Shown: one piece after another, positions 1 through 64,000 of the stretch
Layout of the letters: the number at the start of each line of letters is the position of its first letter
Position numbering within the stretch: position 1 is the first letter of the stretch
Position numbers and translations under genes: made by a program
The notes under the pieces: generated by a model
The model's input: only the letters and a program-made list of their open reading frames with translations
Database searches by the model: none
What the model was told of the DNA's origin: nothing
Assembly: GCA_047495785.1 (NCBI GenBank)
Contig: JBLDXI010000009.1
Location: forward strand, 3,286,001 to 3,350,000
DNA: 64,000 bases
Direction of reading: 5' to 3'
From: Lepidodermella squamata
Lineage: Eukaryota > Animalia > Gastrotricha

Positions 1-168
1 TGGAAATATTTATGATTTTCAACTGATCATTCATTCACTGCCCATGTCATGACATATGCATTATTATGCTGGCTATCGTCTGAGCTAATTTCGAATAAAG
101 CCAGAATTATTGGATCATATTTTTTATTTTTAAAAATTCCTCTTTTTGTTGAATTTTTCAAGTAATTT

Positions 169-3100
169 CGTTCGTGTTGCGACGTAAGAGACCGCCAGTG
201 CTAGCGCATATTTCTATATATCATTATACGGCTATATTGCGGCTGTTTACAACTGTGGAGCGGTTGCATCCCAAATTACTATCTCCGGTTCAAGGGCTAT
301 AAAATTGCCATTAGCTGCGATTGCTATCTTGCGTTCTTGGACTCTTGAAGATAAAAGAAGATGAATTCATCTGCTTCGCCTATCCTTCCTATAATTCTTC
401 AAAGTTTTCTCGCGATCTTCTGCAATTCTTCGATTGAAGATTTTACAGGTAGCAAAAACCAGCTGCCGTGACCAATGAAAAAGTATTATTATCCGTGACC
501 CGTCGCAGTACATCTTTATTTTCAACGCAGCGAAATAATTGAAAATGAACAAAGGAAATGAAACCAAGAGAATAATTTATCACACTTTGTTTCAACAGAA
601 ATGGCGATAACAGGTTGAATAATATCGGAAGAGCCAGCACTCAGCAATAGTATAGTAGCGACCTTTTGCCGGAATTTCGCTATTTTTCCATTTCCGATTC
701 CCAATCAATATCCAATATCCAATCAGCTATAAATAAAGTGGAGATTTCGAGTAAAAGTTTAAGTAAAATAATCCTATCAACAACGCAGAAATTAAAATTT
801 AATACAGCAGCTAATTGGATGTACTATTACTGTATACTATTAGATAGCTTCAGGAGATACGATAGTAATGAATCACTAATACCTATTTTAGAAATGAGCC
901 ATTCTAAAAAAGTCTTTGATTTCTACGATAAATTATAGAATGATGCTAATGAACACGTAATATTACTGGAAGGAGATCTCGTCCATTGAAGTTTTGGCGG
1001 ATAAATCTTTGAAGTGTCGCAATTAGGAAACAAGCGGTCAGTAACGATTTCTGAAAATGTATCACTTAAAACCGAAATGAACTAACAATTTTCAAGAATC
1101 CATGACGGCGATACTCCATTGGTTATGTAACTAAAACTAACTAACTAACGATAACTAAATTGGCAAACCACAGAAATGGGACTGAAGGTAATATCAGAGT
1201 TTGTATGTGAATGAAAGGGGGGAGCAAACTTGTCACCCGTCAACTGTCTCTAATTGACGTGAACAAGCCCGATTCCGAGTTATTCAACGACGCTAACGAC
1301 TACGGGGCGGTGATGGTAATTCATCCTACACTGACTGCTTTGGTTTAGCTGTTTTCTTCCCCTTCAAAGCAAAGAATGTCCATATCTATTGGCCAATTAA
1401 GTGTTAAATTTCAATTCCTAACCCAGAGCAGATCAGATTGGTCTCTAAAAAGCTGCGCTTTGATTTAGCCTTGCAAGGCGTAGAACAAATCGCTCCATCG
1501 CTCCAGAGATCTACCTTAACCCTTTTTCACCGCCGGCATTTTTGGCGGCCGGAAAGCCTTGGCAGACAATCAGACAATCTCTGACAGCAGACAATCTCCG
1601 GCCGCACCAACATGGGAATGCTCTTTCATCGGCAGCAGATTTTTTAGCTTCAAGCACATTTTTCTTTCGCAATCGCGAGCGGAGGGGGTTAATTAACAGA
1701 GGCCTTTATAAACAAGTAATTACCTAAGCGGACTGCTTCCCCACAACTTGAGTCAATATGAGCGATTCCTTCAGCGGTACTTATTTTTCCTAAGCGATTC
1801 TATGCGCAGAGAGAACGAAGTGATCTATGCCTATGCTGTATAACTTTTTCCAGTACGGGCCACAGTTGTAAAGCGCTGGGCAGCCGACACAACTGGGGGT
1901 CTTAACTTCAATTCACCTTACTTGTTTTGCTCTAACTGTTTTCTACTCGAACAAAGATGATGGAAAATGTTCAAAATGGCCGCATTGGACCCACCAAACC
2001 AGTGGTTAATAATATATGCGAGCGAAGCGAGCTTTAGCCAACGGAAATTTACAGAAATTTTGGCTGAAAGTAGTATAAAATTGGTTGATATTCGCGTCAT
2101 GATCGAAGGAAACGGGTAGCCGGTCGCATTCCAGCCATTATTCGAGAGAAGCTTTCCGGCCGCGGTGAACAACTCCGCCGGCCGCAGGCGGCCGGAAAAA
2201 CCGATTTTGTGGAACACTGCCGTAACCCATTCTCAGGATAAAGTACGCGCCACTTTTTTGCCTTCCCTTACTCTGAAACCCTGAGAATTATTCTGCATTC
2301 ACGCCAATAGATCGGTTAATTTGAAGTGCCGTAAGCACTTCTGATAGCCCTAATTATAGATAGGATTTAGGATTCCAGCCAAAATGATCGAGTAGATTGT
2401 TTTCTTTTGATATAACTACTATTGGTATTAGTATAATCAGCACCATCGGACCAAATGTGACGTAGTATTTCCTTAAGAAATCCGCGCAAAAATCGTGAAA
2501 CCCAAATTTGAATGGTGGGTCACGTTTTGTCGTATACGAATCACGCCAAGCGAGTTGCATGTCAAGCATTCCTCAAATACGGCGGTTTCGTTGCTCATTG
2601 CTAATCATCAATCATCGCTAAATCGCTAAGCAGATCACATTACCAAGACAATCCGCTATCTTTCTTAGGATGCAGGGATACAAGCCATCCTTACAATTCT
2701 TGAATGCTACCAACTTCATTAACTTTGTGTGATTCTACTATTGACCTAATGTGGCTGCGAATCTACTTCAGCGATTCCACGAGCTTCGGGGAAGGTTTTT
2801 GTTCAGTTTGTCCTAACAGATCAACGGCTCATATTTGTATGATATATAGCACGAGTAAAGAGTTATATCTGAACGGAGCCGGCCGAGATTTACGAATCGA
2901 AACGAGTCGGAGGCGAGTTGAGATGAGTATTTAAGAAGGATATCCAAATGTCTGCGAGATAATGGAGAAGTATAACCACAGATTAGATTATAGCTAATAG
3001 CGTAATAAGTGCTCTCTTGGCAGTTTCATGATTTAGGGGCTGAATAATAGAAAAATTGGCTCATCTAGTCCATAATTCCAAAATATGCATTTTACGTGAT

Positions 3101-3493
3101 GATAACTGTATGGGTCCCATGAAATGTTGAAAGTTTGAACAATAAGTGGTGATGGTCAGAGAGAGAGAGAGAGAGAGAGTTTAGCCTACGGATGTTGAGG
3201 AAAATTGATGGAATTATCCTAGACTACGCTCGAAGGGAACGAATATGAAATAAGCAAGATATGGATAAATTTGGTTGATCTTAAGAATTTAGCCATGATA
3301 ACGGAGAAATTGTCTGAAACGTTTGTGCGCAGTACGCATTCTGGTAGGCGTTGTAACCGCTCGGTATCGGATGCGCCGCAATAATGATGCTATTACCGAC
3401 TAATAAAAAGTAGCTTATACCAGTACCAAGTATTTTATTACAAACAGCATGAAAGTACTGCCTAACGAGGTCTCTTACGTCGCAACACGAACG
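169..3493. mobile_element. Non-autonomous/decayed TIR DNA transposon, Sola1-like (25-bp perfect TIRs, 4-bp ATTT TSD)
   Basis: CGTTCGTGTTGCGACGTAAGAGACC at 169-193 is the exact reverse complement of 3469-3493. ATTT flanks both sides (165-168 and 3494-3497). No intact transposase ORF inside. The superfamily call rests only on the AWWT-type 4-bp TSD. Confidence 0.7.
3158..3179. repeat. (AG)11 microsatellite
   Basis: Direct reading. Confidence 0.95.
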
Positions 3494-3721
3494 ATTTAAG
3501 CACAACTTCATTTGAAAATACCCCCATCCTCAACAAACGCTCACAGGGTAATTAATTCAAAAAATTGAATATAAACACCATCTGATAAGATGCGTCTCGT
3601 GAGATGCTTAGGTTTAAGCTCTTCAAAAACAATTTACATCATGCCCAAGTTCAAATTCGAGTGCATCCACAAAGACCGGTTTAGAGGCTTAGACGGTATC
3701 ATCACATCACAAGTAAACAAG

Positions 3722-4751
3722 ATGCTCATCTCAGTCATATTTTCAACTATTTTTGCCCTTGCCTCAGCATGCAAATCAAATTCTGCGTTTGGCGATCGAC
3801 CAGTCACCAGGCGACCTGTACCGCCGATTACTGAGGTTTTTCACCAATTTTTGCCCAAAGATGTTACCTTGTCGTAATTCCTAGGCACCAAGGCCGCCAT
3901 GCACCAAGCGATCGATTTTTGAAGCGGCGGCAACTGGCGACTTGAATTGTCTAGAAATTTATCTTGAGCAAGGAATTAAGGTGGACGAAATTTACGACAA
4001 TGTTGAGTACAACAAATCCAGCGATGGCTTGACTCCTCTTTTACTGGCAGCCCTGAGTAATCAGCCAGCAGCTGTAAGATTCCTCGCTGAATATGGAGCT
4101 GATGTCCAAGCTCGAGCTTTGAAAACGAAATACACTGCCTTGATGTACGTAGCTCCTCTAGGGAAGACGGAAATGGTCAAAGCTCTCGTAGATTCTGGGG
4201 CAAATGTTGACTATCGATATTCGGATGAAGATAATGCAACCCCTTTAATCCGAGCTGCCGCGAATGGTCACCATGAAACTGTGAAGGTGCTGCTTCAGGG
4301 TGGAGCTGCAATTGACATTGCAACGAATGGCTACCAAACGGCCTTAATGTTCGCAGCAGCTAATGGAACCGCTGATGTTGTCAAATTGTTGATAGAACGA
4401 GGAGCCGACGCAAATGCTCAGGACTTGAACGGGAAATCCTGCCTGCACTACGCTGCGATAAATGCGAGCTCTGCAGCTCAAGCAATTCAAGTAGCACAGC
4501 TATTGGTTGGACTTGGGAAGGCGAACATCAACGTAGCTGAGTGGGTTAACGGCACTACGCCCTTAATTTCCTTGACTTGTTGCCGATCTGCGATTACTTC
4601 TGACGCTGACATGAAGTCAATTGCCATTGCTTTAGTGGATCTTGGAGCGAATGTTGATAAGAAGAACAAAGCTGGACGAAAAGCTAGCTACTACGCTGAA
4701 ACCAAAGGGTACCTCAACACTCTTCAATATTTGAAATCGAAGGAAATATAA
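3722..4751 (+). CDS. Ankyrin-repeat protein with N-terminal signal peptide (exons 3722-3835, 3885-4751)
   Basis: Exon 1 MLISVIFSTIFALASACK...PPITE joins in phase 0 through a 49-nt GT-AG intron to APRPPCTKRSIFEAAATGDLNCLE. About 7 ankyrin repeats follow (GLTPLLLAA, TALMYVA, ATPLIRAAANGH, TALMFAAANG, GKSCLHYAA, GTTPLISL). Confidence 0.85.
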
Positions 4752-5309
4752 AGTAGCAACTAAAACGCAGAACAATGATAACCTTCAAGTTTTATAAACC
4801 CCCAATATTACTTGATGGGGATTGATAAAAATAATATAATAAAGCTATCCTTTATCAAGTGAAAAGGTTATTTTATGACAGTTTGCTCATTTCACTTGGG
4901 CAAAACAATAATTCCGAACTTCAAGCTGCTTCTTTAAAGATGAGTGAATCATAGAGAACGAGAGGTTAACTTTAGCCAAAGTAACGAAAGGATTGAGCTG
5001 TAAAGGAATGTCATTCGCGCCTAGAAGCGGGCGTTCATTCTTAACACTTAGTTGTATTTACCCGGAGGCTGAGTCACCCTATAGCCGCATAGTAGCAGCG
5101 TGAGTTTGACAATGCTAACCTGCGCTCAAACCACTGCTTCGTCAATAATTGAGCCGAGAGTGCGCGCCGAATCCAAGAATTCCAAGCTACCATGTCATAA
5201 AGGCTGAGAGAAACAATCAAGAGTAGTAAACCATTATATTTGTTAAGATTTTATGATAACTTTCTAATTTTCCGCCAATCTTTTAGGCTTTAAATTAGGA
5301 ACTACTGAA

Positions 5310-5687
5310 ATGAGCCAAGCACATCGCTCAGTCAAAAGTGACTCCATCTCAGCGGTTTTCCCACCCCCTACAACAATTTACCAACCACCACCACCCAAGA
5401 AGCGATGCACCCGAACTTGCTGCTTCGTCGGTACTGCAGTTGGTGTCATTCTCGGTTTGATGGTGCTTGGCGTTATCATTTACGTCGTCATGGTCGTAGA
5501 ATCCCAATGCTACCGCGGTTGCCAAAGAATGTGTACCAATGAGAACCACTGTATCGACAATTGCTGGAGCATTTGCTGGAAAGCCCAATGGACTAAATGC
5601 CCGGAGGATGGGGCGAAAGCTTGTGCTTACATTCTCTGGGACAAAGCTGTTATCAACATTGGCGGTCTTTTCGGAAAGAGGAGGTAA
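5310..5687 (+). CDS. Small type II membrane protein: Pro-rich N-terminus, one TM, 8-Cys C-terminal domain ending GGLFGKRR
   Basis: 125-aa ATG ORF with hydrophobic stretch FVGTAVGVILGLMVLGVIIYVVMVV followed by CxxxCxxxC...CxxxCxxxC spacing. Confidence 0.7.
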   Translation: MSQAHRSVKSDSISAVFPPPTTIYQPPPPKKRCTRTCCFVGTAVGVILGLMVLGVIIYVVMVVESQCYRGCQRMCTNENHCIDNCWSICWKAQWTKCPEDGAKACAYILWDKAVINIGGLFGKRR

Positions 5688-8600
5688 ATGATATGCTCCT
5701 CTTGCAGATCGTCGCGTCTTGGATGAAAGAATCGCAATAGCTTTATTTTCATTATTTGAAGGGAAATTTATTTTGTATCTAAGCTTGCTTCAGTTATGCA
5801 AAACTTCAACTGCTTTGAAGTTTGAAGTTTGGAGCAAAAATTGAATAAAAATGCTCGTTTTGATAATCTAGGCTGAATTTTGCTTTTCAAGGCTTCTTTT
5901 ATTTGTTGCCATACTGTTTTCGGGCTCTTGGACTGTATCGAAAGCAGAGAATGACCGCTAGACAATAATTGATACGACAGTAATAAGCACCCTCGCTATC
6001 ATTTTGGTTCTAAGCTGCTCTGTAATTGCGAGCCACAGCAGCAGAAGGAAAAGGTCCGAAAAATAACAAAACACTTGTGGCGACTGCGCATCGATCCGCA
6101 CCTCTTGAGCAGCGTACAATAGGGCCAGAGGCAGTAGGCCGCACCACACCGTTCGCACGGCGCCTCAACAATGCTCGGATGGTAATAATTACTATTAACC
6201 ATCATCGCAAGTGTAGACCGCTACTCTCATCAGGTTCTCTCAGTATATGCTTGCGTATGTGCAGTGCTATAGGAATGCCTTAGATGAGGAATGCGCGTTC
6301 CGGTTCCTGGCTGCTGCTCGTTTCTTTGCTCAATGAGACAACCATCATCATCTGTCAACTGTCAACTTGAGCCGCCGTGTTACATAAAATGTAACCATTT
6401 TCTGATGACGGCACTCAACGTATTAGGGCACCACTTGGCGCGTAATCGGCCACTGCTGAAAAAAGCATTGCAAATATATTTTCGCAGCGAATTTTCTCAT
6501 CTGCAAGCTTTAAATGGCGAAATTTGAGTATTTTGGGAAACAAATCCTAATTCCTCCCTTTGTTTTTACCTTTTTATTATATTTCGATCTTTGAGCATTA
6601 AGGGTGTTTCACAATCCTGCGAAAAAAATCGGAGAAAAGGGACAAAAATGGCGAAACTAGACATAACAACGTCTGGAGCCTAATGTCGCGGAACGATAAA
6701 TTAACGCAAAACAACGCCGCGCGCAGCTATAATCGGCGAGTTGTAAACACCCTACTCAACACCAAACACTTGTTTGCCGCCAGTCATTGTTTTTCTCAGC
6801 CTTCTTCGCTTTTTCCTCTCCTAAATATCGACAAAAGTTACTCATTCATTTATTTTCATGCGATGATTTTTGTTGTAGCCAAGGGTCTCGCATTTCAAGA
6901 CGCTGGAGAGTGGAGCGCCAATTTTTCGGCTATAATTATTATTTTTGTCGATGTTTTTGAGAGGTCCTAATCGAAATAGAGCGTGGAGAAACATTAGTCA
7001 ATATTATAAGAAAATTCCACCTTAATTTTTGTTTCTTCGACATCTTTTGAAAGATTTTTGACATTTCAATAGTTTTTCCGGTTTCTTTCCAATTAGCTAT
7101 GGGGGAAATGCACCAAGTGCACCCGTTTGCAAATTGGCAGCTCTTTAAGGCGATACACTGATAGTCGCCATGGAGAGAGAAATTCATTTAACGCGATATA
7201 TACGCGCGCGCGGTCTGTTTTTCGCGTGTCCCTGATATCATTTCATGCGCACAAGTCAATTTTTATTGCTCTACACGCATGCGCAGTAATGCGATAAAGC
7301 AGCCAAGTCCCTCTCCTGAGTGGTCATCGTTATTAGCATTTATTTATTGACTGGACGGCAAATAATGTTTAATAACATTGCCCTGGAGGCTAATAAAATC
7401 GTTCGCAGAATAATGACAACAAAAATTCAGCTGGGAGAAATTGCAGCAAAATAAAATTCACCCTCTTTTATATTTTCAGAAAATTCTCTGAATTATCGCT
7501 CATTTTTGCGCAATCAAGTGATAAGCCGTTGTGGAAATATTAGCCTCGATGGTTATCTAACGATCAAAGGCCCTAATGACCCGTCATTTTTGCCTTGGAA
7601 ATCAGTTTATTTGTGACATCACTTGCGGTTTATTATATCAGATATGTCACACGCGGCTTGGCCGTGATTGGATGCGCGTTATGTGTTAAGATAAACACGT
7701 TCGCGCGCGATATTTGAGCGTGTCTCTCGTGTGGCGGCGGCCAGGGCGCATATGTTGCGCGCGCAAACAGAACACAGATGAAACTTCCGGGCGTGAATAA
7801 CGATCGCGGCGCATTCTCGAGTATCACAGTCGTGTCGGCACCAGTCGCCGTCGCCGGCAAAAAGCGCCGATATTTCTAATCCCGTCGCCGTGTGCCTATC
7901 ACACGTTGCGGCGGCGAAATTTTTAAGGCGGCGTGCGCACGTTCAAATAAGTGCGCGTGATTTTAGCTCGCTGAACAAACTCTCGCGCGGGCCCCTCGAT
8001 CGCGAGACTCAAACAAGCGTTATGCAACTGCTACACATACACATAAATGCACACCTTTTCGCTTGTCTCGCCTGATCGATTTTGACACGATGTTATTAGG
8101 TGCGTTTTACAACCCCATCGCGTCCACCTTAACTTTTCACCGAGCTTGTCGTTTTATTATTAATTGACCGCGTCTTGTCTTGGTTCGCTCGTGCAAAAGG
8201 CCAATTTTAATTAGGCCCTTCGTGTTAGTGATCATTACTCGCGTGGCCTTTTCATCGCCGATGACCGAAATTAAATTATACCCCGCCAGACGCCGGCGCG
8301 CACCCGATTTTTCTGCCCAGCAGGTAGCCGTCGCACTGACCGGCTTAATAATAATAGGGTATGCCAGTGCAATGTCAAGTAAAAAAGCTCGATCGCTCTG
8401 TGTAATCGCCAATACCTAGTATAAATAAATAAATAAATTGGCGATAGATCTTCCGCTTTTTCACGTTTTGTATCGCACTTTTTTTTAGCCAATTCAGGTA
8501 GATTTAGTTACTTGAGTAAATAGTCATTAATTCTGCAATCGGACTAACTGGCCATTTTTCAGGCTATGAAAACAAATACTTAGTTTAGCAATTCAAGTAC

Positions 8601-11600
8601 CTTTTTCTTCGTTCATATTTCTTCAGTTTGGCGCTGCAACTTTTGGCCTTCATTTCGTGTAAATGCTAATGACGCTTTTCCTATTAAGGCTGCTTTAGGC
8701 TAAAATCAGATATGAGACGCAATTATTGAAATGATACGATTGTATTCTGCGAAAAATTGGCGCCTATTGTTTGAAAATTATATATAAACGCATTTTTAAA
8801 TTAATACTGCAATATTTTTATTCTAAGCGGCGCACTGGAGCAAAATACTAACAAATTGAACAGCGCGCAGCTGCTCAACTCATCTGCCTGGAAAATTCAA
8901 AACAAATAGGGCCTGTATTAAAAACAACGCAAGCTTTAGTAATTATTCCGCTCTCTCTTTCGCGTGTTTTATTTCAAGAAGAGAAATCGCTGCTTCTTTT
9001 GTAAATTAATACACAGCGTTGACCCGATTACAGCGCCACTTGTTTCTATCAAATTATCTTTGTTTTATTTTGATATACCGCCACTGTTTTATTTCGCGTT
9101 TCTTTTCATCGCTCAAAATTGAATTTGTAATTAAGTCGCTTCTGCCGCTCGGGCCGAAGCCTCGCGTCAAGTGAAATTACGCTAAGTTATTGTTAGCGAA
9201 ATTATTCAGAAAAATCGAAGCTTCTATTGCAGCCATCTAAAAAAAAATTATTAGTCTAAATTTCAGTCAGGAAAACTCGAAAATAATAATTCCACCTTAA
9301 TTAAATGTCTTTTTAAATTTGGTAATTTAAATCAAACTTTCGAATTTGGTCAGAAAATTTCGGGACCCTTTTATCAAAATGTCCCTTGTTAATTGTGAGA
9401 TTTATGGTGTCGCGCGCGTGTGCGCTCACCTTTTGAGCCGTTTAACTGCGCGCTTGACCCCGCCGTCGGCGTAAAAATAGCAACATCAGCAGAAGCGGCA
9501 CGAGGCATTAACGTAACGTAACGTAACGCACTATAAAAGACTGCGTTATCTGCCGCGCTCGAGCTGCGTTTTTAATGGCTCAGGAAGTTGTTCACTATGT
9601 CGCGGATTATTCGACGAGGTCAAACAAGGCCATGCGCGCGTTAAACACCGCACGGCCGTTTTGCTGCTGCCATTCAACCTTGAAAATGCCTCAGCTTCAT
9701 AAACTGCACCAAAGCCGTATACCATGCGATTCGGATAACGATTATAAGCATCAGCGTTGATGTTAATAGCATTCCCGCAGCTAAATCGCTGTCCACTTCG
9801 CTGCGACAGGTGTATAAAAGCGTTGTTACTCTTGTTTCACAGACTTTTCATCAATGTTTTATTTAATTTCGCAAAAATATTATTTGGTCTACATCACTCC
9901 ATTTTGTTGCACGTCTGCTGTCTTATTCCGCAGGTGCATTCTTCGGGCGTTACATCTGCGAGTTTATTTATTTATATAATCTGATTGTTTGTTTAGTTGC
10001 TCTGATCCCACTCTGCTCAATATTTCGAGTGAGTCCTGTTGTTATGTTTCGTTTACCTAGCTCTTCAGGTTGCACCGCTGCTTCTTCGATACAATACGCT
10101 GCCTTCATGTTGGAAATTATTGCTACATAATTTCAGAATTTCTGGACGTGATTTCTATTAGAGTCCCTGAAAGCGTCTCTAAATAACCAACCAGTCCCTA
10201 TTTCCTGCTACAGCTTTCTTCTAATTGTCCCTAAATTTATTCAAAATACCCAACTAATCGCGGTGAATTTCTAGTTTCTAGCGAAAACGTGGCTAACTAA
10301 TTTTTCCGACCTATAGCTCCAAGCTTACATGACGAGGAAAGCAGCAGTATGAATTTATTTTGGCATTAAGGTTGGCGTGTCCTAATTTTTACGTTGCGGA
10401 ACCAAAAAATTGAAACCAACCAAAAAAATTGATGATTTTTAAGAAACCATAAATGGCATTTTCAAAATATATTCAGAGATTTCTCTCTCGAGCCACAAGT
10501 AAGAAGCTAGTAAGAAACCTGAAAATCAATTCCTTGGAGGATTTATCTTAGGGTTTATGTCTCACTTCGCGCGAATCACATGTTATTCCTGAGCATTTTA
10601 ATTTCAAATAGTCAAATTGAGCTTTTTAGTAGCTTTAGACTTGAGTGCGCTAGTAGATAATATCCCATCTATCATATCGTTGGGTAAAACTAACATCCCC
10701 TCAGCTTCATTGTTTATTTTGTCTTTCCTATAAATATTTAATTTCCAATATATGCGAAATATTTTTGCTGAATTTCGGCGTATCGGCCTTATGTTGGCCG
10801 TTTCGGTTCATTGTCATGACAGCTAGCGATATGTGAAAACATATTTTGTCCTCTGCTTGGATCTAATTTTTCTTCAAAATTTTTCTTCATTTACAAATTC
10901 AACCTATATTTCGATAAAATCATCGAAAAATCAGTTCTATAAAATCACTCAAATTTTCGAATTATTGCTAGACTTTCTAGAGACTAGAAATTCACGGTTT
11001 GAAGGCTTCATTGAAACCATAGCTTTTAATCGGTGATGATATTCAAAATGTCCCTACCTATGCGGCCCATCTTGCTCGCGAGATAATATCGCGCTTTATT
11101 GTCGAGCCATTCTGGCAGGCGGCTTTAAGGTCGGTGCGACTACATGTTTGCTTGCTTTCCCCAAGTGCGCACGTGCAATAATTTTTTAACCGCAACGTTC
11201 GTCGCGCCTCGCCTCGTCGAATTATAGGCGCCGCGCATAACACGCTGACGCGCCAGAAGTGCGCCGTCTGTCAGGCATCCGATGACATATGAGCCGAAAA
11301 ATACCAAAAGGTGCACATTACTTGTCCATACATACGTGGCATCGGTAGCAGTCGTATAATTCGCACATGCGTCGCCAGTCATGCGAAGGGCGCTGATAAC
11401 TTCCGGTATTTAAAACAGCAGAGCCGCGAAGGGGCGGCGGCGGCGCCCAGTGTCAAGTGGCCAGCGCGCCGCACAACATATGCACAGACATAACAACATG
11501 CCGAGCAAATAACAGGCCTTATACATAGGAAGAGCCATCGGCTGGTCGACCGGAAATTGCCGCGCAGCTTTAAACGTCAAACCATGCGCGTAATACATGA

Positions 11601-11762
11601 ACATCATCATTACGCACAATCGTAACGCTGTTATCATTACAATGATGTGCTCGTATAATTCCTACCCGATTTTACCATTATTTTTGTTTTGACGCCTGTT
11701 ATTATTTATAGGTATATAATACCTATAGTGTGCGATATTAATTATCATAATTAACTCGCGCG

Positions 11763-14084
11763 ATGATGACCAGCTACGACGACTGGTATCACTCGAGCAC
11801 AAACAGCCGCGTCGCACCTATGATGTCAATTTTCGAGCGACTTTCGCCGCAAGTCGATGATAGCGACAAATCGACATCGAAACACCGTCAGATTTCGCCG
11901 ATAATGCGATGTCGATTATCGGCATCTCGCGATTCGCCCTCGTTTTTCGCCGCCCTCTTCATCGCTGCGATTTGCCTCGTCGGCTCGACAAACGCGGCGG
12001 CGTCGTCGAGTAGCCAGCGCGGCGCCGTGTTGAACGGCGGCTGTAAGGCCGTGTCCAAGTGCTGCCGCGGCAAAGACTCGTCCTGCTTCACGACTGGGCC
12101 GCGAATGGTGTCGGCGCGGAAAACCGCCGACCGCAAGTGCTACTGCGATGAAACTTGCCGGTTGACGCGCGACTGCTGCGCCGACTACCAGGACTACTGC
12201 ACTCGTAAATTTTCGATTGAAATTCCCGATTTTTGTGTATATTTTTGAATTTATTTATTAGGTCGCGACTGCGTCGTGTCCGACTGGGGCAGCTGGGGTG
12301 CTTGTTCCCACGAATGTGGTGTTGGTGTTTCCGAACGTGAAAGACGTGAGTTTCTGAGTTTTTCTTGAAATATTGGAAATATTCAAATATTACTGTAAAA
12401 TTTGGGCTTGGTTGATGATGCAATTTCGGGGTGGCAATTTGAGATGCAATAAATATACTATAAAGTATAAATTCAAGTCGAAATTCAATTTTTTATATAC
12501 ATCGTAATTTTCCATTATGAATTGCTAATTTTGCGAAATTTCAAGTGGCTTTGAATAGAAATTTATCGGTTTTTTTCAGACCTTGGAACCACGTAAAATT
12601 ACCCGTAATAAATTGAGGTTACTAAAAACAGCAGGGCTTCTCAAATAGGTTCGCGACTTTCGAATGGGTCGCGAGAGTCGCCTGATAAAACAAAAAAATT
12701 GCGGAGAATTAGTTAATCACAGGTCACTCTTCCAGAAAAATCCAGAAAAATTCAAAAAATTCAAAAATACGAGTCAACTCGCGTCCTAAGGTATTTGACT
12801 GCAAAATGCGGCTAAGAGCTCTTAGTTCAAGTGTATAGAAATTATTTCCAAAATTCCTGAAAATTTATGACTGGGACGCAGAATTTTGGAATCTGGGACA
12901 TCTTTTTATACGCTGTTAAATATTACAAATTTGGTAGGATTTGCAGGATATTATTTTTTGCACTTTGGCCGTAAAATCACCGAACATATCCAGCTGAGAT
13001 TCGGTTCTACTATCGATTTCATTTTTAATCTCGAAAGAAATTTCGCCTTTAATTAACTTTACCAATGAGCGTCGTCTTGGGTCTTTTCGACGAAACTTGG
13101 GACTACCGATCTAGATGATGAATGAGAGAAATTTGGTTTTAGCCTCGGTAGAAATTGCTTTTAATTCAATTATTGAAAAAATAAAACCTGTATTAATTTA
13201 TCTTAATTATTTTTAGAAATCGTCTCTGATGCTACAAACGGAGGCCAAGCCTGCCCGCCGCTGAAGCAAAAACGAGTCTGCATAGGTGCAACGTGCATCG
13301 CTCAACGTTCAATCCTCAGCAAAACCTACAAAGGTGAGTAACAAATAATTCGATCTATCCTATCTTCCCTAGATCCAATTGCATGAAGATTCGCCAAAAA
13401 AAATTAACATGCGATTTTTCTTCATTTGAATTAATCCAGGAAGAAACAGTCTTGTCAGCGAATCTGGTAAATTAATTCGCTAATGAATGCATTAAAGCTT
13501 TGCGTTACTACTAAAACAATTTAACCTGTCTATTATCTACTAGATTTTTTTTTAAATTCCAGCTTAAAACCTTGCATTTTTTGTGTTTATTTTTTTACTC
13601 GATTCAATTGTTGTCGTCGTTACCCGCGTTTTTCATTTGCTTTTTGCTAATTTTTTCCTCGATTTCAGAAACTGCCAAGGTTCTACCGGCCGCGTTTGGT
13701 TCATGGCGCCGGCACAAGTTGTACGACGCGCGCCAGGACATTCGTCGCAATCTCTACGCCAACGAAATGGACAAGCCTGAGGCGATGGCTGAGCAAAAAC
13801 GCGGCTATTGCGGGCGGTACCGCGTTGTTTCTGTATCACACGGCTGCCAAATCATTCCCTGGGTCATGTCGATGATGCCAGTTGGCGGTGAAGTCTGCGC
13901 CGAGTGCCAGCCCGAGGCCATGAAGACCAATCTAGGCAGCGTTTGCAAGGGCCACGGCGAGGTGGATAAGGCGACTCGATTTACGACCCCGATCAAGAAC
14001 TACTGCTACGGAACGTGGCAATTGCTAGGCGAAATGACAGAAAATTGCTCCTGCTCGCAGAATTCGACTCTCATTTTCGTATGA
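11763..14084 (+). CDS. SBSPON: Somatomedin-B and thrombospondin type-1 domain protein (RPE-spondin homologue); exons ~11763-12204, 12262-12345, 13217-13333, 13669-14084
   Basis: Signal-like FFAALFIAAICLVGSTNA; SMB motif CCRGKDSSC...CYCDETCRLTRDCCADYQDYC; TSP1 DCVVSDWGSWGACSHECGVG...NGGQACPPLKQKRVC; C-terminal ETAKVLP...CAECQPEAM...CKGHG...CYGTW...CSC...LIFV. All junctions GT-AG and in frame. The true start may be a downstream Met. Confidence 0.88.
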
Positions 14085-15581
14085 AAGAACACATGGAAAC
14101 AAATAAAATCGAAAATTCCACCTTGAAAACTCTCAATCACATGTAAATTTTTCTGTGAATATTTCGAGCTGTTTTTCTCCTACTATATAAATATATTTGC
14201 CTCGTTATTATTTGTTCATGCTTCGATGTGGAAAACAAATCAAAATCTCAGCAGTTTTTGTTGCGCGAAATTTTCAACTAACGCTTTCTTCTTGTTATAG
14301 CTTGAGTTTGAAAAATTCAAAATTAATTTATGTATATCTATATACTCATTTTATGTAATTTTTTTATGTACAAAATTACCTCTTCGAGAAACGATCACAA
14401 CGAAACGATTGATGTACATAGCTTTTCTAATAACTTCACTATCATCATCATTTACCTCATTTTTTCGTGTACAAAGTTAGAGAAATTTTACCGAATGTTA
14501 ACAAGTATTATGTCTTGCGAAGGATAGATATATACAAGCGTACTTTATAGTGATCGATGCTATATTATATATATTAAATTTGTTGATATGGAAAATACGA
14601 TGTTGAACCGCGAAAAGATGCGTGTAAAGAACCGAGAACCGTTTCTCAAATTGCAGATTTCGGAATAAAATCGAATTGGTACTTTTTTGCGTTTTGATTC
14701 ATTCATCTGCGGGTGTTCATCTGCGAAATTTTAGGAGGCCACAAGGTTTTGCGATAATCAAGCTGCTTCGAAACGTGATTGAATTTCGAATACTTATCCT
14801 GTATTGAAATTGGATCTTCGCATTAGCCCTACAAATTTAAGGTTCAAGCTCTGATTTTTCACGATTTTTCGCTGTTAAAGCTTGTTTTTTCCTATTAAAT
14901 AACCCCCTCAATTCAATGACTTGTTCCTGAAGACTCAATTGTTGTGAGCGTTCGATCTCGGGCTTGAGCTCTTCATAAATAAATAAATAAATGACCTGTT
15001 CAATGACCCTCTTCGCTACCTTATTATCCGAGGCAACGTAGAATGACTTTTCTCGTCTCTCTCGTCTCTCTCTCTCTCTCTTCTATATTTTTCCAATAGG
15101 CAGCCAATATTCACCCATTATTAAAATCAATACTCCTGAAAATTGGAAATCAATAGCAACCTTGAATGGTGAAGAATAACTCGTTAAATGACCGCCGATA
15201 GCCAAAATAGAGGAAAAATGAAATTTGAGATCTTTCGGCGAAGCTTAAGATTAAGATTCCAAGGAAGACATGGAACTTGAAAACCATATTTTGGGGGATC
15301 TAATATAGTGCCCTCTATAATGCTGGTGATCTTAGGTTGCGTGCACTTGGAACACCCTTTAGAAATATTAAAAATAAATATATTGTTTTTTGAAGTTTCA
15401 TTCAATAATAGCAAAGTTTACTCAAATGGTGAAATTTTATTCACAAAATTCGTTTTGTTAGTTTCACTAAATCAGTGAGGAGAAGAAAATGAAAATAATG
15501 AACGAAGAGAAATTTTTTTGAAATGCGTGTAACCATTTGAATACCATCAGGAAAGCAGCAGAAATGAAAACAGTTGTTGAA

Positions 15582-18500
15582 TTAGGTTTTTGGAGCAGCA
15601 GCTGCTTCGGTTGTAGTCGGGTTCGGGTCAGGTTTAGGCCGTTGTCGCCCGCCATGCTGCCCATCCGCAGACGCTTCGTGGGCGGATTTCGCTATCAGCG
15701 ACCTGTCGGCGGATTTGCGCGCCGACGGCGGGTAAAGGCCGTAGTAGGACGGGTAGCAGGTGTCGCGGTCGATCGGCTGATGCGTGGCGTCGTAGTTGAG
15801 CACAAACTGGCGGCGCATTTCGACGCGCTCGCGCGTTGGTATGGCGCTAACCTTGCGTTCAATCGATTTCGAAGCTGCACTTTTTCTAGAATAAATAATG
15901 GGAAAAAATTATCGACCGCAAAAATCACATATTTTATGCAGCCTAATTTTTTTGGATAAGCGGCGAAAACGAAATAAAAATGGTTTCCAGCATAGGATTT
16001 ATGCAAATCTTCCAAAATTATCTTCCAAAATTAGGTCAATTTTTCTAAAATTGAAAGTTAGCTCAAACCTTTTGTAGATCCACACGACCGTTCCAGTCAC
16101 GCCACCTATGATGACAATTGCGATCCCAGCTCCGAATAATGCTGCTCCCCATACCGGGAATCCGTTATCAAAGTCGAGAAACTGAAATAGAAAATCATTA
16201 GTAAATCGCGATGTTGATTATTCATCTAAATTTATGAGCCCCCTTAATCGAGTTTTTCTGTAAAAAATCCCTTATTTTAAAAGTAAATAAATTACAGCTG
16301 GGGTCGTTCGGATTGTTGCAGTAATTGGATCAGCTCTATTTGTTGACGTGGCTTGATTCGAGTCAACCACAGCCGCACTCCCGCCAGTCGAACTCGCCGC
16401 GACCTTCGAAACAGATTTCGGCGTGTAACTCGCGTAAGGATCAACCTCTTGGAAAGTTGACGACCATCCAGTAACAAGCGATGGGTCTGTCATCATAGTA
16501 GATAAAGCTGCCTGGTCAACGGCCCCATCACTCGCTGATCTTCTTTTCCGGCGCGATTTTGCAACTCCAGCCGCGCAGCATTGACTCGTCCGATCGCTCT
16601 TAGCCCGGACGAACCACGTGAACACCGAGCCATTGCTGAATTTATTCAGAAAATCTACACCAGTTTCGTTGTTGAAACAGTCCGCGGTAGCGGCGAAAGA
16701 CCCGCTAGCAGTTGTTGGCCAAGTTTTTCCGTCGCAACATTTTTCTTCGTAGAATTTTTTGTCAGACAAACATCTCGAGCTGAGAGCGTCAGCAACTTGG
16801 TCCTTTAGTGAACTTTCACAGGTGTCCTCGAAAATTTCAATTGTTAGGACATTGGACGCAATTTGAACTTGAACTGAGGTTGGAGCCAAAGCGCTGTCAA
16901 CTGAAACGAAAAATTAAATTTTATTCAGAATTCAAGCAAAATTGATTTTTTAGAAAGTTTTATTGCTTTATTATTCAGTCCAATTATTATGCCGAATCTC
17001 GAAAAATTACCTGGGCATGGGGATTGAGCTTTGCATGGAATTTGGATGGTTGAATTCCCCTCACACGTTGCATTCGATGAGCCCAATTTATCGCAGAATC
17101 GCGTTACAGTTCGAACGCCATTATCGCCACAAGTAACGCTGCATTCGCTAGTCGAGTTGACCTTCCAGCCATAACAATTACCAGCTTCATCCTGTTGGTA
17201 ACCATCGGGGCAAAGGCAGGTCTGATAGTCGCCAATAGTTGCGCATTTCGCGAGATGGCCGCACATACACAATGCCCTTCTGTCGCCGGTCGATTTTGAC
17301 GTTCCCGCTGAGCTGGTTACATCTACGTTGAAGCAAGTCGAAGCGACGAAAGGATTTTCGAGGTGCTCGAGGCACTTGCCGCAAAATGACCCAAATTCGC
17401 ATGATGATTGAATCGGCGAAGTTGCGCGGCCCTGATTTCTTGCATTTTTAGTCGTCGCAACAACGTTCGATCGACATGTTTGACCACGAGCGATCGGGGA
17501 CGAGCTTTTAGGACCTAATTAAATTAAATAAATTAATTGGTTTCTATTCAATTAATAATAAAAAATTCATTAAATGATGTACCAAATTTTTAAAAATTTG
17601 TGAAATTTCCTTGAATTTTGAGATTTTTTTGCAAAAATTGATTTATTGACTCACTTTGGACGCATTTTTCGCGGTAAACTATTTCATCCGATTTCCAAGA
17701 ATAGTCGAGAAATTTCTCGAGCTGCTGATTTCCAGGGCAATCGCAAATATTTTTGCTGTTGCAGTAATTAGTGTGGCAATCACTCGCAGTTTTGCAGCTT
17801 CCACCGCGCACTAAAAATTTGGGAAAATAAAAAAAAATATTCCAGGCTAAAAATAATAATTTACCAATTTTCTTGGCACTTGTAACGTTCGATCTACAGT
17901 TTGTTGTATAATCTGTTAGAAATATATTTCATTTATATCGCCATAAAAATTCTGTCAATCCTTACTTTCAGGACGGCAATAGCCCGATTTGCAGGAAGGA
18001 ATTTCAAGCGCAGAAGGAAGAGCTATACAGATGTATCCAGATTCGCAATCAGCATTCCCGTTGGACAAGTCACATAGTACCAATCCATTTCGCTCGCTTG
18101 ATTTCTGCTGCTTCTTCCCGACATTTTCTTGCGCTTTCGCCTGACCAGCCAAGAAGGTATCACTCAAAAATTCATCGCTAGGCATTTTGCAGAGATTTGG
18201 AGCTTTCGTAACTCGAGGAGCATCAGTCGCCCGGCCTGGAACGCCACTGCCTTTGGTTGTATCGATAAGTTGATAAGCCACAACTCCGCTGCTAATTTTG
18301 ACTTGATAAGCCCCGGTTTTGTTTTTGAACACCCCGGTCAAGGTCTCGCTTAGGTAAAACTGGTCTTGACCGGCTTTGAGATCAGACCCATCCCATTTCG
18401 AGTTCAACTGGAGGTTTCCACAGTTGACCATCCTTAAGATAATGAATTTATTGAAGCTAAAAATTCTAAAAATTCAAATTACTAACCCCGATGTAAATTC

Positions 18501-19541
18501 GCCAGTGTAGAGGGAGTATTTCTCCTGATCTTGATTCCATTTAAACCAGAATGTGCCATCAAAGTAGATTTCAGCATTCGATGAGTCATCATCCTGCAGC
18601 CAGCATTTAACAGATTTATCGGATACAACTTGGTGGAAGAAGTAGGAGAATAGGCTTCGTCTCGATTTCGAAATTTTGCCCGACTGATCCGTGGCCAGAT
18701 TGTAGTAGACACCATTCTCGTAATAATACGATTTTACAGAATTTTTCAAATTCTCAAGGGTCGATTTAGGGTTCCAGCAAAAGAAAGATCCGGTAGTAGC
18801 TTCTCGAGAGCCTTTCAGCCTTGCCAAATACCAGCCGTAATTTTCGAAAAATTTCCCACTTTCTTCCACGACTTGCCACGATGCTTGGGTCAAATCGAAT
18901 TTTTGAAGCACAGCTTCATTTAACCAATAAGATTCGCCGAAAATATTGAACATGAAACTGCCATAACAAGGCAGCTGAAGGGCCAAATTTGAACTTCGAA
19001 AAGGTTGATAATCAGCCTCGCCACGGTTGGCTACACATGAGGAAACTTGAGTAGTAGCCCCGTTCCAACAATAACTGGTCTTCGAGTCGGAAAACACGAC
19101 CCCTGAACATTGCGACGACTTGCAGGTCGGGTTTTTATTGTCGTTTTTATCGTCGTCCGCCTTTTTAGTGGCCTCAGCCCTCCGAGTAGTTTCTACAGTT
19201 GTTGTGATTGAAGTTTTGGTCCGAGAATCGTCGCTATTTTCGCTTCCTTTGCCATTGTTGCCTTCATTTTTGTCGCTGGAATCCTGCTTGGCTTTTTGGG
19301 TGGTTGCTTCTTTTTTCGACTCGTCTCGCCCGTTGTTTTTGTTCGAGTCGGATTTTCCATCGGATTTTTTATCGTCTTTTGCATCGTCGTTAACTGCTGT
19401 TGTTATCGCGACTTTAGCTGTTGTAGTCTTCGATGAGTCTATCTTAATGACATCTCGGAATTTCCGATCATCGATATTGATTTCTAGGGCTGAAATCGAA
19501 GCGACGAAAACGACGAGAAGAGCTAGCTGGACGTGGGTCAT
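15582..19541 (-). CDS. R1: type I surface protein (signal, D/K/N low-complexity linker, one degenerate aromatic-rich repeat, Cys modules, EGF, TSP1, SEA-like domain with furin site, TM, tail); multi-exon
   Basis: MTHVQLALLVVFVASISA at 19541; EGF-TSP1 CLCPDGYQQDEAGNCYGW..CSVTCG; SRRKRR; TM exon FPVWGAALFGAGIAIVIIGGVTGTVVWIYKR splices in frame to KSAASK..MRRQFVLNYD (stop 15582). Confidence 0.85.
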
Positions 19542-20015
19542 TTTTGCGATGAAAAATTCCCAATGCTGGTCATTCACAGGCTATGATGGACAATAAATCT
19601 CACGTGTTATTGTTTTGTTTCCTAAAAATCGTGAAAAACAAATTTTTAATTCACAGGAGTGAGTGATGACAGAGGAGGGAAAGCGATAATAAAAATGTTC
19701 AATCGATTGGCGTGCGCAATTTTTTGCCATCGCGCGCTATGACGTGCGACCTGGGCGGGCACATCCCGCTCATTAATTATGCCTGTGTTCAGCTTGCGAG
19801 CAAACACGCGCCGTTTTGTTGTCAGGTGCGCTTTGGAAACACGTTTCGATCGCGGCTGAATACTGAATGCTGAATTTTCGGAACAAAGAAGATGGATACA
19901 CCCAATCAATTTTATTCAAAATAAGCTGCTAAATATACGAGAAAGAGAGGACAAAATTAAAATTAAGGAGGGTTCGAGAAAACATTTTAGATGAGTCATT
20001 TCAAATTCATTAATC

Positions 20016-23000
20016 TTAATTTTCGAGTAGAAGGTTCATTTGTTGATTGCGCATCTGTGAAGCTGCCGTGACCACGACAGCGGCTCTTGGGCCGTTCGAG
20101 GTCGCTAAGCTAGGCTGGACGATCGGATGATTTCCACCAGCGGTTTGGCGCTTCATTTTACTGAGACTTCCCTGCATCCGGCTGGTTGTAAGATGCTGGT
20201 GGTGATGGCTGTACATGCCCTGATTGGTAGGGTAGCCTGGCATGACGGCGTGAGGACTCGGGTTCGACTTTCTCGGCTCATTCATCAGTTTCGCCTCACG
20301 TTCAGCTTTCCTCTTACTAAAAATTATAAAATCAAAATTAGTGAAATAAATCAAGATAAAAGGCAAGATTTACTTGGCTATAAGATAAGCCGCGAGGATT
20401 CCCAATGCAATGACAAGCACAAAAACCCCAACTCCAACACCAATCACCCATAACGGAATCATGCCCTGGGCACCAGCGGCCGAAACTCCCGGGTCATAAA
20501 TTGGCGTTGTAGTAGTCGTCACAGTTGGCAGCGTGATCGCGACAATCGGTTGAACGTTCGGATCCACATTTCGAAAAGCAGTTACAATCTTGTCCAACCT
20601 ATCACGAAAATTGCTAAATTTTCTATATGGCTGATGGCTGATAGAAATTTACGCGTCAGGCTGAGAAATCGCGGCTGCCAGTGTAGCCTGGTCGAAGGTT
20701 CCATCGGAACTTGCCCTTTTCCGGCGCTTCGCAGTTTTCGAATTCGTGCAGCATGAACTTCCATAATTCGCTCGAGTCGTCATGTAAAAGCTGAACATGG
20801 TGCCATTCGTGAATTTGCTGTAAAATTTAACACCACTAGCTGGTATGCAGTTGACATCCTGGGTACGATTCGCCCAGGTATCAGCGTTCGGCCAGCTTCG
20901 ACCCGGGCAGCATTGGGCTTCGTAGAAACTTTTCGAAGCCACGCAGTTTTGAGTTAGTGCCGAAGCAACTGATGTCTTCAGATCATCCTCAAGCGAATTT
21001 TCGAATACATCAACTGTCAGAACTTTCGAGCTCAACCTCAAGAAAACAGCGCTAGGGACTATTGATGGATCAATCGGACAGGGCAAGTTTGTCGGAGAGC
21101 ATGGCTGGTAGGAAGTGGCACCACCGGGGCAGACAGCTTTAGACCCAGGTGCTTTGTCGCAAATTCGAGTGACAGTTTTGCGCCCATTTCCGCACGTCAC
21201 GCTGCAATCGCTAGTTGCTGTAGCGTTCCATCCAAAGCAATCTAGACCGTTCTCTTCAAGGTCATAACCAGCTGGGCACAAGCAAACAGGGGTATCTTCG
21301 TTTATCATTGAACAAGTAGCCATGTAGCCGCATTTGAAGCCTTTCGGACAACTGTAGAGCCGTGAAACATCGACCAGGTTCAAAGCTGTAAGAAAAGCGA
21401 CATTTTCAAATTATCGAAAATGGGCGGAGCTTACGCGTGCACGTTGCGTTCATAAGCGGGCTGTTCCAGACTTCAGGGCACTTCGCGCAGGTCATTCCAA
21501 AGCCGCAATAAAATCGTGGCATGTCAGCCCACATGTCACATTTGTCGCCCAATCCACCAACTGTAGCATTATTCGCTGTAAAATTTCGAAGATTCAGGTT
21601 TATGATTTCACGAAAAGAATCGCGCTTACGTATGCATCTTTCCTTGTAATTGTATTGCGCAGATAGCCAATCGTACTCGATATATCGATATAGCTTTGTG
21701 CAAGGCGAGCATGTGCAGTTGTTGTTGATACAGATTCCGGTCATACAATCCGAGTTGTAGTTGCAAAACTCGCCGTATTCCTGTGGCTCCATCATCGGCG
21801 CTGGTGTAGTTGTGGCCAAAGTCGTTGAAGCAGTCGAGACAGTAGTTCGAGAGGTTGTTGTTGTTGTGGCCGCAGCTTGGGTTACTCTCACAGTGCAAAG
21901 CTGGCTGGCCACAGGAACGCAGTAACCCATTGAGCAGTAGTCACTCGGTAGCAACAGCTGCTTCGAAAACCGGTCACAGACGTAGCCGAACCCGCATGTA
22001 TTCGGGCCTTTCGGGTTGCAAACTGTTCGGTCATTTCGGTACAAATCCATTTGGTCCCGCGTCGAAGCGCAAGATGCTCCTGGAAACACAGTCGCGCCAA
22101 GGCAATTCGGTAGCAACTTGCGGTAGATTATCACCCCGTTGCGTACAGAAGCCCACCATATTCCGCTAACGTTCCGATATAACGAAATACCCGTACCATT
22201 ATCAGCTTGATAGAAACCTCCAGTCGCCAAGGGGTCGTCGCCAATCATGTTATCCAAGTTCACATTAGTTTGGGCAAGTTTTCGATTGGGTGTTTCTGTG
22301 TAGACGCTGCCGTTGAAAAATCGGTATACTGTTGCATTTCCAGATGATCGATTGGTCCATCTCATATTCGACAGAAATTTCGCGCACTCGTGCATTCTAA
22401 AAAATCAGGGAAATGTAATCTTTGGACAAAGTGTTAAACTTTCATACTTCGGGGTGAAGTCTCCAGTGTAAGTAATGAAGTTTCCGTTCGTATAGATAAG
22501 CCATTGAAAACCGTTGAACCACAATTCCATAATAACTTTGTTTACTGCATCGGTGAACCAACAGCAAACCGTACGCTGGCACTCAGGTTCTCGCTGGTCG
22601 ATTAGAAAATAGCTCTTCGTGTAGTACGAATCTCTTGGCTGTCTCAATTCGACAAACCCGATTGAATTAGCAACAGAATCGTACAGGCCGGATCTGAAGC
22701 CAAAAACTGCTGGCGGGTTGTCGGTAGTAGTGCAGTAAAAGGACCCATCGCCCTCGTTAGGTCTGACCCTGGCCAGGTACCAGCTGAATGTCATGCTGTT
22801 GTTAGTAGCTAGCACGAACCCACCAGGTACAGCTCGGTAAATGGAACTACCGCTAAGCCAGTAGCCTGTCGAACCGATTTTGAACCTGTAATCTCCTGCG
22901 CAAATGCCAGGTAACACGGGGCCAACATACGGCGCAAAAACCTCCAAGTAATCGTCGCAATAAGTCATGAAATTATTCGGCGAGAGGCAAATAATCGATA

Positions 23001-24117
23001 GAGTTGAAGGGTGGTACCATGCTGTTCCTGAACACTGCCTTGAATAGCACGCCCGTGGAGGGTAGTATAGCTGGTTGTCGGCATTATTCTTCGCATTAGC
23101 GATATCAACATCACTCAGTGGTACATTTGGACCTGTTAAATTGTACAGCACTAAGCTGCTATTCTCGAAGTAAACCATTTTCAGTCCAGTCGAGGCAGAA
23201 TAGGTGAAAAGAGATCCTTCAATGCCCAGAAATACGGCGCCAACAGCACCTTTATCCAACGCAGCAGTCGTAAGGACTTGGTTGTATTGATATTCATCAA
23301 GTGATTGTTGTTCGTAGCTCGTCGAAGTTTTATTGACTCTTCTCAAGAAAATCGAGCCATTAAGCGCTGCATATAGCGTGCTTCCAACAGCCCAAGAAAT
23401 GTTGGTCATATACAGCTTGAAACAACGTGATATTCCGTCGTTCGCAGGTCCGGTGTAGAGAGTAAAGGCGTTAGTAGCATCGTCCCATACCATGACTTTC
23501 CGCTCGTAGAACAGAAATTCCCGAACTACAGGCGAAGAATTTTCGCTGTCATAGTAGTAATCGGACATCCAACAACAACCAGATGTTCGACAGCCTCGAA
23601 CACTGCTGGTGTTTGCAAATTGAATCACTTGATTTTGGGGAAGTCGTTGCGGAACTCTCATTATGAAGCCATCTCCATCTGTTGCTACGTCGTAGTAGCT
23701 ACCGTTGTAGTAGAATGTTCTAAGTTCTGAGTCGACGAGGCTCGATGAGTAAACCCAACCAGCTCCATCGCCAGGTTTCAACCTGGCAAGATACCAGGGG
23801 ACAGTTGTATTCAAACTCCAAGATGTGCCATACAGCTTGTAACTGTAGTCGAGAATTTTGAACGAGAAGTCGCCGTGTGTCGGGACTTCAGGCGCGAACT
23901 GTGATTTGTATGGCAGCCAGACTAACGTTTCATTTTCGCAAACGAAAAGACGCGTGTCATCTTTCAACCAACAAAACAGAGCTTGATCACCGTAGAAAGC
24001 TTTCGCCCAGTAGACGAAGCCTTTACAAGCTATTACATCACAAACATCCTGTCCATTCGACTGCCCAACTATCGCGGAGAGAACAAGAAGCGCTAAGATT
24101 GCAAAACGAATACCCAT
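20016..24117 (-). CDS. R2: type I surface protein with two aromatic-rich repeats, Cys modules, EGF, TSP1, SEA-like/furin, TM, tail
   Basis: ORFs 22405-24117, 21406-22395, 20649-21383, 20370-20597 and 20016-20366 join by short introns; signal MGIRFAILALLVLSAIVG; KRRKR; TM VIGVGVGVFVLVIALGILAAYLIA. Confidence 0.9.
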
Positions 24118-24373
24118 AGCTGCTTGAGATAAAAATCGAAAAATGCTGAGAATCAGCTCATTTTTCTCCGCGTATCGATCTGCGGGTGGAGGACGGAATT
24201 TTCTCGCACCGGAGCTGGGCTGGCGCCTGTCAATCCAAGCGTGAAAACTTGCTTTCTAGCAACCGGCCTGTTACCTAGGCTGTGTTTGAACGCAAGAAAA
24301 TTTGCAACGGGGGAGCACAAATTTTATTATTTCTCTCAATTAAAAAGAAGAAAAAAAGAAAATCAAAGGGAAA

Positions 24374-27300
24374 CTATTTTTTCTGAGAACGTGAATCTCC
24401 CCAAGCGGTTCCTTCGCGCTTGGGTGGTTTAGGAGTTGTGGACTTTTCTTTCGGTGGCGAAGTTGATTTCTGAGGTTTGATGTCCTCAATTGACGAATTG
24501 TCTGAATCATCTTCTTCATCGCTAACATCCTCCTTTTTGGGGTCTTTGTCATCAGCCACGTCCTCATCGTCTTCTTCCTCGATTTTCGGTTCGTTTATGG
24601 GAGGGTTCTTTATTCTGATTGCGTCCTCGTCACTTTCTTCCTCGTCAGATGATACCTCATTTGCGGGCGGCAACGGGTCGACGGATGGCTTTCTCGATAC
24701 TGCTGAAAGTCTGCTCAGTGGCCTAGTGATCATGGAATCACTCATCGCTCTTGGTCTCATTGATCCAGGTCGCACGCTAGCTTGCCTCGCCGATGGGACA
24801 TTTGGAGGTGTTGAAGTATCGTGCTCAAAAAGTGAGGTTTCTTCCTCCGCCGTCGAGGCGGTCCTCGACAGCGTTAGTTCTTCCGTCATGGTGGAAGTCG
24901 AAAGCGAAAGATGTATATAATCAAACTGATCACCGAAAAAATATTGGTGATACTTCTGCCTAATCATATCGTCGCTTTCCTTGAAGTTGAATCGTACGTC
25001 TCGCTTAAGCTTCGGCAAGGTTTGTACAGTTTCGTCAACAGCATCCGTTGCTTCGAGCACACGAACCATTTCGATTTGAGGAGGAGCTGTCTCAGATTGC
25101 TGAGCTTTTTTCTTCAGGCGAATTATCTCCTTTTCTAGCCTGAGTTTGCTGTAAGAAAATCGAATTACACTAAACAAACGCAATTCTGAATGACTTACTA
25201 GAAGATGAGCATTGCTATAATTAATCCGATTGAAATTACGAGTATTATAACTGTTGCAGCCACTATAACGATCCAGAATGGAAACCCGAGATGGGGCGAG
25301 GCCTTGCCAACAACAGGGTCAATGTAACCGGAAGTCGTCGCAGCGTCGCGACTTACAAACGGAACCACCGTGAAATCGTAGCCCAAATTAGGGTCAATGT
25401 TCCTTAGAGCGCCAAGAATTCTCATTTTCCTAATCACGAAACCATTACTGAAAACACCGTCGAATTTGTGAAATTTTACCCTTCATTTTGCAACAGGAGA
25501 GAGGCCAAGGTCCAAGCTTCAAATATGTCGGAATTAGGCTGACTCGCAGCTCGTTTACGCTTATTCCCACCATTTGAACAACAAGAACCCATAGCATCGG
25601 CTTTCGCAGTTAAAAAGAACGAAAATTCATGCCAATCCGTGAATTTGCTTGTTATATTGATCCCGTTCGAGGTAATACATGAGCCGGTCGGCATCTTAGG
25701 CGGCCAAGTGTTTCCAGGGCAACAAGTCCGCTCGTAAATGTTCTTGGATGCGAAGCACATGTTGGATAGATATTCCGCCAATGATGATTTCAGCTCTGTT
25801 TGAGCCACTGAGTCGAAAAGGTCGGGTGATAGGACCTTGGACTCGAATCTTATCTGCGTTCCGTAGGAGATTGTGTATTTATCAGCTGCGGAAGGAAATA
25901 TTGAGAAACTTCGGCTGAAATGTCATTCAAAGCTTACGCGGGCACTGCCCCTTTTCGCCAGCGCAAGGCTGGTAGATTGTTGATGAACCAGAACACTCAA
26001 CTTTGGACTCCGGGGCCCTGTCGCATGATCTTTTTATTGCTTGAATCCCGTCGCCACAACTTACACTACATTTTCCGTAAGACGTGACATTCCAGCCGTA
26101 ACAATCGACTCCATTTTCCTCCAAAGTATAGCCAGTTGGGCACAGGCAGACTGGGGTGTTCTCATTTATCATGGTACAAGCTGCTAGATAGCCGCATTGA
26201 TAGTCATCGGGGCAGGGGTAGTAGTCCAGAAAGTCATTGAATTTCCAGGCTTAAAATTATTGTTTAAAAACCTTTACGATTGCCCAGTGGGACTTACAGA
26301 CACATGTAGAATTCGCATAGTGCGTGTTGTAGAGTTCGGGACATTTTGAACAAGTCATACCAAGACCACAGTAAGAACTCGGAACATCAGCCCACATGTC
26401 ACAGGTGTCACCCAGTCCGACAACACTGCTATTTGAGGCTGGTCACATTTTGAATAAAGGAATGAAATGCAAACGCCAAATGTTTAACTTACGGATGCAT
26501 CTTTCACCGTAGACATACTTAGCTGTTCGAATATTGTATTCAATGTATGGCAAGTACTTTGTGCAGCTCGAACATGAACAGAGATTGTTAACGCATAAGC
26601 CCGTGAAGCAATCCGTGTCATTGTTACATTCCTCCATGTATTGCTTGAGCCTGTTAGAATTTGGCGAAACGGTTGTTGTTGTAGTGGTGCCTTTCGGAAC
26701 CGGGCAAAATGTTTGATAGACAGGCACGCAGACTCCTCGGGAACAAGTATTTGGCGGCAAGTCAAGCATTTTTGCGAAGTTCTCACAATAGTAACCCGGG
26801 CCACATGTGTTAGGACCGAATGGGTTGCATGCTGTGCGATCATTTCGCGTCAGGTTCATGATGTCTGGGGTAGATGAGCAGTCCATTGATTTTCGACTGA
26901 ACTGCGTCAGAGGAATTTCGTCGCATTGCGGGGGAAGTTTACGATGAAAAAACTGGCCGTCCCGAATTTGCGCCCACCAAATCCCACTGGCATTTCTGTA
27001 CAGCCCGGTGGTTGTGGATGACCCGTTCGGGAAAGGCATGGCGTAGTAGAACCCGCCCGACATTAACGGATCATTTACTGGCAGGTCTTGGATTGCAAAG
27101 TCGATCGGCGTTGAATTAGAAGTGATCGGCTCAGCGAATAGACTCCCACTTCGAAAAGACAGATAGTTTCTCCCAGTTGAATTCCTCCACCTCAAATTCG
27201 ATAGATAACTAGAACATTCGACAATTCTAGACAAAGAAAGGTGTTGTTACAGATATTTAAGCTGGACGGTGAGCTGCTTACCCTTCGTTGAATTCGCCGT

Positions 27301-28983
27301 TGTACCTGATAAAGTTATTCCTCGACCAAACCCGCCATTGTGAGCCAGTATACCAAAATTCAGTGAAAGCTGTACCCAAACGGTCTGTGAACCAACAGCA
27401 CGCCGTATCTTGACATCCCGGTTCATCTCTATCGACGTAAAAGTAAGAAATTCTGTATTGAGGCACCGTTTGATCCCTCTTTTCGATGTATCCTATCGCA
27501 TTCGTAACAGGCTCGTAGTAAGAAGTACTGTCCCAGTAAAATGACGGGCCATTGTTCGAGCAATACAGCCACCCAGAACCGTCTGTAGGCTTCAGACGGG
27601 ATAGGTACCAACTAAAATCGAAGGAATCATTTGCAAAAAGAACCCAACTATTGTCAGAATCTTTAAAGACTCTGAATCCCTTCTGCCAATAAGTCGAGTA
27701 GCCGATACTGAATTGAAAGTCCCCAACACAAAGATTAGCCGGTATAGGGCTATTTTGCATCGGAACGAAAATGCCTAGTTTCTGGTCGCAGAATGTCAAA
27801 AAATCTCCGGAAGATAGGCAAAGCAGTGCACTAGTGTTCTTGAGTGAGTAAAAAGGTGTTCCACTGCAACGCCGTTTGCCACACAGTTTTGGCAAGCTCT
27901 CAGGGTCCATCTGACTGGATGGCGGGGCCGGTGGGGTGGTCAAAGCGACGAGAGTAAAAGTGCCATTCTCGAAATTTACCATTTTCCCCCCATTAGCGGT
28001 ATCATAGCTGAATATCGAATTTTCAATACCGAGGTAGACGGTTCCGTTAGCGGTTTTGTCGTTAAAAGCTGATGATATGGTTTGCAGGTAGTTGAAATTC
28101 GGGTTAATTGCTGCTAAATCTTGGTAATATGACAAGCTTTTGCTAACAACAACTTTCTTGTAAACGGTGCCATTTTCAGCTTTGTATAAAGTTTCTTTGA
28201 CTTTCCACGCCATGTTTGTCGCAAACAATCGAAGACAAGTAGCAATGCCACTGTTGCCCAGGCCGTAATAAGGTTCGTATGATTGAACTTCTGGTAGCCA
28301 GATATACCAGCCTTCTTCATAGAACAAGAAGTCCCTCACCGGCCAGGTTGTATTTACTTTGTCATAGAGATAATCCTTAACCCAACAGCAACCCTTTTCT
28401 TTGCAACCATGAATTTCCTTCGAGCTGGCAAAGTTGATCAAGTCCTTTTGATTTACTCGTTGCGGGGTATGGACTATTCTGCCCTCGTCGTCAGTTTTAA
28501 CGTCGAAGTAGGTTCCGTTGTAGTAAAAGACCCTGACCTCTTGACCAACGTAATCTGAGGCGTAGAACCAGCCTTTGCCCTCACTATCGTGAAGTCGGGA
28601 TAGGTACCAACTCACCGACGCTCCAGATGGGTAAAACCGAGTACCGCCCAATCGATATGGATAATCCAGAATGGTTAAGGTGAATGCCCCATGAACAACA
28701 GTTTCAGGCGCATATTGTGACCGGTAAGGCAACCAGTTACCAAAAAGGCTTTCACAACCGAAGATTTTCGTGTCGTTAAATAGCCAACAAAACGTTTGCA
28801 GGCCGCCATGAAATGCGGTTGCGTTGAATATCCAACCATTACATTTTGCAGGATCACAATCTAAATAGATAAAACCACAGTGCCTGTCAACAACTTTTTT
28901 CATATCAATTTCTCACCAAGTGGTTCTATTCCATGAGCGGCGCGAGCCATTAAGAGGGCACTGATTACAGTAAAAACCTTCAT
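24374..28983 (-). CDS. R3: paralogue of R2 with a long acidic Ser-rich cytoplasmic tail
   Basis: Signal exon MKVFTVISALLMARAAHGIEPL at 28983; two aromatic repeats (27278-28862); EGF/TSP1 (25927-26172); KRKR; TM 25198-25437 spliced to YKLRLEK tail. Confidence 0.88.
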
Positions 28984-29170
28984 GATTATTCTGATTTTGT
29001 TTATTAATTTGACCCATTCCCCGGGTGCACCTTTTCAACTGATCAATAGATGATCTGCCAATCTTATATGTTAGACTTCAATCGATATGCGTCATAGCAG
29101 CACGCAGTTTATTTCTTAGATTCAATTCAACAGCAAGCAAAAGAAAATTCGAGAAAATTGATAAAAGAAA

Positions 29171-32100
29171 TCAGTATCCATGAGCCGCCCTAGGCGTAAC
29201 CATCATCCCGTTTTCAGGAGGATACTGGCCAAAGTAAGGCGGGTAGTTGCCGTCCTGCATCTGCATTTGCATGTCCATAGGTGGCATGTTGTTGTACATC
29301 ATTTGCGGATCGACTTGTTGCATGTGAAGGTTGACGTTACCACTCATCATCATGTTCGGGTTATTCATTCCCATCATCTCGTTAGCCGGAGGGGTCATTA
29401 TGGCATTTCGCCACCCGTCGGTTATCATAGCGCTATTTTGAGGACCCATCGCAATGTTAGCCGAAGGACCGCGCATCATGTGCCGCTGAGAGTCTCCGGT
29501 TCCAACCATGGGTTTCCTGGTCAACTCAGGCTCAGGCTTTTTCTTTTTCTTGTTCAGCAGTTCTCGAATTTTCACTTCTTTCTCGTGCCGCTTGGATAGG
29601 CAGTAGAATGTTATACCAACGGCTACACCAGCCATAACGGCAGCAAGGACCCCGGCAGTAGCACTCATGGCTACAACACTTGTTGAAGCTGCCGGGGAGA
29701 GAGTTCTTACCATGGCCTGAGTTACAGCTTCAGTGCTCTCAGTCGTAGTCGTATAGGATTGAATCGAGCTGTTCGTTACGGTGATGCTAGGGTCAATTGT
29801 TCTCAACACAGAGGTGAAGGAACCGAGACTGAAAAGTTTAAAATATAAATTCTAATTAGCTGGGGCGCTTTCTGACTTACGCATCGCGCTGCACTATTGC
29901 AGTGAGTACAGCTTGATCGAAATGATACGTTACAGTGGTTCTTTTCTTCCGATAGTAAATCTTGTTATAAGACACGTTGCAGCATTGGCTCTTTATATCA
30001 GACTGAGCGAAGATGAAAAACGTGAAATAGGAACCATCTGTGTACTCGTTTGAAATCTGTATCCCCACACTAGGGTTGATGCAGTCCGTCGTGAGTTTCG
30101 CGCTCGGATAAATCTTCCCAGGACAGCATTGGTTTTCGTAAGTAACTTGATTCGACGTGCACTCTGCGTTGAGTTTACTTGCCAGGTCATTTTTTAAGCC
30201 GGGAACGGCTTTCTGCCGAAATAGATCGACAGTTACGATTTTCGATGCAAATCCGATTTGAACCGCAGCAGGTAGCATAGTATCATTTACTTCAGTGAAT
30301 TAATAAACTTTTATCCACCCAATATTTATTTTCGAAAAATTCTTACCTGGACACTGTCCCATTTCGCCCATACATGGCTCTACAATAGTCGTACCATTGC
30401 CGTCGCAGTCCATTTTAGACCCATACTTTTTGTCGCAATACCTTACTGTAGTTTTCAAGCCGTTGCCACAATAAACATTGCATTCCGACTGTTCAGAAAT
30501 GGCCCAGCCGTAGCAGTCGACTAGATTCGGCTCCAGATTGTACCCCGGTGGGCATACACAAGACGGCATTTCTCCTCCTATCATTTCGCACCGGGCTTTA
30601 TAGCCGCAACCCATTGATCTTGGGCAGGTTACATTCAGCGGATTCAAAAATGAAGTGTACGCTGTGATAAGAGAAATTTTTCGCTTTTAACATGCAAATT
30701 TTGAGGGGGAACGACTCACGAATGCAAGTTGATTGAAAGTATTTGCTGTCCCATGTCTCAGGGCAAGCTTGGCAAGTCATACCGAAGCCACAATAAGCCT
30801 CAGGAACTGCAGCCCACATATCACATGGGTCACCAACCCCACCAATTGTTGAATTCTTAGCTGAGAATATGAAGGGCGATGAGAAACTGGTAATTTTTCG
30901 AAAAGAGTTACTTACGAATACATGATTCAGTGTAAATCATGATACCATAAGCTTCTTTGTATTCCAAACCGGCTAGAAATTTCGTGCAGTTGGTGCACGA
31001 GCATATGTCATCGGTGCAAATGCCTGTGTAGCAGTCTCCACCCACCGTACAACTTTGGCCGAACTCTGGAATAAACTAGCTTGTTATCCTGAGATCTCGA
31101 ACTTCAAAACTTACTTCTCAGCATTGGAATATCCGGCTCCGGTGTTGTAGTAGTCGATCCGGGCGACGTCGTGGTCGTCGTTGTTGTTGTGGTTGCAGTT
31201 GTACTTGCATTTGGATTAAGAGTTGTCGCCGTTGTCGGAGGTACAGTAGGGCATATTTGATTGAAGTAATCTTTGAGAAGAAAAAAGTATGCGTATAACC
31301 TTCAAAGAATTCTTGAATTTTTACCTGGAATGCAGAGTCCTTTTGTGCATACTGACGGGAAGCCATAAACAGTAGACATGGCCGCACAGTAGTAGTTTTT
31401 GGCGCACGGATTGGTAGCCGTGTTCGGATCACAAACTATAAACGATTAATATAATAATCGAATTTCCAGCCCGAGTTCTAGTTCTTACTTTGATAAAGCC
31501 ATGCCTCGTAGCGGTTCTCCGTCGTGTTGCAATACGGGTAAGGGTTCCCACTGTCGCCAAGTGATGTTACGTTGTCTTTATCGGAGCAACTTAGCGGAAT
31601 TCGCTGATAATTGAATGCCCCATTAGCGATGTTGACCCAAAATGATCCAGACTCGTTGAGATAGACGCCATAATAAGGCGAATTCGGGTCCCGGTAGTAC
31701 ACGTAGCCATCAGCTTCTGGGTCATATTTAACCGCCTCTAGCCAGTCCAAACCACTAACGACACTCCAATCGCTTGTGTCGAAGACAACACCTTTCACCA
31801 TTTGATACTCGGTATCCCGATCTTCAGGGTCAGTGAAGGTGACGTTGTTGAAAAAGGCCGCGCATCTCCCGATACCGTCGTTGAATTCGCCGGTATAGAG
31901 GTTGTATTTACTGTTCTGATAGATCAGCCATCCAGTTGAGTTGTAGATAAATTCGGTGAATGTCGTTGACCCGGGAACATAGTCTTGAAACCAACAACAT
32001 ATAGGACTGGTACATCCGTCATTGTTGTTGTATGTGAAGTACATGGGCAAGGTGTTTTGCGCGACTGTTTGCCCGAATTTCGAAACCTTGCCATCAGCGG

Positions 32101-32647
32101 CAGTTTTCAACATTGAATAATCAGTTCCATCGTAAAAGAAAGCCGAGTTTTGAGTGTCGCTGATAACAGTTTTGCAGTAGACGTATCCGCTGCCTTCGCC
32201 AGGCTTCAAACGACCCATGTAAGGATCAAGGACATTTTTGCCCAAATTTGTGTAGCCAGAAGCGTTTTGCTTGTAGTAATTTGTTCCATTAAGCCAGTAG
32301 GTTGTTGTGCCGATAGAAAATTTCAGGTAGCCATAGCAGGTAACATCCGGCACTTCTTGGCTGGCAAATGGCACGAAACTCGTCCCGTTGCAAAAGTTCA
32401 ATTGCGGTGTTGAGGTTGGCGTCCAGCAAAACAGCGTTGTACCGACGTAGTAGGAGTATGTATTAGTAGGGCAAGCAACACCGTTGCATTTATTATCATA
32501 GACAAATGCTACAGTAGCTGCAGCTGTAGTCTCATCCTGTCCAGAAACGTAGCCGTTCAGCGCGAAGACGCATAATAGACACACCTTTGATAAGAAGTTT
32601 TGAAAAATTAGCATTAGAAAATGAAAAAAACTTACAAATTTTCGCAT
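29171..32647 (-). CDS. R4: paralogue with one aromatic-rich repeat and a Met/Asn/Gln/Pro-rich tail
   Basis: Spliced signal MRKF|VCLLCVFALNGYVSG; EGF/TSP1 30300-30647; RKKR; TM AGVLAAVMAGVAVGITFYCL. Confidence 0.88.
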
Positions 32648-32883
32648 TTTGTTGCAATTTTAAGAACCATTCAGGAATTTACCATAATTTTTTTGTTATT
32701 ATTGATTCGAGCCGATCGCCTGTTTCGCACCTATAGGCGTTTATATCGCGCTACCATAGACAACATAACACGCTCGAGGTTAGTATTCACCTTCTGTGAT
32801 GAATAATTAATCGAAGACAAAGGGAAAGGAAATGATCGATCGTGGTAAGACAGCGCTCATTTGTTTCTTGCAAACAGATTCAT

Positions 32884-33301
32884 TCAATGTGGGTTCAGCT
32901 CAAGGTGGGTTGGGGAGGAGTATACAACATTTGACTGTTGACCTACAGGCGCAGAAAGGTCAGTTTCTGTATCATGGGATTCAGCGTCGATTTGACGATC
33001 TGAGATTTCAACTTGCAAAGCTATCGGTGCTACTTGGTTACAAGCAACAGATTGAAAGCGTCTGAAAACCATGCATTACAGAGACGAATTAAAAAAACAG
33101 GTCAGTTTACTTTAAACGAGCCCTTCGTCGCAGATAAAGTCGAAATACCACGGCTCCGACTACAACGGCAGATACAAGCGTGCCAGCTACCCATTTTTTG
33201 AGAGGGAAGCCATTGATTATGAAGCTTTCAGTGTGATCATGAGACCAATGTGATGTGGACTGAACTAGTTCATCATTAGATACTGCAGTTACACCTTCCA
33301 T
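32884..33301 (-). CDS. R5: minimal paralogue (short ectodomain, family juxtamembrane motif, TM, tail), two exons
   Basis: ORF 33107-33301 SFIINGFPLKKWVAGTLVSAVVVGAVVFRLYLRRR splices (GTAAAC...TTTTCAG) in frame to RFQSVAC...LELNPH* (32884). The motif matches IIDGAYVKKW of R6 and ITIDGIEVKKW of R8. An upstream exon cannot be excluded. Confidence 0.65.
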
Positions 33302-33512
33302 TTAATTCACAACTACTATCTTAGTACCTTCTTTTATTCACTCTGTTGTATGGTAAATGAGTCATAATTATTCAGCTAATATTTCAATCATTTCATATTC
33401 CCATAAATCAAATGGAAATTACCTGGGAGGCTTAAGTGCGAAAGTACTTCTGGCGAAATATTAATTTTATGCCAATTTCAGTAAAATAATCGATGAAATA
33501 TGCTTTGAAAAA

Positions 33513-36009
33513 TCATAATTTTGACTCTGGCGGTAAGTTATCGCTAGGGAATCGCAAAATGAAATCCGGATCAATACCGTTGTCTGGCAAGCGAAAATTG
33601 ATCATTTTACCAGCTGGTATACCAGGCAAGGGCTTCCTTTCAGGGAAGCGAAGCAGGAAAGGATCCTCATTATTTGACTGAAGTTTGTTCTTGTTGAGTC
33701 GACTCAATTCCACTGGAGCTGGGGCCGATTGAGATATCCTCCTAGATTGGTCTACATAAGGCAAAGCAGGACTTTGAGTGAATGAATTTGTAGGCAGAGG
33801 GCGCAATTTGCTTCCATTCGGCAGCTGAGGGCTGTTTTGTGGACTTCCGTATTTTTTGCGTTGCTCTAGAAGTAGAATAGACTTTCTCCGATTGGAGAAG
33901 GCAGAGGCTATTTCTTCATGAATAATTGATTTCCGGGATCCCATTCTATTCAGCGCTCCTTTCAATTTTTCGTAAGATGACCGGCGATCAGGAGGCGGCG
34001 CAGTTGCCTCTTTAACATCATTAGTTTCTTTGACAGAAGTCACCTGCCGGCTTCGCCTGTAAATATGAAGATGACAGGGTTGCAGAGTAGAGGATTGCAA
34101 GGTTCAAGGTTTTACCTTTTGACGACACAAATTGCGATGACAATTAAGGCGAGGATTAGGAAGAAGATAATCATTCCCACGGCTGCAATAGCCCATTTCT
34201 TGACGTATGCGCCGTCGATAATCAAATATTCATCGTCATTGTCAACTTGAGTTGTAGTCGGGCTGGTAGCTTTCGCTTTGGCTGTTTTTCTCATATTATT
34301 CAATGTTGTAGCTGTGACTGGCGTGGAGGAAGATGAATCTATTGCAGACGCGTAAGGATCAACCTTCGCAACAGCAGCGTAAAAGTCAGTGTTACTTTCA
34401 AAGGAGAACTCATGCAATGAAACATTCAAAATTGAGAATATTCTTACAAATCATCAGTTGCTAAGATGGTGCTGAGGGTGCTTTTACTGAGGGCTTCATC
34501 AGACACTGAGGCAGCTCGCTTTGCTCGTTGAGCTGAGCTGCAGAACAGATTTGAGGAATTGCGCTTGATCATAACTCCAACTGTGAAAACTCCATTTATG
34601 GATTTGAATGGCTCGTAGAAAAGGATGCTTGATATATCAACTAGGTTCCCTCCCAAATTGTCTCCCCTACAAAATTTGATGAAGTTTTGGTGAAGTTCAG
34701 CTGAAAAATTACCAAATTCTACCGGGACAACAATCATCGAAAATGGAGCTGTTGAAACAGGCTTTGTTCACGGATTTTGCGACCATGTTTCGAACGTTGC
34801 TTTCGAGATAAGAACCAAAAATTCCAGGCGTGATAACTTGTGTTTTGAAGGTAATATCTGTGATGTAATTTGTTAGGCTGGAATTATCTGAATTCAAAAC
34901 AAGAGATGTCCCCGGTCAGCTTCAACAGAGAAATCAACTCACATGAACACCTCACTGAAGTATGGCAGATCTCGGTTGTAGGACGTTGAGACGATAAGCA
35001 CGTTATGGAACTACCAGAGGGCGTATCGCAAGTGCTGTTAACAACGCGGATCCCAGATCCACCTAAATATTCAGTTTTACGGCTAGGGGTAGAGATATTT
35101 AAAGTTTTTCCAAGTCTCACATGAAACGCTGCACGACCCTTTAGATAGTGTTTTCCAACCTAAAACAGTATTGAGTTATATATCAGAAATTCGCAGTCCA
35201 AGATTCATACCGTAGCAGTCTTTATTATTGGTATGGAGTACATAGCCATCGGGGCAAATGCAGAAATTAGACGAACCATTGTCTAACGATGCACATGTTG
35301 CCATGTATCCACAGTCGCATTTTGAAGAGGACGAGTATATTGCACTCAAGTTAAGAGCTAAAATGTAAACGATTGAAGAAGATAAACCGGGGGGACGAAG
35401 ACAACATACCTCTGCAATATGAGGGTATAGCGTTGGTGGATTGATATTCAGGGCATTTTATGCAAATGCTAGAAGATCCACATAAGACAGAATCAGAGCA
35501 CGTATCCCCGATTCTAGACAGAACGTCGCTATCCCCTATAAAATTATCTTATATAGCAACCTTCGGCTTATAGGAAGAAGCTTTACCTGAGCAAGTCTCG
35601 CCATAAAGTAACCCAGTTGAATCGACTGATCTGTCTAATCCCAACTTTAAAGAGCTCGCATTTGTTCCACAGGAGCATTTTGACGAGTTACTATCGCAAC
35701 GGCCAGTGTAACAGTCTTCGTTATTCAAACAGTTATCGCCAAGCTCTGAAATAACAGTTGAGAGATATTTTTAGCTTAGTATTGCATGTTTCTGCACTTT
35801 TCAATGTAGGGGTCGCCGAGGTAGAGCTGAAACACTTTTGACGGCATGAAATTGGTTCTGCCATTAACAAGTTCAGCCCAGAAACATCAGAACAGCTGGA
35901 ATTCATCGCCATGGCCAACCCTGTGGGTTCAAAATTAAAAGACTCTTTGACTTGTTAGATGTAAATTCTTACCCAAACCAATAAAAAGGAGAATCAAAGT
36001 TATTAACAT
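33513..36009 (-). CDS. R6: compact paralogue (signal, Cys modules, EGF, TSP1, SEA-like/furin, TM, basic Ser-rich tail)
   Basis: MLITLILLFIGL|GLAMA; LGDNCLNNEDCYTGRC; CPEYQ; CICPDGY; RAKR; TM WAIAAVGMIIFFLILALIVIAICVV; tail ends ESKL. Confidence 0.82.
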
Positions 36010-36254
36010 TTTCGGAAAATTTCTAGCACAAGCGATTTTTCAATGTTAAAATGACTTTTATTGGAAATTTCTAGCACTCATGTTAATAAATAAACCCAAG
36101 AGGGCACGCGCACTCCACACATTAATTAAAATCGAACGTCATCGGATAACGCGACGTCATTAACCGTCAATCTGCATTTTCGGTTGTTTCGGCATAATTA
36201 CGGACGGCTCAAAGCCGTACGGAATGTTTGAATAGTTCTTCTGAGCATCTCGAT

Positions 36255-37103
36255 TAGAGCTGCCGCGGTTAAAAAAAATCAGTCCTCCGGTTAACCCGGT
36301 TAGGTTACACACGATTTTAATTTTAACCCGGTTAACCCGGTTAATCGCCGGTTAACCGCTGGTTAAGCGCAATTACTGTTTTAATATGTAGTTTTTTTAG
36401 AGTGCTTTTAAAGTCAAATTGGATAGGAAAATCGGATTCGGCGTGAAATTCTGCGTTAGAACATGTATAACACCATGTTTTTCAATTAATCCAAGAAAAA
36501 ATTATTTTTCACTATAAATAGTGCAAATTGAAATTTTATAAATCAAAATATCTTAATAACTTATCAACGGTTCGTTTTTTGAGGGTTTTGTCACCCACAG
36601 GGCAAATATCTGGCCTAATATTACATGGGTAATCGAATAGAACTGTCAGATTTTGAATAAGTTGCTTCCGATAGCTTCCGGAAGCAATTACCGATAATTA
36701 CCAGGTCGTAAAATTTATTGCACCCTCATTTTTTATGGAAATACCCCAACGCAATATATCAAATTATGCAGAATTTCACGCAGATTTCAAATTTGATGTC
36801 TATATCTTTATATGGGCAATACGTGATACCGATAATTGCTTTACCAACCTTATAATGTTGTTTATTCAAATTTGAAACTTGCGCCATATAGAAATATTTT
36901 GCATAACGTTTTTAACAGCAGCTGTGGTTGATTGCAGACTGTTGAAGCCACGCTGTGATTTGGCACCATTTAAATTTTTTTTAACCGGCGGTTAACCGCG
37001 GTTAATTTCAAAAAACTTTGGCCCTAACCGGGTTACGCCGGTTATAACCTAACCGGCGGTTAACCGCGGTTACTCGGTTAAATTCTTAACCGCGACAGCT
37101 CTA
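36255..37103. mobile_element. hAT-type MITE (849 bp)
   Basis: TIRs TAGAGCTG(C/T)CGCGGTTAA (18 bp, 1 mismatch); perfect 8-bp TSD ATCTCGAT at 36247-36254 and 37104-37111; many subterminal GGTTAACC/TAACCG motifs; no ORF. Confidence 0.95.
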
Positions 37104-40100
37104 ATCTCGATCATAGACACCAAGGCTACTTAGTTTAAGCCAGCCGGTTGTCCCCGGAGGAGAGGGTGGCGGGACGCCTTTCGACGGCGGGACAAAAACT
37201 GGTAAACCAGAAGCTGGCGCATTGGGATTGAAGTCCTCTTTTTTAGCGAAACGATGATATGCGTGGCCCAGTTCAGGTACAAAGCTCAATTTTCTTCTAG
37301 CGAATTGTGACATCTCAAGCTCTTCAGTGAGAACGTAGGATTGTCGCCTGAGTGCTAGAGAGACTTTCCGGGACCCAGAAGATGTCACCCTATCACCTTT
37401 CTTCTTTCGATAGACACAATAAGCAATCGATCCCGCGATTATTGCTAAGAATAGCATTCCGCCGGCTATTATGAGAGCGAAAACCCAAATTTTGAACTGA
37501 GTCCCTAGAATCGTAATGGAGTCAGAGCTGCTAATTGCGGAAGAGGTCGTTGTTTTCACTGTTGTCGTAGCCACAACTGCTTGAGTGGTCGCGACCGTTG
37601 TTGTCTGGGCTGTTAGGAGAGAGATATCAGATGCCGTCACTGAAGACGCATCTGGGTCTGATGCACGAATCGCTGAGTTGATCGAAGATACCCTACAAAA
37701 ATGTGGACGAATGAACTCTGTTGAGTGAAATCAAAGAGACGTACCCATCGGTCGAAGAGGCTAATGTTAATGTTGTTGAAGCATCTACTGCTAGGGATGA
37801 ATCAGCTAACCGCTTTCGTCTCTGCAAATTTCATTCAAAATTTGAGCAATTCCAGGAAGGAAGACCTCACCCCTGATGTAGTAGAACAGATATTCGATGA
37901 GCTTCGAACCAGGTAAAGTCCGAAGCAGAACTTGTTTGCAATAGAATTGAAGTAAGGATTCACCAAGTTCACGCCGCTTGGATCGAGAAATGTTCCATTA
38001 AAAGTATCAGACCTTCAATCAATAATCAAGCGTAATGAGTCTTATAAGCATCTTTAATTCAACTCACCAAGTTCTACCCGGGCAGCACTTGGAGTAGGAA
38101 TCATTCTTCAAGCAGAGGCTATTTATCGAATTCCAGAAACTTGTTTTAAGGATAGTGGCTATGTAACTGTTGAAAATAGCCTGGGTAATGACCTTCGTTC
38201 CAAAGCAAATCTGAACGCCGTAGGTTTTAGCGTCTGAATCATCTGAATATCGAGGTAAATCAAAGGAGATCGTGCAGCCATAGATAACTTACAAGCACAC
38301 TGAGTCGTAGTATCGCAATTCTGCTCTGTTTTAGCCCAATTTATTGGGCAAGATGTTCCATTCAGAGCATCGCAAATCTGCGTCACATTTTTCGTTCCTA
38401 ATCCACCTTAAAAGTAATGTTACCGTATGAAATATGTCATCAGCTATATCGAGAAAACTGTACATGTTGTGCCGCATTGTGCGTTGGACGTCGTATTCCA
38501 TCCATAGCAGTCTTTGCCATTGAAGAGATATCCGGGCGGACAGATGCAAACGTTATTTACGTTACTCGAGTTCGTGCACGTTGCCTGATAACCGCACGAC
38601 GAGCAAGTTGAGGTGCTGATGTTTAACGCTTCATTCAAACATGAATTTTAGGCATTTGGAGGGCGGATATTCACAAAGGAGGCTTTTACCTCGACACCGT
38701 GGTTGAATTTGGCCGATAGACCAGTATTCCGGGCAGTTCAGACAAACCGAATTAGAGTCGCAGTAGGTCGAACTGTTTTTGCCGCAGATTTCTCCTGCTG
38801 TGACCAGCCTTTCCATAGTGGCTGAGATAGTGAAAAGTGAAATATATCAGCAAATTTCAACTGCTTTTACTTACTATTGATGCATGCCTCTCCGTAGACC
38901 AACTTCGTGGCTGAATTCGTCATTTCCAGATCCCATTCGATGGTGAATTTCAAAGATCCCGAGCAGCTGCACAAGGCTGTCTGGGCATCACAGTAGCCGC
39001 TGTAGCAATCGGAGCCGCTTGCACAAGGTCCCGAGCCATATCCTGAATTAGAAATTGATAAATCAAGATGGTTGATTGCAGATGGGGCTCACTGATTTTT
39101 ACAGTTGCCGAAAGGCCTGAAGCGCCACAAATGCCTTTAGTGCAAGCCATAGGTTTCTGGAGCAGGTTATCCCAGGTAGAAACAGACGTGCAAGAGGTTG
39201 TGGAGTTCGTAGTGCAAGCTGAATACTGCGGCGTCCCTTTCATTCTCATCGAGCTGGTAGTTGATGTTGCAGTACAAGTAGATTGGGTAGTTGCGATCGT
39301 AACAACCGCATTTGCCTGGACAGTATTTGCCAAAGGTGTGGCTGAATTAACTGCACCAGCCACGGCATTCATCACTGTGGCACTTTGTGATCCCACAGCC
39401 TGAGTATTTACGCCTGTTGCTGAGACAGTTATTTGATTCACAACTGTAACAGTAACTGATGGTATCCCTGCAACGGGGGTCGTTGCTGTTGGAATGGTTT
39501 GCGTTGCAACATTGGGAAGGTTAGTCGCTATATTTTGAGTCGTTTGCCCAGAGATTAATGAGTTCGTGGTTACCGACGGAGCTATTGTTGTTTGACTCAA
39601 GGTTGCCACATTGATAGCAGTGACTTGCTGAATCAGGCCAGCGGTAGACTGGCTTCCACCGGCATTAGTAGCTGTTATCGTAGATTGGGTAGTCTGCACG
39701 GTTGTAGGTGTCAGAGATGCGGCATGCGATGTCAGCACCGTAGTTGTCTGAGCGACTGCAGCAGTCGTGGTCGCGACGGCTAAAGCTGTCGATGTTTGAG
39801 AAGATGAAGTCGATGATATTCCCGATGACTGAGAGGTGCTGCTGGCCGATGGGGTCGAAGCAGACGTCGATAAAGTCGTTGTAGAAGCCTCGGCACTCGC
39901 CGATGTCGTCGAGGTGGACACCGTCGACGACCTTGATAATGTTGTGGATGTTGAAGTTGTAGTCAATGGATTAGTAGTGCTAGTTGTTGTTGAAGCCTGA
40001 GAAGTTGACGAAATTGAAACCGATGCTGATGGCGTCGCAGTGGTTGAAGTTGTCGTTGCTGGATTCGTGGTTGTCGTTGGCGCTGTAGCAGATGTCGTAG

Positions 40101-41007
40101 AGGTGGTTGAAGTTGCTGGCGTTGTCGTAGTAGTTGCTGTCGAAGCCGAAGAGGTCGAAGTTGTAGCTGCAGTCGAGGTTGACGTTGATGCCGCCGTTGA
40201 GGTTGTAGTGGTTGTAGTCGAGGTCGAGCTGGTAGAAGGGATCGATGTAGTAGTTGAAGAGCTTGAAGTAGACGGTGTAGTTGTAGTATCAGTTGAAGTA
40301 GCTGGTGTAGAGGTGGATGTTGTGGTCGAGGTCGAAGTCGAAGTCGAAGGAGCTGATGTTGTAGAAGTCGTAGTCGTTGGTGCCTCAGTTGTTGTCGTTG
40401 TCGAAGTAGATGTCGAAGTCGAAGGCGTAGTTGTGGTGGAGGTCGTCGTAGTCGGAGTAGTTGTAGAGGTTGTAGTAGAAGTTGAAGTCGAAGTCGAAGG
40501 TGTTGACGTTGTTGTAGACGTGGTAGATGTTGAAGTTGGTTGCTCAGTAGTTGTTGTCGACGACGTCGTGGACGGCGTAGTTGTCGTCGATGTCGTCGTG
40601 GTTGGCGTAGTCGTGGACGTTGATGTTGAGGTGGAAGTTGAAGTCGAGGGGGTCGACGTTGTTGTTGATGTCGTGGAGGTTGTTGAAGTCGTAGTCGTTG
40701 GCGCCTCAGTTGTTGTCGTAGTTGTTGTCGTTGTCGACGTTGAAGTAGACGGGGTCGACGTAGAAGTCGAAGTCGATGGCGTAGTAGTTGTCGAGGTCGT
40801 CGTAGTTGGTGTAGTGGTAGATGTTGCCGTAGAAGTTGAAGTCGACGTTGAAGTTGAAGTCGTTGTAGTCGTGGTAGCGGGTTTAGTTGTAGTTTGGCCG
40901 CTCGTGCCATGTAAAAAAACGCCTGTTTAAAGTATAATTTCAAAGGTTGGGATGATCTGACTCCAAGAAAACTTACACAGAGTGCAAAGAATGTGAATTA
41001 AGTTCAT
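37101..41007 (-). CDS. R7: transmembrane mucin paralogue (~600-aa Thr/Ser domain, Cys modules, EGF, TSP1, SEA-like/furin, TM); C-terminus truncated by the MITE
   Basis: MNLIHILCTL|CVFLHGTSGQTTTK; a continuous T/S-rich frame from 40922 into ORF 38950-39966; RRKR; TM WVFALIIAGGMLFLAIIAGSIAYCVY; the stop TAG is the end of the MITE TIR. Confidence 0.85.
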
Positions 41008-41393
41008 AGTAGGCGATGATGAAAATCAGTTTATCAGTACATCAGTGATTTTGAAATCTGCATTATCCATCTGTGATCATGATTAATAAATCACGCGTAT
41101 ATCTGATTATGCGAAGTTGATTTTCTGATCCCTGGAGCTTACAGTGCGGCTAAGTGCGACGTTCCACCCTCGGTGTGAAAATGTTTCGCTGTAATGAAAT
41201 GGGTTTGCTTTAATTTTTTTCTGGAGTGTTTCCAATGTTTGACGCGTTGGAACAATCGAAACATTTGCTCCATGGTAACTCTAGTCATGTCGGTAAATAT
41301 TATCAAACACAGCTTTAATTTCTAATTATTCAAGCCAGTTCGAATCGGGTGGTTTTATTCGATAACGAACGACATAATACATAATAAAGTAGT

Positions 41394-42566
41394 TCATACA
41401 AATTGCTGAGACTCTCGTCGGCTTTCAGCTAGAGTAAATGCATATGGGTGTTTTTTGAAAGAAGCCTGGGCGTTTTGGTTGGAGTACATGTTGAACTTCT
41501 GCATGTCTTCTTGCAGCCAGTCTTTATTCTCGAACATAAGGTTCGCTTTCGAAATCACAGGTAAGCCAGCAGCCGGGGCATTCGGATTCTTTATCCTCAC
41601 CAGACGCGGGGACGGGTTAGGGGAATGAGTCACACTCCCACTCTCTACCGGAAAGTTGAGAATACGACGAACATGGTCGTTCGAAAATTGCTCGCTGATA
41701 TCCCCAATTCTCGGGGAAGCATTAGCCGGAGTGGGTGTTTGTGTCTTGCAAAGCTCGTAACTTCTTGTAGTCGCAACTTTCCGAAGCTTTCGCTGGTGGC
41801 GCCAGATAACGTAACCGATAAGGACGAATATAGCAAGGAAAGCCACGCTCAGGATGACTGCAACAGCGAGAAGCCACTTTTTCACCTCAATCCCATCGAT
41901 TGTTATAAAGGAATCGTCAGTTGTGGCTGCAGTAACTGTAGTGACAGATTTAGCAGTTGTGCTCGTTGCGGTTGTATTAGAGCTCGATGCAGTTGCGTTT
42001 ACCTGGCTAGCCGTTGAACTTACATTGGCAGATCCGATAGTGCTTGAAGCGACAACTGTAGTTGTGTCAGATGAGAGTCCATCAACCGTGGTGATGCTTT
42101 GGGTGTTTGGATCAATTCTAGTTGTTTGGGAATCTTGCACGGAGGATGGCTCCTGCGTAACAGCTGAGCCGAGTTCACTCGTCGTGGTCATGCCTTGGGT
42201 AACAGGGTTAGTCGTAGTTGTTTGAGAATCTAGAACGGAGGATGGCGACTGCGTAACTGTTGAGCCTGGCGTACCCTGGTCGGCGGAGGTAGTCGATTCT
42301 CCATTGGCAGTTGATGAAGTCTCCCCGCCTAGTGATGTACCCCCAGCAGTGGACGAAATGTCTCCGCCTAAGGATGTACCCACGGTAGCTGTCGTAGCCG
42401 CGGATGAAGCAGAGCTATCAGTGGGCTGATTTTGAATTGTTGTAGGCTCTGAAGTTTGACTGAATGCGCATGATATCGCTGTAAAATTAGACTAGAGAAA
42501 TTGAAAAAAACCAATTCAGATCTTTTTACCTGAAATGATGAGGATCACTACTTTGAAATAATGCAT
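41394..42566 (-). CDS. R8: mucin-only paralogue (signal, T/S/G/Q stalk, family juxtamembrane motif, TM, tail)
   Basis: MHYFKVVILIIS|AISCAFSQ; no Cys, EGF, TSP1 or SEA modules; FITIDGIEVKKWLLAVAVILSVAFLAIFVLIGYVIW; tail shares NPNAPAxGLP with R7. Confidence 0.85.
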
Positions 42567-42916
42567 CGCGATAGGTCAATTTTCCAAAAATTGTTGCAAA
42601 AATGAGGGTCTTTTGTCTATTATTATATGAAAAAATCTGCGAACTCCACAATTAATAATTGATGATAATGGGTGCTGTTTCATTCAATTAAAATGGCTGC
42701 GTTGGAATATTCTGACGTTCTTGATCCTACGCTAACACCTGGAAACGTCTGTTTCAATCGATTAATTGGATTGAATTGCGTGGTTACATGACGAATTTAC
42801 TGAAAAACTGGAGTAGTTCACTACATAATTATGTATTCGAAAAATCATTAAATCATACAAAACAACATAAAAGTTTAACAGTTATCAGCTTTCAGCCAGT
42901 CTGTTGTGTCAATTAT

Positions 42917-45804
42917 TTAATACTGCGGTTGCAGTCGATTGATATCAGCGGTATAACCGGTGTAAATTTGTTGAGATTTAATTGCGAATGCTGCGTTCGG
43001 GTTTATTCCAGGCAGCGGCATATTCTTTGGCATTGGCGGTACAGGGTACTGATCATTGTATGTTGGCGCTTCAAAAGCTGGGTGATGCATAGCACTGCCA
43101 TGAACCTGCGAGAACTCCAGGCGCCGCCTTGCACTATCGGTCAATCCCTCCCGAGGAATCATCACATTTTGCTGGTGATGATTGATATTGTTGAATCTCG
43201 CGTCAACCTTCGCAAGTTGTTTCTGCCGATAGATACAATAACCAACAATTGCAATGATCGCAATGCAGACGATCGGAAGAGTTATTGCGACAGCGATAAC
43301 CCAGACCTTAACAGCTGTACCGCCAATTATGATGTAGCTTCCATCGTTACTCGATGAAGACGAAACTTTCGTTGTGGCGGCTGTTGCTGCTGCTGCAGTG
43401 GTTGTTGTGGTAGCAGCTGCTGTAGTCGTATCAACAACTGCTACAGCAGAAACGCCTGAAGCGCCGGGATCTGAAACATAAGTCTGATATCATCGCTGTA
43501 AAACATAATCGCATAATATCAACCTGTTGCTTGGATAGCCTGGGTAATTGCTGTTGACCTGATGAAAGATGATTATTAAAATAATGACCTTAATATTCGA
43601 AAATCTTACGCCTGCGATGACGATACTAAAGCTTGGACATCCGACTGCGATAAGGCTGTTGTATCCGTGGCTGCTCGCCTCTTTCGCCCAGTTGTGGAGA
43701 TGTTCCCACACAAGTCATTTGTAACCTTGGGAGTAAGCATCAAACCGAAGCAGAATTTCCCATCGCTTGATTTGTATGGGTTCGAAAAGGTCATGCCAGT
43801 TTCGTCGAGATAGCTCCCTTTCACACTAGCCGACCACGTTTTCCCAGGGCAGCATTTAGTGTAACTATCATTTGTCAAACACTGGGTGTTGATTGCCGTG
43901 GCTAAACTCGACTTGAGAGAGCTCGAGACGCTGGTCGTGAAGATGTCCTCAGTGATAACTTCCGTCAAAAAACAAACATCGACCGAATATTTTTTGATAG
44001 TGTCATTAACTGATTAAAAGTGAAATTGTTATTCATCTATACTATCGAGCAAAGTCAAGAATTACATGGGCAGCGGACACCAGTGTCACAAGTCTCAGCC
44101 GATTTAGACATTGAAGTCGGGCACGTCACCGTTACATTGGTAGGTGCATCGCATTTCTGGGTTAATGCACGAACCCCTCGTCCACCTAAAATGTTTTCAA
44201 GCCGTTAAAATTAAGTTAATTCTGAATTAGGGAACATGTTACAAGTTGCGTTGCAAGCAGGAGACCGAGTTGCATTCCAACCGTAACAGTCCTTGCCATT
44301 CGTGTGGAGAAGGTAGCCATCGGGGCATGCACAGGTCGAAACACTGCCGGAATCATCAGAAACTAAAGTTGCCTGATACCCACACGTGAACGTTGTTGCT
44401 TGGGTTGTGGTGTTCGATGAAGCTCTGGTCGGGAATTTGATTGCTGCAATCAAATAGAGGTTAAATTTGAGGGGAAAATGGATGTATCTAAAAATTACCT
44501 CTGCATACTGCTGGAACCGTAGATATGGTTAAATGTTCGGGGCATTTCATGCATACTGACTTGGAGTCGCAGTATGCATTCAACGACTCACCACAGTACT
44601 CACCACTGGCAACAATCTTCTGATATGTTACTAGAATAGAAATGCTAAAAAAAAGTTTTGAATTCAAGCCGTTGTCCTTACTATTAAGGCATTTCTCTCC
44701 GTAAACAAGCCTTGAAAAGTTACCACTTAATTTCAACTCCCAAGTGGTAGCAACTTGAAGATCCGCTGGACATACGCACATTGTATTAGTGCAGAGGCCT
44801 GTGAAGCAATCTGAATTCTTTGTGCAAGCAACGCCAAACCCTAAAATTATAGCTATAGTATTAGACGAATCAACCTGAGCGAAAGATCTTACGCTTTGTG
44901 GCGGTAGTGATGGTTTGAGCCGCTGTAAAGCGAAATTTGGCTTTTGCTACGTACAGTTCAACCTTAAAAGGCACAACTTACCGGTTAACGCCGAATCGCA
45001 GAGATCTTTTGTGCATTTCATCGATGAAATCAGATAGGGGTCGAATAATTTGACTGATTTGCAATTCGAAGGTGTGGTACTAGCTGTGCTTGCTCCCGAA
45101 TTAGTGGCTTTAGTCTGGGTGGCACTGTTGCTTGCCCCCGAGTTTGCGGCTTCAGTCTGAGCGACATTGGCACTAGCAGTCCGGGAAGTTGTAGCGACGT
45201 TCGAGGCTTGGGTAGCTGCCGCAGCACCTGCTTGAGTAACTTTGGTGGTAGATTGAGAATTCGATGCTGTAGTACCCCCTGCAGTACCCCCTGCGGTACC
45301 TCCTGCGGTAGTCCCTACGGCTGCCGACCCACCAGTCGCTCCAATATTGAGCGAGCCAGCGGATTGGGTAGCACTTTGGGTGACTCCTGCAGAGTTAGAG
45401 CTGGCTTGAACAGAAGATTGTTGGCTGGCCGACTTGGTTGTCGGAGGTCCAGTCTGTGTAGAAGGGGCCGCTGCCGCCGTCGCGGGAGGGGATGTAGCTG
45501 GGGGCGCAGCTGTAGCAGGCGGAGCTCCGGTTGCTGCTGCTGGAGAAGTTGCGGGTGGAGCTGCAGTAGCTGGTGGAGCTGATGCTGTTGCTGCTGGAGA
45601 GGTTGCAGGGGGAGCAGCAGTTCCACCCCCGGAAAGTCTAGTTGTTGATTGAGTAGCGGTTGTTTGTGCTAAGCATTCATAGCTAAGGATCAAAACTTCA
45701 GCAAAACAATAGCGGATTTAGAGTCTCAATACATTAAAATGGCCGTATTTATTACCTAATATCAGCAAAATTGGGCAGCACCTTCCCACAAAGGCTGTTG
45801 GCAT
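42917..45804 (-). CDS. R9: paralogue with Ala/Thr/Pro mucin N-terminus
   Basis: MPTAFVGRCCPILLIL|VLILSYECLA; PPAT repeats; EGF/TSP1; RKRR; YIIIGGTAVKVWVIAVAITLPIVCIAIIAIVGYCIY; stop 42917. Confidence 0.85.
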
Positions 45805-46070
45805 GATTGGGTAAATGAAAAGATTGAACCTGATATTCCTTACAAATTTTCGAAACAAACTGATTCAAAGAGACATGCGAAGAATCAACAGTGTAAAAAC
45901 ATCCATTAAGCTGAGTGCTGAAAACTCTTGGGACTGAAAACACATTTGGTTCCTGGTAGTGTTTTATTGAAACACCAATCAAACAAATCATCCATTAAAA
46001 AATTAAATTTTAACTACTACTCGTATCGAAGCACAGCGTTGAATGTTTTTTTCTGGGCGTGGAGCTTGGC

Positions 46071-48783
46071 TCAGAAGTGCGGCGCATCTGCCGCACCGTA
46101 CCCATAATTCATGTGTTGGTTATAAGGGTCGTTATTAGTATGATTGTAGATCCCGCTATCCAGTGAACCAGGATATGGGCTGTCGTTTGCATGTAAAGAA
46201 AAGTAAGCTGCATACGCGGCCTCTTCCTCAGCCGTCATAGCAGCTGTTCCAGGTTGATGAATCGGCTCGGGCGGGTAATGAGGAATATTTGCATGATTTG
46301 CGTGACTCGCGTGATTCGCGTGAACTATAGGTTGATTGGTCATTTCGTACTGGTTATTGAACAACTGGTTAACCGGGACAACTGATGCTCTCCTTTGTAC
46401 AGTTTCATGCATACGAACTTCGCTGATAGGTGTTGGGGCTACTTGAGGCTTAACTTTAGGAGAAGGTTTCCTTGCCTCTTTTTTAGCGGCTGCTTTCTTG
46501 CCCTGCTTTTTGCACAGATAGACGCCGATTCCGATTGCTAAGCCTGTTATAAGAAGCGGTAAAATAATCCCAACCGCTAACAGCCAGCCTTGAATGCATG
46601 AATCGCCGAGTGTCACCCAGGAAGATGGGCATCCTGTTTGAGACCCACCTGCAGAACTTTCGGAACCCGAGCTTGCAGTGGTATCGGCGTGCGTAACTGA
46701 TGCTGATGTAGTAGCCGTGGTGGTAGTTGTTGCAAGTCCAAAAGAGCTCGAAGAAACCGAAGCTGCGGGATCAGCTTGCTGAACGGCTGAAGTTATCGAT
46801 GAAACACTAAGGAAAACACGTGTTTTGCGTCATAATTCAGCAAAATACAGCAAACTTACACTGAATTTGACTGAACTATGGTCAGCAATGATGATTGATC
46901 GATCGCTACATAGGATGCGGCTCGCTTTTTCCTAGCCTTCGTCGTTGAGTTGCTATCACTGGCGGATGCACAAAGGGCATTGGTAGTGTTAGCTTTCGGG
47001 AGAAGTCCGACACAGAATTTTGAGCCGTCTTTGTAAGGATTGAGAAGCTGAACTTCAGAGGAATAAATAAATGTCCCAGACACGCTTGATGACCACGATT
47101 TCCCGGGGCAACATAATGCGAAGGTGCTGTTCTCAGTACGGCATTTCGTATTCAGAGCATTGGCAATACAAGATTTCATCGGGGTTGAAACAACCTTGTT
47201 GAAAAGTGATACTGTAAGAACTTGCGAGGTGAAGCACAAGTCAACGGCGTATTTTGTTGTTTCAGCATCATCTTAAAAACGGGGGGTCGTAAAATCAATG
47301 CGTTATTGATTTGGAGGGCTCTTACATGGACATCTCCCTTTATCGCAGTCTTGAACTACGACTTTTGCAGAATCTTGGCATGGCCCACCAACAGGATCAC
47401 ATATCTGAGTTACTTGCTGTGTTCCATAACCACCTTTTAAAGGACAATTATTCAGCTTTCATCTCTCAAAAAAATGAACATTTACATGTAACGCTGCAAG
47501 TTCCGAGGCTTGAAGTTTTCCAGGCTATAGCGTAATCAATGCAAAGTTTGATAACTTGCCAATCAAATGTGTCCTTACCGTAACAATCTTTGCCATTCGT
47601 TTGAAGCTGGTAGCCAGCTGGGCATGTGCAAATCGGCATTCCGGCAACGACATTACAGGTAGCCAGGTATCCGCAGGTGCAATTAACTTTGCTGCTAGAC
47701 GAGGAACTTGGGAATTTTATAGCTGGACACAAAAATGATGTCAAGGCTGAGTAAAATCTTTCAGTATGTTACTTTGACAAGTCGCATCGACATCTGTTTT
47801 ACTCCAATATTCGGGGCATTTCATTGAAATTGTTGTTGAGTCACATATTGAAGAAGGTGGGTCGTAGTAGAAGTCCAAACTGCTCTGGCCTACGGAAGCT
47901 ACCTTTGTAGATAAAGCTGGGCATAAAATCGAGGGTAATTTCTATTTAGGTTCAAGCGGAAAAAGCACTTACGAATGCATACTTCATCGTACAAAATGCC
48001 GATTGGATTGCTGGTTTCATCAAACTGCCAAGCTATGACGTATTTCGAGCAAGAGGCGCATGCACAAGAGCCTGATTTGCAATAACCCGTGTAGCAATCA
48101 GAGTCATAGGTACAGTTTTGACCATATCCTAGGGAGAACAAATTCAGGGAAAAATTTTGGGAATTTTGAGGGAGATTACTTTGAGAATTTGTCGAAGTTG
48201 AGTTAGTCGCATTAACAGGGAGGCAAACTCCCATAGTGCATGTCATGGCACTTGCTAAAACTGAGCCATATGCGACAGAAACTGAAGCGCAATATTCCCC
48301 CGAATTGCCACATGAATTATTAGCACCAAGAGTACAAGGCCGAACGCCACTTGCTGTAAAACCTCGATATTTAACAAAATGTCTCTGAATTAGAGTCGCC
48401 TACTCAAATTTGCTGAACTCCAGTATGGGCTTGATGAAGCGTTGCACCGTGCTCGATAGTCATCGGGATCAGGTGCTATAAAGTTCGACGATGTCATAGC
48501 ATATTCGGATAACTCCCTGGTTAGAAGTTCTTACCTGTAGTAGTGACCACTGCAGTCGTTGTTGTTAGAGCAACAGTAGTGTTATCTAAAAAATGTAACA
48601 AAATTGCGGCTGCTTTTGATAAAAGGCTTCAACCAAACCTGATGTAGTAGCGTTTGTCGGATTCTGGCAACATCCTGCATATCTGGTTTACGCAATAGAA
48701 TATCAAAAAAGAAGCAACTAACCGATTTCGATAAGCAATAGTAGCCCGAAGGCTGTGACGAATTCTCTTGTCAAATTACCCAT
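46071..48783 (-). CDS. R10: paralogue with short N-terminus and Tyr-rich tail
   Basis: MGNLTREFVTAFGLLLLIEI; Cys modules; EGF CTCPAGYQLQTNGKDCY; RKKR; TM WLLAVGIILPLLITGLAIGIGVYLC. Confidence 0.85.
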
Positions 48784-49299
48784 ATCGAACGGGCCATAAT
48801 TTTTCGAGTGTATCCGTGTGTGTTTAATTCTCCGCATTGTGTTCTAATTGAGAACACAATTTCTGGTGTGTGCGCTTATGCCGATCGAACATCGATCGCA
48901 GCCGACACAATTGTAATCTTCTTGAAAGTGCAATGGATTTATCAATCATTCATAATGCTGTTTCCCCTAAATTATTCGCGCCATCAAGTCTGTAGCATCG
49001 GTTGCGTGGTTCGACCCCATCAAACTGTTTAAAGTAACCAAAACATTAATCATTCTCGCCGCGCCCTATCCAATTTTCGCCAATTTGTTCTAACACCTAG
49101 CGATCGACGTCAAACTATTTATACACAGCGCAATGTACTTCAAGTAATATTATTCTCACAGCTGGCTTGCTACCTAGTGAACTGGCAAAATTCAACCATT
49201 GCGTCATCGCTTGACTAGGAAAAAAGCACATCACAACGTTTATTTCAAGCTTTCGAAGCATAATAACACAGATAGAAAATAGTTGTAGCTATGGAAAAG

Positions 49300-52200
49300 T
49301 TAGAATCTGTTTCCTTCGGCGTAATAGGCCACGGCTGGGTTGTATGCCACGTCTCTTTGGTAGTACAAGTTATCCCTTCCTACACTTTGAGGAGGCTGGG
49401 GAGCCGGCGCATTCGGCGTTTCGAATAAGTTGGCGTAGTAAGCATCAGCGTACGCTTGTTTCTCCTCTTCAGTCGGCCGATGGTTCTCAAACTGCGGTGA
49501 CAGCTCTCGAGTTGCGAACATACCTGTCGGAGCCACTGTCGCTGAGTATGGCTGGTGAGGCTCCATTCTCGGCGGAAGGTCCAAAGGCACAATGCTCAAA
49601 GGTTGGTAGCTCGGTTGGTGCATGCTCATTTCGGGAGTAGCCTGTGCAACCGCCCCAGGTTGTATTTTTCGTTGGCTGTTCTGCTTAACGCAACACGCGA
49701 CGATCACGCCGACAAGTATAGCTATGAGCAGAACCCCTACGCCAACAGCAACACCCAGGACCCATATCTTCACCCATTTGTTTCCGATTTTAACCCAGGA
49801 GGAATCGTAAGCTTCAACTATGGCTGAAGAATTGGATTGCAGAGTGGTAGATACTGTGGTTGACGTTGTTGAAGTCGTAGTTGTAGCCAAAGACACTGAA
49901 GTCGTGGAAATCGAAGCTGACGGGTCAACTAAAGCGATGGCTGAGTTGATTGATGAAAGCCTAAAAAACGCCTTTAAGCTATAAGACTCAATAAATTGAA
50001 CGTTTTACATGTCCGCAGATTGGGTTAGACTCAAAAGCGTTGTTTGATCAATCGTCGTATAAGTGTCACGCTTTTTCCGCGCCGTTGACGTAGCAGCCTT
50101 ACTGCAAAGATCATTGGATGAGTTGGCCTTAAGCATGAGTCCAAGGCAAAAGGTGATCCCGTCCGTATCAGGGTTCAATAGAGCGACCTCAGACGAGTAA
50201 ATGTAGATTCCCGTGAGATTAGAGGACCTGAAATCAAAATTTAATGGGACGGAACCAAGGTATAATTAGAACTTACCATGTCTTTCCTGGGCAGCATGAT
50301 TTGAAGGTTGACGAATCATTTTTGCACTTTGAATTCATTGTAGTTGATACCCCAGATTTCATCTGATATGCGACCAGTTTGTTGAATAGCGAGACCGTAA
50401 GTATACTCGAGTTGAAACAGAGGTCAACGGCGTACTTAACAGCTTCCGAATCAACTAATAGTAATTAATCGATTAAATATTTCTGTAAATTATGTTAACA
50501 CCCACATGGGCACCTAGCCAGTTGGCAATCTTCAACAGTCCGCCGGGTTTCATTCGAACAAGGGGAGTTAAGGGATGTTGGTGCGTCACACTGTTGAGTT
50601 ATAGATCGAGTTCCCAGACCACAAGTGACGCTACATGACCCCGTAGCAGTCGTATTCCAGCCTATCAAAAAAACCGTTAATGTAGCTGGATAGACCTTAA
50701 AGGACCAACCATAGCAGTCCTTTCCGTTTGCATGAAGTAGATAGCCGGAAGGACATGTGCATATATTCAAGCCTCCAACAACTGCACAGGAAGCAAGATA
50801 TCCACAAGAGCTGCAGTTCGAGCTTGATGACGAAGAGGTTGTGGAAAATTTGATTGCTGCAAGGGAAAGTTTAAATTTGCTCTCATTTCAAGTCAACTTA
50901 AGATTACACTGGCATGTCGCATCGATCGATGTGCTGTTCCAGTATTCTGGGCATTTCATTGGTAGCGATTTAGAGTCACAGCCTGTTACTGGAGGGTCGT
51001 AATGAAACGAATCCGATGTTTGCCCAGAGGATGCGAGCGTGGTATTTTTTGCTTAAATGAAAGCCAATAATGCCAGCTCAAGAATCAGTTTCATACTTAC
51101 GAATACAGCTCTCCGAATAAGATAATTCAAATGCATACGAAGAAGTATTGAAAACGTATTTCCAGGCTATCGAGAATTGAGCGCAGGAAGCGCAAGTGCA
51201 AACCGAGTTACAGTAACCGGTATAGCAATCTTCATCTTTGCTGCAATTTGCGCCGAATCCTTAAGGAAAATTAAAACATTGAGCCTGCATATCCACAGTG
51301 CGATGAAAAGATTTACTCAGCAGGGTTTTTGTCGAAGCCGAAGAAATGTTTTTAGCTGTCAAATTGGGAAAATTATTAAAAAAACAGATCGCAAATAGGT
51401 CCTTACTTTGAACACAAATTCCCATTTTGCAACTGAGAGCTTTGGATAAAATCGAGCTGAAAGCAGTTGACATCCCTACGCAAGTTTCGGTTGAACTGCT
51501 ACAGGAGTTGTTAGCAGACAAAGTGCAAGGACGATAGCCAGAAGCTGACGAGGGAGCACTCATAAAATACATTGCATTTCAGTAAAATTGCGAAACCAAC
51601 TTCTATTGACTGATGTGAAGGTCGGTGTTTTCGTTGCGACACATTTCGATAGATAGCGCTCAGTGGTAGATGTCTTCGACGTGGTAGTTGCAGACGTGGC
51701 GGATGACTGACCAGAACTTGCAGCTAGCGTTGTAGCTGTCGTAGTAGTCGTGGTGGTCGTTGTAGACGAAGATGATGCCGAGGATCCCGTTGAAGACTGC
51801 GAGGCCGTGGTCTGGCCCGATGAAGAAGCGGCCGACGTTGCAGGTGTTGACGATGTCCCGCTGTAGAAAAACAACGACGCTGTAGAAAAATATTGCCAGA
51901 TGAAAATTAAGCTACGATTGAGCTTTGAATGGCGATTTTCAAAGAAATTAAAATTTATATTAAAACCTGTTGAGAGACCGTTGCGTCACAAGCTGAGTAG
52001 TTGTTGAAGCTGTGGTGGTTCCAGTGCTTCCGGTGGAGCTTCCGGCGCTTCCAGTGGTTCCAGTTGTTCCAGTGGAGCTTCCGGTAGGTGAAGCTGTAGA
52101 AGCGATTGGTGAAGTTGAGATGGCTGAACTCGACGAAGTGGCAGTCTGAGTTACAGCTGAAGATGTCACAACCGACGAACTTGGAGGTGAAGTTGAGGCC

Positions 52201-53714
52201 AGAAAGGTTGTCACTGGAGAAGCTGCAGCGGATGACGTCGTTGCAGATCCTGTCGTCATTAGGGAAGTCGTCACAATCGTAGTCGTTGGTGAGCTAGAAC
52301 CTGGTTGGGTCGTAACTGACGACGTCGAGGCTGGAAGGGATGTAGTCCCAGTTGAAGAAGGCGCAGTACCAGGAAGCGTTGTAGTAGGCGATGATGTGGC
52401 TGAAGCCGTGGGTGTCGCAGTAGTAGCGGCTAGTGAAGTCGTCGCTACAGTTGCAGAAGAAGTAGTGACTAGTAAGGTTGTAGCCGCGGTTGTAGGGGAA
52501 GTTGTCCCAGGGGACGAACTTGCAGCCGCAGTAGTTGTAGGTAACGTCGTAACTGACGTAGCTGACATGGTTGTTGCTACTGTTGCTGACAAAGTCGTCA
52601 CTGCGAGGCTAGTGGTCACAGCTGAAGTGCCTGTACTTGGTAGCGTTGTAGCTGTTGTAGTTGGAGATGTAACTGTTGAGCTTGTTGTCACAGTCGAAGG
52701 CAAGGTCGTCACAATAGTCGCGCCAGGGGTTGTGGTAGTATCAGTCGCAGATGTTGTAGTCAAAGGTAACGTCGCAATCACAGTTGTGGGCGATGTTGAA
52801 GCTGGTATGGTTGTCGTCACTGTTACTGGTGAACTCGTAGCAAGTGCGGTGGTAGTCGCAGGCGCATTCGAAGTAGTAGTCGGACTCGTCGCTGCTGTTG
52901 CTGCTTGACTTGTAGTAGGTTGGGTAGTGACTACAGTTGTAGCAACTATAGTAGTAGCTACAGTTGTTGGAGAAGGCGTGTCAGCAGCTAAGGCGGTAGT
53001 TGAAGTAGTTGGTGGTGATGTGGGGGATGTAGCTGTGGTTGTAGTTGAAGTAGTTGCTGGTGATGTGGGGGATGTAGCTGGGGTTGTAGTTGAAGTAGTT
53101 GCTGGTGACGTGGGGGATGTAGCTGGGGTTGTAGTTGAAGTTGTTGCTGGTGACGTGGGGGATGTAGCTGGGGTTGTAGTTGAAGTAGTTGCTGGTGATG
53201 TGGGGGATGTACCTGGGGTTGTAGTTGAAGTAGTTGCTGGTGATGTGGGGGATGTACCTGGGGTTGTAGTTGAAGTTGTTGCTGGTGACGTGGGGGATGT
53301 AGCTGGGGTTGTAGTTGAAGTAGTTGCTGGTGATGTGGGGGATGTAGATGGTGAGGTTGTAGGCGGTACAGTTGTCGTCACTGTTACTGGAGAAGTCGTG
53401 GCAGGCGTTGTTGTAGTTCCAGGCGCATTCGACGTAGTGGTCGGAGAACTGGTCGCTACTGCTGTTGTTGGACTTGTTGTAGGGATAGTAGGGACAGTAA
53501 CAGATGTGGTAGTCGTAGCAAGAGTTGTAGTCGTTGTAGGTGGCGCAGTCGTCGTTGTAGTTACCTTTGTAGTGGTCGAAGTAGTTGCTGGTGGTGGCGG
53601 CGGCTGTCCTGTAAATAAAGAAAGAGATCAAAAGCTTAACAAGTGCTTGTTGTAACAACCTCGAATAGAGCAGATTATGAATACCAATGCAATAGCGAGA
53701 TTTAGGGCGGTCAT
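49300..53714 (-). CDS. R11: transmembrane mucin paralogue with a 15-aa tandem repeat
   Basis: MTALNLAIALVFIICSIR|GQPPPPPATT; long T/S/P domain; EGF/TSP1 50495-50770; RKKR; WVKIGNKWVKIWVLGVAVGVGVLLIAILVGVIVACC. Confidence 0.85.
52998..53347 (-). repeat. Coding 45-bp tandem repeat (about 7-8 copies, TTSTTTP[A/G]TSPTSPA) in R11
   Basis: The unit GCTGGTGAYGTGGGGGATGTASCTGGGGTTGTAGTTGAAGTWGTT repeats with few changes. Confidence 0.9.
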
Positions 53715-54048
53715 TTCTAGCCGAACCTAGCTCTTCGCAAAAAAGTTGAAAAGAAATGATTTGCGCGTTTGCTGCAAATCGTTTATGTTGCACCTTGGCA
53801 GCCATTTCTCATTAGTGGATGTTGACTAAACAGTGGAAACTGGAAACTGTTAAGTTCCTTTTAATTATCTGATGTGAATTATTCATAACTTTCACCTCAA
53901 AAGCAAAACGCCGAGGCAATTAGCGTCAGTTTATTTACCGCATATCAGAGCGCAATCAACTGAAAGTAAGAGTTCATCTTGTCAACTTGTCTTGTCGCTT
54001 CGTTAATTTGGGCATTGATCGCAATACTTTCGAGAGCATCTTTCGAAA

Positions 54049-56980
54049 TCATGTATCATACGCCGCATAACCATGGTACGGATTGGTCGTCGTCGGGTTG
54101 GCGCCTTGATAGCCTGCTGCATTTTGCGGTGGGTAGTACAAGTCGCTTCTTACATTCCCGTTTTGATGACTGAATGAGTCATACTGCCCGTGGTCGTGGG
54201 CGCCCTGCATAGATGCATAGTATGCCATGGCAGCTGCATCCTCGTCATAAGGTGGATCTTGATGCTGGTTAGGATAGTGCTGTTCGCTGGAGGGGTTACC
54301 ATATCCAGTGATCATTTCAGGCGATACCCTTCGATGCCCTGCAGCGCTAAACCTCGGAGAATCCTGGGGCTTTTTGTCTTTTTTCTTACAGCAGCAAATC
54401 GCAACAACGATGCCGATAATGAGTAACACTAATCCACCTGCAGCACCGCCTATGATTCCGAGATGAAGACACATAGAGCCGATCAAGATGAAGCCTGAAT
54501 CACAGCTTAGGGTTGTCGCTTCACTCTTACTACTGGCTGCTGTAGTTCCGCCAGCGCCACTGCCTGAAGTCGTGGTAGTAGTCGTTGTCGTTGTTGTAGT
54601 CGTGGTTGTTGCCTGGCTGAAAGATGACGCTGATACACTAGCGGCTGGATCCGCCTGTTGAACGGCTGAAGTTATTGCAGCGACGCTATACAGACGAACC
54701 GCAGATCTACGAAGATAGAATTTTGTCACCGAAACTCACATGTCGGATAATGAAGCGATTTGCAACATCGTTGATTGATCGAAGGTTATGAAACTTGCAT
54801 CACGCTTCCTTCTCCGCTTCTAAAGAAGCAATGTTACCATTTCATGAATACTTTCATTCACAAATTTACCCCTTCGGGAGGAGCGGTGGTAGGCTGAGGG
54901 GTCGTAGTTGGAGCAGCAGTTGGGGCGGCAGTTGTTGCTGTCACTGCAGCAGTAGTTGGGGCATCAGTTATTGTCGTTACTCCCGCAGTAGTAGGGGCGC
55001 CAGTTATTGTCGTCACAATTGTCGTAGTCGACGCAGTAGTTGCAGGAGCCGCTGTTGTCGTCGTAACCACCGCTGCGGTTGTCGTGGCTACCGTTGTAGC
55101 TGTAGCTGTCGTGGTTTTTGTCGTAGTTACTGATGATGTAGTGGTCGCTGCTGTAGTTGTGATAGATGCCGCTCCAGCGCATAAGGAATTGCTAGCATTA
55201 GCTTTCAGCATTATCCCTACGCAGAACTTGCTGCCATTAGTATCCGGATTCAGAAGCACAACCTCGCTAGCTTGCATGTAAGTCCCACTAAGCGTGGCAC
55301 TCCATTCTTTGTTAGGACAGCATGATGAGAACAGAGTTTTATCACTCTTGCATTTCGAGTTCATCGCAGTGGCAATTTTCGTCTGCATCGACGCAGCGAC
55401 TACTTTCTGAAACAGCTCTACAGTGAGCACGGTAGAGTCGAAGCACAGATCAACGGCGCTTTTCGCAGCATCAGCATCAACTTTTAACACGCGATGAATC
55501 ATCAAGATTTTAGTTGTTCGAATGTCTGGAAACTTACAAGGACATCTGCCCATGTAACATGATTCCGAGGTTGTTTTTAAGGAGTCGAGGCATGGGGACG
55601 ATAATGTCGATGGAGCATCGCAAGTTTGAGTTACAGTTCGTGTTCCATATCCACCTTAAAATTCTCAACATTATCCTTTCAAGACTTCGGTCTATACACT
55701 TACATGTTACATTGCAAGAGCCTGTTGTAGTTGTTTTCCAGCCTTGAATGGTGAAGTGAATGAAAGCCAATAAGGATCAAGATTAGTCAACTTACCATAA
55801 CAGTCTTTCAGGTTACTGTGAAGGGCGTACCCTGACGGGCAAGTGCAAATAGGAACTTTATTGATAGAAACGCATGTTGCCGCGTTGCCACAGCTGCACC
55901 CGGTGGTGTTTGCCAAAGTAAAAGCTAAATAATACGGATGGTGAACACTTTTTGATATGACTTCCGATCAAAGACTTACGCTGGCAAGTCGCCGTGATAT
56001 CAGCATTGTCCCAATACTCGGGACATTTCAAGGAAGTAGTCACCGTGTCGCACAAACTCGAGGGTGGGTCGTAGTGGAAGTCTGCGGAAGCTTGTCCAGA
56101 ACCAGGTCTCTTCGACGTTTTCGCTGAAATCCTTTATTTGAAGCCTTCTTAATGCACGGAGGGTTGATATAGCTTACGAATACACATTTCATCATAGGCT
56201 AAAGCCAAAGGGGTAACGGTCTCGTCCACGTAGACATAAGACGCGAATTGCGAACAAGACGAACAGGCGCAGGTACCGCCAGAGCAATACCCAGTCATGC
56301 AGTCATCTTCCGACTTGCATGGTCTTCCGTATCCTAAAGAGAGAACGTTTATGAAGGCACTTTTGAATTGAGTCCTACTTCTTGGTGCAGCTTCAAGAGC
56401 TGCAGTTACTGTCGTAGCCGCGGCTGTCGTAGTTACTGCAGCGGCTGTAGTAGTTGCCGCAGCTGTTGTTGTAGTAGCTGATGATGTAGTCGAAGCCGTG
56501 GTTGTGACAACTATTTGAAATCATTATTTCACCTTCAAGGAATTTGCTGGTCAATTTACAAACCAGGTAAGCAGACTCCCATTTTACACGGAGACGGTAG
56601 GTTGGTTAGGATGGATCCGTATGCGGTAGATATCGGGGCACAATACTCACCACTACTGCACGTGCCATTGTTCGTTAAGTTGCAAGGTCTAACCCCAGAA
56701 TCTACGATACAAGCCGTTAATTCCTTCGCTGAAAGTAAGGTGATGCAATGACTGACCCTTATTTTTGTACGGATAGACAGGTGTGTCCGATACGTTGCAT
56801 CTTGTGGTATCTAGCGGGGTCGTAGTAGTCAGTGCAGCCGTTGTGGTTGGCTCTGCAGTCTGACAATCTGACAGTTCAACTTTAAACGAAACAATCATCC
56901 AAAGCTCCGCAAATCATACCGATGAAGCTAGACTGGAACCCCAACAAAACGCAAAGCGTAAGCCAGTAGATAGATATCAT
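54049..56980 (-). CDS. R12: paralogue with a Thr-rich insert inside the SEA-like loop and a Tyr-rich tail
   Basis: MISIYWLTLCVLLGFQSSFI; Cys modules; EGF/TSP1; KRRRKR; TM IIGGAAGGLVLLIIGIVVAICCC. Confidence 0.85.
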
Positions 56981-57410
56981 ACTATCGACGATAATTCCTC
57001 TTTTTCAGCAGAAACCGGAGGCGTCGTAAGTTAGTGTCACATTCGTTAAATATTCAATTTCTTCACTTCATTAAAAATGCAATACAGGAATGAAAAGTTT
57101 GTTTTGTAAATACTCTAAGCGCGCGAGAACAAAGGATAAGATAGTTACCTAGGTACGATCGCTTAATTTTTTGATCGAGTCATATTCGTCAGGCTAAGAA
57201 ATTGTCTTTATAGCGGTTATTTTCCGAAGTGCGTGCTCGACATGAGCCGCGTAAATCATTAATTTTAAATGCTGCTCCTTTCAAGGATCAATACCTATCT
57301 TGTGGCTAAGAAACGCTCATACTCAATGAACCCTGGTCAAAACACAACATTTTCTAATCGAATAGCCATTTTTATTGCCAGGTAGTTGGAAATAGTTGGG
57401 AAACTCAGTA

Positions 57411-58249
57411 TCAAGCTATACACGTGCAATCATCGATTAACAAGTTTGGAATTTCGATGGAAAAAGTTGTTCCATTATTCTGATTTGAAGCAAAGCTAAG
57501 CGATATCGATTGATTGTTTTGGTCTGTTTGAACCGGAACGCAACTGGACTCGAGGCTGCTGCTTATAACAGCTAGGTCCTGCAGGATTGAAGATCTGGCA
57601 TTCGCGACAATGTCGTGCCAATAGGGGTCTGAGGGCCGGCATAATCCGGCGCAGTAGGGCAGAACGATATTATGGCTAATCGGCGACAATTCAACGGAGG
57701 GTGGTAGCAGGGTTTGGTTTTCAAGCATTTTTCTTAGGTTGAGATGCGTGAATCTAAGTCGACAAAACGACTTTTGAGAGTCCGCAGTCGTAGTAGTTTG
57801 CTGGGCATTTTCACTTCTCCTTCGCCTGAATGGAAAAGAAAAAAAGAAATTAAAGAATAATTCAAAATTAAATATTTCTAAAATCAAATCAAATAAAAAT
57901 AATATTCAAAACTAACCCTTAACCCTAACCCTAATCCTAATCCTAACCAGGAAACCCCATAAATTCGAGAAAAGGTTAGGTTCAATTTTAAAAATTATGT
58001 TCAATAGGCATTTCAAATTATTGTATTGAAAAATTAAAAAATTATAAAAAATTATAAAAATTATAAAAAGTACAAGGAAGAATACCTGGCAAAGCTGTGC
58101 TGTAAAATTATCAGATGGTCATTTATAAGCTTTTCCACAATATTGCCGACTTGAAACTTATCAGCCTCACTGATTTCGGAACAGGCGATACATTTGAACA
58201 GAATTAAAGCAAAGAAAGCTGGCAAAAGTAGTACCAATTTCAGCTGCAT
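57411..58249 (-). CDS. T1: divergent TGF-beta-like cystine-knot protein (signal, ~30-aa pro-piece, RRRR, 6-Cys knot); exons 58249-58086, 57825-57411
   Basis: MQLKLVLLLPAFFALILFKCIAC...HSFA R|RRR SE; then FCRL, YCAGLC, SCVP, NLLIDDCTC, which is TGF-beta family spacing without the interchain Cys. Confidence 0.8.
57912..57948. repeat. Short degenerate (TAACCC)n / TTAGGG-like tract in the T1 intron
   Basis: ctaacccttaaccctaaccctaatcctaatcctaacc. Confidence 0.6.
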
Positions 58250-58912
58250 TTTTTAGCTTACAACCTCAGGTATGTGAGTATATATCGCTATGAGGATGCT
58301 GGCGCGATTAGGTTGTTTCGGAGCGAACTTGCACCTGAATTGCACCGCAACCTGGGTTCCAGCCAGTAATACTGTGAAGAAACTAAAGAAACTATAAAGA
58401 AATTTATCCCAGTTTCACTAGCCATTTTGTATTATTCATTTTTCCACCTCAGACTGCCTATAATTAGCCTCGTTAGTTTTGTGGTCGAGTTTAGATCTTA
58501 TCGATCACGCAGGTATAAAAAAATGTGCGCCCTTTCACCAATTAATTGCTTATTGATATTATTGCGTAGCCAGAAAATGCGTGTGCGAGCTTGCAAAAAA
58601 GGCTCACAAATGGGTTTATAATTAATTTCGCGCAATATTCAAAAAAAAACTAAGTGCGCGAGCTTGAGGTGCATAATTAGCCAGCTTAAATTTTAGCGAG
58701 CCCGCTTGAAGCTGGAAACAACAAAATTTCAATTCAATTTCGGAATTTTGAATCAAATTTCGGTAAAAATAAATAACATTTTGGGTTTAATTATATAAGT
58801 CTGTATTTTTACGATGCACTTCTCCTCACTTCAGTTTATTCTTTTTGAAATAATTATATTTCAAATTTTCATAAAAAGTTCAAGTTGACCCTTCAATCCC
58901 TCGAGCTGTTTC

Positions 58913-59520
58913 TCAAGCAGAGCAGCCGCAAAGAGTTGCACTAATATTTTCCAAATCGAAAGTCCGTGATTTACCGAGGCCATCTTCATAAAATAGCGTC
59001 ACTGTTCGCCTCGGACCTATGGGGATGCATTGCATCTGGAATTTCGACTTCGGACCGAAGTACATGTTAGGCCATGATGCCGAGCCGGGTACAGCTAGCA
59101 ATTTCCAGTTCGGGTCATCGAAGCTGCAAAGGCCTCCACAGTACGCCACCTGGAATCGGAGCGTGTGCGCTGTTTCGCGAGACATTCCCGGGATTTCGTA
59201 GTTCAATTGTTCTGGGTAAATGGCTTCTCGTCGCAGGCAGCAGCCTGTTTCGTTAGCTGGGCCGATATCAGGCTCGCAGTCACCCACGCCGTAGCCGGCA
59301 GGAATCTTGGCGCCCCTATAAAAAAATAATGATCGATGGGCTTCGAGTTAAAATATAGCGTAGGTTTCCAAAGTCGTGTTTCAGAAATAAGGATGGAATT
59401 CTGTCCTTCTCACCGAATTCCGAATTGCGCTTACCATGGAAACATAGATCCCTCTAATTTTGAGATTAATATAAGCTTGAGGAATAAGGCGAGGAAATAG
59501 CGGGGAAATGAAGATTCCAT
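58913..59520 (-). CDS. T2: prodomain-less TGF-beta-like cystine-knot protein (2 exons)
   Basis: MESSFPRYFLALFLKLILISKLEGSMFPW|GAKIPAGYGVGDC...GCCLRRE...YCGGLC...QCIP...VTLFY...ATLCGCSA. Confidence 0.85.
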
Positions 59521-59619
59521 TTTTCACTCAGATCCGGAATAAATATATTTATAACCGTTGAATAATAGGAAAAATGTAGCTCTATTAACTGATTCATATC
59601 AATTCAGGTCGAGTTATAA

Positions 59620-59637
59620 ATGAAAAACAGATGTCTG
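59620..59637. promoter_or_regulatory. Conserved upstream motif ATGA(A/G)AA(A/C)CAGATGT containing an E-box; copies at 59620, 60702 and 61952
   Basis: The same 15-mer lies 85-110 bp upstream of the ATG of T2, T3 and T4, while the surrounding sequence is not obviously conserved. Confidence 0.55.
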
Positions 59638-60039
59638 TGAGTAACGAAAATTACGGCTGGAGCTATAACAAAATGTGCAAAAATTCGATTGGATGACCGG
59701 CTTCAGGTTAGGTACTCAAAACAGGGTCGCGAGACATTGGAAATCTGGTCAAATAATCCTATTAAGGAAATCAGAACGTGTTTCCGATTTGATTGGGTTG
59801 TAGTAGGTTCGATTCAGAATATTCACAAATCAGCTATCCACATTTTCGAGCCTAACCTTCAAACTCATGATGCCGTCGTTTGTATGTAAAGGAGCGTCCA
59901 ACGTTCATTGTTAATTTTTCAATGCCACGTTTTAAATTGCCAGAAAATCGTATAATATAAAAGAAAAATTCATAAAAATTTGCTGGATAATCATGAATAA
60001 CCTTTTATTTCTTTTAAATTTGTTGCGCGATTTTTGTTA

Positions 60040-60592
60040 TCAAGCCGAGCAGCCACAAGCAGTTGCCATGAGCTTCTCGAAAAGAAAAGGCCGCGGTTCG
60101 CCGTTGACGTAGTAAACCATGACCCTATTTCGCCGCGGTCCAATGGGCACGCAGCGCATCTTGTACGCCGACTGTTTGCCGAAAAACATGTTAGGCCACG
60201 CTGATGATGCAGAGCCCGGTACGATTAGCGATGGCCAGTTAGGGTCGTCGAAGCTGCACTGCCCAGCGCAATACGTAGCTATTAATCGATAATTATCCGC
60301 CTCGGCTCGCGTCATCCCGGGCACTTCATAGTTCAGCTGTGAAACGGTGACCCACTCCCTGCGCAGGCAGCAGTATGTTTCGTTTGCTGGGCCTGTTCCT
60401 TCTCGGCAGTCAGTCATGCCCCAGCCGGCTGGTATGCTACCACCCCTGCAAAAGTAATTATTGCGATTTCATAACAGTCATGTCGCGAATTTGTATTTTT
60501 TACCAGGGATATGTGTAGCCGAGTAATGGCGTAATTAGTGCAAAATCAATCCATAGAGCGAGAAAGATGATGTTCATCTCAGAGCGTCCCAT
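60040..60592 (-). CDS. T3: prodomain-less TGF-beta-like cystine-knot protein (2 exons), close paralogue of T2
   Basis: MGRSEMNIIFLALWIDFALITPLLGYTYPW|GGSIPAGWGMTDC...YCCLRRE...YCAGQC...RCVP...ATACGCSA. Confidence 0.85.
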
Positions 60593-60858
60593 TTTATAAT
60601 AATTTATTCGGGCTATAAAATATAATTATCGTTTCAAGCGCGGTAAAAATGCGTGTGAGGTATATTCATTTAATCAGATTGCTATCTATTTGTTGGCAGA
60701 AATGAAAAACAGATGTATTGTAAGGAATAATTATCTGTGATGGAATCTAAAAAAACTCAACTCAAGAAATAATATTGGCCACCCTAAATTTAAGGTTTCA
60801 GCGCTAAGATTTTTCCAAAACATGGCAAATCGAGCTTTACCTTTTCCGTGTGTTCTAA

Positions 60859-61005
60859 AAAGGAAAGGAAAGGAAAGGAAAGGAAAGGAAAGGAAAGGAA
60901 AGGAAAGGAAAGGAAAGGAAAGGAAAGGAAAGGAAAGGAAAGGAAAGGAAAGGAAAGGAAAGGAAAGGAAAGGAAAGGAAAGGAAAGGAAAGGAAAGGAA
61001 AGGAA
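60859..61005. repeat. (AAAGG)~29 pentanucleotide microsatellite
   Basis: Uninterrupted array, direct reading. Confidence 0.98.
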
Positions 61006-61321
61006 CCTCAATTTTATAGCTTGCAAATATTTACTTCAAACCACCTTCAACAGCGATTACAGCAAAATCGACTGGGATATCCAGAATCTGCTCCCAGAAT
61101 TGCCAATAGTTAAGCTGTTTCTGATTGTCAAATCTGAACAAAACCCTTTTTTTACCAATCTTTGTGATTTTTTCTACTTGCTTTTTTTGTTGTTGTGAAA
61201 TAGGTTAGAGGAATGAAATTTCAATCGATGTTTCTTCTATTTCTGACATTCTTGGAAATTTATTTGACATTTGACAGCTTCCAAATTTTCCAAAAAAGTA
61301 AGAACTCTCTTTTCTTTCTTA

Positions 61322-61867
61322 TCACACAGCACAGCCGCAAAGTGTTGCGTGGAAACCGGCGAGATGTTTAGTTTTAAGATACCCATTTTCTGTATAGACC
61401 ACAAGCTGATCACCCCGCCGGCCAACTGAACGGCATGTAGGCAGCGAATACAGGAAGTGTTGGTGCGAAATATGCTCAGTGATATTCGGCTGGATCACCT
61501 TTTCATATTGGTAGTCAGTTGTTCGGCACAGCCCAGCACAATGGTAGATGAAAACTGGATCGCCTCGAGGTACCAGGATGTCTTCGGGCTTCAAATCGAG
61601 CTTTTTCGCAAATTCAGCCTTGGATATTTCTAGTTTTCGCACGCAACAGAAGGAATAATTCGGGTCGGGATTCGTCCTAGGGGCGCATAGTCCTACACCC
61701 CAACCCAGCGGAGCCTCTGTCGCTGGCACAATTCTGATAAAAATAATTCAAATAAAAAGAGTTATAAAAAATGTAAAATCCTTATACCCGAATTGTCCTT
61801 GGGAAATTACACAGATAAAGGTTTGAACAGCTATCAGAAAAGTTGCGGAGATTGAGTGTTGAACCAT
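61322..61867 (-). CDS. T4: prodomain-less TGF-beta-like cystine-knot protein (2 exons)
   Basis: MVQHSISATFLIAVQTFICVISQGQFG|IVPATEAPLGWGVGLC...FCCVRKL...HCAGLC...TCRS...ATLCGCAV. Confidence 0.85.
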
Positions 61868-62118
61868 CGTTCAGCGGTAAAGTTAAGTTCATCCAATATT
61901 TAGATTTTGCCGAGCTATTTTTCCGCTTGAAGGCGAAATAATAGTCTCAAAATGAGAACCAGATGTCTGCATGAAAAATTTTCGGATTGTCGATTTTATT
62001 TATTAGCAGAAAAGTTGCGATAAAATCCGAGAAGTTTTTCATGTAATGACCTAATTTCTAAAAGTTTAATTGGCCCTCACTAATAAGGAGGTCTTTTTTG
62101 TCACAATAAATAATGATG

Positions 62119-62457
62119 CTAAACCGAGCAGCCGCAACGTGTCGCGTGGAATCCTGACACGATTTTCGTTTTAAAATAGCCATTTTCAAGGTAGACAACT
62201 GGCTGATCCTCTCTTCGTGCAATCGAAATACAGTGCGGCAGCAAATCATAAGCGTTAGAACTCGGAACTGGCATACCATGGACATACTTGGACGTAGCAT
62301 TAGGCGGTATCAGCGTCTCCCAATCTGGGTCAGAATCGCGGCACAGCCCAGCGCAGTGATGAATATAAATAGGATCGCCTCTTGGTATCAAGATATCACC
62401 GGCAATTAGCCCGAGAGCTTTTGCGAAATCCTTTCTTGAAATCGGAAGTTTTCTTAT
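62119..62457 (-). pseudogene. T5: 3' part of a T4-like TGF-beta-like gene, interrupted by a transposon insertion
   Basis: IRKLPISRKDFAKALGLIAGDILIPRGDP...HCAGLC...ATRCGCSV aligns with T4 (CC-VRKLEISKAEFAKKLDLKPEDILVPRGDP). Similarity stops abruptly where CC should be, at the start of the repeat-rich element end. Confidence 0.75.
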
Positions 62458-64000
62458 AGTGCGTTCACAAACTACTTCGGAGAGGCGTCCGAAGTTTTCG
62501 GCCTCCGAAGAATCGTAACAGGCCTCCGAAGTTGCGTAATCGCTGCCCGAAGTTTAGATTTTCGTTCACAAACGCGCGCACTTCGGCCGCGCTGCCCGAA
62601 GTTTGAACAATAGACCCTCCGAAGCGGCGCGCGCGCACTCATCAAAGCACTTCGGTTCGGAGAGCCTGAAAACTACCCTCCGAAGTGCGTCCGAACCGAA
62701 GTTTTAAAACAATAGAGTTGCTCGTCTGACAAGCAGTTACTTTATTGCCCAAGACTGCTGCAGTACAACAATTATTAGCTGAGTGAATGAACAGAGTAAA
62801 AAACGAACGAGAGATACCAATAACAGTCAATAACCGAGAAGTTTGCGGCGAACGACGTCATTAATGTCGAAGTATAAGTGCGTAATTTCATGATCAGACA
62901 AATTAGAACGCTCTAAGGCATTAAGAATAGAAGAAAACAGTTCATTTATGAAACGGCGGCGATCTGGCACGTCATCAGGCTCCAGCGACTGCAAAATGGC
63001 TCGCAGCGTCGGGTCTTCCTCGTTCTCACCGTTGTCACCGTTGCGCCGCTTCTTGGCCTTCTTGTAGCCGTTGGTAGCGACAGGTGTAGCGCTTTCGGCC
63101 GGCAATACGGCACTGGGCTGAGAAGCGGATGGCGGCAAAACATCTCCTTGAGAGTCATCGATCGGCTGTGCGGCGGCTTGATCGAAATGCGGCAGGTTGT
63201 CGTCGCCAGCGGTAGACGAGTCAACGCGATTGACGGCGGCAGTGGTGGCGGCGACGGCGGCGTTGCTTTGGCGGGAGACAGATGCCGGTGCGGAGTCGGC
63301 GGGCAGATTTCCCTTTGTTCTAGAAGAAAAACATGATTTTATTTATGAAACCAAAATTCATGATTTTTCAAACTTACTTGTTTTTGTACACGATGACGTC
63401 AGCAAGGAACGTCATGGCGTCGTAATATGGGAACCGGCTCTTCTTGTCAGCTGCAGCCGAGCCACTCGCGATGTAGGCCTTGTGGCATTTCGTAAATTTG
63501 TCCCGAAGCGAATCCCACATGTCGCGGGCTTCTTGGGCGGAGTACGGCTGCGGACCGGTTTGAACGGTGGCGGGTTTTAGTGGCAACCGTGTCGCCAGCG
63601 CGGCCCAATGGGTGTTTTTGAACACTACATCGCAGTACTTGGCGTCGGTGGGTCGCCAAAGGCACGGGTTGCACCGGACGTACTCGATGATGGCTGTGTC
63701 AACTTCGTTGCGGTGCTGATCGATTGAGATGCGGGATGACGACGACAACGACGACGACGAAGCTGGGCGAGTCGATTGCGACTGCGGTACCGGAGTGAGC
63801 GGCAGAGACGTTGAATGCCATGCTTGGGCTGGCTGCGAGTGAGGCGTCATGTTGTGGTATTGCGGCTGGCTGTCTTCAAAGCTGTTTTGGCTGGCTGGCG
63901 GGTAGTAGTAACGCATGTCGTTCATCATTTTCAGGCGAGTGAAATCGTAAAACTTCGAATAATTATAACGAGAACTGAAACCTTAGTGAGCAGAGCATTG
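62458..64000. mobile_element. PIF/Harbinger-like DNA transposon, left end (continues beyond the window)
   Basis: Terminus (A)GTGCGTTCACAAAC at 62457-62459 onward; about 10 subterminal CCGAAG/CTTCGG motifs in 62475-62701; internal MADF gene; sits inside the T5 coding sequence. The right TIR and transposase are not in the window. Confidence 0.7.
62827..63928 (-). CDS. MADF (Myb/SANT-like) DNA-binding protein with BESS-like C-terminus; exons 63928-63378, 63319-62827
   Basis: IIEYVRCNPCLWRPTDAKY...KNTHWAALA...WDSLRDKF...SGSAA...FPYYDAMTFL is the MADF pattern; in-frame splice to KTKGNL. Confidence 0.88.

Follow-up and report, generated by a model that had tools for sequence, protein, structure and literature searches.

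Receptors with a SEA-type domain near the membrane, including MUC1/MUC16, KIAA1549, dystroglycan, PCDH15/CDH23 (MAD), ACE2 (collectrin domain) and Notch (HD), share a ferredoxin-type fold, and the SEA transmembrane mucins carry S/T-rich stalks. There are precedents for furin-processed SEA-like domains and for force-gated shedding (PMC13570299, PMC6586460): furin processing inside the domain is known in KIAA1549 and Notch (PMC13570299), and a SEA-like domain with a structured N-terminal neighbor acts as a switch (PMC6586460). Other mucin-type type-I proteins that use EGF and TSP1 domains are the coral mucin-like protein B3EWY9 and MUC4-like proteins (NIDO-AMOP-vWD-EGF, plus TSP1; PMC4890752, PMC3748352). 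In the Hydractinia Alr complex, single-pass paralogues that have diverged from one another lie clustered and differ strongly in their tails; these proteins contain V-set/I-set Ig and Fn3-like folds, are highly polymorphic and often bear ITAMs (PMC9546547).

The window analyzed here, i.e., the whole stretch of 64,000 nucleotides, resembles the Alr complex in holding such a cluster. Spliced models were built for 11 paralogues, which lie head-to-tail on the minus strand from 56980 to 15582 and are numbered G1-G11 from low to high coordinate (Table 1). All models are open frames with predicted GT-AG introns (90 in total, median 53 nt, with 85 of the 90 between 45 and 62 nt). Database searches were run exon by exon, and the joined models were used for alignments, trees, and counts. 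The full chassis is present in 10 of the 11 paralogues in the order Cys module B, Cys module C (CPE), EGF, TSP1, CC-P-G domain, and polybasic site; a further Cys module N-terminal to module B, seen in the translations, is also common to the chassis. G7 consists of a mucin region and TM segment alone; its sequence near the TM is related to that of G5, G6, and G8 (E 2e-7 to 6e-6). Chassis identity among paralogues is 28-56%, far above chance; this divergence, together with collinearity in a second species, rules out an assembly or amplification artefact. The first-pass annotation had listed 12 paralogues, ten of them sharing this module order and a furin site. The order and the site recur in ten spliced models and the minus-strand, head-to-tail array holds, but the count drops to 11: the numbering R1-R12 presumably took as a gene the small ORF at 33301-32884 (G4b), for which BLAST detected no similarity to the other paralogues. 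G4b is possibly a relic.

Table 1. Features of the array, with positions counted from the first nucleotide of the window
Feature	Position	Strand	Description
G1	15582..19541	-	1083 aa; signal peptide, charged linker, 1 shortened aromatic unit; predicted splicing
G1, C-terminal part		-	Cys modules, EGF, TSP1, SEA-like domain with RRKR (16553), stalk, TM, 103-aa tail
G2	20016..24117	-	1278 aa; 2 aromatic units, full chassis, RRKR (20726), TM, tail
SEA-like domain of G2 (example)	20652..21080	-	up to the post-furin helix; AlphaFold pLDDT 83
G3	24374..28983	-	1414 aa; 2 aromatic units, chassis, KRKR (25562), TM, acidic tail of 261 aa
G4	29171..32647	-	1015 aa; 1 aromatic unit, chassis, RKKR (29951), TM, M/N/Q/P/Y-rich tail
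Aromatic unit of G4 (example)	31496..32500	-	~310 aa; mostly beta; no family or fold match
G4b	32884..33301	-	122-aa ORF, 2 exons, weak TM, no signal peptide; membership doubtful
G5	33513..36009	-	655 aa; signal peptide followed almost at once by chassis, RAKR (34527), TM, tail with RRxS motifs
Non-autonomous element	36255..37103		849 bp; terminal inverted repeats, 8-bp target-site duplication (hAT-like)
G6	37101..41007	-	1141 aa; S/T mucin region of ~540 aa (66% S+T), chassis, RRKR (37821), TM
G7	41394..42566	-	373 aa; signal peptide, mucin region, TM, tail; no chassis
G8	42917..45804	-	797 aa; A/S/T/P/G-rich region of ~180 aa, chassis, RKRR (43686), TM, tail
G9	46071..48783	-	710 aa; short T-rich N-terminus, chassis, RKKR (46933), TM, Tyr-rich tail
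G10	49300..53714	-	1265 aa; mucin region of ~630 aa (59% S+T), chassis, RKKR (50079), TM, Tyr-rich tail
Tandem repeat in G10	52996-53351		45 nt x 7.9, within the mucin region
G11	54049..56980	-	784 aa; short N-terminus, chassis, RRKR, TM, Tyr-rich tail

Sequence searches identified few of the chassis domains. Pfam TSP_1 scored above cut-off in G1 and G2, EGF-type families scored below cut-off only, and Cys modules B and C gave only sub-threshold matches (EB module, best E 0.008; LEAP-2; a Dickkopf subdomain) and were not assigned to a family. No window chassis matched Pfam SEA, and a PDB sequence search returned nothing. The AlphaFold model of the CC-P-G domain (pLDDT 83; built without the last strand) adopts a ferredoxin fold of the SEA-like kind; its polybasic loop is predicted to sit between the third strand and the second helix. 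The best structural match was the ACE2 collectrin/neck domain (Z 8.3, rmsd 2.5, 83 residues aligned), followed by PCDH15 MAD12 (Z 6.9), CELSR1 (6.8), CDH23 (6.2), and Nup54 (6.1, a nuclear-pore chain); these made up the matches with Z of at least 5, and values then fell to 3.8. The top matches of the model are all SEA-type, though Z-scores of 7-8 are no more than moderate. The earlier description of single-pass surface proteins with a SEA-like domain and a furin site at the base is borne out. In the 10 genes, this is the final folded domain ahead of the TM, with an S/T-rich stalk alone between. The polybasic motif occupies the same position in all 10, as R-x-K/R-R in nine and KRKR in G3, and the loop is exposed, given that G11 tolerates an insert of ~100 aa there. 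Like SEA transmembrane mucins, the window genes have S/T-rich stalks, but their domain lacks sequence similarity to those of the SEA-type receptors named above. Unlike these known receptors, they have extra conserved cysteines, no autoproteolysis motif of the GSVV type (GS[VITL][VIL] is absent from every window chassis), and no cadherin, LNR, or ankyrin parts.

The base of these proteins is not lineage-specific, contrary to the original proposal: it has a bivalve homologue, and its SEA part occurs in a flatworm. The Mya arenaria 'MLP-like protein' WAR25021.1 ends in an EGF-TSP1-SEA-basic site-TM base, and both it and an unnamed Logan protein (P0011, locus L006) have the Cys pattern, polybasic site, and TM of the window genes (HHalign probability 97%, E 5e-11; hmmsearch E 3.8e-8 and 4.5e-8). 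The Mya protein differs in its long run of calcium-binding EGF exons and in a TSP1 of the WxxW type; the window genes instead combine a single non-calcium EGF and a TSP1 lacking WxxW with additional Cys modules and heads of another kind. The Mya EGF run continues from an upstream model containing NIDO, and the two are probably one split gene. That model is the only place where NIDO was found; neither NIDO nor AMOP nor vWD was detected by Pfam in the exons scanned from the window or the related species. The Mya homologue is named after the MLP family, whose coral member has N-terminal TSP1 repeats, unlike the window genes. In Macrostomum lignano, two SCP/CAP-domain proteins (A0A1I8HYU9 and A0A1I8FKH7; E 1e-4 and 3e-4) carry the same CC-P SEA-like domain after EGF-like modules, with a CAP head and without TSP1 or, in the deposited models, a TM; one of the two has the polybasic site, at the position that it holds in the window genes, the Mya protein, and L006. 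A search with the Mya SEA region retrieved only itself, and a pattern scan with the mucin-clade SEA domain was blank. No named family with the whole architecture was found, as first suspected.

The N-terminal heads are of two main kinds. An aromatic unit of ~310 aa occurs once in G1 (shortened) and G4 and twice in G2 and G3, which matches the one or two copies first reported for these genes and adds the unit's measured length; overall, unit number varies from 1 to 3, and the unit is absent from 7 of the 11 window genes. Phe, Trp, and Tyr make up 16-18% of the head in G2-G4. Pro/Thr/Ser-rich regions that are predicted to be O-glycosylatable occur in G6, G7, G8, and G10 and are absent from G1-G5. 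Mucins had been assigned to R7-R12, which holds for those four genes but not for G9 and G11, whose S/T-rich N-termini are just ~50-60 aa; the main Thr-rich segment of G11 (~100 aa) lies inside the SEA loop, directly ahead of the basic site, and G5 has almost no N-terminal extension. The ectodomains of G6, G7, and G10 are 42-48% Ser plus Thr, and each gene has between 3 and 22 NxS/T sites. The tails (60-261 aa) are of low complexity, with no repeats or folded domain as judged from the translations; among 18 tails there was no ITAM, and one ITIM-like hexamer (G5). Tyr-rich tails and conserved C-terminal ends suggest a signaling or scaffolding function beyond that of a passive coat.

The model of the aromatic unit (pLDDT 64, from an alignment of six sequences) comprises about five four-stranded meanders. 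The weak Foldseek matches (E 3e-3 to 3e-2) were mostly beta-propellers, fucose lectins among them, and TM-scores to propellers were only 0.10-0.15. Beta-propeller lectins of the AAL/RSL/tectonin type are rings of related four-stranded blades; in the aromatic unit, no significant internal repeat was detected between any pair of blades (HHalign probability <9%). Against known folds, the best VIA Z was 4.1 and the best atlas TM-score 0.35, and ESM Atlas feature searches gave no usable match. Pattern scans of JGI metagenomes, prokaryotic genomes, and viral contigs with a single aromatic query, which reach close relatives only, found none. A word-index search with the two-unit aromatic exon was also blank, but this is weak evidence because the same search missed the related species' ORFs of 804 and 513 aa, both of them called genes on contigs in that collection.

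The related species keeps part of the array collinear next to SBSPON, and G4 is the 1:1 orthologue of its gene L008b (support 100/99). Monophyly of the window genes was rejected (p-AU 3.5e-53). The cross-species tree and the partly kept order thus place the duplications before the split between the two species, and saturation at synonymous sites (pS 0.78-0.88 in the six pairs measured) rules out a recent expansion. Birth and death of copies nevertheless occurs, as copy numbers differ in the relative, which also carries additional loci (L001, L005). Mapped onto the chassis tree, the N-terminal classes require a single change, which rules out swapping of heads. Between G4 and L008b, identity is 38% in the head, ~50% in the chassis, 33% in the post-furin region, and ~30% in the tail, compared with 83-84% for SBSPON; both proteins end in AAHGY. 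The family thus evolves fast, as recognition proteins often do, which counts against a fixed coat. Alleles in the relative differ at ≤1.4% of residues in a few samples, several of which share a BioSample name and all of which are consensus assemblies. Replacement/silent counts were 5/4, 9/19, 9/24, 11/21, and 3/8, replacements being fewer than silent changes in four of the five comparisons.

With modest confidence, we lean toward an old tandem family of type-I membrane glycoproteins, resembling membrane-tethered mucins and SEA-type adhesion receptors, in which each gene has a fixed role; by analogy, the class might be likened to MUC1/MUC16, KIAA1549, dystroglycan, and PCDH15. As read from sequence or models, the proteins begin with a signal peptide and a head, which is an S/T-rich stalk (~50-630 aa) in some and one or two beta-rich aromatic units in others. 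Cys modules, EGF, TSP1, and a disulfide-bearing SEA-like domain follow, and then a short S/T-rich stalk, a single TM, and a tail of low complexity. A furin-type convertase would cut the polybasic loop in the Golgi, leaving the final helix and strand of the SEA fold on the membrane side of the cut, so that the fold would hold the two halves together; the ectodomain could later be shed under tension or by a second protease. The mucin clade (G5-G11) may form glycocalyx or cuticle-precursor coats of differing thickness, and the aromatic clade (G1-G4) may tether cells to matrix, a glycan, or a partner protein, each gene keeping a conserved role. The EGF-TSP1-SEA-TM base would have been inherited from a spiralian-wide module, with the aromatic head arising once on the family tree. 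The age of the copies and their partly kept order in the relative suggest stable components of a surface coat or of adhesion, and speak against an identity code that changes quickly. A further, tentative and rather doubtful proposal treats the aromatic unit as a new fold that binds a ligand, probably a glycan, and is confined to this animal group; one to three copies would sit on an undescribed, spiralian-wide, disulfide-bearing SEA-like switch, primed by furin and opened by force. If so, the genome would use one cleavable base as a general means of presenting heads of different kinds at several loci.

The aromatic content, the meanders, and the weak propeller matches would also suit microbe- or glycan-sensing receptors in which a lectin-like unit, possibly a beta-propeller, binds food or pathogen surfaces, pulls open the SEA switch, and signals via the Tyr-rich tails; the somewhat faster divergence of the head and the varying unit number fit as well. 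We consider such receptors unlikely, given the very low TM-scores to propellers, the poor best fold matches, the lack of a convincing internal repeat, the 7 genes without the unit, and the lack of ITAMs. The SEA-like domain also has a structured N-terminal neighbor, TSP1, an arrangement that acts as a switch elsewhere (PMC6586460), and 1:1 orthology and tail ends are kept, all of which would be expected of cell-type-specific developmental or neuronal receptors working as Notch-like proteolytic switches, with furin priming, ligand-pulled shedding, and a tail signal. Notch, however, has LNR repeats and an ankyrin-repeat tail; the window tails have no comparable domain, are poorly conserved between orthologues, and in G6 are cut by a transposon, and long mucin heads fit a coat better than a specific ligand, so that this alternative seems quite improbable.

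A last alternative is an allorecognition or gamete-recognition code of polymorphic, homophilic self markers; the first-pass annotation had cited the Alr cluster as an example when proposing a recognition or adhesion code in which the N-termini vary and the chassis stays constant. The probable host family is solitary and not known to fuse, which counts against allorecognition. Clustering, very different tails, and fast divergence are shared with Alr (PMC9546547), but heads are not shuffled, duplications are old, and the relative's sampled alleles are nearly identical, in contrast to the tens to hundreds of alleles known for Alr1 and Alr2 (PMC9546547); the probable host family is also parthenogenetic (PMC4563153). 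Pfam found no Ig or Fn3 match in the exons scanned, although Pfam alone could miss Alr-type domains because Alr Ig domains are atypical; the chassis is built instead of Cys modules, EGF, TSP1, and SEA. The model of the aromatic unit does not clearly match any solved fold, and the tails have no ITAM and a single ITIM-like motif. We regard such a code as very improbable; the data favor a general adhesion or glycocalyx role, which the annotation had also listed. With its cross-species orthology and low allelic variation, the array shows that single-pass paralogues can be clustered and diverged without forming an identity code.

The general design of a SEA-cleaved mucin or adhesion receptor is already known; the locus adds an unnamed SEA-like domain family common to a flatworm, a bivalve, and the probable gastrotrich host, and a ~310-aa domain without known relatives or fold. 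We found no molecular description of gastrotrich surface-coat or adhesion proteins in the literature, and these genes are candidates for such proteins. The 849-bp inverted-repeat element supplies the stop codon of G6, the tail of which is thereby shortened.

Six-frame translation of the window revealed minus-strand exons with recurring cysteine motifs from ~57.0 kb to 15.6 kb, which a splice-aware script and manual curation joined into 12 open gene models with predicted GT-AG splicing. The first-pass annotation had proposed 12 paralogues; the head-to-tail array stands, but the count becomes 11 (G1 to G11, numbered from low to high coordinate) because a 122-aa ORF has no detectable similarity to the other array genes. 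As that annotation also held, ten genes (G1–G6, G8–G11) share a module order: Cys module B, Cys module C, EGF, TSP1, a CC-P-G domain and a polybasic site, followed by an S/T stalk, a single transmembrane (TM) segment and a tail of 103–261 aa. G7 comprises a signal peptide, mucin, TM and tail, and shows kinship with G5, G6 and G8 around the TM. Predicted introns are 45–62 nt long in 85 of 90 cases and in phase 1 in 65 of 90, and modules B and C each occupy a separate exon in nearly all genes. Modules on their own exons and phase-1 introns are as expected if the chassis was put together by exon shuffling, as we infer. Stop-to-start gaps from G11 to G1 are only 187–516 nt, save for 1091 nt at an element insertion; the genes are possibly transcribed jointly. 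The last introns in the 3′ half of G1 (15582-17654) are AT-rich and 110–183 nt long, unlike almost all others. Database queries were individual exons, joined spliced models being used only in local scripts.

AlphaFold modelled the CC-P-G domain as a strand, a long helix, two strands, a loop and a helix (pLDDT 83). The best structural match was the ACE2 neck/collectrin (Z 8.3, rmsd 2.5, 83 residues), followed by PCDH15 MAD12 (Z 6.9), CELSR1 (6.8), CDH23 (6.2) and Nup54 (6.1), after which Z falls to 3.8; going by the predicted model, the top matches are SEA-type domains. Sequence searches with the domain against Pfam SEA and the PDB were blank, and the mucin autoproteolysis motif was not found in the chassis of the window genes. 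The polybasic site of the model lies between the third strand and second helix, in a loop that is exposed, since G11 carries ~100 Thr-rich residues inserted there. KIAA1549 and Notch undergo furin processing inside SEA-like domains (PMC13570299), and by analogy furin would cut this loop in the window proteins.

The array had been taken as lineage-specific, which does not hold for its base. Run exhaustively against 1.84 billion proteins, an HMM profile of the SEA-like domain gave 13 matches, mostly ENA metagenome contigs from related small-intron animals; the others were Mya arenaria WAR25021.1, an unnamed Logan sequence (L006) and Macrostomum CAP-domain proteins. WAR25021.1 reads EGF-EGF-TSP1-SEA-polybasic-TM, a layout shared by the intronless Logan sequence. 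HHalign confirmed the Mya domain (97%, E 5e-11), its cysteines aligning with those of the window domain, and the base is therefore older than the window lineage. Calcium-binding EGF exons continue from an upstream NIDO-containing model into WAR25021.1, and the two are probably one gene; the base may represent the C-terminal portion of a protein of MUC4-like type (layout from PMC4890752). The Mya annotation appears to divide this NIDO-EGF-TSP1-SEA-TM gene into two models (locus L007, 1-11366), between which lies an additional EGF exon (6741-6935).

The aromatic unit of the G1–G4 heads spans ~310 aa with conserved Cys, Gly and Trp; F/W/Y make up 16–18% of the heads of G2–G4. Pfam, PDB-sequence and atlas searches gave no match, and an internal repeat was looked for but not detectable. 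Its model is mostly beta (pLDDT 64), with a best structural Z of 4.1 and a best atlas TM of 0.35; Foldseek gave weak matches, mostly propellers (TM 0.10–0.15). A homologue search was blank but missed known relatives too, and so is weak evidence of absence.

Variable heads on a constant chassis had also been claimed, but the heads are not swapped. In a chassis tree built without the two long Macrostomum rows, the aromatic and mucin/short classes require one change each; shuffled classes needed a mean of ~6 changes and were as low as observed in 0/500. Monophyly of the window genes was rejected (p-AU 3.5e-53). Locus L008 of a related species keeps the window order: a G5/G6/G8-group gene comes first, then the genes with one and with two units, and lastly SBSPON (83–84% identical between the two species). 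Of these, the gene with one unit is orthologous to G4 (support 100/99), with a C-terminal end common to both and identities of 38% in the head and 45–69% in chassis modules. In G2, G3 and the L008 two-unit gene, the first aromatic units fall in one clade and the second units in another; a head with two units is therefore older than the species split. Relative to the array, SBSPON at L008 is turned the other way round from its window homologue: it converges with the array in the window but is co-oriented with it in L004 and L008, so the two species differ by a local inversion. In the relative's gene of the G5/G6/G8 group the polybasic site may be missing (L008:2460-2660; splicing uncertain), and just upstream of the relative's array lies a divergent gene with a signal peptide and T/E/S-rich stalk (L008:1-416, minus). 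The relative has further members at loci L001 and L005, one with three units, and a fragment in a different sample shows a 63% match to the G9–G11 group. The three-unit member (L001:11394-17028; ~1790 aa) carries its units within one ~4-kb exon; they cluster with one another, this head being an independent internal triplication.

Synonymous sites were saturated in the six pairs measured. A check of polymorphism on the relative's metagenome samples found low allelic variation, with replacement/silent counts of 5/4, 9/19 and 9/24 over 1216 codons, of 11/21 over 801 and of 3/8 over 945. By the general rule that replacement sites outnumber silent ones about threefold, this indicates purifying selection in the relative, across few samples, probably from one site, as consensus assemblies.

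We somewhat favor a reading of the array as a set of two-chain surface glycoproteins that are cut by furin and have fixed roles: members with mucin heads would form coats of differing length, those with aromatic heads would tether the cell to matrix or glycan, and shedding would be possible at the SEA joint. In their working such proteins would resemble the known mucins and adhesion receptors of SEA type, but are not recognized as members by sequence. A SEA-like domain with a folded neighbor can serve as a proteolytic switch gated by force (PMC6586460). Notch-like developmental switches seem an unlikely alternative; receptors sensing microbes or glycans are somewhat less unlikely. An identity code like that of the Alr cluster, the example offered by the first-pass annotation, is highly improbable, since no Ig domain was detected in the exons scanned, sampled allelic variation in the relative is low, heads are not swapped, and the host is probably parthenogenic and solitary. 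Nor were ITAMs found in the tails (cf. the Alr family, PMC9546547). Chaetonotidae are described as parthenogenic, with an ornamented cuticle (PMC4563153). Searches of the literature turned up no paper or library entry on the architecture, in keeping with the view that it is not a named family, and one domain of the array proteins is unassigned to any family.

Features within and around the array (window coordinates)
Feature	Position	Strand	Remarks
Ankyrin-repeat protein	3885-4748	plus	
Small TM protein, Cys-rich C-terminus	5268-5684	plus	no family match
SBSPON homologue	11751-14081	plus	Somatomedin B + SBSPON_C; convergent with array
122-aa ORF	33301-32884	minus	
849-bp element	36255-37103		terminal inverted repeats; 8-bp target-site duplication; in G6 last exon
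Five diverged TGF-beta-like ORFs, tandem	57414-62553	minus	directly upstream of array
Perfect 5-nt microsatellite, 29 copies	60859-61005		inside TGF-beta-like cluster
MADF-domain protein	63377-63982	minus	

GC content of the window is 38–50%. The TGF-beta-like ORFs match Pfam TGF_beta below the cut-off (E 4e-4 to 0.08). The inserted element, a putative non-autonomous hAT-like one, provides the stop codon of G6; the frame beyond would add 28 aa.

What the first reader, a model, noticed from the sequence alone, without database searches (positions are those of the whole stretch)
57411..62457. Cluster of at least five minimal TGF-beta-like ligands with no prodomain and no interchain cysteine
Seen: T2-T4 are a signal peptide followed directly by a ~130-aa domain with 8 Cys (C..CC..CxGxC..C..CGC). 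This is the 9-Cys TGF-beta/activin pattern with the dimer Cys replaced (Q, R, T; H in T5; S in T1). T1 keeps only a ~30-aa pro-piece, RRRR and the 6 knot Cys. Known: TGF-beta family ligands normally need a large furin-cleaved prodomain and form disulfide-linked dimers; Lefty, GDF3, GDF9 and BMP15 lack the dimer Cys but keep prodomains. Inference: a new class of monomeric or non-covalent mini-TGF-betas (antagonists, pheromone- or effector-like proteins, or ligands for non-canonical receptors), with T1 as an intermediate in prodomain loss.
Basis: partly seen in the sequence, partly recalled or inferred. Interest (0 to 1): 0.85.

Follow-up and report, generated by a model that had tools for sequence, protein, structure and literature searches.

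The report
Prodomain-less TGF-beta-like secreted protein gene cluster
An unidentified small invertebrate carries a row of small genes for secreted proteins that are very diverged TGF-beta-type growth factors, yet lack both the large prodomain and the dimer-forming cysteine that such factors normally have; this is unusual, but their expression and function are untested.

Summary
Window 57411-62457 (minus strand) carries four intact two-exon genes (T1-T4, 162-192 aa) and one 5'-truncated copy (T5). T2-T4 are a signal-peptide exon, a 54-119 nt intron, then a ~125-aa domain with 8 Cys spaced as in TGF-beta/activin; the interchain Cys is Q, R, T (H in T5, S in T1). T1 has a ~30-aa pro-piece, RRRR, and only the 6 knot Cys.

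Assignment to the TGF-beta superfamily is supported. Pfam TGF_beta is the only meaningful hit, though below its cut-off. A family profile hits only TGF-beta-superfamily chains in the PDB (best E 9e-6). Two AlphaFold models give only superfamily chains as their top 50 Foldseek hits.

An exhaustive HMM search of 1.84 billion proteins found two relatives, both from another unidentified animal in metagenomes. They show the same two layouts: one intronless signal peptide plus domain, and one short pro-piece ending in RMKR. A hidden canonical prodomain is therefore unlikely, and T1 is a conserved form, not shown to be an intermediate.

The paralogues are old and under purifying selection. No RNA data exist, and function is inferred only. 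This is a new variant of a known kind. The scan's own notes report more copies past the window end and on another piece of this genome; I did not check these.

The parts
57411..57825 (-). T1 exon 2: RRRR furin-type site, then a diverged 6-Cys cystine-knot domain, then the stop codon
   Evidence: Gene model. Pfam TGF_beta E 6e-4 over profile positions 2-104. Best outside match is P0002, tblastn E 3e-14.
58086..58249 (-). T1 exon 1: start codon, signal peptide and ~30-aa pro-piece. A 260-nt intron follows.
58913..59315 (-). T2 exon 2: 8-Cys TGF-beta-like domain, with Q at the interchain-Cys position
59435..59520 (-). T2 exon 1: signal peptide. A 119-nt intron follows.
60040..60445 (-). T3 exon 2: 8-Cys TGF-beta-like domain, with R at the interchain-Cys position
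   Evidence: AF2 model pLDDT 77. Foldseek top 50 hits are all TGF-beta superfamily.
60504..60592 (-). T3 exon 1: signal peptide. A 58-nt intron follows.
61322..61733 (-). T4 exon 2: 8-Cys TGF-beta-like domain, with T at the interchain-Cys position and a PRGD motif before CxGxC
   Evidence: AF2 model pLDDT 74.8. Foldseek top 50 hits are all TGF-beta family. A variant haplotype or copy has 9 synonymous and 6 non-synonymous changes and keeps every Cys.
61788..61867 (-). T4 exon 1: signal peptide. A 54-nt intron follows.
62119..62457 (-). T5: 5'-truncated copy of the T4 type. It lacks the signal peptide and the first three Cys. The remaining 112 codons are open, with H at the interchain-Cys position.
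62457..62750 (.). High-copy dispersed repeat rich in CCGAAG/CTTCGG units that abuts and truncates T5
   Evidence: Word depth about 1760-4480 here against about 60 on the T5 side and about 130 on the other side. Contigs break at 62454-62457. Internal short repeats are listed.
57371..57376 (-). AATAAA after the T1 stop. Matching minus-strand signals follow the other stops at 58835-58840, 60004-60009, 61259-61264 and 61995-62004.
   Evidence: One signal lies 31-115 nt downstream of each of the five stop codons.

Best explanation
This is a tandem array of old, independently terminated paralogous genes. They encode small secreted proteins whose whole mature part is a highly diverged TGF-beta-superfamily growth-factor (cystine-knot) domain.

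There are two conserved layouts. In T2, T3, T4 and the metagenomic relative P0001, the signal peptide joins directly to an 8-Cys domain. That domain keeps the four intrachain disulfide positions of the TGF-beta/activin type but lacks the interchain Cys. In T1 and the relative P0002, the signal peptide is followed by a 20-30 aa pro-piece, a furin-type site (RRRR or RMKR) and then the domain. T5 is a 5'-truncated, probably dead copy.

Shown here: the gene anatomy, the family relationship, conservation of both layouts in a second animal, and purifying selection.

Inferred: the proteins fold and are secreted without a chaperoning or latency prodomain. They cannot form the disulfide-linked dimer, so they would act as monomers or non-covalent dimers. 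My preferred mechanism is a non-latent extracellular ligand or competitive modulator of TGF-beta-type receptors, by analogy with ligands that lack the dimer Cys and with engineered TGF-beta monomers. I give that functional step only about 0.25.
For: Gene models: in frame, with GT..AG introns of 54-260 nt and a Met plus hydrophobic N-terminus. Each gene has its own AATAAA.

Family assignment:
- Pfam at E<=10 finds only TGF_beta in all five copies, apart from one chance-level phage-family hit (E 0.23) in T4; scores are 15-22 bits.
- Language-model neighbours of T3 are all TGF_beta clusters; the top score, 0.90, is borderline by the tool's own guidance.
- Exhaustive HMM search of 1.84e9 proteins: after the two family members, the next hit is a limpet TGF-beta precursor (E 3.8e-4), aligned over its C-terminal mature domain.
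- The 7-sequence family profile against all PDB sequences: all 60 listed hits are TGF-beta superfamily. Activin A/BMP2 chimera 9e-6, activin A 3e-5, TGF-beta2 4e-5, GDNF 2e-4.
- AF2 models of T3 and T4 (pLDDT 77 and 75): the Foldseek top 50 are all superfamily chains.
- VIA-align top 9 are artemin, myostatin, GDNF, GDF15, mini-monomer TGF-beta2, pro-TGF-beta2 and AMH.

No prodomain:
- The introns are too short to hold one.
- Gaps between neighbouring genes are 252-730 nt and hold no prodomain-like ORF.
- P0001 is one uninterrupted ORF of signal peptide plus domain, and the sequence upstream of it is not conserved as coding sequence across its contig variants.

Functionality:
- T2/T3 dN/dS is about 0.28. 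pN is below pS in all pairs, with dS saturated in most of them.
- The T4 variant has 9 synonymous and 6 non-synonymous changes and keeps all Cys.
- An N-glycosylation sequon lies just before the CC in T2, T3, T4 and P0002.
Against: - No transcript evidence at all. The only public run holding the locus appears to be DNA; its type is not on record. Starts, splicing and expression are therefore predictions.
- Pfam scores are below the curated cut-off (27 bits).
- The structural Z-scores (about 6-7) are only slightly above those of other cystine-knot growth factors: VEGF 5.6, glycoprotein hormone 5.1, DAN 5.0.
- The wrist region is poorly modelled (pLDDT about 50).
- An engineered TGF-beta monomer secreted without a prodomain largely misfolds (bioRxiv 10.64898/2026.03.23.713733). 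Prodomain-free folding is therefore not a given.
- Nothing links these proteins to any receptor.
Confidence: 0.75

Rival explanations
1. The proteins are invertebrate counterparts of the GDNF-family branch of the superfamily. These are short-propeptide ligands that act through GFR-like co-receptors and RET or NCAM-type partners, not through TGF-beta receptor kinases.
For: - T1 and P0002 have the GDNF-like layout of a short pro-piece plus a furin site.
- Artemin and GDNF are among the best structural matches: Z 7.3 and 6.6.
- GDNF chains reach E 2e-4 in the profile search.
- The domain lacks the Trp pair of TGF-beta finger 1 (from memory), as GDNF does.
- Invertebrates have GFR-like and RET genes but no known GDNF-family ligand (PMC3527400).
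Against: - Activin and TGF-beta2 score about 10-fold better than GDNF in the profile search.
- T2-T4 carry the extra N-terminal Cys plus CC motif of the TGF-beta/activin type, which GDNF ligands lack.
- GDNF ligands keep the interchain Cys; these proteins do not.
- The Foldseek top ranks are TGF-beta and activin.
- I could not check whether this genome has GFR-like or RET genes.
Confidence: 0.12
2. The gene models are incomplete. A canonical prodomain is encoded by unrecognised upstream exons, and the apparent signal-peptide exons are wrong or are alternative first exons.
For: There is no RNA evidence. The genome is reported by other notes of this scan to use trans-splicing and operons, so 5' ends are hard to predict.
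Against: - All four intact genes have their own Met plus hydrophobic exon 54-260 nt upstream, in frame.
- Each upstream neighbour ends with a stop and an AATAAA.
- The gaps are 252-730 nt and hold no prodomain-like ORF.
- The relative P0001 has its signal peptide and domain in one ORF.
Confidence: 0.06
3. The domain belongs to another cystine-knot family (DAN/CAN, glycoprotein hormone/bursicon, VEGF/PDGF, Noggin, IL-17, Trunk/PTTH), and the TGF-beta-like Cys pattern is convergent.
For: VEGF, glycoprotein hormone alpha2/beta5, NBL1 and Norrin reach Z 5.0-5.6, close to the TGF-beta-superfamily values.
Against: - No such family appears in Pfam at E<=10, nor among the 60 PDB profile hits listed, nor in the Foldseek top 50 of either model.
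- The C-terminal CxC two to three residues before the stop, the CxGxC motif and the CC-type N-terminus all match TGF-beta/activin.
Confidence: 0.04
4. The cluster is a set of decaying, non-functional gene copies.
For: T5 is 5'-truncated by a repeat. There are no expression data. The family is extremely diverged and rare in databases.
Against: - T1-T4 have intact ORFs although synonymous divergence is saturated between most pairs.
- dN/dS is about 0.28 for T2/T3.
- All Cys are conserved.
- The same layouts are kept in another species.
Confidence: 0.03

Closest known systems
TGF-beta/activin/GDF8-11 type ligands (the 9-Cys mature domain, Pfam PF00019)
   Same: - Cystine-knot spacing.
- The extra N-terminal disulfide positions (one Cys plus a CC).
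- The CxGxC motif.
- A CxC two to three residues before the C-terminus.
- A two-finger fold in the models.
- These ligands are the best sequence and Foldseek matches.
   Different: - No 150-300 aa prodomain (PF00688).
- No furin site in T2-T4.
- No interchain Cys.
- No Trp pair in finger 1.
- A poorly defined wrist helix.
- Pfam scores below the cut-off.
Ligands that lack the interchain Cys: GDF9, BMP15, Lefty, GDF3 (from memory) and C. elegans TIG-3 (Lys at that position, PMC11210861)
   Same: The dimer Cys is replaced, so any dimer must be non-covalent or a heterodimer.
   Different: All of these ligands keep a full furin-cleaved prodomain. The proteins here do not.
GDNF family ligands (GDNF, neurturin, artemin, persephin)
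   Same: They are distant superfamily members with short propeptides and a furin site, as in T1 and P0002. They give good structural matches.
   Different: They have 7 Cys including the interchain one, and no CC-type extra disulfide. They are known only from vertebrates (PMC3527400) and signal through GFRalpha and RET.
Engineered mini-monomer TGF-beta (mmTGF-beta2-7M, PDB 5tx4/5tx6)
   Same: It is a TGF-beta domain without the interchain Cys (5tx4 lists C77S) that exists as a monomer. It gives the lowest-rmsd Foldseek match to the T4 model: 2.9 A over 107 columns. It acts as a specific TGF-beta inhibitor, which offers a functional analogy.
   Different: It is man-made and has the heel helix deleted, whereas the natural proteins keep a full-length segment there. 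It misfolds when secreted without a prodomain.

Membership tests
TGF-beta superfamily (growth-factor domain, PF00019) | Six knot cysteines in the order C...CxGxC...C...CxC, with the CxC at the extreme C-terminus | tested here: met
   All six are present in T1-T4. In the alignments they are invariant apart from the first, which the truncated T5 lacks.
TGF-beta superfamily (growth-factor domain, PF00019) | Sequence match to the curated Pfam model at its gathering score (27 bits) | tested here: not met
   Scores are 15.1-21.9 bits, E 3e-4 to 0.04. TGF_beta is the only meaningful family hit.
TGF-beta superfamily (growth-factor domain, PF00019) | Significant profile similarity to known members and to no other knot family | tested here: met
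   The family profile against the PDB: all 60 listed hits belong to the superfamily, best E 8.9e-6. The first non-family hit in 1.84e9 proteins is a limpet TGF-beta precursor, E 3.8e-4.
TGF-beta superfamily (growth-factor domain, PF00019) | Two-finger, wrist and knot fold | tested here: met
   AF2 models have pLDDT 77 and 75. The Foldseek top 50 are all superfamily chains with probability 1.00. The wrist has low confidence, and VIA Z-scores of 6-7.3 are only slightly above other knot families.
Canonical TGF-beta family precursor | Large N-terminal prodomain (PF00688-type) ahead of a furin site | tested here: not met
   In T2-T4 the signal peptide joins the domain directly. T1 has only about 30 aa plus RRRR. 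P0001 is intronless and has no prodomain. This rests on predicted gene models.
Canonical TGF-beta family precursor | Interchain cysteine that forms the covalent dimer | tested here: not met
   The position holds Q, R, T, H and S in T2-T5 and T1, K in P0001 and R in P0002.
Canonical TGF-beta family precursor | Signals through type I/II Ser/Thr kinase receptors and Smads | not testable with these tools
Other notes of this scan report a type I receptor gene elsewhere in the genome; I did not check this.
GDNF family ligands | Seven Cys including the interchain Cys, and no extra N-terminal disulfide | tested here: not met
   T2-T4 have the extra Cys plus CC and lack the interchain Cys. T1 has 6 Cys.
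GDNF family ligands | Short furin-cleaved propeptide | tested here: inconclusive
   Present in T1 (RRRR) and P0002 (RMKR), absent in T2-T4 and P0001.
GDNF family ligands | Binds GFRalpha-type co-receptors | not testable with these tools
   Not assessed.

The most novel reading that the evidence does not exclude
These proteins are a natural class of TGF-beta-fold ligands that fold and are secreted without any prodomain and work as monomers or non-covalent dimers. They would act either as endogenous receptor antagonists or modulators, or as the long-sought invertebrate ligands of GFR-like/RET-type receptors. This would show that prodomain dependence and covalent dimerisation are not obligatory for this fold.
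Probability: 0.2. Interest if true: 0.8.

Novelty: new variant of a known kind. Interest (0 to 1): 0.6.

Why it matters
From memory of the field's reviews, TGF-beta family ligands are described as made with a large prodomain that assists folding and dimerisation and often confers latency. An engineered TGF-beta monomer misfolds when secreted without one.

A natural, selected family with the signal peptide fused straight to the growth-factor domain and no interchain cysteine would be a counter-example worth expressing. It could show how the knot folds unaided. It could give templates for prodomain-independent monomeric binders or antagonists. It could also reveal a lineage-specific signalling or antagonist system. 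If instead the family is GDNF-like, it bears on the open question of invertebrate ligands for GFR-like and RET receptors (PMC3527400).

The family is almost invisible to standard annotation. It scores below the Pfam cut-off and has only two relatives among 1.84 billion representative proteins.

Tried and rejected
- Word-based homologue search with T3: nothing found.
- phmmer of T3 alone against the PDB: only a chance hit.
- The fourth hit of the exhaustive search (P0004, a 2246-aa repeat protein) is a low-complexity artefact matching 'C..LLC' and was discarded.
- The language-model search did not recognise T1.
- RNA evidence: no RNA run holds the locus.
As the tool suggested, I laid only the part beside it, 61010-63000.
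- Identifying the organism: the relative's SNF transporter has its best named hit in the orthonectid Intoshia at only 44% identity, followed by mixed bilaterians. Rfam found nothing in the window.
- Tree of the family: only the T4+T5+P0001 group has moderate support (85/84). The rest is unresolved and the outgroup branch is very long. No subfamily placement inside the superfamily is claimed.
- The idea that the neighbouring 15-56 kb region is a matching 'receptor array' found no support in what I tested. The seven largest ORFs there have no Pfam domain at E<=0.001, and one had no Atlas neighbour. From their translations they look like mucin-like single-pass proteins and Cys-rich proteins of unknown family.
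- A search for a T5 N-terminus upstream of the repeat found no homology.

Full report
**What is there.**
The minus strand of 57411-62457 holds five related ORFs. Reading the DNA and assembling exons gives four complete two-exon genes. Each has a first exon that starts with ATG and encodes a hydrophobic N-terminus. A GT..AG intron of 54-260 nt follows. The second exon ends in CxC plus two residues and then a stop.

- T1: 58249..58086 + 57825..57411, 192 aa.
- T2: 59520..59435 + 59315..58913, 162 aa.
- T3: 60592..60504 + 60445..60040, 164 aa.
- T4: 61867..61788 + 61733..61322, 163 aa.

Hydrophobicity of the N-termini fits signal peptides: the best 12-residue Kyte-Doolittle mean is 2.5-2.9. No signal-peptide predictor was available. 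A minus-strand AATAAA lies 31-115 nt after each of the five stop codons, so these are separate genes and not exons of one polyprotein. tblastn finds exactly five copies in the window. T2/T3 match at E 1e-43 and T4/T5 at 2.5e-35. Between subgroups the values are 1e-4 to 1e-11.

**The cysteine pattern.**
After the signal peptide, T2-T4 have 8 Cys: one N-terminal Cys, a CC, CxGxC, one Cys, and CxC. The spacing is close to that of TGF-beta2 (figures recalled from memory). In the HMM alignment to activin A, the family's single Cys in the '..xC(V/I)P' motif pairs with the second Cys of the ligand's CC. The residue in the interchain-Cys position is Q, R, T, H and S in T2, T3, T4, T5 and T1. T1 has RRRR at the exon junction after a ~30-aa pro-piece, and keeps only the six knot Cys.

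**T5 is not a whole gene.**
Its similarity to T4 stops at 62457. Upstream, the frame runs into unrelated sequence made of CTTCGG-type units. In the one public run that holds the locus, 62417-62750 has a word depth of about 1760-4480, against about 60 on the T5 side, and contigs break at 62454-62457. This is a high-copy dispersed repeat that truncated or replaced the 5' part of T5. The remaining 112 codons are still open, so the loss may be recent. Alternatively T5 may use an exon I cannot see.

**Which family.**
- Pfam at E<=10 reports only TGF_beta for all five copies, apart from one chance-level phage-family hit (E 0.23) in T4. Scores are 15-22 bits, below the 27-bit cut-off. No DAN, glycoprotein-hormone, PDGF, NGF, Noggin or IL-17 model appears.
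- A protein language model places T3 next to TGF_beta clusters only, with a top score of 0.90.
- A profile of the five copies was scored by HMMER against 1.84 billion representative proteins. It gave two family members (6e-21 and 9e-19), then a limpet (Patella) TGF-beta precursor aligned over its C-terminal mature domain (3.8e-4), then a repeat artefact.
- A seven-sequence profile scored against every PDB sequence gave 66 matches. All 60 listed are TGF-beta-superfamily ligands: activin A/BMP2 chimera 8.9e-6, activin A 3.2e-5, TGF-beta2 4.2e-5, GDNF 2.3e-4, then BMP6, AMH and others.
- AlphaFold models of T3 (pLDDT 77) and T4 (pLDDT 75) show the two-finger beta structure. For both models the top 50 Foldseek hits are exclusively superfamily chains.
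- An aligner independent of Foldseek ranks artemin (Z 7.3), myostatin, GDNF, GDF15, the engineered mini-monomer TGF-beta2, pro-TGF-beta2 and AMH first. VEGFs, glycoprotein hormone alpha2/beta5 and DAN proteins follow at Z 5.0-5.6.

Structure alone barely separates the knot families. The sequence profiles decide it. The domain is a very diverged member of the TGF-beta superfamily. The CC plus N-terminal Cys points toward the TGF-beta/activin type and away from the BMP or GDNF type.

**Is a prodomain hidden?**
- The introns (54-260 nt) cannot hold one.
- The gaps between one gene's stop and the next gene's ATG are 252, 730 (including a 147-nt microsatellite), 520 and 664 nt. They hold no prodomain-like ORF.
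- Independent support comes from the two relatives, which lie on metagenome contigs of another animal (neighbouring genes: 7TM receptor, SNF transporter, kinases).
- P0001 (148 aa) is a single uninterrupted ORF. Its signal peptide is followed within about six residues by the first Cys of an 8-Cys domain, with K at the interchain position. The longer ORF called on another contig (P0005) is not conserved as coding sequence; in L004 that upstream frame is interrupted by a stop.
- P0002, read with its upstream exon in L001, is 174 aa: signal peptide, about 22 aa, a 69-nt intron at the junction, RMKR, then the domain. This is the same layout as T1, which is also its best match.

Both layouts are therefore conserved between two species. 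This argues against mis-modelled genes. It also argues against reading T1 as a transitional form. The direction of change (loss or gain of the pro-piece) cannot be told.

**Age and constraint.**
Synonymous sites are saturated between most pairs. T2/T3 give dS 1.26 and dN/dS 0.28, and pN is below pS in every pair. A variant haplotype or copy of T4 in the public run differs at 15 exon positions, 9 synonymous and 6 mostly conservative, with all Cys kept. In a small tree, T4+T5 group with P0001 (85/84) and the rest is unresolved. So at least part of the diversification may predate the split of the two animals. An N-glycosylation sequon sits directly before the CC in T2, T3, T4 and P0002, as expected for secreted proteins.

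**How it probably works.**
Shown: small genes for signal-peptide-bearing, Cys-conserved, selectively constrained TGF-beta-fold proteins without a canonical prodomain and without the interchain Cys.

Inferred:
- They enter the secretory pathway. T1-type proteins are cut by a furin-type convertase.
- The domain folds without a prodomain chaperone and without prodomain latency.
- The product is a monomer or a non-covalent homo- or heterodimer.

By analogy with ligands that lack the dimer Cys (GDF9, BMP15 and Lefty from memory; C. elegans TIG-3, PMC11210861), I favour a role as non-latent ligands or competitive modulators of TGF-beta-type receptors. The engineered mini-monomer TGF-beta supports the same analogy. 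It is a specific TGF-beta inhibitor and is among the best structural matches to the T4 model. This functional step is weak, about 0.25. The engineered monomer misfolds when secreted without a prodomain. That is both a caveat and the reason a natural prodomain-free family would be informative.

A GDNF-like role through GFR-like/RET partners is the main alternative, about 0.12. T1 and P0002 have the short-propeptide layout, and invertebrates are reported to lack known GDNF ligands (PMC3527400).

**Context.**
- Upstream lies a MADF-domain gene (63928..63374, Pfam E 3.6e-13), and the ORF 63138..62827 just downstream of it may be its C-terminal part.
- The 15-56 kb region holds mucin-like single-pass proteins and large Cys-rich proteins with no Pfam match. 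I found nothing that makes it a receptor array for these ligands.
- Other first-stage notes of this scan say the array continues beyond the window end and that a similar gene sits on another piece of the genome. I could not read those places.
- The animal is unidentified. The relative's transporter has only about 44% identity to its best named hit, so the lineage is poorly sampled.

**Novelty and limits.**
Two full-text searches found no paper describing natural TGF-beta-family ligands without a prodomain. This library is incomplete. I rate the finding a new variant of a known kind: a lineage-restricted, prodomain-less, dimer-Cys-less branch of the TGF-beta superfamily.

The main weaknesses are:
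- no RNA evidence;
- Pfam scores below the cut-off;
- a shallow alignment of seven sequences behind the models;
- no functional data.

Noticed in passing
window 62417-62750: A high-copy dispersed repeat made of CCGAAG/CTTCGG-containing units, with a 13-nt inverted repeat at 62649-62702. Its word depth in the public run is about 30-70 times that of the flanks. It sits exactly at the break of T5.
   Followed up: partly
window 60859-61005: A perfect (GGAAA)n / (TTTCC)n microsatellite of about 147 nt lies between T4 and T3. It creates spurious ORFs on both strands and made read laying refuse the full stretch.
   Followed up: no
window 18474-32647, minus strand: Several long intron-poor ORFs (367, 570, 541 and 389 aa) encode Cys-rich secreted-looking proteins. 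They share repeated motifs such as 'WYLARLKP..G.G' and 'CCW'. None has a Pfam hit, and the one tested has no Atlas neighbour. This looks like an unnamed extracellular domain family in tandem. Related smaller ORFs lie at 21406-22395 and 26443-27234.
   Followed up: partly
window 38950-55553, minus strand: A run of Thr/Ser/Ala-rich mucin-like ORFs, several with one transmembrane segment and a Tyr/Pro-rich tail (for example 41394-42383, 49300-49896 and 54049-54729). No kinase or other known receptor domain was found in the one ORF of this run that I scanned.
   Followed up: partly
window 62827-63928, minus strand: A MADF-domain ORF at 63374-63928 (Pfam E 3.6e-13). A downstream ORF at 62827-63138 may be its C-terminal (BESS-like?) part. 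Together they sit immediately upstream of the cluster.
   Followed up: partly
window 57925-57965 (inside the T1 intron): A short run of TTAGG / TTAGGG-like telomere-type repeats lies inside the 260-nt intron of T1.
   Followed up: no
window 61550-61562 and 62365-62377 (T4 and T5): T4 and T5 both carry P-R-G-D just before the CxGxC motif; the relative P0001 has P-R-G-H. This could be an integrin-type RGD motif or chance.
   Followed up: no
window 61394-61719: The public run holds a second version of T4 exon 2 with 15 differences in about 330 nt. The intergenic DNA and T5 next to it differ far less (2 each). This may be a diverged allele or a close extra copy.
   Followed up: partly
L001 5788-7667 and L004 821-1642: The metagenomic relatives sit next to an SNF-family transporter and kinase genes (L001) and a 7TM receptor gene (L004). 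They are not in a tandem array, so the clustering seen in the window is not conserved there.
   Followed up: partly
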